This document shows positions 1-32,000 of a stretch of 32,000 nucleotides of DNA, one piece after another. The notes beneath the pieces are model-generated. The model made no database searches. It saw only the letters and a list, made by a program, of their open reading frames with translations, and was not told the DNA's origin. The translations under genes were made by a program, and so were the position numbers. Every line of letters begins with the position of its first letter. Position 1 is the first letter of the stretch. The stretch comes from Candidatus Iainarchaeum sp. (GTDB lineage Archaea; Iainarchaeota; Iainarchaeia; Iainarchaeales; 0-14-0-20-30-16), in contig JAQTTP010000003.1 of NCBI GenBank assembly GCA_028710695.1, positions 69,285-101,284 of the forward strand, in the 5' to 3' direction.

Positions 1-661
1 TGGGATAATTATTTATTATTTCTTCAAGTAGAGCTAGAATCCGTTTTTCTCCAAAATATTCATAATGATTGTATAAAATGCACATATAATCTTCTCTAAA
101 TGCTCTAAATATGTTTGCTGGGTCAGACCAATCAATCTGTTTTCTTTTTGCAAGAGAAAAATCAATAAAATAAACTTTTCCATCTTTGTATGTTGCATTC
201 TGGAAATGCGGGTGTCCATGTTCTACGCCCAAAGCATGCATTTTTCCTAATTCTCTAAAAAAAGCAGGGAATATGTGTGGGTTAGATGGGTCTTCTAAGA
301 CACTTTGTGTAATACTTTTGCCCATATCCATAAAGGCCATAGGGTGGTGCCCATTTTCTGGAACCTCAAATCTAAAAGGCTCTTCAACATTTACCCCAGA
401 ATTATGTAAATATTTAACAATATCAAGCTCGTGTTTTGAAACATTTCGAAGGTAAACTTTTTTTCCGCTTTTTGTTATAGCAACACGAGTACATTTTGCA
501 AGTAGTTTCATATGCCGATCTCTTAATTCTGGGTTACCGTGTCTAACTGCTAGCATTGCTGATGCTTTTATAGCTGTATCTGTGGAATAAATAGATATTT
601 CTTTTGGTTCTAGTCTTGTTACTTCTGGCCTTTCATAGGGCCGTTTTATTGGCTTTCTCAT
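1..661 (-). CDS. Protein-kinase-like fold protein (RIO/Bud32/Kdo-kinase-like); 3' end runs off the window
   Basis: Absent from the ORF track because it has no in-window stop. Hand translation of the minus strand from ATG (661..659) stays open to position 1: MRKPIKRPYERPEV...ELGKMHALGVEHGHPHFQNATYKDGKVYFIDFSLAK... The H-G-x-x-H-x-x-N then I-D-F spacing resembles a kinase catalytic loop plus a DFG-like motif. Confidence 0.55.
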   Translation of the reverse strand, partial: MRKPIKRPYERPEVTRLEPKEISIYSTDTAIKASAMLAVRHGNPELRDRHMKLLAKCTRVAITKSGKKVYLRNVSKHELDIVKYLHNSGVNVEEPFRFEVPENGHHPMAFMDMGKSITQSVLEDPSNPHIFPAFFRELGKMHALGVEHGHPHFQNATYKDGKVYFIDFSLAKRKQIDWSDPANIFRAFREDYMCILYNHYEYFGEKRILALLEEIINNYP

Positions 662-769
662 AATATATAATCAGTTAAGAAAAATATATACTTTGTGGCT
701 TTTGTGGTCACAGAAACTCTAATTATTTTACACTTGTTTTAGAACCTTGGTTTCTGGGGGCCAAAAGAT

Positions 770-823
770 AAGCTTTTTAATACCTATAATTATATATATA
801 CAGCGATTATCTCTGGTGTTTTT
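770..823 (+). promoter_or_regulatory. Promoter / 5' region of giant gene 1
   Basis: aagctttttaatacc (770-784) resembles the aaacctttataaatacc box upstream of ftsZ. It is followed by a (TA)n tract, cagcgat, and ggtgtttttATG. Parts of this are shared with the giant gene 2 and 17139 gene upstream regions. Confidence 0.5.
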
Positions 824-3800
824 ATGGGCTTAAGGGACTTTTATTTTGGTTTAGAAGATAAATACTATAAAATGATCGATAAACTTGATACTATTTTTCC
901 TGCACATGCGATTGTGGATAGAATAGATAAAGTAATGCCTTCAATGATCCTGTTCTTTATTTTATTTGTAGTTATAATTGTTCTAATAATTTGGGCTGTA
1001 ATTCCGTCCTATGCTCAAATAAATGTTTCTTTCTTTAATGATGGCTTGAGTTTGAAGGAAAAAATCCCTTTTAGTATGTATATTGGGGATGAAAACTACT
1101 CCTTTGTTTCTGACGGAGGGTCAGCAATAGTAAAAATACCAAAAAGTGATCTGTATAGAATAAAAGTTGATACTTCTAAGTATTCAATAGACAAAGATTA
1201 CTCTTTTAGTGATGAAATAAAAGTTTTATTAGATAAAAAGAAAAAAAATATTCCAATACAAATTTATTTTAAATCTGGATATTCTGATGTAGAATCCGCA
1301 AGCGCAATATTTGATTGTGATAATATTTCAATACCGGATTCTGAAGCAAGTAAAGAAACAAATAATGGATATATTGAGATAACTGTGCCAGAAGATTGTG
1401 GAATTTTGAATATTTCTGCAAGTGCAGAAGGTTATAATTCTAAGAATGATGTTTGTGATTCAACTTCTTGTGTAATTAATTTTGAAAGTGCTACAAGCGT
1501 TAGTGATAATGGAAAAACAAATATTCCGACTGCAAATATAGTTGTAAAAATTGCAGATAATTTGGGCTCAAAAGATGGACAGGTAACTATTTATGATTCT
1601 TCTGATTTGATAAACCCTGTTGAAACAGGATATTCTTTAAACGGGTATTATAACTCTAAAGCTTTGGCTGTTGGGGGCTATAAAGTTGCTGTTAATGTTG
1701 GAACTTATTTGCCACAAACAAAAACAATAGTTTTGACTGAAGCAGGAATGAATGTTGATTTCATGGTTATGAAAAACACATTAGGAAATGTATTATTAAA
1801 AGTTGATGAAGAAACAGAATTTTCATATAAGTTGAAAGATTTAAATAATAATATATTGGATTCTGGAAATAGTGACAAAGAAGTTGCATTCCTTCCTGTA
1901 TTTGAGTACGGAAAATACCTGATTGATTTGACTCCAGATAGTAATGAATTTGGAGTAATCTCAAATGAGCAAGTTGAATTTAAAGAAGGCACTTCAGAAA
2001 TTACCTTGGATTTGAAAGAGATAACTTCTTTTAACGCTGTTTTAGTTAAATTGCATGTAATTGATGAATCAGAATCTCCAATACAAGGCGCAAAAGCATT
2101 TGTGCAAGATTTGTTTAGCGGATTTGAAGTGTTTAGTTATAACTTCCCAGAAACTGATGAAAATGGAGACACTCAACTTCCCATTACTGAAGAAGGGGCT
2201 TACTCTTTTAGAGTTTACAAAGGTTATTCAGAAGGAATGAGCGAGCAAGTAACAATTACTTTTGAGCCAGGAACTGAAATGCCAGAAGAAGAGTTGGATG
2301 TTGTAATTTATTTGGGAAATGGAAGTTTTAATATAACTGTTTTGGATGAATTAGATTATGTTGTGCCATTTGCACAAATTGATTTTTATACAAAAGGACT
2401 GACAAAAAAATCAGGAACAAAATTAACTGATAATGCTGGAAAATTATTATTTTCATTAAAAGCAGGAACAGAAAAATTCTTTGTGGCATCTAAAGAAGGC
2501 TATATGCCATTCTATAGTGAAGCAAGGTTTTTAACTCCTGCAAATATTTGGGATATAAATGCAAATTTAGAACCACAAAAACTAAAAGAGGATGATGAAA
2601 AAGCAAGAGTTGAATACTTGGGTGTATTTGATGCTCTTGGCGGAGAACCAACTAATTTCGAAGTTGATAAAGCAGTATATTTGGGTTATGATATCCACCT
2701 TTACACTGATGTGGATGAAATGAACTTCGAATATACTACTGGAAAAGAAACAACAACTGTAGAACAAGATTCTTTATTTATTTTTGATAGTAGTTCTTCA
2801 TCACAAGTGGATTCAATGTATGAAGATCTGGAAAAAACAATTTACACTGAGGATAAAGGAAAAATATTAACTGCAAAATGGACTACTGGATTGGATTCTG
2901 CAAAAGTGGAAAAAGGAATTTATAGGATCTATGTGAAAGTAATGGTTAGAAATGATAGCTCAGTATCTTTGTACGAACCATTGAATATAAAATGGAAATT
3001 ATATTTGGATGAAAAGTTAAATTCAAGCGAAGAAAAAGAATATTTCTTAGGAAGTAGTTTGGATTGTAGTGATATGTTTTGTGCAAAAACATCTTTATTG
3101 GACATTGAAAACCAAATCTATGTTGAAAATATTGGAAATGTAAATAAAAATGAACAAAAATATCCTTTAGTAATTGGAAAGAAGTATAAAACTGAATTCA
3201 CCTTAATGAACGGAATAACTGCAAGCGATGGAGAAATTGAAAATGGATACTTGAAAGCACACACAGCAACAAGTTCAGATACAAGTTTCATGGCTGTTGA
3301 AAATGATGTTGATAAATATAATTTCTATCAATTTTCAAATATATCTTTGAGTGGACCAAACAGCGAGAGCCAATATTATGGCGCCGCAAAAACAATTTTA
3401 GTAGATAAATATAATTTCACAAAATTCTTTGCAAATAAAACAATTTCTGGAAGCTTTAATTTAATTCCAACTTATGATAATGGGAATTACATTAACTTTT
3501 GGGTTATAGATTCTGATAAACAAGTTCCAGTAAGGGGGGCTCCAGCATTTAATTATTGGTTTGTGCCTGATGCACCACACTCTCTGAGCATAAAACTATT
3601 CCCTAATACTTTGTTAGTGCCAAATAAAGTTCAGAATTTGAAAGTGTATGTTTATGATGAACTTGAAAGTGTTGTAAAAGACGCAAAAGTAGTTGTATTA
3701 AAGAAAGCACCTAATGACTCAGTATACAAAACTGTGCAAGGTTGTAATAACTTAACAACTGATTATGAGGGCAAAGTAGTTTGTGAACTTCCGCCTTTTG

Positions 3801-6800
3801 AACCTAATACCTTTATACAAGTGTTGGCTTACAAAGAAGGATACAAGAGCTACAAGCATAATGATTTATTGCCTGATTTGAAAGTTGTGGAAGAAATAAT
3901 TTCTTTTAATCCTGCGAAATTGGATATTACAATTTCATATCCTAAAGAAAAAGCAGTGGTTGCAGATTTGACAATTGCAAATGCAAGTGCACAGGATTTA
4001 ATAATAAACAATATTGATTTGCAATTTGATAAATATTCTGAAAATTCTAAATTCCTTTTGAACTGGGAAGCAATGGAAGCTTACTTTGAGTCAGAATATA
4101 AAGGAAAAGTTATTTATGGAATTGAAGAAGATAAAGGAGTAAATGAAACAATTTTGCAAAACTTCTTTAAGGTAATAGCAAATGACACTTTTGATAAGAG
4201 TGTATATGCTGATAAAATTGGCGGAATAATAAAAGTAACTTTGGATACAAGTCCAGGAACTGTAACTTTGGATATTCCTTTTTCAATAAAATTCAAATTA
4301 GATTCTTATCCTGAAAATGCAGGAGAGTGTTTGAAGATTTCAATGCTAGAAAAAGATTTCTATATTGAAAAAGCAACAAACACAGAAATCGAAATGATAA
4401 ATACTTGTTTGTTAGATTCTGAAAAATTAACTCCTGCAATATTTGATAAATTATTTTTGTTGCTAACTTTAGAAGATGGAAGTTATAGTATTGTGAATTA
4501 TAGTTTAACAATACCTGACAAAGTTTCAAAGAATGTTGATATCGGAGTTCCTGCTTTACTTCTTGAAAATCTGAAAACAGATGTAACAAAACCAGATATG
4601 ACTGGGTTCTTGGGAATGACTCCTAAGTCAGTAAAAGGAAACCAAAAAATTGGAATTAAATTAATGGGTTATGTGACAACGGAATCTGGCCCAGCAAAAC
4701 TTGAATCTAATACAATATCAATTAATGTAAATACTGTTGAGTTAGCAAATTGTATTGGGGTTTACAATGACAACGGCGAAAAAATAGACAGAATAGATTT
4801 TGGTGTGTTTAGTAGTATAGAATATTTGGCGACAGCAGAATCAATAAATAATAAAGTTCATGGTCCATCAACAGAAATAGAAATAAAGAACGAATGTTCT
4901 GGATCTTTGTTGTATATAAGAGCATGTAAAGATAATGAAAATAATTTTAGTCCGGGTTGTGGAAATGAAAACAGCGATGCAAAACTTTCATTCTCTGTTG
5001 AAGACTTCACAAAAGGAATTGAATTGGCTGGTGGCGCAAGCCAAAAAGTAGAGATTTATAGGCCATCAATACCTGGTGCATATGCTTTAGATCTGTGGGT
5101 AAAAACAAAAGACCAATGGGGCTATAAAAAGATTTATGATGTTAAAACAAATGTAAAAACAACAACCGCATTTGGATACTTTAGTTATAATCCATTCTTG
5201 CCTATGTTTGATCTGAATACTGATATTACTCCTATGACAAATGGAGACGAATTTGAGTCAGATATAATGTACCTGTTCAATAGAGATTTATGGGTTTCAA
5301 AGATGAGTGATTTAGAGACTCTAGAAAAAATAGCAGAATGTGATACTGGCGGCTCTGGATGTTGGAATTCTTTAGATAGATTAGATCTGAGCTCTGGACT
5401 TGGTGACGATGGAGATAGTGTAGACAATTCAGAAACTGCGAGAAAAGCAGTATTCTATAGTGGAGTGGGAGTTGCAGGTGTTGGAGTTATTATTTTGATT
5501 GGTGTTGCTCTGTGTGCATCTTCTGTGCCAGTAGCCGGTTGGATTATTGGTGGTGCCGCGGCCATTGCTGCAGGGACATTTGCAATAATTTCTGCATTGG
5601 CTCCGGATGACTTTGAACAAATAACAGAATATCACTTGTTTGATATGGTTGGGGAAGATATTGCTCTTGATGCTGTGATTTATAGTCAAACTGATAAGAA
5701 AACTTATAATTGGCTGGATGGTACTTCAATGGATCCCGTAAAGTTGACGAGCTTGTTTGGAGAGCGGTATTATGATCTGTATTATGTTAATAAAGAAGTT
5801 GCTGGGTCTGTAGGATTTGCAGGCGGAGACCACAAGAAAGATTTGTGGTTTACTGTGTATTGTGGAACTGAATATGAGCCAGTTGTAGATGCAATTGTAA
5901 TAAACGACATAAAAAAAGAAGTTTGTGGCTGGCCTGAAGATGAACCTTTTGTTGTGAATGGTTCTGATGTTGAATTTAGACCAGATTGTTCTGATGCAGG
6001 ATTCTTGGACGGATTTGAACTACATTCACATGTTTATGTTCCTTGTGTTCTAAAACCAAAGAACTGGGTATATGAACAATTCAAAGGTGTAGATTATGGT
6101 TTGCCAAATACTGGTTTGGCAAGAGTAAAATATACTACAAAAGATTTGAAGCCAGGATATAATTACTTTGATGTTGATATGAATGTTATTGGGCTTTTGG
6201 ATATAGATCCAAAAGAAGTAAAGTTTAGAGTTTCTTTGTACAACCCTTTATCTGAAGAAGAAAAAATTCTTCCTCTTGGAGACTCTTGTAAGAATCTAAG
6301 TGGAGAGATTATTGGTTATACTGGTGAAAAAGCAAGGCCAAAACTAAAGTTTGTATGGGATTGGCAATCACAGGGGTCTGTTTTGAGCCCATATGAAGAT
6401 ATGAACTTTTGTAATACAGATAACTATTGTGACTCAACTCAATTCATGATGAATATGTTCAATAGAATAAATACATTTAATGATGAAATTTTGGATTTGA
6501 GTAAGAGCAATGATATGGATTTGCCGAAAACAAATCCTCAACCAGAAACACTTAAACCAGAGTATGACTACGATCCTGCAAAAGCAGAATCTCTTGGAGT
6601 TAAGTCTGTAAAACTAGAATTTACTAATTCAAACCTTTTGTATTTGAAAGTATCAAAAGATGTTGATGTAAATGTAAGTAAAATAAGTGTAATAGTTGGT
6701 GGGGCAGATGGGTCTTCTGGAGATATGGCTGTATCTTCTCAAAATCCAAATGTGTTTACTTATACCATATCTGATCAACCAGTTGAAGAATACAAAGATT

Positions 6801-8062
6801 TAGATGGAAAGAAGTATTCAATCATTTTGAAAATATATTCCGGAAATGAATCCGGGTTGTTGCCTGTGAATGTAACGTTAACATATATTCCAGAAGTACC
6901 TGCAAAGCCAATAAACGTACCTTTGTCAACAGAAATAATGGATGGTGCAATGGCTTTATCTAAATGGTTCTGGGATACTAATATGAACTTAGATGATGCT
7001 ACATCTGACACTTTGTTTGATGCACAAAAGAAGATATATTTCTTGGCAAACATAATGAAAGATGGATTTACAGAAGACTTCTTTAATGACTTTGTAAATT
7101 CATGTAATAGTGAATTCTTTGTGTGTCCAAGTGAAGTAAAAGATAGTTTTATGGCTCTTATGGAAGAAGGGCGTTTGAAAGTAGTTAATGTAGATGGCAC
7201 AAACAAATTAAATGGCCCCGGAAAGTATGTTGTAAGAACTATAATTGATTATAAGAATACAGACCTAGAAATTAAAGATGCAAATATAATAATAATTTTA
7301 GAGAAAGTTGAGCCACCAATACAAGATAATATTTTGTATTATATGCCTCTGGATGGTCCTATTGGAATAAGTGATTATAGTGTTGATAGACAAGGCTATG
7401 GTGTTGACTTCTCTGGAGCAACAATTGACCTTTTTAAGCTTGGAAATTTAGCAAAGAAATTGACAGTAAACACAACATCTAATCCAATAAATACTGTGAA
7501 TGTAGAATCAAATTATGATTTTGCTTCTGCTAACAAAATTGCAAGAGGCAGAGTTTTAGGAATAAATACTTTGGGCGACCAACAAGTGTTTGTGAACTTT
7601 GTTCCAATGAATCAAACAAAGTTTAACTTTGAACTAACTCCAGAAACAGATAAAGATACAAAATTCTGTTATGAAGTAGAACTTGATGACCAGATAATGA
7701 AAGGTCCAGATTCCTTGCTGCCGTTCTTTGCAAAAGATCCTGAAGCAAAAGATTTCACAGGACAAATGATGGTAGATAACTACCCTAAATTTGCAGAGGC
7801 AGGAGTTTGTGGAGATCAAGCTGGATTGAAGTATAGCTTAGAATCAGTAATGAGTTCTGATCCAATAGGTCTTTACACTTATGTGTATGCTTTGAATAAC
7901 ACAAATGTAAAAGTGACCAATAGTAGTTATGACAATACAGAAAGTTTGTCTGGAAAAACATTAAGTAGTGTATTTGATGATATTGCTGCAGGAAGGCTGT
8001 GTATAAATTCCACAAGCCAGACAATGGATGTATTTTGGAATGAATATGCTCAACAAAATTAA
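824..8062 (+). CDS. Giant membrane-anchored surface protein 1 (2412 aa), family unknown
   Basis: Single uninterrupted 7.2-kb ORF. N-terminal ~40 aa are hydrophilic, then a hydrophobic helix (MILFFILFVVIIVLIIWAVI). It has repeated segments with the carboxypeptidase-regulatory-like pattern, e.g. KLHVIDESESPIQGAKAFVQD...TDENGDTQLPITEEGAYSFRVYKGY. There are many N-x-S/T sequons and an internal Gly/Ala-rich double hydrophobic segment at aa ~1542-1593. The Cys-containing C-terminal region is colinear with the next gene. Confidence 0.9.
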   Translation: MGLRDFYFGLEDKYYKMIDKLDTIFPAHAIVDRIDKVMPSMILFFILFVVIIVLIIWAVIPSYAQINVSFFNDGLSLKEKIPFSMYIGDENYSFVSDGGSAIVKIPKSDLYRIKVDTSKYSIDKDYSFSDEIKVLLDKKKKNIPIQIYFKSGYSDVESASAIFDCDNISIPDSEASKETNNGYIEITVPEDCGILNISASAEGYNSKNDVCDSTSCVINFESATSVSDNGKTNIPTANIVVKIADNLGSKDGQVTIYDSSDLINPVETGYSLNGYYNSKALAVGGYKVAVNVGTYLPQTKTIVLTEAGMNVDFMVMKNTLGNVLLKVDEETEFSYKLKDLNNNILDSGNSDKEVAFLPVFEYGKYLIDLTPDSNEFGVISNEQVEFKEGTSEITLDLKEITSFNAVLVKLHVIDESESPIQGAKAFVQDLFSGFEVFSYNFPETDENGDTQLPITEEGAYSFRVYKGYSEGMSEQVTITFEPGTEMPEEELDVVIYLGNGSFNITVLDELDYVVPFAQIDFYTKGLTKKSGTKLTDNAGKLLFSLKAGTEKFFVASKEGYMPFYSEARFLTPANIWDINANLEPQKLKEDDEKARVEYLGVFDALGGEPTNFEVDKAVYLGYDIHLYTDVDEMNFEYTTGKETTTVEQDSLFIFDSSSSSQVDSMYEDLEKTIYTEDKGKILTAKWTTGLDSAKVEKGIYRIYVKVMVRNDSSVSLYEPLNIKWKLYLDEKLNSSEEKEYFLGSSLDCSDMFCAKTSLLDIENQIYVENIGNVNKNEQKYPLVIGKKYKTEFTLMNGITASDGEIENGYLKAHTATSSDTSFMAVENDVDKYNFYQFSNISLSGPNSESQYYGAAKTILVDKYNFTKFFANKTISGSFNLIPTYDNGNYINFWVIDSDKQVPVRGAPAFNYWFVPDAPHSLSIKLFPNTLLVPNKVQNLKVYVYDELESVVKDAKVVVLKKAPNDSVYKTVQGCNNLTTDYEGKVVCELPPFEPNTFIQVLAYKEGYKSYKHNDLLPDLKVVEEIISFNPAKLDITISYPKEKAVVADLTIANASAQDLIINNIDLQFDKYSENSKFLLNWEAMEAYFESEYKGKVIYGIEEDKGVNETILQNFFKVIANDTFDKSVYADKIGGIIKVTLDTSPGTVTLDIPFSIKFKLDSYPENAGECLKISMLEKDFYIEKATNTEIEMINTCLLDSEKLTPAIFDKLFLLLTLEDGSYSIVNYSLTIPDKVSKNVDIGVPALLLENLKTDVTKPDMTGFLGMTPKSVKGNQKIGIKLMGYVTTESGPAKLESNTISINVNTVELANCIGVYNDNGEKIDRIDFGVFSSIEYLATAESINNKVHGPSTEIEIKNECSGSLLYIRACKDNENNFSPGCGNENSDAKLSFSVEDFTKGIELAGGASQKVEIYRPSIPGAYALDLWVKTKDQWGYKKIYDVKTNVKTTTAFGYFSYNPFLPMFDLNTDITPMTNGDEFESDIMYLFNRDLWVSKMSDLETLEKIAECDTGGSGCWNSLDRLDLSSGLGDDGDSVDNSETARKAVFYSGVGVAGVGVIILIGVALCASSVPVAGWIIGGAAAIAAGTFAIISALAPDDFEQITEYHLFDMVGEDIALDAVIYSQTDKKTYNWLDGTSMDPVKLTSLFGERYYDLYYVNKEVAGSVGFAGGDHKKDLWFTVYCGTEYEPVVDAIVINDIKKEVCGWPEDEPFVVNGSDVEFRPDCSDAGFLDGFELHSHVYVPCVLKPKNWVYEQFKGVDYGLPNTGLARVKYTTKDLKPGYNYFDVDMNVIGLLDIDPKEVKFRVSLYNPLSEEEKILPLGDSCKNLSGEIIGYTGEKARPKLKFVWDWQSQGSVLSPYEDMNFCNTDNYCDSTQFMMNMFNRINTFNDEILDLSKSNDMDLPKTNPQPETLKPEYDYDPAKAESLGVKSVKLEFTNSNLLYLKVSKDVDVNVSKISVIVGGADGSSGDMAVSSQNPNVFTYTISDQPVEEYKDLDGKKYSIILKIYSGNESGLLPVNVTLTYIPEVPAKPINVPLSTEIMDGAMALSKWFWDTNMNLDDATSDTLFDAQKKIYFLANIMKDGFTEDFFNDFVNSCNSEFFVCPSEVKDSFMALMEEGRLKVVNVDGTNKLNGPGKYVVRTIIDYKNTDLEIKDANIIIILEKVEPPIQDNILYYMPLDGPIGISDYSVDRQGYGVDFSGATIDLFKLGNLAKKLTVNTTSNPINTVNVESNYDFASANKIARGRVLGINTLGDQQVFVNFVPMNQTKFNFELTPETDKDTKFCYEVELDDQIMKGPDSLLPFFAKDPEAKDFTGQMMVDNYPKFAEAGVCGDQAGLKYSLESVMSSDPIGLYTYVYALNNTNVKVTNSSYDNTESLSGKTLSSVFDDIAAGRLCINSTSQTMDVFWNEYAQQN

Positions 8063-8183
8063 TAAAAAAGTAAGTAGGTAAAGAACAGCATTAGTTAGGT
8101 TAAAAAAATGCTAAAAAAAGGTCAACGGTTAGTACAGAAAGGAGACAAAAAACACCTCTTAAGATGGTGTACAAAATTTGGCT

Positions 8184-8213
8184 CCTATAAGAATTATAAT
8201 TATTGGTGATTGT
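8184..8213 (+). promoter_or_regulatory. Promoter / 5' region of giant gene 2
   Basis: cctataagaattataattattggtgattgtATG parallels cctataattatatatata...ggtgtttttATG upstream of gene 1. Confidence 0.45.
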
Positions 8214-11200
8214 ATGAGTTTTAGAGAGCTATATACGAAAATAGAAGATAAATATTATGCGATGTTGGATAAGATAAATCAAGTTATACCTATCCACAAG
8301 CTTACTGACCAAATTGACAAGGTAATGCCCTCGATGATATTCTTTTCTGTATTCTTTTTAGTGATAATTGGACTTATTATTTGGCTAATAGTTGCTAGTG
8401 TTGGATCTTCAACAATCACTTTTGAATTTTATTCTAATGGAACACTTGCATCCGGAGAATTTAATGTAACTTTCTCTTCCGAAGGTGGAGAACAAATTGC
8501 TCTTGTGAAGAATGGAATTGCCTTTGGAAATTATGATATGGGGGATTTTGTAACTGTGAAAATAAAAGAGCCTTATACTTTTTCAAAAACTTATGAAATT
8601 AAAAGCGAATTAATGAAAATTGACTTGCCAGGATTAGACAAACTTGCTTTGAAGGAAGCAGAAAAAAAGAATAAAGAAATTTCTATTTATTTGTATGATG
8701 GCACATCTGGGTCTCTAGTTAAAGAAAAAGCGATTGTTAGCGCAAGTTGTGAGGATTTTAGTAAAGAAATAGAAGTAACTGGAAACACAAAACTTGCAAT
8801 TCCTGATAATTGTTCTTATGTTGATTTGTTAGCAACTGCTGACGGATATTTACAATCTAAAAAAAGTTGTGATACCGCTTTGTGTAAAATATTTATGGAC
8901 AAAAAAGGAACAACTACTCCAACAACTGTTGTTCAATCAATTCCAAAAAATAAAGTTGTTGTGTATGTAAAAGATAATAAAGGAACTTCTCTGGAAGGGT
9001 TTGATGTAAAAATTACTGGGGTTGAATCAATACAAGATGTTTTGAACCAAGCAAAAACAAATGCTTTTGGAAGTTACACTTTTGAAGATATTACTGTTGG
9101 AAATTATAAATTGTATGTGTCTGATCCTTCTGGAACTTTGACTACTGTAAGCAAAGATTTAATTGTTGTATCTGGGCCTCCAGTTATTGCAGATATTACT
9201 ATGGAAAAGCCGCCTTTGGGATATTTTAATGTAAAAGTGAATACTGAGAATACAGGTGGATTTGCATTAGCTACTTTGTATGTGAAAGATGTAAATGATA
9301 ATTATCTTGGAACTGTGGACATAAATACTGGTGTAGAATACAAGATAGGTGTTTATGAAAAAGGAAAATATATTTTTAATGTAATTCCTGTAACTGGTTA
9401 TGATGAAAATTATTCAATTGTTACTGAAGAAAGAGAATACGATTTGCAAAGCGGAGATAAAAAAGTTGATTTAGTTTTGAAAGAATTAAAATATTATGAA
9501 AATACAAAAGTTAATTTGAAAGTTGTAAAAGAAAAAGATGATGGGTCTGAGGAACCATTGCCAAATATGAAAATAATAGTTGAAAATGACGAAGGCTGGC
9601 AAATAGAATTGCCTGCTGACAAAACAAAAACAGATGTAAATGGTTCTGTGAGTTTTATTTTGCCATCTGGAGTTTACATAGTTCATGCTTATAATTATTA
9701 TTTTACTGGAGAAACAAATTTACAATTATTGGACACTCCTGGTGCAACAGAATTGCCTGAAACAGATGCAAAGATTGCTGTTCAGATTGGAAAAGCAAAA
9801 ATAAAAGTTTCTGTTAAAGACGAAGATGGAAAGGATTTGACAGATGTGAAAGTAGATATCTATATGGATTCCAATTTTTTTGGACCAATGTTTATAAGTC
9901 AAGAAAAATACAAAGAGGTTCAGGTTGAGGCATATCATAGTTATTATGTAAAGGTAACAAAAGAAGGATATTTGAATTATTATAGTCCAGAGTTGGTTTT
10001 GAAGAAAGACCAATTAATGGATGAGAAAGTAATTTTGTATAATAAATTAGAACACTTAAACTCAGATCCTGAAATGATTTATGTTGGGGCATATAAAGAT
10101 CAAGAATTAAAAACAAAGCTTGATAAAATAGATCAAGAGAATGAGTTTTATTATGTGTTTGATTTAGTTGTTCCAGAATTTAGTGAAAAATTGTATGAAA
10201 TTTCTGGGGTTAAAGTAACTGGTGTTGCAGGAAACAAAAATTTGCCAGTTTTAGAAAGCGATTTAGTTTTAAAGAACGTATTTGCGTCTGGAAAAACACA
10301 TTTATTTAGTACAATAACTGGAACTTCTTTAGCAGAACAAGGTGAAGATTTTACTTATACTGCAAAATCTTTTACAAGCGAGTTTAATGGGGGCTCTTAT
10401 GTTGCAAGAATGGTTGTGCATTTGAGATCTACTGATATTCCTCAAATAGGGGATAAATTATTCTTTTATTATAAATTAGATATAGATACTAAACAAAATG
10501 GCTCTTTTAATTTGCCAATACCAACTGACGCAGAATATTATGAATTAATTAAGTTCTTGGGAAAACGAGAACTTTGTGAAAATGAAGTTGTTTGTGTTGA
10601 TACTTACTTAGATGGAATGGCAACAAGTAGTTTGCCTGGCGGAAGCGAAAATAAAGTGGAATTATATTCTGGAAAGCAGAATAATATTCTTGTAAATCTT
10701 ACAAAGGGTGATGAACTTCCAACTGAACTTGAAGCAAGTAAGTTTACAGTATTCAATTCTACAATTTCTTCTGTAGAGAACTTTAATTCTTTGAAAGACT
10801 TCTATGTTGATTTGGAAGATATGAGTTTAGTGCACGACAAAATAACATCTACAAAGCCAATAGAAATTGACTCACAAACAGCACCGGTATTTGTAAAAGA
10901 AGCATCAATAAATAATTATAAAATTAATACTACTTTGAAGTTTGATTCAAAAATTGAATTGGTGGAACCAGAGAATTCAAAACTTTATTTTAATTTTGAT
11001 ACTACTAATGAAGTTGAGCAAGTATATGTTGATTTAGAAACAATGAACGATGACGAACCATTAAAGTTAGAAGGGCTGCCAGAAGGAGATCTTTTGATTC
11101 CTGGAATTGAAAACTCTTTTGATGTAATTGTGAAATCTGGAGAAGATAAGATTGGGGCTGCAATAATAAAAATATATTTCTTTGATGGAATGAATTGGTC

Positions 11201-14200
11201 TTTAGAAAATACTTTTACTGCAGGAAATGATGGTGTTGCAAAAATTACTATAAAGCCACACACACAAGGTGAAGAAGTAAAAATATCTGCTGAAAAAGAA
11301 AGTTATTTGCCTTGTGCAAAGATTTTATTAGTAAGTACTGATTTGTTTGAAATAAACAAAAGCAAGAATGAAACAAAAATAGTTTATCCAAAAGATTTAA
11401 ATCCAGTTGCAGGAAAATTGGGAATAAAAAACAAAACAAATATTGATTTTGAAGTTTATAATGTGGAATTTGTGGGTTCTTCAAATTTGGGTTTATTGAT
11501 GAATGTAGAAAAAATGGAAAACTACCTTAAAGATGCAAAACCATTGTTAATTCCAAATGAAGAAACAATAGGATTTAAAATGCATTATAATGATTTGCCA
11601 GTACAAACTTTGACAGATTCAGTTGCTCTTGATGATGTTCATGCAATGTTATCTGTTAGGCCAAAAGGATCAGAAAGTGAAATTGTTTTGGATGTTCCAA
11701 TAACTTTGGAAATAACTTTTAATAATCAGCCTTTGGAAGAGAATTGTGTTTCTGTTGAATTTACAAAAGATTTAAGTAAACTATCTGGGGAAACAGAGTT
11801 TAGTGCTGTATTCCTGAACGGTGTTGCGCCAGAAACTTATTTGATAATAGAAAACTCTTGTACAATTGAATTGAACGAAGGCCAAGGAAGTGTTGCGGAT
11901 TATGAATTTGCTGACTTTTTGTTAGATGCGTCATTTTCTAAGATGGCAAATAATATAATGGGCGGATTCACAATTAATATTGAAGGTGCAAGTGATAATA
12001 CAAAAACAGAAAATTATTCTTTGTTTAAAGTTGATACTGGCGAAGTAATAAAATTGCTTTCTCCAAAGAAAAAGAGCAATGACAAATATATTTACAAAAT
12101 CACATTTGAAAAACTTGGAGATTATGAATTTGGAAAGAACGGAACAAATGTAGAATTTAAATTTATTCCAAAGTACCAAGGTGTTGGAAACCAAACGATC
12201 TCTTTTGGAGAGAAGAAACTTTCAATGAACGTTTCTGAAAAGAAGATATCTGATTGCTTATATTTCGGGTTGAATACAAATGTTAATACCCAATCTGTTG
12301 CTACCGACACTGAAGGAGTGGCTACTGAAGAAGGTTCTGAACAGCAAGTTATTATGCCAATTAGTATAGACGAACAACAATATTATTTGAAAGGTGGAAA
12401 TGGAATATTAAGATTGGGTTATGATTATGTTGATGAGACTGTGGGCCCAGAATCTTTGAATGCGAATTTGACTTTGGATAACACAAGTAACTTGCAAATA
12501 ACTAGGCCAGGTAATGATTATGTTGTAAACTCCCTGCCGCTTTTAATTAAGAACACTTGTGGAATTGATTTGGAAATAAAATTGTGTAAAGAAGATGATG
12601 AATATTGTAGAATTCCTGATGTAGGATTTATGCAATTTGATACTTTATATGGTGTTGAAGGATTTGAGTTATATAATACTCCTTTAACTATTGGTGCGGA
12701 TAAAGAAATACAATTCTCCTTATTGAGGCCGCAGGAATTCTCCGGTGCTGTTGTACTTCCTTTGTATGTAAAAAACACAACAGGAGAATATGGCTTGGCA
12801 AAAGAAGCAAAGGTATCAGTTCAATCTTCATTGTTTAATCCATACTTTGTGTTAAATCCATTTGTTGAAGATGGAAACATGGACATTACTTTCTACAAGA
12901 ATGAATATTATCCAGATATGACTGGTTGGTCAGATCCAATAGAGAAACAGTTATTGACCAACGACACAGATTCAAGCTCATATCTGCGATTGATCCAAAT
13001 AACTCCTGGTCCAATTTTTAATTATGATGGGGACGATGATTCTGGAAATATTTTAGATTCTTTTGAAGCACTGAACCCAAAGTCAATTGACTATACGGAT
13101 GATAGTTCTGATGTTGACCAAAGTCTTAGTGAAAAAGTTGTTGGGGTTGTAGGCGGTATGATTAGTGGCGGCGTAGATATATTGTACTATATAAAAGAAG
13201 TAGAATATAATCTTCCACAATGGGCTATAATAAAAATAATGGCAAATAGATTCCATAAAGGGTCTTTGAGTGATTTAGATGATGATGTGGCCGCAACAGC
13301 AGAATATAGAATTTGGTCAGAAAGCTTGCCAATACAAAATATATTAAATAATAAACAGATTTTTGACGGTTTTAATAATGATTGGTGTGAGCTTGAAGAT
13401 GATTCTTGCTTCTTTAATTATGAAGGCCCAGTTCAAAAAATTGCAGATATTTTGCGTGAAACTGTCGGAACAAAGTACCCTTATTTTACATCAATAAGTG
13501 TTGCAAGGTTGGAAGGAGATTGTGGTTGGTCAAATGTTATTGCCTATGCACAAGGGTTTTGTCCACAGGGGTATGAACTTGCAAAAATAGAACTTTTTAG
13601 AAAAGATGGCGGAACTGTTGATGGCAGAGATAATACTTTCTCTCAAGTTACTGAAGGCAAGACAACAAAATACTTATATGGTGGCTCTGTAAACTTTGAA
13701 GATAAATATATTAATGAAGAGTCAGATACTGGCTATCAGATGATGACTATTTGTAGGCTTCCTAGATCAGAGTTTGGAGAAGTAGATCGTGCTGTTGGGG
13801 GAACAATGAAATATAGTTCTTTTGGCAGTGGGTCAATATTTGATTCCTCAGGAATAGAAAATATTGTAAAAAGTAAGATCCAAGCAACAGACATATTTAA
13901 TTGCACGGACTGCACTTCTGAATTGAGAGAATTTTTATTTGATGTATATGATGCAGAGGCAGCAGATATGGATTGTGAAATAACACCGCCAGGTTATTTT
14001 GATGCGGGTGATAATGATGAATATGAGATATACCAGAATAATTCATCTGGATGCCCCGGATTTGACTACTCAAAAATAAACTTATTAAATGAGTTATACC
14101 AAGGCAAGGAAAATGATGTAGACAATTATAAGGCAAGGACTGCGGCAGTAGTAACTAGTATAGTAACAAACTCAGGGAAAACGACATCTGGAGAACTTGC

Positions 14201-15590
14201 TTATGCAGCAAATATGGCTTTTGCAGGTAGTGATACTTTCTTTGGTTATATTGATGATGCATATGGTATTAATTTTGATGGGCTAATAATAGAACTTTGT
14301 AAAGATGGTTCAAAGACAAAAAATAATGGTACTTGTAGTCATGCAACTCAATTACGTGCTAGCTTTGGACCGTATAATTATAATTCCATCTCTATAACTG
14401 CTGCTGAATTTGATGGCTTAAATTCAAACATAAGACTATATCTTGAGCCAAAGACAATGAAGAAAGACTTTGCATTCTATAAGAAAGTAAATTCATGCCC
14501 ATATGGTGGGTATACTGGCCCAGAAGTAAAGCCAACAATAAATTATACTTGGGCAGAAAGTGCAATAAAAAAAGATTTCTGTGTTGTTGAGGGTGAAGAG
14601 AATTATGCAGATGTAAATGCTTGTGATTTAGTTCAATTCTCTAAAGTGATTTCAAAACAATTTTCAGATGATATGGAACAAAAGCATTTTACTGTAAAAC
14701 TGATGTATGACAACTATTCTGAAAGTGCAATAAATTCTTTAATAGAATGGTCTTTCTTTGAACACATAAAAGATTTAAGAATCCTGAATTATGATGGAAG
14801 CCCGGTGGGAGAAATTGGGCCTGGAATTTACAATGTAGATTTAATACGTGATGAAAATGTATTGGATGTGTACTTATCATATCTGACAAGTTATGGGCCA
14901 GATCATATATTCTATAGGATGCCTGTAGACAATGTTGGTACTGGGGCAATCCCTGGAATTGGAACTTCAATGAACTATCCAATAAATTATGATGGCTTTG
15001 GAAGCTTTAGTCAGATTAAAGATGACGTTTCTACCTTAAAAGAATATTCTGTTTCAAACCACGATTTGAAAACAATAAATACAACTCAAAAAGGAACTGT
15101 GTTTGCAGGATACTTTAATGATGGCTTGATATATTGGAATAACATGGATGTATATCTGCTGACTGCACACTTGGGAACTGACGAGAATAAAGAAATTTTG
15201 CTAACTGCTCCAGAATATGATACGGAAATCTATGAAGTTCTAAAATCTGGCTGGATTTATGAAGATGGTGAAGACTACTACTATGCTGAAAATGCGGGAT
15301 TTGGGTTTGGAGTGGTTGACACAGATAATGGCAAGAAGTTAAAGATAAGTAATGCAAGCGGATACAATAGAACTGTAAAGAAAATATTATTCTATCCACA
15401 AGGAAGCGCGTTGGATTTGCCAGAACAGGATGATGTAACTCTTACACAGCTTGATGTTGAGCCAATATACAGTATAACAGACATATTCAAAGGATTGGAA
15501 AATGAAAACATTTGTTATAGGGCTTTGGAAGACGGAAGTGAATATTATTATAACCCTTTGAAATTATTAGATATAATACAAACGCAATAA
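8214..15590 (+). CDS. Giant membrane-anchored surface protein 2 (about 2458 aa from ATG 8214), paralog of 824..8062
   Basis: The ORF track starts at TTG 8178. ATG 8214 gives MSFRELYTKIEDKYYAMLDKINQVIPIHKLTDQIDKVMPSMIFF..., which aligns residue-for-residue with the N-terminus of gene 1. It has the same TM anchor, beta-sandwich modules (e.g. KIKVSVKDEDGKDLTDVKVDIY...VKVTKEGYLNYY) and a colinear C-terminal module. Confidence 0.9.
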   Translation: MSFRELYTKIEDKYYAMLDKINQVIPIHKLTDQIDKVMPSMIFFSVFFLVIIGLIIWLIVASVGSSTITFEFYSNGTLASGEFNVTFSSEGGEQIALVKNGIAFGNYDMGDFVTVKIKEPYTFSKTYEIKSELMKIDLPGLDKLALKEAEKKNKEISIYLYDGTSGSLVKEKAIVSASCEDFSKEIEVTGNTKLAIPDNCSYVDLLATADGYLQSKKSCDTALCKIFMDKKGTTTPTTVVQSIPKNKVVVYVKDNKGTSLEGFDVKITGVESIQDVLNQAKTNAFGSYTFEDITVGNYKLYVSDPSGTLTTVSKDLIVVSGPPVIADITMEKPPLGYFNVKVNTENTGGFALATLYVKDVNDNYLGTVDINTGVEYKIGVYEKGKYIFNVIPVTGYDENYSIVTEEREYDLQSGDKKVDLVLKELKYYENTKVNLKVVKEKDDGSEEPLPNMKIIVENDEGWQIELPADKTKTDVNGSVSFILPSGVYIVHAYNYYFTGETNLQLLDTPGATELPETDAKIAVQIGKAKIKVSVKDEDGKDLTDVKVDIYMDSNFFGPMFISQEKYKEVQVEAYHSYYVKVTKEGYLNYYSPELVLKKDQLMDEKVILYNKLEHLNSDPEMIYVGAYKDQELKTKLDKIDQENEFYYVFDLVVPEFSEKLYEISGVKVTGVAGNKNLPVLESDLVLKNVFASGKTHLFSTITGTSLAEQGEDFTYTAKSFTSEFNGGSYVARMVVHLRSTDIPQIGDKLFFYYKLDIDTKQNGSFNLPIPTDAEYYELIKFLGKRELCENEVVCVDTYLDGMATSSLPGGSENKVELYSGKQNNILVNLTKGDELPTELEASKFTVFNSTISSVENFNSLKDFYVDLEDMSLVHDKITSTKPIEIDSQTAPVFVKEASINNYKINTTLKFDSKIELVEPENSKLYFNFDTTNEVEQVYVDLETMNDDEPLKLEGLPEGDLLIPGIENSFDVIVKSGEDKIGAAIIKIYFFDGMNWSLENTFTAGNDGVAKITIKPHTQGEEVKISAEKESYLPCAKILLVSTDLFEINKSKNETKIVYPKDLNPVAGKLGIKNKTNIDFEVYNVEFVGSSNLGLLMNVEKMENYLKDAKPLLIPNEETIGFKMHYNDLPVQTLTDSVALDDVHAMLSVRPKGSESEIVLDVPITLEITFNNQPLEENCVSVEFTKDLSKLSGETEFSAVFLNGVAPETYLIIENSCTIELNEGQGSVADYEFADFLLDASFSKMANNIMGGFTINIEGASDNTKTENYSLFKVDTGEVIKLLSPKKKSNDKYIYKITFEKLGDYEFGKNGTNVEFKFIPKYQGVGNQTISFGEKKLSMNVSEKKISDCLYFGLNTNVNTQSVATDTEGVATEEGSEQQVIMPISIDEQQYYLKGGNGILRLGYDYVDETVGPESLNANLTLDNTSNLQITRPGNDYVVNSLPLLIKNTCGIDLEIKLCKEDDEYCRIPDVGFMQFDTLYGVEGFELYNTPLTIGADKEIQFSLLRPQEFSGAVVLPLYVKNTTGEYGLAKEAKVSVQSSLFNPYFVLNPFVEDGNMDITFYKNEYYPDMTGWSDPIEKQLLTNDTDSSSYLRLIQITPGPIFNYDGDDDSGNILDSFEALNPKSIDYTDDSSDVDQSLSEKVVGVVGGMISGGVDILYYIKEVEYNLPQWAIIKIMANRFHKGSLSDLDDDVAATAEYRIWSESLPIQNILNNKQIFDGFNNDWCELEDDSCFFNYEGPVQKIADILRETVGTKYPYFTSISVARLEGDCGWSNVIAYAQGFCPQGYELAKIELFRKDGGTVDGRDNTFSQVTEGKTTKYLYGGSVNFEDKYINEESDTGYQMMTICRLPRSEFGEVDRAVGGTMKYSSFGSGSIFDSSGIENIVKSKIQATDIFNCTDCTSELREFLFDVYDAEAADMDCEITPPGYFDAGDNDEYEIYQNNSSGCPGFDYSKINLLNELYQGKENDVDNYKARTAAVVTSIVTNSGKTTSGELAYAANMAFAGSDTFFGYIDDAYGINFDGLIIELCKDGSKTKNNGTCSHATQLRASFGPYNYNSISITAAEFDGLNSNIRLYLEPKTMKKDFAFYKKVNSCPYGGYTGPEVKPTINYTWAESAIKKDFCVVEGEENYADVNACDLVQFSKVISKQFSDDMEQKHFTVKLMYDNYSESAINSLIEWSFFEHIKDLRILNYDGSPVGEIGPGIYNVDLIRDENVLDVYLSYLTSYGPDHIFYRMPVDNVGTGAIPGIGTSMNYPINYDGFGSFSQIKDDVSTLKEYSVSNHDLKTINTTQKGTVFAGYFNDGLIYWNNMDVYLLTAHLGTDENKEILLTAPEYDTEIYEVLKSGWIYEDGEDYYYAENAGFGFGVVDTDNGKKLKISNASGYNRTVKKILFYPQGSALDLPEQDDVTLTQLDVEPIYSITDIFKGLENENICYRALEDGSEYYYNPLKLLDIIQTQ

Positions 15591-15623
15591 GTAACAGGAT
15601 AATGAAAAAATTGGTGTTTAAGA

Positions 15624-16043
15624 ATGGATATAACAATGTTGATAGGGCTAGGAGAGTTCTTTGGGGACTTTGTCTTCATAATAAAGATCTTTGCCTTTAT
15701 TGCCATTCTTGGGTTTGTTAACAGATATATCCAGAGCAAGTTAATAAAAATAATAATGGTCGTGTTTATGGGTTATTTTATCCTTATTGCAAACTGGGCT
15801 GTATTTGGAACTATGTTTGTGATATATACTTTATTGGGAATTGGTGTTGCAGGAATACTAACAGATTTCTTCTTTGCTGGTCAGAATATTATTGGTGAAG
15901 GTGAACAAGAAAGGCAGATGGCCCAAGAAAAAGAGCGGGAAGAAATGGAGAGAAGAAGAATGCTTGAGGATGCACGGCCAGTATCTAGTAGTGCGAGTTT
16001 GCATAAAAGGCCCCCAATTCCACCTGCACTTATGAGAAGGTAG
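15624..16043 (+). CDS. Small polytopic membrane protein with charged/Pro-rich C-terminal tail (139 aa)
   Basis: Starts 33 nt after the giant gene 2 stop. It has 3-4 hydrophobic helices, then GEGEQERQMAQEKEREEMERRRMLEDA...KRPPIPPALMRR. Confidence 0.75.
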   Translation: MDITMLIGLGEFFGDFVFIIKIFAFIAILGFVNRYIQSKLIKIIMVVFMGYFILIANWAVFGTMFVIYTLLGIGVAGILTDFFFAGQNIIGEGEQERQMAQEKEREEMERRRMLEDARPVSSSASLHKRPPIPPALMRR

Positions 16044-16047
16044 AACT

Positions 16048-16407
16048 ATGGCGATTAAATTAAATGAAAAGGGTGCAATAATAATTGCAATTGGCATTGC
16101 GTTTGTAGTAATAATACTGCTGCCAATTGTGTTTATGCAAATCTTTTCAATTTCAAAGCCTCTATTTCAGATTATAATTGCCTTTGTTATAATGGGGTAT
16201 ATACGAAATGTTGGAATAGAAGGAATACCATTTTGGACTTTGTCTGCTATTCTAATATACTTTTTAGCTTGGAAATATGTTGAGATTGCTTCAAGCTTTT
16301 ATGTTTTGATGTTATTAATGGGTTTAGGATTTACTTCATCTTTGATCTGGGGTTCAATATTCTTTACTGGGCTTTTGAAAAATAGAAAAATGGCGAAGCA
16401 AGGATAA
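16048..16407 (+). CDS. Small 4-TM membrane protein (119 aa)
   Basis: 4-nt gap after the previous gene. Four hydrophobic segments and a short basic C-terminus (KNRKMAKQG). Confidence 0.75.
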   Translation: MAIKLNEKGAIIIAIGIAFVVIILLPIVFMQIFSISKPLFQIIIAFVIMGYIRNVGIEGIPFWTLSAILIYFLAWKYVEIASSFYVLMLLMGLGFTSSLIWGSIFFTGLLKNRKMAKQG

Positions 16408-16441
16408 CTATAAAAACAAAATTGTGTTATATAGTGATAAT

Positions 16442-16687
16442 ATGAATTGGATTCTGTTAGTTGCTGATGTAGGAACATTTAAAGGGGATGTATGGTTAGC
16501 CCTGTTCCTTTACGTAAGTATAATGGTTTTTGCATGGGCAAAAGGAAAGCTTGGAAGCCCAGAAGTAGCTATTTTGTATACAATCATAATGATGTTTTTG
16601 GTGTTTTATCAGCACGATGTTCTAATTTGGCTTGCCTTGGGACTATACCTTTACCAGACCTATGGTAAGGAGATATTCAAGGGCTGA
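16442..16687 (+). CDS. Small 3-TM membrane protein (81 aa from ATG; track uses GTG 16424)
   Basis: The ORF is almost entirely hydrophobic (VWLALFLYVSIMVFAWA, VAILYTIIMMFLVFY, VLIWLALGLYLY). ATG 16442 is preferred over GTG 16424 but the choice is unresolved. Confidence 0.65.
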   Translation: MNWILLVADVGTFKGDVWLALFLYVSIMVFAWAKGKLGSPEVAILYTIIMMFLVFYQHDVLIWLALGLYLYQTYGKEIFKG

Positions 16688-16692
16688 TCTGA

Positions 16693-17031
16693 ATGGAAAT
16701 TTTCTCCTTTATAATCTCGATGTTTGTAATGATGGTTGCATCGCAATATGGGTTATATTGGCTTATGATAATAGTTGCGGGTGTTGCTGCTTTCATGTCT
16801 AAGGAGAAGAAAGTACTGATAATTTTTGTGATTTATATTGCAATCCTGTATTTCATAAAGGGCACTGCCTATGAATCTTATGGAATTTATGTTGCTGCAG
16901 TAATCATTGTGGTTTATTTAATCTTGAATAAAGGGGATTCTGGTGGTGAAGAAGAAGCACTGGGCGGAATGGGAGATCAATATGGTGATCTTCTGAAGGG
17001 CCTTGGCGGCGGTGGCGGCGGGGGAATGTAA
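16693..17031 (+). CDS. Small 4-TM membrane protein with acidic/poly-Gly tail (112 aa)
   Basis: 5-nt gap after the previous gene. Four hydrophobic segments, then DSGGEEEALGGMGDQYGDLLKGLGGGGGGGM, encoded by a locally GC-rich tract. Confidence 0.75.
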   Translation: MEIFSFIISMFVMMVASQYGLYWLMIIVAGVAAFMSKEKKVLIIFVIYIAILYFIKGTAYESYGIYVAAVIIVVYLILNKGDSGGEEEALGGMGDQYGDLLKGLGGGGGGGM

Positions 17032-17075
17032 ATTCCTGAAGGAATTGTGAAGGAAAACCCCCCAAAAAGACCAAG

Positions 17076-17138
17076 AAACCTTTATAAAGCTATGTTATAT
17101 TGATTATATATATTATATATAGAGCGATGTGAAGTATC
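17076..17138 (+). promoter_or_regulatory. Promoter region of the 17139 gene
   Basis: aaacctttataaa (17076-17088) is identical to the 13-mer upstream of ftsZ (23761-23773). It is followed by a (TA)n tract and gagcgat, mirroring tatatatacagcgat upstream of giant gene 1. Confidence 0.5.
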
Positions 17139-17483
17139 ATGAAGTTATTAATTGCTTTGTTATTAGGAATATTGGTATTTGGATTGATGAACAACTCATC
17201 CCTGTTAAGTATAGGTCTAATTTTGTTAGGAGTTTACCTATTGTTTAACATAGTACAGGGTGCAAAGAGCAATGCAAGTACTTTGAAGAAGTTTGTTGAT
17301 GTTAAGGAAATTAACTTCGACAATCTAAAATGCCCTGAGGGTATTGTGGACAATATGTTGAAGGATGCCGGAAAAGTTACAAAGAATATGCTTAACGGAA
17401 ACAAGACTGAAAACATAGGAAAGGCATTGCATAACGGAACTTATAATGCTTTACAAGACGTTGGTGCTCCTTTCAAGAACTAG
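17139..17483 (+). CDS. Small membrane protein, two N-terminal TM helices plus ~70-aa soluble domain (114 aa)
   Basis: MKLLIALLLGILVFGLMNNSSLLSIGLILLGVYLLFNIV, then a hydrophilic Lys/Asn-rich domain. It has its own promoter and is followed by T-runs. Confidence 0.7.
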   Translation: MKLLIALLLGILVFGLMNNSSLLSIGLILLGVYLLFNIVQGAKSNASTLKKFVDVKEINFDNLKCPEGIVDNMLKDAGKVTKNMLNGNKTENIGKALHNGTYNALQDVGAPFKN

Positions 17484-17498
17484 TACAACGCCTAAACC

Positions 17499-17519
17499 TT
17501 TTTTTTATTGGTTTTTTTT
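17499..17519 (+). terminator. Oligo-T terminator after the membrane-protein cassette
   Basis: ccttttttttattggtttttttt: two T8 runs directly after the stop at 17483. Confidence 0.6.
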
Positions 17520-17574
17520 CAAAATCTAATCTTTAATGGCAAAAATTATAAGCCCTACTTGATAATATGTAAAT

Positions 17575-18240
17575 ATGCAAGTTAAAAGCCTTATAAAAAA
17601 GTTTGACGAACTACAACTTGTGTACGGAGACCAAAACTTAGATGCGATTTGTGGTGCGGGGCAAATTCAAAACCCTCAACTCTGTTTAGTGTTTATGAAT
17701 CCAACTGGAAGGAATGTATCTTCAAGCAAAAGCTGGAAAGGGCTAAAAGCCCCCTGGATTGGCACAAAGAATGTTTGGAAGATGTTTTCTCAACTTGGTT
17801 TTTTTGACTCTGCTTTTTTTAAGGAAATTGAAAATAAAAGTCCAGATGATTGGGATTATGAATTCGCTAACAAAGTTTATTCTAAAGTTAGAGATAGTTC
17901 TATCTATATTACTAATTTATCAAAGGCAACACAGGCAGATGCAAGGCACCTTAAGAATGAGGTCTTTAGAGATTATTTAGAGGTATTTTTTGAAGAAATA
18001 AGTACTGTCAAGCCGCAAATTATAATTGCCTTTGGTAATCAAGTAAGTTCGGTTTTACTTGATAAAACTATTAAAGTATCGGATTATCGTAAAAAATGTG
18101 AAAACCTTGAAATTGATGGAAATGCAATCAAAGTTTTTCCTGTATATTATCCTGTTGGGCAAGGTCAGAGAAACATAGAAAAAGCAAAAGAAGATATTAG
18201 CTGGATTCTTAAAACGCAACTTGCTGGCTTAAAGCTTTAA
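17575..18240 (+). CDS. Uracil-DNA glycosylase superfamily protein (atypical motifs)
   Basis: LCLVFMNPTGRN resembles the G-(I/M)-N-P-G motif A of the MUG/SMUG branch. The C-terminal VFPVYYPVGQGQRN sits where the HPSPxN motif B is expected. The size (221 aa) fits. Confidence 0.55.
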   Translation: MQVKSLIKKFDELQLVYGDQNLDAICGAGQIQNPQLCLVFMNPTGRNVSSSKSWKGLKAPWIGTKNVWKMFSQLGFFDSAFFKEIENKSPDDWDYEFANKVYSKVRDSSIYITNLSKATQADARHLKNEVFRDYLEVFFEEISTVKPQIIIAFGNQVSSVLLDKTIKVSDYRKKCENLEIDGNAIKVFPVYYPVGQGQRNIEKAKEDISWILKTQLAGLKL

Positions 18241-18762
18241 CTTGTATATCCCAAAGGTTAGATCCCTTACTTTTAAGGCCTTTTTTCTTGAAAAACCTTC
18301 TTTTGTAAGTAGGCTTGTTGATGCAGGGTTATAATGTGGTTTCTCTACAATTACTGCATAGATTGCTTTGTATCCTTCTGCCTTCGCATCTGAAATAAGC
18401 TGTTTTGTTAGTTCTGAACCTAAGTCTTGATCTTGTTTATGCTTTGCAACTCCTAAAAGGTCCCAGTAAATGAAGTCCTTTTCTGTCTCTTTGGAGAAAT
18501 AGATTATGATTGGATCTCTGTCTTTGTCTAATTTTCGCAATGCTTTTTGCTCATAAGCCATATTGAAGCCAATAACTTTCTTGCGGTCTAGGACAACATA
18601 GCAAAAATTAGAATTCTTTATTCTGTTTGAGATTGTGCCTATCTTTGGGATATTATAATCTACAAATCCGGTATCTTTTTTTGAGTTGGCAGGAATAGTT
18701 AATTCTTTTATTATTTTTTGGATATCTTTGGCGTCTTTTGCCTTTGCTTTTATTATCTCCAT
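18229..18762 (-). CDS. GNAT-family N-acetyltransferase
   Basis: 177 aa. LLGVAKHKQDQDLGSELTKQLISDAKAEGYKAIYAVI matches the acetyl-CoA-binding motif A (Q/R-x-x-G-x-G/A followed by a helix). Confidence 0.7.
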   Translation of the reverse strand: MEIIKAKAKDAKDIQKIIKELTIPANSKKDTGFVDYNIPKIGTISNRIKNSNFCYVVLDRKKVIGFNMAYEQKALRKLDKDRDPIIIYFSKETEKDFIYWDLLGVAKHKQDQDLGSELTKQLISDAKAEGYKAIYAVIVEKPHYNPASTSLLTKEGFSRKKALKVRDLTFGIYKLKL

Positions 18763-18834
18763 GTTATAAGATGTGCATTAAAGTTTAAAAGATTAACACA
18801 AACTAATAAAAAATAGTTTTGTTTATATTATACG

Positions 18835-19497
18835 ATGTTGTCATATACTTTTATAGAGGGCTTCCTAGAAAAACACTTAGAAAAAAATAAAGTTATTGCT
18901 TTAGGAACATCAATGACCTCACAGAAAATAATTAAGCAAATGGCTTTACATAATGTGATTAAAGACCTGAAGCTTAGAATTGTGCCTACTTCTTTGGAGA
19001 TTGCACATGTTTTGAGTGAGTTCAATATTCCTTTGGCAAAGCCAGAAGAGCATATAGATTTGGTTATTGAGTTTGGAAGCTTTGCGGATAAGTTCTGTAA
19101 TTATGTTAAAACTGACACTACTTCTCTGGTTATAGATAAGATCATTGCTAACATGGCTTCTAAAGTATTTGTGTTCCTTGAAGCAGAGAAATATGAAAAT
19201 TATTATGATTTAACTATTCCATTCGAAGTATCTACTTTTTGTATTAAACACACTTTGAACTCTTTAAGTGCTTTTGGGGAAGCGAAACTGAGAAAGAAAG
19301 ATGGTAGAGCAGTAAGAACTGTTGGTGGAAACTATTTAATTGATCTAGAATTAAACAAAAGTATTTCTTTTGATGACTTAGAGTACAAGACAAGACAAAT
19401 CCCTGGTGTCTTTGAAACTGGATGCTTTTTAGGCGAAGCAGATAAAATATATTTGGTCCATAAAAATAAAATAGAGAAGAAATTGGACCGATTGTGA
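18835..19497 (+). CDS. Ribose-5-phosphate isomerase A-like protein (divergent)
   Basis: Colinear by eye with RpiA: VIALGTSMTS (vs GxGTGST), VGGNYLIDLE (vs DNGNxILD), IPGVFETGCFLGEAD (vs IPGVVxxGLF). The DGADE and KGGGxALxxEK blocks are substituted. Confidence 0.65.
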   Translation: MLSYTFIEGFLEKHLEKNKVIALGTSMTSQKIIKQMALHNVIKDLKLRIVPTSLEIAHVLSEFNIPLAKPEEHIDLVIEFGSFADKFCNYVKTDTTSLVIDKIIANMASKVFVFLEAEKYENYYDLTIPFEVSTFCIKHTLNSLSAFGEAKLRKKDGRAVRTVGGNYLIDLELNKSISFDDLEYKTRQIPGVFETGCFLGEADKIYLVHKNKIEKKLDRL

Positions 19498-19503
19498 TTC
19501 GCT

Positions 19504-20700
19504 ATGCGTGTGGCTTTTATTTCAGATACTCATCTAGGGTTTTCTAAGCATAAAGTTGAACTTGACTCCTATATCTATGCAGAACAAGCCTTAAAGATCG
19601 CTAAAGAAAAAGCGGATTTGATTGTTTTGCCTGGAGACATATTTGATAGCTCAAGCCCTGGCGAAGACTGTTTATCTAAGGCGTTTTCTATTTTGCAAAT
19701 ATTTAAGGGGTTTGAATCTAAAGCAAAAATGATTGGGGTTGTAGATAGAAGGCAACATAATAGTCAAATTACTTTGGGTATGCCAATAGTTGCTATTCCT
19801 GGTACTCACGAATACAAACTGAAAGAAGATGGTCCTTTAGAAGTATTAGAAAATGCGGGATATCTTGTTTGCTTGCATGCGGGCTATTGTAAAATACAGA
19901 AAGGGGAAGAAATAGTTAATATTTTTGGAATGAAAGGTGTTCCTGAGCAGGTTGCAAGAGATGCTCTGAAAAAACTTTCTTTTATTCCGCAAGATGGAAA
20001 GAATATTCTTGTTTTGCATCAGTCTTTTAAGGAACTTCTGCCGTTTAATGACGAGATGGTGGCTACTTTAGAATACAAAGATCTGCCGTCTGGATTTGAC
20101 TTGTATGTTAATGGGCATATCCATCAGCATAAAACTTTTGAATTGGATTCAGGAGTATTTCTTATCCCTGGTTCTACAATAAACACCCAGGTTAGAAAGT
20201 CGGAAATTAAACATAGGAAAGGGTTTGTTGTTTATGACACAGAATCAAAGAATGTGGAATTCGTGGAAATTCCTATTCAGAGGCAGTATAAGTATTTAGA
20301 ATTGGATGTTTCTAATGGGCTTGAAGATCAGGAAATTATATTTGACGGATTAAAACCGGTGTCTTATTCTTTATTTGGAAAAGAAGTTGTTCTTGAGCCA
20401 TATGTGAAAGTTAAGATTGTTGGGGAAATTGATGAACATAAGAAAAACATTTTGCAGACCATAAAGAAAAGAGATGGGTTTATTATTGACGTTGAGAAGG
20501 ATCTTTCTGTAATTGAGCAGAAAATAAAAGATATTGACCTAAAAGCTATAAGAGATGGGGCAATTACAACTGCAGAGAATGTGTTCTTTGACAATTTGTA
20601 TAGCTCAGGGTTTAAGAAGTCATTTGACTTAAAACAGGTTTTTGAATATCTTAAAGAAGAAAAGCCAGATAAGGTAATGGAACACCTGGAGAAAGATTAG
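19504..20700 (+). CDS. mre11: Mre11 DNA double-strand-break repair nuclease
   Basis: Calcineurin-like phosphoesterase motifs are in order: FISDTHLG, LPGDIFD, IPGTHEY, VLHQSF, NGHIHQH. The start lies 6 nt after the upstream stop. Confidence 0.88.
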   Translation: MRVAFISDTHLGFSKHKVELDSYIYAEQALKIAKEKADLIVLPGDIFDSSSPGEDCLSKAFSILQIFKGFESKAKMIGVVDRRQHNSQITLGMPIVAIPGTHEYKLKEDGPLEVLENAGYLVCLHAGYCKIQKGEEIVNIFGMKGVPEQVARDALKKLSFIPQDGKNILVLHQSFKELLPFNDEMVATLEYKDLPSGFDLYVNGHIHQHKTFELDSGVFLIPGSTINTQVRKSEIKHRKGFVVYDTESKNVEFVEIPIQRQYKYLELDVSNGLEDQEIIFDGLKPVSYSLFGKEVVLEPYVKVKIVGEIDEHKKNILQTIKKRDGFIIDVEKDLSVIEQKIKDIDLKAIRDGAITTAENVFFDNLYSSGFKKSFDLKQVFEYLKEEKPDKVMEHLEKD

Positions 20701-22154
20701 TTCTCACAAGCCCCACACAACATATAATTTAAATGTGATTTTACCTTTTCTTTTTGTTCTTGTGGAGTGAAATATAAGGCGGCTTTACAAAAGTCGCTGT
20801 TACTTATTTTCTTACTTGTATATTTGTATTTTTCTAATACTAATTTAAGTGTGTTTATTGTATTCTCTTTGCCAATATTAAAATAGAGGTATTCCAGAAT
20901 GAGGTATCTGCCTGCATAACTTGATTTTATATAGTCTCCAGTTAAGTCACAAACTGGCTTATTAAAGTCAATGGTCTTTAAGTTGTTGTAAAGTCCGTCT
21001 TTATAATCATCTAATACTGTGGAATATGCTGTGTGCCCAATTCCTATTGAATCAAAGTCGTTTTTGAAGTCTGTAATTAATATAAGCGGCAGTACACTAG
21101 ATGGCGCCTCAGTTAACCATTCTTGACACATCCCATTAAAAAAATAAGAATGAACTAATTCATGGCCTAACAGCCAGGGATGATTTACTCCGGACTCTCC
21201 CCCAATAACTATTGATCCTGGGCTTCCCAGGGCTGCGTTTCCAAATGATTGGACAATTATGTCCTTGCAGGGGAATTGAACAATATAACTTTGAATCTGT
21301 GGAATATACTTTTCCAATATTATTTTGCCTTGGTTTGCAATCTCTAGTCGTTCCGTAGTTGGATCTGGCACGAAAATTGTAATTCCTACTCCTTCGCTTG
21401 AAGAAGTGATTTCGTCTACTTCTATGTTTAAATCAGTATAATTCCACTTTTTTACATATTCAGGGGTAAGACAATTAAACGGATCTTCCTTTAGTTCCAT
21501 AATTCCATAAACTTCTTGTAAAGCATTGCCATAATTTATCTCTTCATGTGCTTGTTCATTACAATAGTGGTTATCGCAAATTAAGCCAGACAAACAATCT
21601 GAGTCTTGATTGCAAGCTCCATATGTTAGTTCACATGATTTGTTATTGCAGTATTCCCAATTGTCACAATCATCATCATATACACATTTATTTTCTTCTA
21701 GTTTGCAAGAGTTATTGATGCAGATGTAAGGCAGATTACAACTTGGGTTATTGTATTCACAGCCATCTTTTAAGAAACAATTTCCGCTAGAACAATAATG
21801 CTGATTGTCACAATATTTGTTTTTATATCCTTCAAAGTTTTCACAACATTGATAAGGGCAATCAAGGATAATTGGGGTGGTTGGCTTTGTACCTGTGGTT
21901 GTTGTGTTTGTGTCGGGAGTTGTTTTTGTTTGGATATTTGTAATTGTTTGTTCTGTGTTTATATCTTTTTTACATTGCCAATATTCACTACACTTAAACC
22001 CTTCTTGGCAGCCTTTGTCTAAATATTGGGAATCATCATAGCAACATTCAAAAGGGCAGGCTTTCTTTTGATCTGTAATATTGTCCGTAATACAGCCAGA
22101 TAGGGAAAGCACAATTATTGAAAGTATAAGTAAAGTAAGCAAGTATTTTGTCAT
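20697..22154 (-). CDS. Secreted lipoprotein with Cys-rich repeats, Thr-rich linker and HExxH metallopeptidase-like domain
   Basis: Signal peptide with a lipobox-like LSLSGC. There are Cys-rich modules (CPFECCYDD..., CVYDDDCDNWEYCNNKSC, CNQDSDCLSGLICDNHYC) and a TKTTPDTNTTTTGTKPTTP linker. WLLGHELVHSYFF...QEWLTE lies in the C-terminal half. Confidence 0.7.
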   Translation of the reverse strand: MTKYLLTLLILSIIVLSLSGCITDNITDQKKACPFECCYDDSQYLDKGCQEGFKCSEYWQCKKDINTEQTITNIQTKTTPDTNTTTTGTKPTTPIILDCPYQCCENFEGYKNKYCDNQHYCSSGNCFLKDGCEYNNPSCNLPYICINNSCKLEENKCVYDDDCDNWEYCNNKSCELTYGACNQDSDCLSGLICDNHYCNEQAHEEINYGNALQEVYGIMELKEDPFNCLTPEYVKKWNYTDLNIEVDEITSSSEGVGITIFVPDPTTERLEIANQGKIILEKYIPQIQSYIVQFPCKDIIVQSFGNAALGSPGSIVIGGESGVNHPWLLGHELVHSYFFNGMCQEWLTEAPSSVLPLILITDFKNDFDSIGIGHTAYSTVLDDYKDGLYNNLKTIDFNKPVCDLTGDYIKSSYAGRYLILEYLYFNIGKENTINTLKLVLEKYKYTSKKISNSDFCKAALYFTPQEQKEKVKSHLNYMLCGACEN

Positions 22155-22199
22155 AATTTAATTAGGAAATAGTTGTATAAATAACATTTGTTGTTGAGA

Positions 22200-22271
22200 T
22201 GCCCCGGCCGGGAATTGAACCCGGGTCGAAAGAGTGAGAGTCTTTCGTGATAGCCACTACACTACCGGGGC
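22200..22271 (-). tRNA. tRNA-Glu (anticodon CUC)
   Basis: Hand-folded cloverleaf: acceptor GCCCCGG/CCGGGGC, anticodon stem AAAGA/TCTTT, loop CT-CTC-AC, T-arm CCGGG-TTCAATT-CCCGG, discriminator A. No encoded CCA. Confidence 0.93.
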
Positions 22272-22272
22272 A

Positions 22273-22345
22273 CTAGCCTTTTAATAAAGGCTAAGTTTGC
22301 CAAAATTGGGTCCATCTTCGCGGCTAGCCGCTCGATAACCCTTAC
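22273..22345 (-). ncRNA. Conserved ~72-nt structured module, copy 1, abutting the tRNA-Glu 5' end (strand uncertain)
   Basis: Aligns block-for-block with 22917-22988. It contains the hairpin AGCCTTT-ATTA-AAAGGCT and a compound stem GGGTTATC...GATGGACCC enclosing the GCGG-CTAG-CCGC hairpin. Confidence 0.5.
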
Positions 22346-22367
22346 TTACTTTTTTGGAGAGCTTACC

Positions 22368-22398
22368 GTTTTCTTTCTTTTATGAACTTAAGCTCTTC
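22368..22398. repeat. 31-nt intergenic repeat, copy 1
   Basis: gttttctttcttttatgaacttaagctcttc is identical to 23260-23290. Confidence 0.9.
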
Positions 22399-22460
22399 CA
22401 AGAATCTTTTTTGCAAAGCAAAAAAATTCAGGGGCTAAAGCAGTTTGTGAAACAAACTGG

Positions 22461-22500
22461 CTTTTTCTTTTCTTTTTTGAAAAGAAAGAAAAACTTAGAG
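22461..22500 (-). terminator. Palindromic T-rich terminator 3' of tRNA-Leu
   Basis: ctttttcttttcttttttgaaaagaaagaaaaacttagag. On the minus strand the tRNA is followed by CTCTAAG-TTTTTCTTTCTTTTC. The same design occurs at 23073-23107 and 23291-23320. Confidence 0.7.
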
Positions 22501-22584
22501 TGCTGGAGGCAGGACTTGAACCTGCGAAGGCACTAAGCCAACAGATCTTGAGTCTGTCCCGTTTGACCGCTTCGGTACCCCAGC
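22501..22584 (-). tRNA. tRNA-Leu (anticodon CAA), class II
   Basis: Acceptor GCTGGGG/CTCCAGC, anticodon stem ACAGA/TCTGT, loop CT-CAA-GA, long variable arm (GGC-TTAGT-GCC), T-arm GCAGG-TTCAAGT-CCTGC, discriminator A. Confidence 0.92.
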
Positions 22585-22732
22585 TCGGGAACAAACTTTC
22601 CCGTTCGAGTTGTACCACACAAGGTGGTACGGTGCTAATGCACAAGCCTTTAGTTAATATAATATATCTATATCTAATACAAAATATATATAAATAAAAT
22701 CTTTGGGTCTAACTTTTTTTATTAAAAAGCAG

Positions 22733-22814
22733 GCGAGGATGGCAGAATGGCTAATGCGCCGGTCTCGAAAACCGGTGTCTTCTAGACTTGTGGGTTCAAC
22801 TCCCACTCCTCGCT
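22733..22814 (+). tRNA. tRNA-Ser (anticodon CGA), class II
   Basis: Acceptor GCGAGGA/TCCTCGC, anticodon stem CCGGT/ACCGG, loop CT-CGA-AA, variable stem-loop GTCT-TCT-AGAC, T-arm GTGGG-TTCAACT-CCCAC. Confidence 0.9.
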
Positions 22815-22842
22815 TATTCTAAATAATCTTAAAAAATAGAAG

Positions 22843-22916
22843 TGAGCCCGCGGGGATTCGAACCCCGGACACCAAGGTTAAGAGCCTTGTGCTCTACCAG
22901 GCTGAGCTACGGGCCC
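22843..22916 (-). tRNA. tRNA-Lys (anticodon CUU)
   Basis: Acceptor GGGCCCG/CGGGCTC, D-arm GCTC-AGCCTGGTA-GAGC, anticodon stem CAAGG/CCTTG, loop CT-CTT-AA, T-arm CGGGG-TTCGAAT-CCCCG. Confidence 0.93.
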
Positions 22917-22988
22917 TAGCCTTTTACAAAAAGGCTAAGCTTGCCAAAAGTGGGCCCATCTTCGAGACAAGCTCTCGATAGCCCTTAC
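22917..22988 (-). ncRNA. Conserved ~72-nt structured module, copy 2, abutting the tRNA-Lys 5' end (strand uncertain)
   Basis: Same block order as 22273-22345. It has the hairpin TAGCCTTTT-TGT-AAAAGGCTA and a compound stem GGGCTATC...GATGGGCCC enclosing CGAGA-GCTTG-TCTCG. Confidence 0.5.
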
Positions 22989-23072
22989 CTTTGTCAAAAG
23001 AAACTGGTCTTTAAAAAATAAATTTTTATGTGCCATTTATGGCACTCCTTTCTTTCTTTTAATAGACTGTAA

Positions 23073-23107
23073 TTTTTCTTTCTTTTGGAAAGAAAGAAAA
23101 AGTTAGA
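23073..23107 (-). terminator. Palindromic T-rich terminator 3' of tRNA-Asn
   Basis: tttttctttcttttggaaagaaagaaaaagttagac directly abuts the tRNA-Asn 3' end. Confidence 0.7.
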
Positions 23108-23179
23108 CGCCCTGGGAAGGTTTCGAACCTTCGACCTTCCGGTTAACAGCCGGACGCACCACCACTGTGCTACCAGAGC
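23108..23179 (-). tRNA. tRNA-Asn (anticodon GUU)
   Basis: Acceptor GCTCTGG/CCAGGGC, anticodon stem TCCGG/CCGGA, loop CT-GTT-AA, T-arm GAAGG-TTCGAAA-CCTTC, discriminator G. Confidence 0.92.
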
Positions 23180-23259
23180 TTTTGAGAATTGCAGAAGCAA
23201 TCGATAAATAATCTATTACTAGTAAAGTTTTTAAACTAAATTAAACCAGTAAGCCCCTT

Positions 23260-23290
23260 TGTTTTCTTTCTTTTATGAACTTAAGCTCTT
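23260..23290. repeat. 31-nt intergenic repeat, copy 2
   Basis: Identical to 22368-22398. Here it is fused directly to the terminator palindrome. Confidence 0.9.
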
Positions 23291-23320
23291 CTTTCTTTTT
23301 CAAAAGAAAGAAAAACTTAG
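23291..23320 (-). terminator. Palindromic T-rich terminator 3' of SRP RNA
   Basis: tttctttttcaaaagaaagaaaaacttag abuts the SRP RNA 3' end. Confidence 0.65.
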
Positions 23321-23581
23321 GGCGGAAGACAGTGGCAATAACAATAAAACACAGTTTAATTGTTACTCTGCTAGGCCAGGTGGCCCAAAGCAAATCAAAA
23401 ACAGGCTACCGTTGCTTCCTTCCGGACCTAGCGGGTTCACCAGTAGTTGACTTCTTTGGGTCTGGCTGTCATTGCAAAAATAACAACGCTGTATTTTACT
23501 ATTACCGCGCCTGTCAACCATAAGCCTTGGCATGTAGCAGGTTTCCAATTACAGGGGACTGCTGGCCCCCCGGCTTAGCCC
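23321..23581 (-). ncRNA. Signal recognition particle RNA (archaeal 7S type); ends approximate
   Basis: The minus strand reads ...GGTGAACCCGCTAGGTCCGGAAGGAAGCAACGGTAGCC... (23404-23431 and flanks), matching the universally conserved helix-8 core (GGUCCGGAAGGAAGCA). The 5' part GGGCTAAGCCGGGGGGCCAGCAGTCCCCTGTAATTGGAAACCTGCTACA looks like Alu-domain helices 3 and 4. Confidence 0.85.
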
Positions 23582-23760
23582 TAATATCAATAACTATCAA
23601 AAATAATATATTTGTGATGGCATTTTGTGCATACCTTATTGACTCAACCAATAAAACACCTATTTAGGGAATCCTCTTCGCATTATACATAACAAGTGGG
23701 TGTGACCCAAAAAGTACTTCTACATAAATTGTATTTTTCAAACCCTGTATACATAAAGAA

Positions 23761-23827
23761 AAACCTTTATAAATACCCTCGGCATATGTATTACAGAAAT
23801 AAATATTTCTGGTTTTAAATGTGGAGG
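23761..23827 (+). promoter_or_regulatory. ftsZ promoter (BRE/TATA) and Shine-Dalgarno
   Basis: aaacctttataaatacc lies at 23761-23777. GGAGG at 23823-23827 is 8 nt upstream of ATG 23836. Confidence 0.6.
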
Positions 23828-23835
23828 GGAAGTAC

Positions 23836-24906
23836 ATGAAAACTATGGTAAAAAACTCAGTGGGCGTAGGTCCAAAGGAAAAGACAATGTCTGCTGAATC
23901 AGATACAGAAGAATTTGGAGCACCAAAGATAATGGTAATAGGTGCTGGTGGTGCTGGTTGTAACAGTATTAGCCGAATAGCTGAAATGGGTGTTAGTGGA
24001 GCTCAATTAGTTGCTATAAACACAGATAAACAACAGTTAGCTTTGTTAAGCGACGATTTAGTTAAGATACTTATAGGTAAAAGTGTTACAAGAGGATTAG
24101 GTGCTGGTGGATACCCTGAAGTTGGTGCTAAGGCAGCAGAAGTAAGTAGACCAGCTTTGGAAGAAGTATTAAGAGGAGTGGACATGTTGTTCATTACATC
24201 CGGTATGGGTGGTGGAACAGGAACAGGTGCAGCTCCAGTTGTTGCCGAAATAGCTAAACAGCAAGGTGCTATTGTTGTAGCAATTGTTACTTATCCGTTT
24301 AGAATGGAAAGAGCAAGAATAATTAAAGCTGAAGAAGGAATAAATAGATTGAAAGATGTTTGTGACACTGTAGTTGTAATTGACAACAACAGATTAGTTG
24401 AGTTAGTTCCAAACCTACCAATGCAAGAAGCTTTCAAAGTAGCTGATGAAGTAATTGCAAGAACAGTTTCAGGAATAACCGAGACTATTACACAGCCATC
24501 CTTAGTTAACTTGGACTACGCAGATGTAAGAGCAATTATGGGAAACAAAGGATTATCAGTAATTGCTGTTGGTGAAAGTAAGAGTGTAGACAAGGTAAAG
24601 GAAGTTGTTGAAGACACTTTAAAGAACGCTTTATTAGATGTTGATGTTGCTGGTGCAACTGGTGCATTAATCCACATAACAGGTGGACCAGAATTAACAT
24701 TAGGTGAAGCAAGCCAAGTTGGTGAAAAATTAACTGAGAAGATTGACCCTAAGGCAACAGTAATTTGGGGTGCAAGAGTAGACCCAACTTTCGAGAACAA
24801 GATTGAAGTAATTGCAATTTTCACTGGAGTTCACAGTCCATACATAAAGTCATCTGCTCCAAAATCACAACAAAAAGATGACGAGTTCGGATTAGATTAC
24901 CTTTAA
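23836..24906 (+). CDS. ftsZ: Cell division GTPase FtsZ
   Basis: [35 protein letters not shown] and the tubulin signature [22 protein letters not shown] 23836 with an SD is preferred over the track's GTG 23821. Confidence 0.95.
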
Positions 24907-24916
24907 GGTAATTTAA

Positions 24917-24957
24917 TTTTCCTTTTTTTTATTTTTATTTTTCTTTTTTATTTTTCT
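24917..24957 (+). terminator. Multi-T-run terminator after ftsZ
   Basis: ttttccttttttttatttttatttttcttttttatttttc: five consecutive T5-T8 runs. Confidence 0.65.
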
Positions 24958-24979
24958 TGCCTGAAGAGAGTGTTTTATT

Positions 24980-25195
24980 ATGATTGAAAAAATTGTTTTG
25001 CCTTTTGAAAATGTTATCCGCTACGAGTCGTTTATACTGGTGGGAGTGCTTATGACGGCCGGTACACTACTGAAGCTTTTGGGGGTTATAGATATTTCTT
25101 CCGATTGGTTTTGGCTTTTAGCAGGTGTAGGTCTGACTGTAGAAGGGGCAATTTCTATGATTAAACAAAGAAGATTTGATAGAAATTCAAAGTAA
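24980..25195 (+). CDS. Small 2-TM membrane protein (71 aa), hypothetical
   Basis: Two hydrophobic segments (FILVGVLMTAGTLLKLLGVI, WFWLLAGVGLTVEGAISMI) and a basic tail. Confidence 0.5.
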   Translation: MIEKIVLPFENVIRYESFILVGVLMTAGTLLKLLGVIDISSDWFWLLAGVGLTVEGAISMIKQRRFDRNSK

Positions 25196-25299
25196 TAGAT
25201 CGTAATGGCGTAGAATTAAATGGAAATAAGCTTTGAATAAACCAAATTGTGTTACCTGTTTTTATGCTCTGCTTTGAACTTGGGTCTTTCTGCGGGCAT

Positions 25300-25740
25300 T
25301 CAAAACCACCTGCAAATTTCCTTTTTTAAAAGGGCTTCTAATTCTATTAATTCTTTATTGTATTTGTGTAATTCTTTATAATGGTCTGAAACAAGCCGAG
25401 AATAATAAAGCAATTTGTCTGATAATGTTTTTGATATTTTTTTTACTTTGGTAGTTTCCCATATCTCGTTGTTAACCCAATCCAACTTATCCAGATCTAT
25501 CCATTTAGCTTTGTATTTTCTGATAAGTTTTCGATTTTTAATGATTAAAACTTCCCATTTGCCGTCGATTTTCTTGCCTTTTGGCATTTCTTTTATTTCT
25601 TTTAGAACCTGTTTCATGATTCTATGTCCTTTAGTTGTGTTATCAAATGATAACCATTCTTTTTTGTTTAATTTCACAGAAATAAAATAATTATTCTTGT
25701 TTTTTGAATTTGATGGGTTTGGATCTAGTTCAATAATCAT
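25300..25740 (-). CDS. Hypothetical 146-aa protein with C-terminal PIP-box-like motif, last gene of the Hef-FEN1 operon
   Basis: Its ATG lies 1 nt after the FEN1 stop. The protein is Lys-rich, the C-terminal helix looks coiled-coil-like, and it ends KKEICRWF-stop. Confidence 0.65.
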   Translation of the reverse strand: MIIELDPNPSNSKNKNNYFISVKLNKKEWLSFDNTTKGHRIMKQVLKEIKEMPKGKKIDGKWEVLIIKNRKLIRKYKAKWIDLDKLDWVNNEIWETTKVKKISKTLSDKLLYYSRLVSDHYKELHKYNKELIELEALLKKEICRWF

Positions 25741-25741
25741 A

Positions 25742-26773
25742 TCAAAACCACCTATTCAATTTAGGCTGGGCTTTTTCTTCCTTCTCTTTTTGTTTTAGCT
25801 TGTTTAGAGTGCTTTCAACCCTTTCTTTGCTGAAGCTGTACTTGTCAACAAGAAGGTTTGTAAGCTTTTCAAGATCTGGTTCTGTGTTCTGGATGTCTTT
25901 CTCTTTTACTGCCTTATAATCTGGCTTTTCAAAGATCTCATATACTTTTTTGTAATCGTAATTTGGGCTGTATTCAAGTTCCTTGTAAATGTCTTCTAAA
26001 GAGCTGTGTTTCAATACAAGCTTTAATGCGGTCTTGGGCCCAACCTTTGGCGCCTTTTCATTGAAATCGTTTCCGATAAGGATTGCTATCCAGATAAGCT
26101 TCTCTCTTGTTAGGCCTTGTTTTTCTAAACTCTCTCGTAGATTTAGGTGCTCTGGACTCACTGTCACAGAATAGCTTTTCCCGTTTGCTTTCTTCTTGCC
26201 ACTTATAGTAATATTTCTGTAGAGGTTCTTTCCGCCAAAAAGAAGGACATCAAAGTCCTGGCTTATACAGCCATCTAGAAGACCCTTCTCATTCATTACT
26301 GCCAATTGAGCTTCTCCATCATGAATTGCATCTATACAAGGTATTCCAAATGCCTCTAAGAGCTCTTTGCTCTCTGTCACAATCTCAGGAGTTATACGCA
26401 TGGCTTGTTTACCAAACTTTCTTGCGTTTTCGTAGTCTTCTGCTGCCATTGCTTCTCTGTGTTTTTCTTTTGCAATATCCCTTATCTCGTTTCTTTTTTT
26501 AATAACTGTAATTTTTTCATCTAATGGCTTGCCATCAAATACAAAAATAGGCTTAACTCCTGTGTCTAAAATGCTTGACATTCTATAAAACAAACCAACT
26601 ATGTGGCTTGTAATCTGGCCTTTCTCGTTCTGCAAAGGGTTTCCGTATTGGTCTCTGATAGAAGAAAGGAATTGGTAGATGGTGTTATAGGCATCAAAGC
26701 CAAGCTTTTTGTTTTTTAAATCGCTTAGCTTTATTTCGTTTTTAGTTAGGATGTCTCCTAAATCACAGCCCAT
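25742..26773 (-). CDS. fen: Flap endonuclease 1 (FEN1)
   Basis: MGCDLGDIL..., VFVFDGKP, HDGEAQLA, SQDFDVLLFG and the H3TH IAILIGNDFN. The C-terminal QPKLNRWF is a canonical QxxLxxWF PIP box. The start at M20 of the track ORF (26773) fits the family N-terminus. Confidence 0.93.
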   Translation of the reverse strand: MGCDLGDILTKNEIKLSDLKNKKLGFDAYNTIYQFLSSIRDQYGNPLQNEKGQITSHIVGLFYRMSSILDTGVKPIFVFDGKPLDEKITVIKKRNEIRDIAKEKHREAMAAEDYENARKFGKQAMRITPEIVTESKELLEAFGIPCIDAIHDGEAQLAVMNEKGLLDGCISQDFDVLLFGGKNLYRNITISGKKKANGKSYSVTVSPEHLNLRESLEKQGLTREKLIWIAILIGNDFNEKAPKVGPKTALKLVLKHSSLEDIYKELEYSPNYDYKKVYEIFEKPDYKAVKEKDIQNTEPDLEKLTNLLVDKYSFSKERVESTLNKLKQKEKEEKAQPKLNRWF

Positions 26774-29012
26774 CTTTCTCATACTCCTTGTTAATAATAT
26801 CATAAATCTTCTTAGCTTTCTTTTCTCCAAGTTTATCTATGTTCTGCAAAGATTCTTCGCTTGCATTAAATACTCTTTTTACACTTTTATACTTTTCTAA
26901 AAGCCTTTTGGCTAAGGTTGGGCCAACAAAAGGGAGGCCCTCTAATATGCTTCTTTGAAGAATATGATCTTCAACACCTTTTTTGACTTTTCTAAGATGC
27001 AATTCGTTCTCTTTTTTTGTTTGCTCTCTTTTTGCAACCAAGGTAATAAACTCCGCAACCTCTTTTGGAGTTTTTAAAAAGAAAATTGGAATCTTAAAAT
27101 CTGTGCTTAAGGAAAGTATGCTTCCTAAAACTGCGTTTTTGTTTATATTTCTACTTTCATAATCAAGAATTCCTTCAACAATGATTATTGGCTTTTCATA
27201 TGCTATAAGCTTTGATGCCTGGGTGAAAAGCCTGCCGTCTAGAATTGAGTTGAGGAAATCGTCTGCTTTTTTTCTTTCTATTATTGCTTCTTGACCAACT
27301 AGGTAGTCCCCAATATCTAGAGTTTCGAATTCCAGGTCTACTTCTTCTTTATTAAAGCAATTTAGAGCAGCAGCATTTCTTTCTCTGTGGTCTATTATAA
27401 CTGTTGGCTTAAGTTTTTTTTTTGAATCTATTGTAGTAAGCAAAGTAGTTTGTTTTACTTCTCTTGGCTTAACAATTCCATTTATTTTATCTGAAACAGA
27501 CTCTTTTTTTGAAAGCCGATCTATTGTAGTCTCCATCTTTTTCTCTTTCTTTAGTGAAGACCAATAGAAAATCTCATCTTTTGTGTCTTTAGTAATCAAA
27601 ATGTAAATCTTGCCATCTTTAAAACGCCCTGTCCTTCCTCTTCTTTGTATCATCCTAATTTCAGAGGGCACGGGCTCATAGAAAACTATTGTATCTACTG
27701 CCGGTAGGTCTAAACCCTCTTCAGCAACCGAAGTGGCAAGTAAAACGTTGTATTTGCCGGCCTTGAAATCATCAATAATTTCTTTTTGCTCTTTTTGATT
27801 TAGGCCTTTATCATCCTCTTTGTTTGCTTGACCAACAAACCTTTTTACACTGAGAAGAGGGTTTTTTTGCAAGATGGATTCTAAATGCTTTACAGAATCC
27901 CTATAATGGTTGAAAACAATTATTTTTTGTTTTGGATCGCTGCTTAATTCAAATAAAATTATTTCAGTAAGTTTTTGTAATTTGGGGTGGTTTATATCTG
28001 CTAAATTGAAGCCCTCGGTTAGGTAAATTGCTTTTTGGATTCTTTCGTCTTTTAACATCATTCCTGCTGATTTTGTGGTGTCATCTTTAAGCTTGTGAAA
28101 ATACTCCTTAAGGGCTTGTACTCCTTGTGTTTCAAGCATAAGTGATGCATGGTTTGTTTTCAATAATGCAGAAATATACATCATGGCTTGGTAATCTTTG
28201 CTTTCCTTTTTTTCCATTTGAGATACTTTTCTTTGTAGCATTAGAATCTCGCTTTGGGTGCATTGGCTTCTTAGAGCAAAGCCAGATCTCTGAATGTGGT
28301 GGGTAATTTCTTTTGCATAATTGTCTAATGAATTTTGAATAAGTTTGTATTGTTCTGGAAGTTCAACTTTTATCCACTGCACATTTACTGGGTTAGTGTA
28401 AGGTGCTATGTCTGCATCTGTCTTCCTTTTTAGTTCGATGTTAGTAAATTTTAGATTATCCATTATTGCCTTTATTTTGCTTTTTTCATTTCCTGGTGAT
28501 GCAGTCAGGCCAAGAGTTTTGCAAGTTGTTTTTTTTGCAATATTTACATATGCATAAGCCCCTGCTGCTTTGTGAGCTTCATCAAAAATAATCAAATCAA
28601 AAACATCTAACTCTTCTTTGCTTAGGCTTGAAAAGGTCTGAGGTGTAGCACAAATAACTTCACAATTGCTTAATTCTGTGCTTCTTTTTTTTGTAGATAT
28701 TGAGCCAGTAATAAGGCCGATTTCTGCTTTTAAAACAGAGCTTAAAAATTCATAATGCTGATTAACCAATGGTTTAGTTGGTGCTAGAAACAGAATTTTG
28801 CCTTTTTTTGCTAATAAAGTCTCTGCAATAACAAATAAAGCAATAATGGTCTTTCCTAATCCGGTTGGTAAAACAACAAGGGTGCTTTCTTCTAAAGCTT
28901 TTTCTGCTAGAGCGATTTGGTACTGCCTGTGTTTTATTGTATCTTTTTTTATGAGAGGGTGGTTGTAGTAAATGCCCTCAAGATATTTTTCTAGCATATC
29001 TATATATATCAT
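26763..29012 (-). CDS. hef: Hef helicase-nuclease (SF2 helicase + ERCC4/XPF nuclease + HhH2)
   Basis: PTGLGKT, DEAH, TASPG and QRRGRTGR. Nuclease motifs are IIDHRE...IGDYLV...IERKKADDF. The tandem HhH is LPFVGPTLAKRLL / IDKLGEKKAKKIY. The real start may be M6 (28997). The stop overlaps the FEN1 start by 11 nt. Confidence 0.93.
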   Translation of the reverse strand: MIYIDMLEKYLEGIYYNHPLIKKDTIKHRQYQIALAEKALEESTLVVLPTGLGKTIIALFVIAETLLAKKGKILFLAPTKPLVNQHYEFLSSVLKAEIGLITGSISTKKRSTELSNCEVICATPQTFSSLSKEELDVFDLIIFDEAHKAAGAYAYVNIAKKTTCKTLGLTASPGNEKSKIKAIMDNLKFTNIELKRKTDADIAPYTNPVNVQWIKVELPEQYKLIQNSLDNYAKEITHHIQRSGFALRSQCTQSEILMLQRKVSQMEKKESKDYQAMMYISALLKTNHASLMLETQGVQALKEYFHKLKDDTTKSAGMMLKDERIQKAIYLTEGFNLADINHPKLQKLTEIILFELSSDPKQKIIVFNHYRDSVKHLESILQKNPLLSVKRFVGQANKEDDKGLNQKEQKEIIDDFKAGKYNVLLATSVAEEGLDLPAVDTIVFYEPVPSEIRMIQRRGRTGRFKDGKIYILITKDTKDEIFYWSSLKKEKKMETTIDRLSKKESVSDKINGIVKPREVKQTTLLTTIDSKKKLKPTVIIDHRERNAAALNCFNKEEVDLEFETLDIGDYLVGQEAIIERKKADDFLNSILDGRLFTQASKLIAYEKPIIIVEGILDYESRNINKNAVLGSILSLSTDFKIPIFFLKTPKEVAEFITLVAKREQTKKENELHLRKVKKGVEDHILQRSILEGLPFVGPTLAKRLLEKYKSVKRVFNASEESLQNIDKLGEKKAKKIYDIINKEYEKDGL

Positions 29013-29029
29013 AAATAACTAATAAATAT
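28995..29029. promoter_or_regulatory. Compact back-to-back divergent promoter region
   Basis: Only 17 bp separate ATG 29012 (minus) from ATG 29030 (plus). tatatatat (29001-29009) is ~25 nt upstream of 29030. atatttattag on the minus strand is ~25 nt upstream of the alternative Hef start at 28997. Confidence 0.45.
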
Positions 29030-29830
29030 ATGCCACCAGAATATCTAAAATCAAGAGGTTTTTTGAGAGGTTTGGAGTTTTCTGAGCATATTGCAGAACA
29101 TAGAAATTCTTTTTTTAGAGACCGTGGCCTTTGGGGTGCTAGAAGGCTTAGAGGCTGGGTAGAAGAGCAAAGAGAAAGAGTTAACGAAGTTATTCACCTT
29201 ATGGACAAGGCCAAAGTAAGGCCCTTTTTAGATCTGCTCGCTACTGCAAAAATCAGGAACAAGGCAAAATTTTTAGAGAGATTAAAGCTTTTTATTATGG
29301 ATGATCGAACAAGAGCCCTTAATAGATCTGAAAAGGTAATAGATATTTTGGCGAGTTATGGATTTAGTGAGAATGGATTAAATGAGTGCCTTGGGGAAAT
29401 GGCGCTTGCAAATAAAGCAAGTGGCCCGGCTTTAGTAGAGTCTTATGAACAGACAATTGATATGTTAAAATATTATAAAGGCGCTTTTAAAGGAGATGAG
29501 GCAGTTTATCCTTTAAGAATGGTTAGAACAATTTTTGCTATTTCTGGAGATCCGGAAGCTCAAAGAAAAATATGTAAAAAATATTTCGATTTGATTTTTG
29601 GAAGTTCTAATCCCAAGTTTTGTTTACAAAAAGGAAAAAATCTTTTTGCAATTCTTTTGCGGCTTGTTGCAGAAAAAAGATATAGTGATATTGACGGAAT
29701 GTTTAGGAATATCAAAGATCTTAAGACTTATGTCGAGATAACAAGTAAAATTGATGACGCGACTTTACAATCTGATTTTGCAAAAATTTCAGGATATTTA
29801 TTAAATGCCCGTGAATTAACAACCTTTTAA
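29030..29830 (+). CDS. Hypothetical 266-aa, probably all-helical soluble protein
   Basis: Long ORF with no hydrophobic segments and no motif I recognise. The N-terminal third is unusually Arg-rich for this Lys-rich proteome. Confidence 0.65.
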   Translation: MPPEYLKSRGFLRGLEFSEHIAEHRNSFFRDRGLWGARRLRGWVEEQRERVNEVIHLMDKAKVRPFLDLLATAKIRNKAKFLERLKLFIMDDRTRALNRSEKVIDILASYGFSENGLNECLGEMALANKASGPALVESYEQTIDMLKYYKGAFKGDEAVYPLRMVRTIFAISGDPEAQRKICKKYFDLIFGSSNPKFCLQKGKNLFAILLRLVAEKRYSDIDGMFRNIKDLKTYVEITSKIDDATLQSDFAKISGYLLNARELTTF

Positions 29831-31011
29831 TATGGCACAATTACTTCTTTTATTTTTAGACTTATAAAGAAAAATATTCCCATCAGGATAAACATAACTA
29901 AGTATGCAAAAGAACTTGGTAAAAATAGAAGTACAATTGCGGGTAGGAACTTTCCTAGAGCAGCACCAAAATCTTTTGAAGTAGTAAAAATTGGGTAATA
30001 CTTTTCTTCGTCTAATTTTTTTACTTGTTTAAAAAAGAAAGCACCGTCTATTGGTTCAATAAATGATGCTGCAATGCTTGCGATTACTACGAGAGCAAGT
30101 TGTAAGTAAATGTTGTTCATGAAAAATAAAGCTAAGGCAATGATACTTAACAAAAAGAAACCATACTTGAAGAATTTTCTAAAACCTAGTTTTTCAGATG
30201 CTTTTCCAACAAAATATTCGAATATAATTAAGGGTATAACTAAAAATGCAATAAATATACTTACTGTGCCGTCGCTTAACCCTGCTTTTATAATGAATAA
30301 TGGAATATAAATATAGACAAAGCCCCACCAAATTTGTAAGCCCATTGAAACTAAATAAGGGAGATGTAGTTTTTTGTCTTTTATGAAATTAATGATGTTT
30401 AATAGAATATGCTTGTCTAATCCATCTCTTTCTTTTTGTGCAGGGGAAATTTTTAATATTAAAAATAATATTAGAGCAAGAGCATAGAATCCAGCTGCGG
30501 ATAAGAATACTGATCTTAGTCCAAATTCTAATAAAAAGAATCCAGCAATTAGGGGGCCAATTAACCATGCAAAATTAATTATACAAAACATAATTGACAT
30601 TTGTCTGTTTAGCTTACCATCGTCTGAATTATCTCTAAACAAAATGTCGCTGGCATTTACGCGGAGTACAGCATTTATTGTTAACACAAGATAAACCGCC
30701 AAAAAGAAATATAAATTTGTAATTATAGATAGTAAGCTAAATCCTAAGATTGAAATTGCAAGACTGATAATAATGATCTTTCTTTGATTGTATTTTTCTA
30801 GAATTGGAATTACTATGAATGATGATGACACAGCAACTATTAGAAAAATAGCAGAAACAAAACCAATAGTAGATTCTGATAATCCAAAACTAAATAGATA
30901 AATTGCCCAAATTGCCATTATTGCTGCCAAGGCAAGAGATACAAAAAATCTTACAAATGCAAGTTCAGTGCTTTTTGAGATTTGCATATTTGCATAGTTT
31001 GGCTTTTGCAT
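29827..31011 (-). CDS. MFS-type transporter (about 12 TM)
   Basis: 394 aa with roughly 12 hydrophobic segments in a 6+6 arrangement around a central hydrophilic loop (AQKERDGLDKH). Family assignment rests on topology only. Confidence 0.6.
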   Translation of the reverse strand: MQKPNYANMQISKSTELAFVRFFVSLALAAIMAIWAIYLFSFGLSESTIGFVSAIFLIVAVSSSFIVIPILEKYNQRKIIIISLAISILGFSLLSIITNLYFFLAVYLVLTINAVLRVNASDILFRDNSDDGKLNRQMSIMFCIINFAWLIGPLIAGFFLLEFGLRSVFLSAAGFYALALILFLILKISPAQKERDGLDKHILLNIINFIKDKKLHLPYLVSMGLQIWWGFVYIYIPLFIIKAGLSDGTVSIFIAFLVIPLIIFEYFVGKASEKLGFRKFFKYGFFLLSIIALALFFMNNIYLQLALVVIASIAASFIEPIDGAFFFKQVKKLDEEKYYPIFTTSKDFGAALGKFLPAIVLLFLPSSFAYLVMFILMGIFFFISLKIKEVIVPY

Positions 31012-31058
31012 GATATAAGAAGTCTGGCCTTATTTATATTTTTTTTGTAGATAATTAA

Positions 31059-31131
31059 TGATCTCACGGGGATTCGAACCCCGGCCGGGGGCTCCGCAAG
31101 CCCCTATGCTATCCAACTGCACCATGAGATC
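31059..31131 (-). tRNA. tRNA-Arg (anticodon GCG)
   Basis: Acceptor GATCTCA/TGAGATC, anticodon stem GGGGC/GCCCC, loop TT-GCG-GA, T-arm CGGGG-TTCGAAT-CCCCG, discriminator A. Confidence 0.9.
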
Positions 31132-31203
31132 ATTCTTATATATTTCTTGTAGCATAATATAATTAAGACTTTTGTACTTTTTGGATATTAAGGAGTGATA
31201 GAA

Positions 31204-31416
31204 ATGGGATATAAAATAGAACAAGATCATAAAAACTGTATTGGGTGTGGGGCTTGTGTAGCAATTTGCCCTAAATTTTGGGTTATGGAAGGCGCAAAAG
31301 CAAAGCCAAAGAAAACAGAATTTGATGATAAAGATTTGAAGTGTAACAAAGAGGCAGCAGAATCTTGTCCTGCAAATGTAATCCGTATCTTTAAAGATGG
31401 TAAGAAGATAATTTAG
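31204..31416 (+). CDS. Small single-cluster [4Fe-4S]/[3Fe-4S] ferredoxin
   Basis: CIGCGACVAICP ... C ... ESCP cysteine pattern. AGGAG (31191-31195) lies 8 nt upstream of ATG 31204, which is preferred over the track's GTG 31195. Confidence 0.8.
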   Translation: MGYKIEQDHKNCIGCGACVAICPKFWVMEGAKAKPKKTEFDDKDLKCNKEAAESCPANVIRIFKDGKKII

Positions 31417-31425
31417 TTGATCTTT

Positions 31426-32000
31426 ATGCTGGAACAAATTTTTAAAGAAATAGAGAAACTAAAAGACCCAGAGAGAGCAAAACATTCACTAAGATATTTT
31501 AAAACTGGGCCAGGGGAATATGGGGCGGGAGATAAGTTCCTGGGCCTAAATAATCCGCAAATGAGAGCCCTAGCAAAAAAATACAAGAATCTAGATATTG
31601 GCGATATTGCAACTCTTTTGAAGTCAGGATTTCATGAAGAACGACAAATTGCATTATTTATTTTGGTACATCAATTCGAGGGCGGAGATGCTGACGTAAA
31701 AACTAGGATTTATAATTTTTATTTAAAAAATACGAAATATATAAACAACTGGGATTTAGTGGATTTGTCTGCCCATAAAATTGTGGGGGCATATTTGGTT
31801 GATAAAGAAAAGTTAATTTTGTATAAACTTGTAAAGTCAAAAGATTTGTGGGAAAAAAGAATTGCGGTAATTTCTACTTTTTGGTTTATAATAAATGATT
31901 CTTTTGAAGATGCATTGAAGATTGCAGAAATCCTGCTTGAAGATAAGCACGATTTGATACACAAAGCAGTAGGCTGGATGCTGAGAGAAATAGGAAAAAA
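31426..32000 (+). CDS. DNA alkylation repair protein (AlkD/AlkC-like HEAT-repeat glycosylase family); runs off the window
   Basis: Absent from the ORF track (no stop). Hand translation: MLEQIFKEIEKLKDPERAKHSLRYFKTGPGEYGAGDKFLGLNNPQMRALAKKY...YINNWDLVDLSAHKIVG...LWEKRIAVISTFWFI...HDLIHKAVGWMLREIGK. The NNWDLVD and KAVGWMLRE blocks are typical of this family. Confidence 0.78.
   Translation, partial: MLEQIFKEIEKLKDPERAKHSLRYFKTGPGEYGAGDKFLGLNNPQMRALAKKYKNLDIGDIATLLKSGFHEERQIALFILVHQFEGGDADVKTRIYNFYLKNTKYINNWDLVDLSAHKIVGAYLVDKEKLILYKLVKSKDLWEKRIAVISTFWFIINDSFEDALKIAEILLEDKHDLIHKAVGWMLREIGK

Follow-up and report, generated by a model that had tools for sequence, protein, structure and literature searches.

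In the window, the 32,000-nt stretch of Candidatus Iainarchaeum sp. DNA analyzed in this study, two giant genes and five genes for small membrane proteins (S1 to S5) were found on the plus strand at positions 824-17483, as an earlier note on this DNA had described from its open reading frames. Giant 1 (824-8062) encodes 2412 amino acids and is predicted to be an N-terminally anchored, acidic surface protein with a complete C-terminal module (C-module). Giant 2 (8214-15590) encodes 2458 amino acids when read from the ATG at 8214. Its open reading frame opens at a TTG codon at 8178, but the true start is almost certainly this ATG, which aligns with Met1 of giant 1. The small genes follow at 15624-16043 (S1), 16048-16407 (S2), 16424-16687 (S3), 16693-17031 (S4), and 17139-17483 (S5), with successive gaps of 33, 4, 16, and 5 nt from giant 2 to S4 and of 107 nt between S4 and S5. 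The cluster is flanked by housekeeping genes, which are RpiA and Mre11 in the window and in the related locus L001, and PolB and MetAP in other loci. The gene upstream of giant 1 (2-661) is divergent and lies on the minus strand.

A putative archaeal promoter of giant 1, with an AT-rich TATA-like box, was assigned to positions 774-823 of the plus strand and contains the 15-nt element TATATATACAGCGAT at 793-807. A second copy of the element, TATATATAGAGCGAT (17114-17128), lies within a putative internal promoter of S5 (17081-17138, plus strand). These two places, before giant 1 and before S5, were the only occurrences of the 15-mer in 32 kb, where 0.14 would be expected by chance. At the position equivalent to the S5 promoter, L001 carries TATA-like elements, but the 15-mer is not conserved there. 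As judged from these signals, S5 probably has its own promoter. The unit ends after S5 in an archaeal terminator-like signal of two T8 runs (17499-17519, plus strand), and no run of five or more T was found in any intergenic gap within the cluster. The suggestion that giant 2 is co-transcribed with the small genes is favored by the short gaps of 4-33 nt from giant 2 to S4, the lack of internal T runs, and the paired T8 runs at the end, while it is qualified by the probably separate promoter of S5.

The N-terminal peptide that the two giants were thought to share was confirmed by alignment. In giant 1, this signature comprises residues 1-40 and is followed by a single transmembrane (TM) anchor at residues ~41-63 (824-1012, plus strand); giant 2 has the same arrangement. 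The family consensus is MGLKD.Y..LEDKWY...DKID..IP.Y.I.D.ID.V.PSF, where E11, Y15, D35, P39, and S40 were invariant among 23 giants of about 20 species, and the signature is better conserved than any other region of the giants except for the C-module. The colinear paralogy of the giants was significant. It was strong over the N-terminal quarter (residues 1-650; 27% identity, E = 4e-47), and beyond this only weak colinear islands were found. Of the four cysteines proposed to be conserved in the first ectodomain (C165, C192, C211, and C216 of giant 1; 1316-1471, plus strand), three align exactly between the giants, while the fourth has a nearby but unaligned counterpart. The sole Pfam domain of giant 1 is a CarboxypepD_reg beta-sandwich (PF13620; 2054-2260, plus strand; E = 2.7e-09, above the gathering score), and giant 2 contains a CarboxypepD_reg domain at residues 249-331. 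Giant 1 is identical (100%) to an NCBI protein from a 'Candidatus ainarchaeum sp.' MAG.

Further along giant 1, an acidic stretch precedes a Gly/Ala-rich hydrophobic segment (residues 1541-1593; 5444-5602, plus strand), which is followed by DDFEQ. The earlier note had ascribed this arrangement to both giants; the segment is strong in giant 1 (hydropathy 2.5) but marginal in giant 2 (1.65). A comparable segment (hydropathy >= 1.9) was found in 16 of 41 giants, located 120-290 residues ahead of the C-module, and it was weaker in several of the remaining giants. It is possible that the segment forms a TM hairpin or a membrane-insertion element.

The C-module of giant 1 contains cysteines and spans about 600 residues (residues ~1814-2412; 6263-8059, plus strand). 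Its invariant motifs are YCD.TQ, CP, D..DF, GRQGYG-type, C.DF, VCV, and FWNP. Representative clusters with a match to the C-module numbered 781 at E <= 1e-3 and 486 at E <= 1e-30, and the match lay nearly always at the extreme C-terminus of proteins of 2200-3250 aa. An AF2 model of the module had a pLDDT of 70, and a fold search with it returned nothing beyond single beta-sandwiches. The presence of a C-terminal Cys module in both giants was clear for giant 1, but the module is degenerate in giant 2 (residues ~2091-2458; 14484-15587, plus strand), where C..G.TG..P..W...C..CD..QF is kept as the first block and ICY....YYNP as the last, and the middle has diverged. The general C-module profile gave no match in giant 2, whereas deeper type-specific profiles matched these two blocks alone (22.5 bits, E ~1e-8 in a search of 10 sequences), and weak BLAST islands connect the module to that of giant 1. 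The N-terminal signature with its TM anchor, the ~600-residue C-module, and the semi-conserved hydrophobic segment are three new modules that characterize the system.

The small proteins were predicted from hydropathy to have two to four membrane helices each. According to hydropathy and the positive-inside rule, the acidic N-terminus of S1 (139 aa, three TM helices) would face outward and its basic C-terminal tail of ~45 residues inward. S1 is the founder of a family that comprises 99 database clusters, and its AF2 model shows three helices (pLDDT 80), with no match in Pfam, PDB, or Foldseek searches. S2 (119 aa, four TM helices) is a paralog of S1 (hhalign probability 97.6%, E = 3e-12, 72 columns). 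S3 (87 aa from a GTG start, three TM helices) is a probable paralog of both on the basis of profile alignment (S1-S3 probability 87%, E = 4e-6), and it shares 81% identity with its L001 ortholog, the highest conservation in the cluster. S4 (112 aa, three TM helices) has a Gly-rich C-terminal tail and forms a family of its own. S5 (114 aa) combines an N-terminal hairpin of two TM helices with a Lys-rich soluble domain of ~75 residues, and is the divergent counterpart of a family (S5b) that occupies the fifth position elsewhere (hhalign S5a-S5b probability 82%, E = 1e-5, 94 columns).

No characterized S-layer or adhesin family was matched by the giants, whose matches were limited to generic CarboxypepD_reg and Ig-like beta-sandwiches. 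When giant 1 was divided into 300-aa tiles, nine of the ten had no Pfam match at E <= 0.01. Searches of NCBIfam, PHROGs, PADLOC, PDB sequences, and Foldseek (PDB, viral) also returned no matches.

The GTDB species genomes were scanned from S1, which yielded 43 species-level loci, including that of Ca. Iainarchaeum andersonii (L018). The order S1-S2-S3-S4 was found in all 43 loci and the fifth small protein (S5b) in 30. Upstream DNA is available for 41 loci, and in each of these a giant with the C-module immediately precedes S1; two giants were present in 21 loci (20 new species and L006). Additionally, each of four distant homologs of S1 that lie on long contigs follows two giants and precedes four to five small genes. 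Homologs of the small genes are therefore not scattered independently of the giants, as each readable S1 context has a giant upstream and S2-S4 downstream. Since the gene order is identical in 43 other species, the arrangement is far beyond chance. The giants and small genes constitute a predicted seven-gene operon, strictly conserved in the DPANN phylum Iainarchaeota and not described before. In a self-inclusive test, C-modules of an A and a B lineage could be told apart, each in 21 of 21 loci, whereas the giants of the window were ambiguous between the two types (giant 1, 169 vs 152 bits; giant 2, 22.5 vs 14.2 bits). In some loci, toxin-antitoxin genes (PIN, PemK/RHH) lie between or beside the giants.

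Several properties of the giants fit surface exposure. Their predicted topology is that of an N-in signal anchor, with a strong, lone N-terminal TM helix after the conserved peptide. Both are acidic (net charge -144 in giant 1 and -162 in giant 2), contain 28-29 cysteines as well as Ig-like/CarboxypepD_reg domains, and are rich in N-x-S/T sequons (28 and 30, respectively; 1.2 per 100 aa vs 0-0.3 in cytoplasmic neighbors). They also diverge faster than the adjoining housekeeping genes in a comparison of sequence identities: between the window and L001, identity is 55% and 41% for the giants, compared with 80% for RpiA, 74% for Mre11, and 67-81% for S2-S5. P0002 is a 55% identical ortholog of giant 1, and giant 2 shares 41-45% with its L001 ortholog.

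Most likely, the operon encodes a cell-envelope complex. With a rough probability of 0.5, the best overall explanation is an envelope module that is chromosomal, vertically inherited, and phylum-wide (Iainarchaeota/Diapherotrites), in which a base of small proteins holds the giants. The giants are diverged ancient paralogs, represented in other species by the distinct A and B lineages. Each would be inserted through its single N-terminal signal-anchor helix, with ~2,350 residues lying outside and the ~40-residue peptide remaining cytoplasmic, as predicted from hydropathy and the positive-inside rule. The ectodomain would consist of acidic, probably glycosylated, disulfide-stabilized beta-sandwich arrays with the C-module at the end. 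The 3-4-TM paralogs S1-S3 may form a membrane-embedded base together with S4, which is unrelated to them, and S5, which carries the Lys-rich domain. This base would bind the N-terminal peptide and TM helix of the giants, and would hold or build an A/B heteromeric structure at the surface, for example a coat or spike layer. A physical association of S1-S5 with the giants is suggested by gene linkage and by the conserved membrane-proximal end of the giants, and the paralogy of S1, S2, and S3 is to be expected of a hetero-oligomeric base. However, a two-dimensional lattice built of 260-kDa subunits would be unusual, and a simple coat model does not account for the mid-protein hydrophobic segment.

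The earlier note's proposal of an undescribed surface or host-interaction system, in which giants and a cassette of small membrane proteins are linked, was supported: of the two outcomes that the note had named as refuting it, neither was observed. As to the kind of system, phylum-wide, syntenic, and apparently single-locus conservation favors a constitutive envelope structure at least as much as a host-specific attachment factor. An apparatus for contact with a host or partner cell, functionally analogous to SPEARE or other giant symbiont adhesins, is a doubtful but serious alternative. The giants would reach the partner cell, where the C-module would bind and the hydrophobic segment would enter the partner membrane, while the small proteins would anchor the device or form a basal channel that exchanges material. 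Such a role would suit the DPANN archaea, which are mostly episymbionts and for which giant surface proteins have already been proposed as interaction factors; it would also suit the faster divergence of the giants and the large share of the genome that a ~17 kb operon represents where, as reported for Diapherotrites MAGs, the genome measures ~1 Mb. The hydrophobic segment, where present, has a fixed position before the C-module and a fusion-peptide-like or glycine-zipper-like composition, but most giants lack it or have it in weak form. No homology to SPEARE, adhesins, toxins, or fusogens was found, and the strict core-genome synteny and invariant partners resemble housekeeping architecture more than host-range determinants. 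Moreover, no lifestyle has been established for Iainarchaeota, and no cultured member was described in the literature found.

It is unlikely that S1-S5 are biogenesis machinery, that is, a specialized insertase, holdase, or export platform for two 260-kDa substrates rather than their structural partners. They would then recognize the N-terminal signature, which may act as a sorting or cleavage signal of a new kind that ends in PS|F at the edge of the membrane. In its conservation the signature resembles a targeting signal, and it lies directly against the TM helix; the giants, as the presumed substrates, are also less well conserved than the small proteins. SND2 is an SRP-independent targeting factor, and five of 41 S1 members matched TMEM208/SND2 in Pfam (best E = 0.008), but these matches are sub-threshold and typical of TM-segment noise. 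Signal-anchored proteins are normally handled by the Sec system, the operon has no ATPase or energy-coupling component, and five different small proteins are many for a chaperone role.

A pilus or conjugation-like system, for which the archaeal Ced/Ted systems offer a precedent, is close to refuted. S1-S3 would be VirB2/TrbC-type pilins and the giants tip or adhesion proteins, yet the best match of the S1 model in Foldseek, to VirB2 of the Agrobacterium T-pilus (E = 3.1, probability 0.09), was non-significant and at noise level, as were the contacts of two of 41 S1 members with TrbC/VirB2 (PF04956, E ~0.85). S1 has three TM helices and a long cytoplasmic tail, and no VirB4/CedB ATPase, VirB6/CedA, or prepilin-peptidase motif was found in or near the operon at any locus. 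A mobile element, provirus, defense island, or chance adjacency of unrelated genes is effectively refuted despite the toxin-antitoxin insertions, by the same order beside housekeeping genes in 43 species, the lack of PHROG or PADLOC matches, the absence of S1 relatives from 2.9 million viral contigs, the lack of an integrase or repeats, and a composition that matches the rest of the window.

Among known systems, CarboxypepD_reg/Ig-like repeat proteins (PF13620, Big_1, SpaA/SdrD-type) resemble the giants in that one or two such domains per giant pass or approach Pfam thresholds. These domains make up less than 5% of each giant, and the repeat families have no counterpart of the N-terminal signature, the C-module, or the small-protein partners. 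SlaA/SlaB of Sulfolobales and other archaeal S-layers offer a parallel in two co-transcribed proteins that form a heteromeric, membrane-anchored layer, as may be the case here, and that are acidic, glycosylated (here probably), fast-evolving, and encoded in the core genome. In contrast, S-layer proteins share neither sequence nor fold similarity with the giants, measure 40-200 kDa (101 kDa for the Micrarchaeota SLP) rather than ~265 kDa, and are usually Cys-poor, whereas the giants have ~29 cysteines. SlaB is anchored C-terminally, and S-layer proteins are not known to have small polytopic partners.

The defining domains of the SPEARE proteins of Nanohaloarchaeota are of the serine protease, laminin-G/adhesion, and cytoplasmic type III restriction-enzyme kinds, and the majority of these proteins carry a TM anchor close to the C-terminus (Hamm et al. 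2019, PMC6642349). Homology to them was rejected, as all of these domains are absent from the giants, and the comparison is therefore an analogy at best. Both are giant (thousands of residues), mostly extracytoplasmic (by prediction here), and membrane-anchored, occur in small-genome DPANN archaea as several paralogs that account for a few percent of the genome, and contain beta-sandwiches of the adhesion type. However, the Iainarchaeota giants are predicted to be anchored N-terminally with only ~40 cytoplasmic residues, and a cassette of small membrane proteins has been reported for no SPEARE. The tandem giants of Ca. Sukunaarchaeum mirabile, an example of large membrane proteins without annotation in other reduced archaea, are alpha-helix-rich, have at least four TM helices, and were hypothesized to serve host association (bioRxiv 10.1101/2025.05.02.651781). 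Homology between them and the Iainarchaeota giants was neither reported nor found. The two pairs are alike in their adjacent, same-strand genes, their predicted membrane role, and their retention despite genome reduction; they differ in that the Iainarchaeota giants are beta-rich and have one predicted N-terminal anchor.

The window DNA was archaeal with a low GC content (~33%), and it encoded FtsZ, a Hef-type helicase-nuclease, FEN1, an Mre11-like phosphoesterase, RpiA, and six tRNA genes. The ORF map agreed with the earlier note in placing two giant genes and five small genes on the + strand. Giant 1 (824-8062, 2412 aa) matched, at 100% identity, a MAG protein that NCBI lists under 'Candidatus ainarchaeum sp.', which places the source among the DPANN archaea of the Iainarchaeota/Diapherotrites. 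The ORF of giant 2 opens with a TTG at 8178, and the ATG at 8214, which aligns with Met1 of giant 1, yields a protein of 2458 aa. The small membrane proteins that follow were encoded at 15624-16043 (S1, 139 aa), 16048-16407 (S2, 119 aa), 16424-16687 (S3, 87 aa), 16693-17031 (S4, 112 aa), and 17139-17483 (S5, 114 aa). Successive genes from giant 2 through S4 were spaced by 33, 4, 16, and 5 nt, and S4 and S5 by 107 nt. The upstream neighbor of giant 1 (2-661) lies on the opposite strand and is a 220-aa fragment cut by the left window edge; neither this fragment nor a 266-aa protein at 29030-29830 (+) had a Pfam match.

The same layout of two giants, five small genes, RpiA, and Mre11 was found in the closest relative (L001), whose giant 1 is 55% identical to that of the window. 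In a distant relative (L003), where the giants are ~25% identical, homologs of S1 and S2 were located directly after the last giant. Four S1 homologs with 24-36% identity, encoded on long contigs, all followed two giants of 2,350-2,830 residues and preceded four or five further small genes. Scanning one genome from each GTDB species with S1 identified 43 loci, a count that refers to loci found through S1 and not to the share of Iainarchaeota genomes with the operon, as the query was a tight sub-alignment covering only the S1 subfamily with LKIF.L..I / VTQHLGK. The labels of these loci were mostly Iainarchaeum or Diapherotrites, and one locus came from the type genome, that of Ca. Iainarchaeum andersonii. 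According to an HMM census, S1-S2-S3-S4 occurred in 43/43 loci, with one local rearrangement (L049), and S5b, the fifth-position family of other species, occurred in 30/43. In each of the 41 loci with upstream DNA, the C-terminal module of a giant (C-module) ended less than 2 kb ahead of S1, and a second, upstream giant was present in 20 of these loci. The window cassette, S1-S2-S3-S4-S5, is colinear with these and lies directly downstream of its last giant. The coupling of giants and small genes proposed in the earlier note was therefore borne out and extended across the phylum, and small genes scattered without giants were not observed among the 41 loci with upstream DNA. Seven co-oriented, tightly spaced genes make up the cluster, and their order is conserved across a phylum. 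This order, together with housekeeping flanking genes and the absence of any S1 relative from viral contigs, marks the cluster as a vertically inherited and strictly conserved operon.

Several features of the related loci were observed in addition. Despite the otherwise rigid conservation of the operon, toxin-antitoxin genes (RHH_12 with PemK; PIN) were inserted between or beside the giants in several related loci, at 1938-2472 in L005, 18968-19396 in L003, and 398-1581 in L004. Three GTDB contigs with a full Iainarchaeota-type operon (JAFCCH010000027.1, JAFCBY010000074.1, and JAFCCG010000009.1; loci L024, L037, and L040) were assigned to Thaumarchaeota, Falkowbacteria, and Chloroflexi MAGs, all of them AB_1215 bins, and are most likely mis-binned. 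In one clade, further conserved synteny was found after the operon (L005 11752-19892, L006 14607-20426, and L007 12376-18688). It consists of three ORFs without Pfam matches, of ~160 aa (-), ~490-500 aa (+), and ~150 aa (-), followed by a family-B DNA polymerase and a methionine aminopeptidase, and the three ORFs might be extra components absent from the lineage of the window.

The proposed paralogy of the two giants was confirmed by BLASTP, with 27% identity over residues 1-650 (E = 4e-47) and weak colinear islands beyond. Each giant has one very hydrophobic helix (residues ~41-63) after a peptide of ~40 residues. Across 23 giants from ~20 species, this peptide follows the signature MGLKD.Y..LEDKWY...DKID..IP.Y.I.D.ID.V.PSF, in which E11, Y15, D35, P39, and S40 are invariant, and both window giants carry it ahead of their single TM helix. 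The two proteins have net charges of -144 and -162, 28-29 Cys each (1.2%), and 28-30 N-x-S/T sequons each, or ~1.2 per 100 residues compared with 0-0.3 in four cytoplasmic proteins of the window. Judged from hydropathy and composition, the N-terminal helix and the acidity, sequons, and Cys content suggest that the giants are signal-anchored with the N-terminus inside and the C-terminus outside, and that ~2,350 residues of each are extracellular. The beta-sandwich CarboxypepD_reg was the sole Pfam family above threshold in the giants, with Big_1, SdrD_B, and SpaA matching below it. A Pfam scan of 300-aa tiles added nothing to the whole-protein result, NCBIfam, PHROGs, and PADLOC returned nothing meaningful, and the N-terminal signature had no match as a PDB sequence profile.

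In a comparison across related loci, the last ~600 residues of giant 1 were found to recur in almost every other giant. This C-module includes the invariant motifs YCD.TQ, CP, D..DF, GRQGYG-type, C.DF, VCV, and FWNP. An exhaustive HMMER profile search of 1.84 billion representative proteins retrieved 781 clusters at E <= 1e-3, of which 486 reached E <= 1e-30. In nearly all of them the proteins were 2,200-3,250 residues long and ended with the module, and the shorter matches look like fragments. As a PDB sequence profile, the module had no match. A C-terminal Cys module common to both giants had been claimed, and giant 1 fits this description with 570 bits on the general profile. The C-terminus of giant 2 had no match to that profile, and deeper type-specific profiles recovered its first and last blocks only (22.5 bits), so that giant 2 appears to carry a degenerate copy. 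Among other species, the C-modules of the upstream (A) and S1-adjacent (B) giants were separable in 21/21 cases each, as judged in a self-inclusive test. Such a separation implies a putative old duplication behind the A and B giants, which by inference may form a heteromer. The giants, two or three paralogs per locus, have the N-terminal signature, TM anchor, and C-module in common. A third giant was found upstream of the A/B pair in L003 (2344-9339, 2331 aa) and L004 (1701-9389, 2562 aa), with a ~160-aa ORF after it; it lacked a full C-module, with none detected in L003 and a weak match in L004 (34.5 bits).

An acidic stretch followed by a Gly-rich hydrophobic segment had also been attributed to both giants. 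It was strong in giant 1 (residues 1541-1593) and only marginal in giant 2. Where sequence coverage sufficed for a survey (41 giants), a similar segment was located 120-290 residues before the C-module, strong in 16 giants and weaker in several more. The segment is hence genuine and fixed in position, and it is not universal.

The topologies of the small proteins were predicted by applying hydropathy analysis and the positive-inside rule to alignments of the families. Three TM helices were predicted for S1 and S3, with the acidic N-terminus facing outward and the basic tail inward, four for S2, and three with a Gly-rich tail for S4, while S5 was predicted to consist of an N-terminal two-helix hairpin and a Lys-rich soluble domain of ~75 residues. 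In profile-profile comparisons, S1 and S2 were identified as paralogs (probability 97.6%, E = 3e-12), and S3 is probably a further paralog (87%). A probability of 82% marks the window S5 as a divergent counterpart of S5b, and S4 formed a separate family. The small set thereby comprises three paralogs, one unrelated protein, and one hairpin-plus-soluble-domain protein. The S1 family included 99 clusters in a collection of 5.8 billion proteins, and no relatives of it were found in Pfam, PDB sequences, or a fold search. The predicted S1 model was a three-helix membrane protein (pLDDT 80). A Pfam scan of 41 S1 members gave noise-level matches to TMEM208/SND2 in five (best E = 0.008).

Known giant and surface proteins were compared with the cluster. 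The SPEARE proteins of Nanohaloarchaeota, suggested in the earlier note as an analogy, have three defining features: a serine protease domain in the extracytoplasmic part, one or more laminin-G domains along with further adhesion domains, and a type III restriction-enzyme domain in the cytoplasm, the last being their most conserved region. Their TM anchor is usually near the C-terminus (PMC6642349). No protease family was matched by the giants at E <= 1 in Pfam and NCBIfam, whole or tiled, and no ResIII, helicase, or laminin-G match was found in Pfam; unlike in SPEARE proteins, the cytoplasmic part of the giants would be only the ~40-residue N-terminal peptide. Homology was rejected in the absence of any defining SPEARE domain, so that any resemblance would be functional at most. 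Acidity, glycosylation, masses of 40-200 kDa, and few sulfur-containing residues are general traits of archaeal S-layer proteins, with 101 kDa for the protein identified in Micrarchaeota. The giants resemble them in being acidic and sequon-rich, but differ in their ~265 kDa and 1.2% Cys. No S-layer model in Pfam or NCBIfam matched at E <= 1, and no PDB sequence matched; membership in the SlaA/SlaB, Methanosarcina-type S-layer domain, and Micrarchaeota SLP families was thus rejected, and across Pfam, NCBIfam, and PDB sequences the giants fell into no known S-layer or adhesin family. Ca. Sukunaarchaeum likewise has giants in tandem; these are rich in helices and cross the membrane several times, unlike those of the window. 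Full-text literature searches on large DPANN proteins, on the CarboxypepD_reg domain, and on surface and S-layer proteins of Diapherotrites or Micrarchaeota yielded no account of the operon, with an earlier mention possible in the Diapherotrites genome paper (Youssef et al., 2015), and no description of giant ectoproteins tightly coupled to tiny paralogous membrane proteins was found for archaeal or bacterial surface systems.

The giants would be surface glycoproteins anchored by their N-termini, of which only the N-terminal peptide and TM helix would be placed to meet the small proteins. Since these parts are also among the most conserved of the giants, the small proteins would make up the base that holds an A/B surface structure in the membrane. 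An envelope complex of this kind, a coat or spike layer, is the reading we prefer, at a probability of about 0.5. Between the window and L001, the giants were 55% and 41% identical, compared with 67-81% for S2-S5, 80% for RpiA, and 74% for Mre11, a divergence that fits the expectation for exposed ectodomains on a conserved base.

A device for contact or fusion with a partner cell would accord with DPANN biology and with the hydrophobic segment, but the core-genome pattern of the cluster and its lack of adhesin, toxin, or fusogen homology make this reading rather unlikely. The earlier proposal of an undescribed cell-surface or host-interaction system is supported, with host interaction as only one live option among several. 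It is less probable still that the cluster encodes a dedicated biogenesis platform recognizing the N-terminal signature. More speculative is a membrane-bridging machine of a new kind in the archaeal envelope, in which the giants would sit on a hetero-oligomeric base of small proteins, the C-module would recognize a partner cell, and the Gly/Ala-rich hydrophobic hairpin shortly ahead of the C-module would insert into the partner membrane. Such a machine would equip Iainarchaeota, and perhaps other DPANN, with a dedicated means to attach to other cells, fuse membranes, or exchange cytoplasm, and would make the ~40-residue signature a new sorting or docking signal. A VirB2/TrbC-type (Ced/Ted-like archaeal) conjugative pilus is very improbable: S1 matched the VirB2 fold (Foldseek E = 3.1, probability 0.09) and PF04956 TrbC (2/41 members, E ~0.85) only at noise level, and neither a VirB4/CedB ATPase nor a VirB6/CedA membrane protein was present in the window, L001, or L003-L008. 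A provirus, defence island, or other mobile element is the least credible origin, given the same gene order in 43 species loci, no PHROGs or PADLOC result, and no viral S1.

The Iainarchaeota (Diapherotrites) count among the founding phyla of the DPANN. The literature searched contained no cultured member and no account of its cell covering or of interactions with other cells. MAG genomes of Diapherotrites are reported at ~1 Mb, of which an operon of ~17 kb takes up a large share. With this share, a gene order that is the same in every species locus examined, and protein families that all lack known relatives, the operon is the prime candidate for the principal surface structure of the phylum. 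As neither the component families nor the architecture has a known counterpart, both the system and its families appear to be new, and the function is proposed on sequence grounds. For a DPANN phylum that is uncultured, the operon is a concrete candidate, open to testing, for the main machinery of the cell surface, and its three new modules and five small-protein families can be used to annotate ~780 giant clusters and at least 99 S1 clusters now called 'hypothetical'.

No run of five or more T was found in any intergenic gap inside the cluster, and two T8 runs occur just after S5, a pattern consistent with an archaeal transcription unit whose end is at ~17520. A 15-nt element, TATATATA[C/G]AGCGAT, was found in exactly two copies in the 32 kb, both on the + strand, with 0.14 expected by chance. 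One copy (793-807) precedes the ATG start of giant 1 by 31 nt, and the other (17114-17128) precedes that of S5 by 25 nt. S5 therefore probably has its own promoter, similar to that of giant 1, which suggests that the genes at either end of the cluster share a promoter type. The element was not conserved in L001 and is thus treated as a minor observation.

Outside the cluster, a 485-aa protein (20697-22154, -) begins with a hydrophobic helix and contains repeated Cys-rich modules that hold 32 Cys, a linker rich in Thr, and the HExxH motif HELVH at aa 331 (nt 21150-21164). It had no Pfam match, looks secreted, and may be a new zinc metalloprotease of the secreted type. Five tRNA genes (Glu-CTC, Leu-CAA, Ser-CGA, Lys-CTT, and Asn-GTT) are located on mixed strands within 1 kb (22198-23179), and tRNA-Arg-GCG stands apart at 31058-31132. 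The FEN1 ORF (TTG start, 25742-26830, -) and the end of the Hef gene (26763-29012, -) overlap by 68 nt (26763-26830), and the real FEN1 start is probably an internal ATG.

Follow-up and report, generated by a model that had tools for sequence, protein, structure and literature searches.

The giant genes and the N-terminal handle

Two giant genes lie one behind the other on the forward strand of the window, i.e. the whole stretch of 32,000 nucleotides that was analysed. GP1 (824..8062, + strand) encodes a giant surface protein of 2412 amino acids, and GP2 (8214..15590, +), the last giant of the array, one of 2458 amino acids. The two are tandem paralogues, collinear over their first ~650 residues, and C-terminal blocks are also common to both. 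Each contains a CarboxypepD_reg domain (PF13620, residues 411-479 in GP1), and members of the family are named 'carboxypeptidase regulatory-like domain-containing protein' in the databases. Compared with other open reading frames of the genome, the ectodomains are high in Ser/Thr and in N-glycosylation sequons and low in Lys/Arg. The correct start of GP2 is ATG 8214; a longer frame from TTG 8178 adds 12 residues that are found in no relative. A TATA-like A/T-rich box can be read from the sequence at 783..800 (+), ~24 nt upstream of the GP1 ATG, and a similar one at about 8185-8201 (+) upstream of the GP2 ATG, which suggests that each giant may be transcribed from a promoter of its own, into an mRNA that is leaderless or nearly so. 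Directly behind GP2 follow five genes for small membrane proteins of 139, 119, 87, 112 and 114 amino acids (15624..17483, +), hereafter the cassette.

Both giants begin with the same kind of N-terminal segment, here called the handle, and the translations of the two N-termini are identical to those given in the sequence-only reading. In GP1 the handle comprises residues 1-39 (824..940, +) and was modelled by AlphaFold2 (AF2, pLDDT 80-85) as two helices, residues 3-24 (830-895, +) and 27-37 (902-934, +). They are followed by a predicted membrane helix, residues 40-59 (941..1000, +), which we read as a probable uncleaved signal-anchor and which is entered via a kink at P39-S40-(F/M)41. In GP2 the handle (residues 1-39, 8214..8330, +) was identified by translation, BLASTP and profile match, and the membrane helix (residues 40-59, 8331..8390, +) by the gap-free alignment to GP1 and the same apolar run. 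The ectodomain of GP1 starts with a beta-sandwich (residues 63-135, 1010..1228, +; pLDDT 92-97) that begins, in the AF2 model, three residues past the membrane helix. When the model was searched with Foldseek, the beta-sandwich alone was matched and nothing was found for the handle; the matches were restricted to transthyretin-like, CnaB and pilin-type sandwiches, the best with an E value of 1.9e-3.

The near-invariant positions of the handle in the family are Y7, E11, Y15, D19, P26, D32, I34, D35 and P39. In a logo of 110 representatives, which overstates invariance since it was drawn from the 150 best-scoring of 999, Y7, Y15, D35 and P39 reached 100 %, E11, D19 and S40 99 %, P26 97 %, F41 94 % and Y28 93 %. 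Position 28, usually Y in the family, is H in GP1. Y7, E11, Y15 and D19 form an invariant stripe on one face of helix 1, and the handle contains a duplicated unit, an internal 13-residue repeat of the form D-x-I-D-x3-P-x-Y/F. The apolar stretch measures 25 residues in the median of 133 relatives (10th-90th percentile 19-31); the 15 residues on its N-terminal side contain on average 2.0 K+R, and those on its C-terminal side 0.77. The handle itself is acidic (median net charge about -2). Such a segment is unusual as a cytoplasmic flank, and the positive-inside rule would lend weak support to an N-in topology. In Pfam and NCBIfam nothing matched the handle, whether the isolated N-termini or the whole proteins were scanned, and a profile search of PDB sequences with the handle gave a single chance match (E=1.1).

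Conservation, selection and distribution

Residues 1-57 of GP1 and GP2 were aligned by BLASTP without gaps and are identical at 32 of 57 positions, including a nine-residue identical run, IDKVMPSMI; the earlier estimate, that about half of the first ~60 positions including this run are identical, was thus accurate. The ectodomains are much more diverged, as had also been proposed: identity is 27 % across the entire first alignment of 648 residues, and the remainder of both proteins can hardly be aligned by BLASTP. In 14 full-length relatives the mean pairwise identity is 0.51 at residues 1-40 and 0.05-0.32 in all other 40-residue windows. In a six-frame search of the genome, the first 65 residues of GP1 matched GP2 with E=1.2e-19 and two further giants upstream of the window with E=6.3e-17 and 7.9e-11. 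The likeness of the two N-termini is far beyond chance.

The giant genes being tandem paralogues, the likeness of their handles might simply follow from recent tandem duplication or gene conversion, or from a conserved 5' RNA or regulatory element, an explanation that we find hardly credible. Of the identical positions, 27 have degenerate codons, and at 15 of these the two genes use different ones, where 12.8 are expected if codon choice is independent, and the nucleotide identity of the shared stretch is 64 %. Since the synonymous sites are saturated, selection and not recent duplication or gene conversion keeps the handles of GP1 and GP2 alike, and the computations show the handle to be under purifying selection, with a constraint far tighter than that on the ectodomains. 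The GP1 handle shares 70-76 % of its residues with its counterpart in another genome and ~50 % with its paralogue GP2, and in general the handles cluster by array position, not by genome. The peptide is moreover conserved in two phyla, in about 1000 sequence clusters. Recent duplication, gene conversion and a 5' RNA element are refuted by the synonymous saturation together with this wide distribution. The outcome that the sequence-only reading had named as fatal to its proposal, a motif found nowhere else, with even conservation along the proteins and a duplication artefact as the cause, is contradicted by the distribution, the contrast in conservation and the saturated sites alike.

That reading had described the handle as shared by both giants, which holds; in all there are five carriers in this genome, not two. 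A profile of the handle, with which GP1 and GP2 score 78.8 and 73.8 bits, respectively, marks very big surface-type proteins in the genome, a point that had been raised as a check, and it does so in a large set of proteins elsewhere; almost all giant surface proteins of Iainarchaeota begin with the handle. It was found in 59 of the 61 genomes of the order, in 195 of the 201 sampled genomes of the phylum (58/58 among the high-quality ones) and in 24 of the 31 genomes of a second small phylum. An exhaustive profile search of 1.84 billion proteins gave 999 cluster representatives with the handle, and in the best 150 of these 999 it is at or near the N-terminus. Genomes of the order have 3-7 paralogues, with a conserved order along the array and distinguishable handle subtypes, while a genome from another order or from the second phylum often contains just one or two carriers.

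All 42 mid-size carriers tested match the ectodomains of the giants and are collinear with their first 350-1600 residues, which rules out a portable signal placed on unrelated cargo. Of the earlier description, the conserved piece of ~40 amino acids before a single long apolar helix stands; the correction is that it belongs to a single collinear family. Judged from these alignments, the handle is a family-defining N-terminal domain, and all carriers tested are one ancient homologous family. GP1 and GP2 have the features common to this family, i.e. an N-terminal handle and helix followed by a collinear ectodomain rich in beta-sandwiches. A literature search gave no description of the giant family or of the handle motif.

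Comparison with known export signals and giant proteins

The N-termini do not resemble the signals of the Sec, Tat or class III type, in agreement with the sequence-only reading. Instead of the short, positive n-region of a classical signal peptidase I substrate, there are ~39 residues with a negative median net charge, and the apolar stretch is longer than the hydrophobic core of about 7-15 residues. Neither the family consensus nor residues 1-60 of GP1, GP2, GPa and GPb contain a twin arginine. Archaeal class III signals likewise have an N-terminal hydrophobic helix behind a leader. Their leader, however, is short and basic, whereas that of the handle has 39 residues and is predicted to be folded, and a class III or prepilin signal is ruled out by the lack of a conserved Gly/Ala at -1: in the logo, positions 36-38 are K/R, V/I and V/I/F, followed by P-S-F, and position 38 is G or N in a longer subtype. 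A 474-amino-acid neighbour of the arrays is a true class III protein (K-G↓F-T-L-F-T-A-L), and genes for type IV pilus-like ATPases are found at the flanks of the arrays in some relatives; the pilus-type ATPase has 759-775 amino acids. The protein encoded at 20697-22154 (- strand) of the window starts with a short classical lipobox-type signal; ordinary export signals coexist with the handle in the window. The PGF-CTERM signal of archaeosortase substrates does not correspond to the handle either, since the motif is N-terminal and the C-termini of the giants lack both a helix and a basic tail.

A close likeness is to type II signal-anchor proteins. Like the giants, these have a single apolar helix near the N-terminus that is long enough to span the membrane, with a higher K+R content before it than after it; their N-terminal segment is cytoplasmic and their large C-terminal part outside, as is predicted for the giants. 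The handle differs from the usual segment of this type in being a predicted folded two-helix domain and the best-conserved part of a 2400-residue protein, acidic, with near-invariant Tyr and Asp/Glu, an internal repeat and a spread over about 1000 clusters in two archaeal phyla. In the accessory Sec system (SecA2/SecY2/Asp1-5), which is bacterial, serine-rich repeat adhesins carry a KxYKxGKxW signal that is cleaved, and export depends on a dedicated SecA2/SecY2 pair. It resembles the present case in having a long, atypical and conserved N-terminal signal on giant adhesins and small accessory membrane proteins encoded nearby, but its signal (TIGR03715) has no sequence match to the handle. The ESPR (PF13018) of very large autotransporters, TpsA proteins and trimeric adhesins is also a conserved N-terminal extension before a hydrophobic core and specific to very large surface proteins. 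It is, however, bacterial, about 25 residues long, basic and aromatic, removed with the signal peptide and without sequence match to the handle, behind which the hydrophobic stretch has the length of an anchor.

Giant proteins in tandem are known from Apilactobacillus kunkeei, where five consecutive genes, Giant1-5, encode extracellular proteins of 3000-8000 amino acids with conserved ends and divergent middles and account for several percent of the small genome (PMC12863079). These proteins lack a transmembrane helix, carry ordinary Sec/SPI signal peptides and are attached through SH3b-like domains at their C-termini (PMC12863079), in which they differ from the Iainarchaeota giants. The two groups are alike in their tandem giant genes and conserved ends; the Giant1-5 proteins are bacterial and have no sequence relation to those of Iainarchaeota.

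Possible role of the handle

We consider it moderately probable that the helix behind the handle is a type II signal-anchor that stays uncleaved, and that the handle is a cytoplasmic domain which binds a partner; the N-in/C-out topology, the non-cleavage and the existence of a partner are what we infer. A cytoplasmic helix-turn-helix of ~39 residues and a membrane helix of ~25 residues would then form a two-part module at 824-1012. The long apolar helix would act as the anchor, presumably brought to the Sec translocon by SRP, and would keep the N-terminus in the cytoplasm while the chain of ~2400 residues is threaded out, so that the first beta-sandwich would come to lie directly at the membrane surface. 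On the inner side of the membrane the folded handle would remain, offering an acidic surface rich in tyrosine, and could bind a conserved putative partner, by which the giants would be held or organised at the membrane.

The cassette downstream of GP2 is the first candidate for such a partner, albeit a tentative and rather doubtful one. It is syntenic with giant arrays in very distant genomes. In a search made without composition correction, its genes 1-4 correspond one to one, and in unchanged order, to the first four small genes that follow the giant in a genome from another phylum. In four further genomes (G022, G008, G036 and G061) the last giant is likewise followed by homologues of individual cassette genes. 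A polytopic protein of 143-161 amino acids is moreover encoded in between the giants of relatives. Against the cassette as partner counts that each array has a single cassette while every giant bears a handle, and the examined giant of G063, from another order, has no cassette behind it.

Alternatively, the 40-residue extension could be cut off after it has tuned how a very long chain is targeted or translocated, as part of a cleaved extended export signal similar to the ESPR or to the ~90-residue accessory-Sec signal of serine-rich adhesins. This we regard as quite unlikely, although the handle is restricted to very large exported-type proteins, the small membrane proteins beside the arrays recall Asp4/Asp5, and both of these systems show that conserved N-terminal pieces may be part of cleaved signals. 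GP1 also has S-Y-A↓Q after the membrane helix, a plausible site for signal peptidase, but reading the aligned relatives revealed no conserved small-residue motif after the helix, and the sandwich starts so close to the helix in the AF2 model that almost no room is left for a c-region. The median apolar length is that of an anchor and not of a signal-peptide core. The KxYKxGKxW model was unmatched in the NCBIfam scan at E<=10, and hmmscan of both N-termini against Pfam at E<=10 gave weak membrane-helix noise only, with no match to the ESPR or YSIRK (PF04650) models. It is very improbable that the topology is inverted, with the handle outside and the giants in the cytoplasm, and that P-S-F and the helix mimic the P-G-F and helix cut by an archaeosortase. 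P-S-F is similar to P-G-F, and in one genome (L066) a gene of the exosortase/archaeosortase family (PF09721, 28.4 bits) precedes the giant at a distance of two genes. In the present genome, however, the archaeosortase-like gene is found on a different contig near pilus-type genes, with a prepilin peptidase gene some 5 kb away, and extracellular-type sandwiches with a surface-protein composition follow the helix. An N-terminal counterpart of PGF-CTERM read by a nearby archaeosortase-like gene is ruled out by position, orientation and the missing basic tail.

It is unlikely, but deserves weighing, that the handle anchors the giants without any external partner. Its two amphipathic, tyrosine-rich helices could rest on the inner leaflet as a flat 'foot' and keep a 270-kDa ectodomain, which hangs on one helix, from being pulled out, and/or paralogous handles could bind each other as hetero-oligomers. 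The hydrophobic moments of helices 1 and 2 (0.41 and 0.74, respectively) and the aromatic residues at positions 7, 8, 14, 15 and 28 fit the former, and the several paralogues per genome of the order, with their conserved order and handle subtypes, the latter. Yet four invariant carboxylates (E11, D19, D32 and D35) would be unexpected on lipid headgroups without bridging cations, and hetero-oligomerisation cannot be the ancestral role, because one or two carriers are often all that a genome contains in the other orders and in the second phylum. The handle may be the recognition element of a dedicated archaeal pathway, specific to Iainarchaeota and the sister phylum, that inserts, assembles or holds giant surface proteins, with the cassette as its cytoplasmic reader and/or the genes for unusual type IV pilus-like ATPases and for platform proteins that flank the arrays in some relatives. 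This reading we hold to be distinctly unlikely.

Iainarchaeota are uncultured DPANN archaea with genomes of about 1 Mb, and in the present genome of 0.9 Mb the four array genes alone take up ~30 kb, i.e. >3 %. The cytoplasmic piece of 40 residues is the nearly unchanging part of these giants and offers the most promising experimental access to their function and mounting, being a short, defined peptide with a handful of invariant residues that is well suited to experiment. It is also a sharp marker for finding and counting giant genes in metagenomes, as 70-95 bits are obtained from 50 residues. If a dedicated partner exists, the handle would represent a new archaeal way of anchoring or assembling very large surface proteins, and if the reading as a dedicated pathway is true, Iainarchaeota and their sister phylum would possess a new export or surface-assembly system.

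The handle and its carriers

The giant surface proteins GP1 (window 824-8062, 2412 aa) and GP2 (window 8214-15590, 2458 aa) share a handle, i.e. conserved N-terminal residues 1-39, predicted to be cytoplasmic and followed by a membrane helix and the ectodomain. Translation confirmed the N-termini given in the sequence-only reading, and its estimate that about half of the first ~60 positions are identical was borne out by BLASTP, which aligned residues 1-57 without gaps (32/57 identical, the common IDKVMPSMI included). The ectodomains are indeed far more diverged: the first alignment, taken whole (648 residues), was 27 % identical and the rest consisted of short weak segments. The correct start of GP2 is ATG 8214; no counterpart of the 12 additional residues of the TTG 8178 frame was seen in any relative. 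Both ATG codons are preceded, at a distance of about 24 nt, by an A/T-rich TATA-like box (window 783-800 and about 8185-8201), which suggests that each giant may have a separate promoter and a leaderless mRNA.

A six-frame search of the genome assembly (0.9 Mb, 32 % G+C, 86 % complete) with the GP1 peptide as query found four consecutive carriers on contig C19, of which the window covers positions 69285-101284: GPa and GPb, of 2570-2571 and 2603 aa respectively and both upstream of the window, and GP1 and GP2. A fifth carrier, outside the window, was found by profile search. It starts at C5:50633, runs off contig C5 and continues in the open reading frame with which C19 begins (C5:50633-54634 plus C19:1-5923, ~3300 aa). 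Its two pieces align with residues 9-1407 and 1431-2027 of a relative's first array giant, and its counterparts are the first giants of the arrays in the relatives G022, G036 and G008. Both broken ends are low-complexity sequence rich in Asn, Tyr, Gly and Gln, which probably caused the assembly break. The handle of this giant is divergent, with an obvious internal repeat (FLDEKGIPA...FLEEKGIPA).

In the commonest spacing class (110 representatives), Y7, Y15, D35 and P39 were 100 % conserved, E11, D19 and S40 99 %, P26 97 %, F41 94 %, Y28 93 %, I34 92 % and D32 90 %, these values being upper bounds because the sequences were drawn from the best-scoring 150 representatives. Y7, E11, Y15 and D19 are four residues apart and thus line one helix face. 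Columns 18-28 (L-D-K-I-D-x-K-I-P-V-Y) are similar to columns 31-41 (I-D-P-I-D-K-V-V-P-S-F), and the mean BLOSUM62 column score peaked at offset 13 (+2.03, compared to -2.5 to +0.86 at the other offsets from 4 to 16), so that the handle contains a tandem 13-residue repeat. An AlphaFold2 model of residues 1-170, based on a 39-sequence alignment (mean pLDDT 86.7), placed helices at 3-24 and 27-37, the membrane helix at 40-59 and a beta-sandwich at 63-135, with pLDDT of 80-85 across the handle and 92-97 across the sandwich. A longer subtype of the handle (W-L-D-x-K-G-I-P ... E-x-x-G/N-I-P-S-F-P) occurs in GPa, in giants adjoining a pilin-like gene and in lineages with one or two copies, and is probably the older form.

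Distribution and conservation

Scanning the genome and its relatives with profiles, as the sequence-only reading had proposed, showed the motif to be widespread. Besides the 5 carriers of the genome under study, a profile of its four N-termini matched 59/61 genomes of the same order (27/27 high-quality genomes, 46/48 genera), with 2-7 matches per positive genome, mostly opening frames of >1000 codons (longest 3255). A 39-sequence profile of residues 1-50 matched 195/201 genomes of the phylum Iainarchaeota (58/58 high-quality); the other orders, with genomes of 0.5-0.7 Mb, carry one to three copies. In the phylum of the genome labelled 'Micrarchaeota', 24/31 genomes were positive. Of 1.84 billion cluster representatives, 999 matched at E<=1e-3, of which 555 also reached E<=1e-10. 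Among the 150 of the 999 that were listed, 145 matches start in residues 1-22 and five at residues 34-107, an offset attributed to start codons annotated too far upstream. Named genome records with matches were Candidatus Iainarchaeum or Diapherotrites MAGs, one 'Micrarchaeota' MAG and three evidently mis-binned contigs. The last (L040, L041 and L043) were submitted as parts of Chloroflexota or Falkowbacteria MAGs; their giant genes are typical of Iainarchaeota and almost the same in sequence as those in Iainarchaeum MAGs of the same studies, and mis-binning is probable. Members are named in public records only as 'carboxypeptidase regulatory-like domain-containing protein'.

Two other origins of the shared N-terminus were considered. 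A signal moved between unrelated proteins was rejected, as all mid-size carriers (42/42, 1000-2050 aa) match giant ectodomains collinearly from the first residues, in alignments of about 350 to 1600 residues. The handle thus belongs to one large family as its N-terminal domain, and the question put in the sequence-only reading, whether it marks a family of large exported proteins, can be answered in that it marks a family of large surface-type proteins. Recent copying between GP1 and GP2 was likewise rejected. Different codons are used at 15 of the 27 identical positions with degenerate amino acids (12.8 expected for independent draws from the giants' codon usage), and nucleotide identity is 64 %. 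The GP1 handle shares 70-76 % of its residues with the corresponding handle of another genome and about 50 % with that of GP2. When 14 full-length proteins were aligned with MAFFT, residues 1-40 had a mean pairwise identity of 0.51 and the next best 40-residue windows 0.32, 0.30 and 0.29, with much of the C-terminal half below 0.10. Judged from these comparisons, the similarity of the handles is due to selection and not to recent copying.

Predicted anchor and relation to known signals

After P-S, a stretch free of polar residues extends over a median of 25 positions. On average, the 15 residues preceding it contain 2.0 K+R and the 15 following 0.77; the median net charge of the handle is -2. 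In the AlphaFold2 model the beta-sandwich, which resembles extracellular CnaB, pilin and transthyretin-like domains, starts three residues beyond the helix. Compared to other long ORFs, the ectodomains have more N-glycosylation sequons (0.87-1.47 vs 0.61 per 100 residues), more Ser+Thr (14-17 % vs 11.8 %) and less K+R (9 % vs 13.2 %). GP1 has a possible S-Y-A↓Q cleavage site. Apolar length, K+R bias, the modelled sandwich and ectodomain composition favour a predicted uncleaved N-in, C-out anchor.

The handle fails all testable defining features of the known signals compared, in agreement with the original view that it is neither a Sec/Tat nor a class III signal. Unlike a classical Sec signal it has a too long and too acidic n-region and a too long core; unlike a Tat signal it has no twin arginine, and unlike a class III signal no conserved Gly/Ala ahead of the helix. 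It did not match the ESPR, YSIRK or KxYKxGKxW models, and its profile matched no PDB sequence. PGF-CTERM differs in lying at the opposite end of the protein and in having a basic tail. The closest functional likeness is a type II signal-anchor with a conserved cytoplasmic domain. Analogies are offered by ESPR and the accessory-Sec signal, as special N-termini on giant adhesins. The tandem Giant1-5 genes of Apilactobacillus kunkeei are comparable in genomic terms only, their products having ordinary Sec signals and lacking a membrane helix (PMC12863079). No description of the handle domain was found in the family libraries or literature searched.

Gene neighbourhood and possible partners

Directly before GPa, 18.5 kb before the window (C19:50806-52230), lies a gene whose 474-aa product contains Cys, carries a true class III signal and matches no Pfam family; this protein is possibly a large minor pilin or else a partner of the giants. 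Proteins of this kind (470-590 aa, K-G-F-T-L-F-T-A-L) adjoin a long-subtype giant in this genome, L047, L055, G022, G008 and G036, and weaker homologues adjoin giants in L049 and G061. Of the arrays examined, all but those of G063 and L066 have a homologue next to a giant. In L066, a genome from another phylum with a single giant, a protein with a similar signal, but shorter (257 aa), precedes the giant.

Five small membrane-protein genes follow GP2 directly (window 15624..17483, + strand). In a search run without composition correction, genes 1-4 of this cassette matched, each to one and in unchanged order, the first four small genes that follow the L066 giant. Default scoring detected homologues of one or two cassette genes behind the last giant in G022, G008, G036 and G061; in G063, where one giant was examined, no cassette was seen behind it. 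In several relatives (G022:C1:682963-683448, G036:C1:462130-462600, G061:C36:48877-49308, L055:9503-9973) two giants are separated by a polytopic membrane protein of 143-161 aa, which has no counterpart within the array studied here.

The L066 giant is flanked by pilus-type genes for an ATPase, a platform protein and several small pilin-like proteins, together with an exosortase-family gene; in G036 and G061, ATPase-like genes are found beside the arrays. Sequence reading was the basis of the ATPase, platform and pilin assignments. The exosortase/archaeosortase-family gene (PF09721; L066:8595-9167) lies right after the pilus-type cluster, two genes before the giant. In the genome under study, ATPase, prepilin-peptidase and exosortase-family matches are on contigs C3 and C15, the exosortase-family copy (C3:88270-88548) about 5 kb from the prepilin peptidase gene. 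A long secretion-ATPase-like protein (759-775 aa), its relatives recognised by reading a shared N-terminal block (...DLVVLA.VYERVY.E.QTK.LKEIADL...), flanks arrays in three distant genomes (L066:6324-8603, G036:C1:439000-441281, G061:C36:60337 onward) but not here, where the copy at C15:113296 has a weak PF00437 match (E=5.8e-18). On the minus strand of the window (20697-22154), a 485-aa Cys-rich protein with an H-E-L-V-H motif may be a secreted zinc metalloprotease; its short classical lipobox-type signal (…LSLSGC) indicates that the organism also uses ordinary short signals.

The N-terminal similarity noticed at first is real and robust. At the computational level, the reading of a conserved cytoplasmic handle followed by a signal anchor holds. 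As a hypothesis, the small membrane proteins would recognise the handle as a dedicated signal for targeting or docking, and the neighbourhood as a whole, without singling one out, is compatible with a partner for the handle.

Follow-up and report, generated by a model that had tools for sequence, protein, structure and literature searches.

A mid-chain glycine- and alanine-rich hydrophobic hairpin, variably kept in a family of giant archaeal surface proteins, as a probable second membrane anchor

Results

An uncharged double hydrophobic segment within GP1

About two-thirds along GP1, a giant N-terminally anchored surface protein of an Iainarchaeota/Diapherotrites archaeon (DPANN), lies an uncharged segment of 52-53 residues rich in Gly, Ala, Val and Ile that probably forms a helical hairpin, either spanning the cell's own membrane or re-entrant in it, and would there act as a second, dispensable anchor. 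The window, the whole 32,000-nucleotide stretch of DNA that we analysed, carries the GP1 gene (824 to 8062; 2,412 aa) and that of its colinear paralogue GP2 (8214 to 15590; 2,458 aa), both, like all features given below, on the forward strand. GP2 most likely starts at the ATG at 8214, with MSFRELY... resembling the MGLRDFY... of GP1, rather than at the TTG at 8178. Pfam searches with both proteins returned CarboxypepD_reg/Ig-like domains and nothing else. In GP1 a conserved cytoplasmic peptide (EDKYY...IDKVMPS) precedes the N-terminal signal-anchor helix MPSMILFFILFVVIIVLIIWAVI (935 to 1003), and the chain ends in a conserved Cys-containing module (aa about 1820-2412; 6281 to 8059) that AlphaFold2 predicts with high confidence (pLDDT 80-97) and for which Pfam, a PDB sequence profile search and Foldseek revealed no known family and no solved relative.

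The segment itself, AVFYSGVGVAGVGVIILIGVALCASSVPVAGWIIGGAAAIAAGTFAIISALA, is encoded at 5447 to 5602 and comprises residues 1542-1593 of GP1 (52 residues), exactly where the sequence-only reading of this DNA had placed it. It separates a lobe of 1,471 aa (counted after the N-terminal anchor) from one of 819 aa (after the hairpin), close to the ~1,480 and ~820 aa that had been estimated. An acidic N-flank, GLGDDGDSVDNSETARK (5396 to 5446), stands before it and an acidic C-flank, PDDFEQITEYHLF (5603 to 5641; PDDFEQ after the segment), behind it; family mean net charges of these flanks are -1.3 and -3.3, respectively. Two stretches, uncharged throughout and each long enough for a membrane span, make up the segment: arm 1 of 24 aa (AVFYSGVGVAGVGVIILIGVALCA, 5447 to 5518) and arm 2 of 21 aa (WIIGGAAAIAAGTFAIISALA, 5540 to 5602), joined by the 7-aa turn SSVPVAG (5519 to 5539), which lacks K/R and forms a P-x-x-G-W motif with the Trp that follows.

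Comparison with shuffled sequences revealed how unusual this composition is. First, 53 residues is the longest run without D/E/K/R in GP1, a length reached by none of 2,000 shuffles of the protein. Second, the mean hydropathy of 1.95 over the 52 residues was not reached in any of 5,000 shuffles. Third, the Kyte-Doolittle (KD) 19-residue maximum of GP1 (2.53) falls in the hairpin, the N-terminal anchor being the only other such segment, although this single-window value is less extreme (reached by 56 of 2,000 shuffles). On a simple summed Hessa-type insertion scale, the two arms are borderline (-0.55 for arm 1 and +0.48 for arm 2, versus -7.6 for the N-terminal anchor), which weighs against the anchor reading. 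Pfam hmmscan of the region 5300 to 5750 at E up to 1 returned only PrgI at chance level (E 0.37), and no significant match to the glycine-zipper families PF05433, PF13488 and PF13441 was found over the 150-residue region.

The segment also contains GVGVAGVGV-type repeats and 11 small-xxx-small motifs within its 52 residues, which would suit a role outside the bilayer, either as a glycine-rich hydrophobic element through which, at the membrane surface, giants pack or oligomerise, for example with each other or with five small membrane proteins encoded behind GP2, or as a flexible elastin-like linker. We consider such a role unlikely: 53 charge-free residues would be hard to keep soluble beside a strongly charged ectodomain, and both the acidic flanks and the interfacial Trp are typical of membrane segments. 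Packing against the small membrane proteins would moreover put the segment into the membrane, in which case this alternative merges with the anchor explanation. Two further candidates were rejected on the sequence features of the segment. A beta-hairpin pore stem would be suggested by the GVGVAGVGV alternation, which extends over only about 10 residues before giving way to uniformly hydrophobic IILIGVAL; a C-terminal archaeal sorting signal of the PGF-CTERM/archaeosortase type is incompatible with the internal position, the 819 residues that follow and the acidic flank.

The hairpin varies across a large family and has decayed in GP2

Sequence comparison places GP1 and GP2 in a large, undescribed family whose proteins have ~2,200-2,900 residues. 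An exhaustive profile search resolved this family into 830 clusters at 50% identity, and 53 of 61 related genomes encode members of it. Single-sequence word-based searches had returned only 2 proteins with the hairpin region and 4 with the C-lobe, and a full-length profile search 33 matches, about 15 of them true family members. Homology is full-length and colinear, with GP1 aligning end to end with its relatives and profile searches recovering it along with hundreds of them. The family is defined by its ends: an N-terminal EDKYY...DPIDKxVPSF peptide plus anchor, and C-terminal YCDxTQF, MKDGF/YxxDF and PxDGxVG...RQGYG motifs. Among 97 full-length representatives (independent sequences at 50% identity), 93 have the N-terminal anchor.

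The internal element, by comparison, is variable, the point on which the sequence-only reading had proposed an alignment of homologues, and a constant TM hairpin in all members, the finding that would have refuted that reading, was not observed. Of 62 giants, 25 had a strong hydrophobic element at the corresponding junction; the count was 35 of 90 once further loci had been added and 35 among the 97 representatives, the other representatives having a weak element (34) or none (28). Overall, a strong hairpin thus occurs in about 36-40% of full-length members; with ~60% of the family lacking one, anchoring through it cannot be essential. About a third of full-length members have weak glycine-zipper arms (KD 1.4-1.9, alone not TM-competent), often split by long inserts. 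These weak variants would suit the packing role outside the bilayer, whereas the strong homologues are of classic TM-grade hydrophobicity and argue against it. Uncharged runs have a median length of 44-47 aa and lie at a relative position of 0.63. Relatives keep the hydrophobicity while the sequence diverges, and arms reach KD values up to 3.5 and summed insertion energies down to -6.4. In some relatives the uncharged residues number only 20-37, which is not enough for two full spans.

The junction is positionally homologous in the GP1 clade and in a large order-wide paralogue clade, and no other part of the protein is as poorly conserved or as prone to indels. The P-x-x-G-W turn with its interfacial Trp recurs across clades and in distant relatives (IPVAGW, GPVGW, VPVIGW and GPAGW in other lineages), as does an acidic C-flank, often DDPC; in GP1, the flank PDDFEQITEYHLF occupies the position that the motif DDPC...DYVINL has in other clades. 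The stretch PVAGWII.G.AAA of GP1 arm 2 is kept in the orthologue P0004. Lipidation at the DDPC Cys that many relatives have behind the hairpin was considered and dismissed, the residues before it (D/P) not being lipobox-like and GP1 having no Cys there.

GP2 illustrates how the element can be lost. The short polar counterpart that had been noted at 13137 to 13193, VVGVVGGMISGGVDILYYI, is there and represents a remnant of arm 1 that is too polar for a membrane span (KD maximum 1.65, summed insertion energy about +5.4); the remnant of turn and arm 2, KEVEYNLPQWAIIKIMANRFHKGS (13194 to 13265), is now charged and amphipathic. In GP2, then, the first arm is weak and the second polar, with a P-x-W turn and the flanking DD..EY motif still recognisable. 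The GP2 orthologue of a sister genome has its first arm deleted outright. The GP1 orthologue retains the hairpin, even lengthened. GP2 is one of the copies in which the element has decayed. The suggestion of a second membrane anchor lost by GP2 fits the homologous position of the junction, the GP2 remnants and the missing arm 1 of the orthologue. We picture the hairpin as an old but dispensable family feature that has repeatedly been reduced to glycine-zipper arms, split by long extracellular-looking inserts, or lost.

Predicted topology and structure around the segment

GP1 opens with a cytoplasmic peptide, followed by the signal anchor, so that both of its large lobes would lie outside the cell. 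The lobes are alike in sequon density (11.6 versus 12.2 per 1,000 aa) and have even Cys counts (16 and 12); together with the acidic flanks and the homologous C-lobe, this suggests that the domains flanking the hairpin are on one side of the membrane. Members without any hydrophobic element still have a homologous C-terminal lobe with the invariant Cys, from which it follows that the C-lobe should be on the stalk side in all members and that the element would cross the membrane either zero or two times. A SPEARE-like single-span topology with a cytoplasmic C-lobe was rejected, given the same C-lobe in members that lack the element. In relatives with split arms, the inter-arm inserts are acidic, show ectodomain sequon density and mostly even Cys counts, and carry no arm-adjacent K/R. 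These inserts look extracellular, which, at least in those relatives, speaks for a re-entrant or peripheral mode rather than full spanning.

In the structure that we propose, a Gly/Ala-rich helix of 24 residues leads through the tight turn SSVPVAG-W into a second such helix of 21 residues, and the resulting hairpin lies between the last Ig-like domain of the stalk (1,470 residues) and the conserved C-terminal lobe (820 residues). This hairpin would enter the cell's own membrane from outside and come back out, fully spanning or re-entrant. Attached a second time in mid-chain, the stalk would form an arch, and the C-terminal module would be kept at the surface of the membrane.

In AlphaFold2 models, the hairpin lies in a linker between two Ig-like sandwich domains. 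The GP1 segment was modelled mostly as coil (pLDDT 24-36) between well-folded domains; in a better-aligned relative (L093), arm 1 was of low confidence and arm 2 was an 18-residue helix (pLDDT 58-83) continuing into the next beta-sandwich. The very-low-confidence coil in GP1 weighs against a helical anchor and would be compatible with a segment outside the bilayer. Burial in a soluble hydrophobic core, which would have told against the sequence-only reading, was not seen in these models. Foldseek with both models returned only generic Ig-like/PapD/ASH/FN3 sandwiches, the PDB sequence profile search gave no match at E up to 1, and Pfam gave none for the hairpin region and the C-lobes. A weak local match to TcdA1 receptor-binding-type sandwich domains (E about 0.02, 117-133 columns) was dismissed as generic beta-sandwich similarity.

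Substrates of intramembrane proteases typically have Gly/Pro/Ser-rich TM helices, and the helix-destabilised, Gly/Pro/Ser-rich hairpin could accordingly be a cleavage site for an intramembrane or juxtamembrane protease, after which stalk and C-terminal module would each keep one anchor. Low AlphaFold2 confidence and the poorly conserved, indel-prone junction would fit such processing. We nonetheless deem it very improbable, since no protease gene is linked to the GP1 locus in the window, apart from the turn no conserved motif that might mark a cleavage site was seen, and members without the element would require another route of biogenesis.

The segment could also be a deployable insertion element, akin to a fusion peptide or toxin hairpin, for the membrane of a host or neighbour, with the N-terminally anchored stalk bridging two cells. 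Class I viral fusion peptides and the hairpins of pore-forming toxins (colicin/Bcl-2-type) are Gly/Ala-rich, moderately hydrophobic and able to enter a bilayer, a composition similar to that of the GP1 arms, and DPANN archaea whose genomes are small are assumed to rely on other cells. The marginal hydrophobicity of the GP1 arms, which might let them escape stop-transfer, and the extracellular-looking inserts of split relatives suit this reading as well, as do the large membrane-anchored proteins of a Diapherotrite for which a role in cell-cell interaction has been proposed (PMC5905446). On the other hand, the arms of many homologues are very hydrophobic and, by the established rules of stop-transfer, would be expected to be released laterally by the Sec translocon into the cell's own membrane. 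Furthermore, the GP1 segment is not at a cleavage-generated N-terminus as a viral fusion peptide is, and no refolding module (a heptad-repeat coiled coil or a class II/III beta-domain) was predicted in the models or by Foldseek. Nor did we find an amphipathic-helix bundle that would shield it in the manner of colicin or Bcl-2, as its neighbours are disordered linker and beta-sandwich domains. The free loss of the element, also in GP2, likewise counts against insertion into another cell, and the PDB profile, Pfam and Foldseek searches gave no match to a toxin or fusogen family. We thus regard insertion into a foreign membrane as quite unlikely; of the two interpretations offered from the sequence, the anchor lost by GP2 agrees with the evidence, and the fusion-peptide or insertion-loop one has support from composition only. 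The version in which GP1-type arms are held at the surface and conditionally inserted into a partner cell, stalk and C-terminal module forming a bridge or the start of a conduit and hairpin-less GP2-type paralogues acting as non-inserting partners, seems similarly improbable.

Discussion

Among known systems, the putative second anchor can be likened to transmembrane or re-entrant helical hairpins rich in small residues, such as glycine-zipper two-helix membrane domains, which have in common with the proposed GP1 structure two short Gly/Ala-rich helices, a tight turn, many small-xxx-small motifs and both ends on the same side. However, glycine-zipper families such as PF05433, PF13488 and PF13441 form small lipoproteins or stand-alone domains, whereas Ig-like domains enclose the GP1 hairpin in the middle of a chain of 2,400 residues. 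Two-component archaeal S-layer anchors of the SlaA/SlaB type, in which large envelope proteins are encoded in tandem and a membrane-anchored partner holds the outer assembly, resemble the tandem giants by description, not by sequence or fold; by contrast, each giant is anchored by its own N-terminus, and nothing in Sla proteins corresponds to the mid-chain hairpin. The near-universality of the family in the order would suit a structural envelope role.

Among DPANN proteins, the SPEARE proteins of Nanohaloarchaeota are likewise giant and mostly extracytoplasmic, and they contain domains of the adhesion type as well as a membrane segment within the chain. They carry serine protease, laminin-G adhesion and toxin-like domains, and a single TM near one end separates their outside part from a type III restriction-enzyme domain in the cytoplasm (PMC6642349). 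GP1, by contrast, combines its N-terminal anchor with the two-arm element, probably has both lobes outside, and shows none of the SPEARE domains in Pfam. The large membrane-anchored proteins of Ca. Forterrea multitransposorum come from the same phylum and can be likened to the giants through their tandem arrays, by description and not by sequence. Our search of the DPANN/Iainarchaeota giant-protein literature returned no description of the family or the hairpin, the one mention of such giants found in print being a single sentence on the Forterrea proteins (Probst and Banfield 2018, PMC5905446), which defines no family and mentions no internal hydrophobic hairpin.

Iainarchaeota/Diapherotrites are uncultivated DPANN with genomes of ~1 Mb, 2-5% of which encodes tandem, uncharacterised giant envelope proteins. 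The hairpin would constrain their architecture, with both lobes outside and the orphan C-terminal module at the membrane surface, and it marks a natural place to divide constructs for expression and structural studies. That the element was weakened, split and lost again and again across 830 clusters would amount to a natural experiment in how far a membrane anchor is dispensable. If the hairpin did insert into another cell's membrane, it would provide a molecular handle on how ultrasmall archaea attach to partner cells.

Directly behind GP2 lies a cassette of five small polytopic membrane proteins (15624 to 17483), syntenic in the sister genome, and at least 3 small polytopic membrane ORFs are found behind 20 of 33 related giants; the five proteins are possible membrane partners of the giants. 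The grouping of giants, usually with such a cassette, would suit the packing role considered above. Giants occur as tandem pairs or quartets, and one contig (C19) carries four of about 2,400-2,600 residues in tandem.

Results

A hydrophobic double segment in the middle of GP1

The GP1 gene (nt 824-8062, + strand) encodes a giant surface protein of 2,412 aa in which nt 5447-5602 (aa 1542-1593) translate to AVFYSGVGVAGVGVIILIGVALCASSVPVAGWIIGGAAAIAAGTFAIISALA, exactly as in the sequence-only reading, with GLGDDGDSVDNSETARK before and PDDFEQ after. The protein has no other hydrophobic segment than this one and its signal anchor at aa 38-60, near the N-terminus. The GP1 segment consists of arm 1 (24 aa), the turn SSVPVAG plus Trp, and arm 2 (21 aa), includes 13 Ala, 9 Gly, 8 Val and 8 Ile as well as 11 small-xxx-small motifs, and reaches a 19-residue Kyte-Doolittle (KD) maximum of 2.53. 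Shuffling of GP1 placed the segment far outside chance: its 53-residue stretch without D, E, K or R was matched by none of 2,000 shuffles and its mean hydropathy of 1.95 over 52 residues by none of 5,000, the single-window KD maximum being less extreme (equalled by 56 of 2,000 shuffles). Simple position-independent sums on a Hessa-type scale, which are rough, gave insertion energies of -0.55 for arm 1 and +0.48 for arm 2, against -7.6 for the N-terminal anchor and +5.4 for the remnant in the adjacent paralogue GP2; the GP1 arms are marginal membrane helices and the GP2 remnant is none. The segment divides GP1 into lobes of 1,471 and 819 aa, as estimated beforehand (~1,480 and ~820 aa), which are alike in N-x-S/T density (11.6 versus 12.2 per 1,000 aa) and both even in Cys count (16 and 12).

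The element is variably present in a widespread giant family

Of 61 related genomes within the order, 53 have relatives of the GP1 junction and C-lobe, nearly all of them ORFs of 2,200-2,900 residues and often arranged as tandem pairs. The carriers belong to Candidatus Iainarchaeum/Diapherotrites and include Ca. Iainarchaeum andersonii and archaeon GW2011_AR10, and one cluster member is named 'Candidatus Diapherotrites archaeon'. An exhaustive profile search returned 830 clusters at 50% identity, of which 544 had E <= 1e-30. Probst and Banfield (2018, PMC5905446) proposed that large membrane-anchored proteins of the diapherotrite Ca. Forterrea multitransposorum mediate cell-cell interaction; these may belong to the same family. 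Clear members of this archaeal family also lie on contigs deposited under the bacterial CPR names Candidatus Woesebacteria and Candidatus Falkowbacteria (L131, NZCP01000006.1; L161, JAFCBY010000066.1), labels that are probably binning errors. Pfam recognized only CarboxypepD_reg/Ig-like domains in the stalk and gave no hit for the hairpin region or the C-lobe, a sequence search of the PDB matched no chain, and Foldseek matches were generic Ig-like sandwiches only. An N-terminal hydrophobic anchor is present in all 62 full-length giants extracted, in most of them behind the cytoplasmic motif EDKYY...DPIDKxVPSF. The N-terminal peptide (window 824-934 and 8214-8330; consensus EDKYY..LD..D..IP.YK..DPIDKxVPSF), which is missing in several hairpin-bearing members, resembles a docking motif recognized by a partner in the cytoplasm.

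In this first sample of 62 giants from related genomes, the hydrophobic element lies at ~63% of protein length, bounded by the domain end VxVxAxxCxWxxA and the next-domain start DYVINL (EYHLF in GP1), and conservation along the protein is lowest at the junction that holds it (GP1 aa 1474-1800). A strong element (KD >= 2.0) occurred in 25 of the 62, or in 35 of 90 when further related loci were added, and 97 full-length representatives sampled independently comprised 35 strong, 34 weak and 28 without any, so that the element is variably present rather than a constant TM hairpin of all members. In strong elements the uncharged run has a median length of 44-47 residues and the flanks are acidic, with a mean net charge of -1.3 N-terminally and of -3.3 C-terminally, where DDPC is frequent; their turns lack basic residues and, on the same rough scale, their summed insertion energies go as low as -6.4. 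A P-x-x-G-W turn is recurrent (VPVAGW in GP1; IPVAGW, GPVGW, VPVIGW or GPAGW in others), and one subclade has CPPC instead. A CxxC (mostly W/F-C-P-P-C) falls exactly at the turn and start of arm 2 in L093, L094, L097, L105, L115, L121 and L122 (columns about 345-360 of alignment A6), where GP1 has P-V-A-G-W. The sequence of strong elements drifts freely whereas hydrophobicity is retained: the GP1 orthologue P0004, 55% identical overall, carries a 75-residue Ala/Thr-rich version that shares only PVAGWII.G.AAA.

GP2 carries a decayed copy

GP2, whose start by homology to GP1 is ATG 8214 rather than TTG 8178, contains VVGVVGGMISGGVDILYYI at nt 13137-13193, as had been noted, and this stretch is weak (KD 1.65). 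Its junction can be aligned with those of GP1 and P0004: the acidic lead-in DSSDVDQS is retained, followed by a weakened arm 1, P-Q-W at the turn position, an arm 2 that is now charged (WAIIKIMANRFHKGS) and the downstream motif DD....EY.IW. In the GP2 orthologue of the sister genome (45% identical overall) arm 1 is wholly deleted, with P-N-W and the downstream motif kept. Because flanking and turn motifs persist while arm 1 is weakened and, in the orthologue, deleted, GP2 is a decayed copy and not a misalignment, which supports the earlier proposal that the GP1 segment is a second anchor lost in GP2. Over GP2 aa about 1900-2100 (window 13900-14500) the two orthologues are only 7-9% identical and the sister protein is shorter by 231 residues, and this part is therefore a hypervariable or indel-rich patch of the C-lobe.

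Structure prediction, topology and choice of membrane

AlphaFold2 modelling of GP1 aa 1340-2412 on a 49-sequence alignment (mean pLDDT 70) gave a confident preceding Ig-like domain and C-terminal module (about aa 1820-2412; pLDDT 80-97), with residues 1458-1649, including the hairpin, mostly as coil at pLDDT 24-36. A 440-residue fragment of L093, a better aligned giant of the strong clade, yielded two confident beta-sandwiches (pTM 0.71), a low-confidence arm 1 and an arm 2 predicted as an 18-residue helix (pLDDT 58-83) that runs directly into the second sandwich. Burial of the segment in a soluble hydrophobic core is absent from both models, nor does either establish that the GP1 segment forms a helical hairpin.

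The N-terminal peptide and anchor would place the stalk outside the cell. Homologous C-lobes with invariant Cys occur whether members have two arms, weak arms or no arm at all, and the C-lobe should thus lie outside in all of them; with stalk and C-lobe both outside, the element would pass through the membrane either not at all or twice. A double full span would fit GP1 (arms of 24 and 21 residues) and the majority of strong members, and a re-entrant or peripheral mode would better fit the 20-37-residue variants and members with split arms. The inter-arm inserts of the latter look like ectodomain rather than cytoplasmic loops, being net acidic, with a sequon density of 10 per 1,000 aa (lobes: 11 and 10), even Cys counts in nearly all cases (up to 72) and no K/R enrichment beside the arms. 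In either mode the junction would be attached to a membrane from the outer side.

Sec-dependent export of a signal-anchored protein would release the very hydrophobic arms of many homologues laterally into the producer's own membrane, and we therefore take anchoring in that membrane as the default reading. As the GP1 arms are marginal, they might instead escape insertion during export and later enter the membrane of another cell in the manner of a fusion peptide, a speculation of the sequence-only reading that we consider improbable: no refolding module was predicted beside the segment of GP1 or L093 by AlphaFold2 and Foldseek, and the element is freely lost in the family and in the GP2 orthologue. 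Most probably the segment is a membrane hairpin whose general kind is already known; what is new is where it occurs, in mid-chain and flanked by Ig-like domains in a widespread giant family that is undescribed, and its evolutionary lability.

Evolutionary pattern and gene order

A tree built on the C-terminal module resolved one order-wide paralogue clade in which most members are strong and the linker is compact (254-310 aa), and another whose members are all weak or without the element; there a short Gly-rich arm (e.g. GLKWGLVGGVLGLL) comes after the domain end and is followed 80-670 residues on by a second. The family-level clade of GP1 is all strong, several lineages inside the strong clade turned weak or split independently, and long branches lead to GP2 and to one upstream paralogue. 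The beta-sandwich after the hairpin carries in the strong paralogue clade a near-invariant EH[IV]HGDxxH (L093:6700-6760; A6 columns about 505-520), possibly a metal-binding site near the membrane; GP1 and its orthologue have KKEVCGWPED instead.

A weak-type giant directly precedes a strong-type giant in many genomes, and behind the last giant comes a cassette encoding small polytopic membrane proteins, with at least three such ORFs after 20 of 33 related giants; this arrangement of giants and cassette is syntenic in the sister genome. The recurrent order is weak or split-arm giant, compact-hairpin giant, cassette (e.g. G030:C34, G029:C5, G035:C9, G022:C1 and G050:C1); the family of the window genome differs, with hairpin-bearing GP1, decayed GP2, then cassette. 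The ORFs of GP1 and GP2, in the same direction, occupy nt 824-15590 and belong to a tandem of four giants on this contig, the other two (C19:52328-67966; 2,576 and 2,609 residues stop to stop) lying upstream of GP1 and ending ~1.3 kb before window position 1. Of these upstream paralogues, one lacks a hydrophobic element and the other bears split glycine-zipper arms. The four-giant locus (~30 kb) takes up more than 3% of the 0.9-Mb, 27-contig assembly.

The window, archaeal in origin (G+C ~33%), also encodes FtsZ, FEN1/XPG, a Hef-type helicase-nuclease and RpiA, together with an archaeal SRP RNA and six tRNAs. Five of the tRNA genes and the SRP RNA cluster on mixed strands at 22200-23585, the G+C-richest part (40%). 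A 135-aa TTG ORF at 31030-31437 (- strand) overlaps the tRNA gene at 31059-31131 (- strand) and is probably spurious or shorter than listed.
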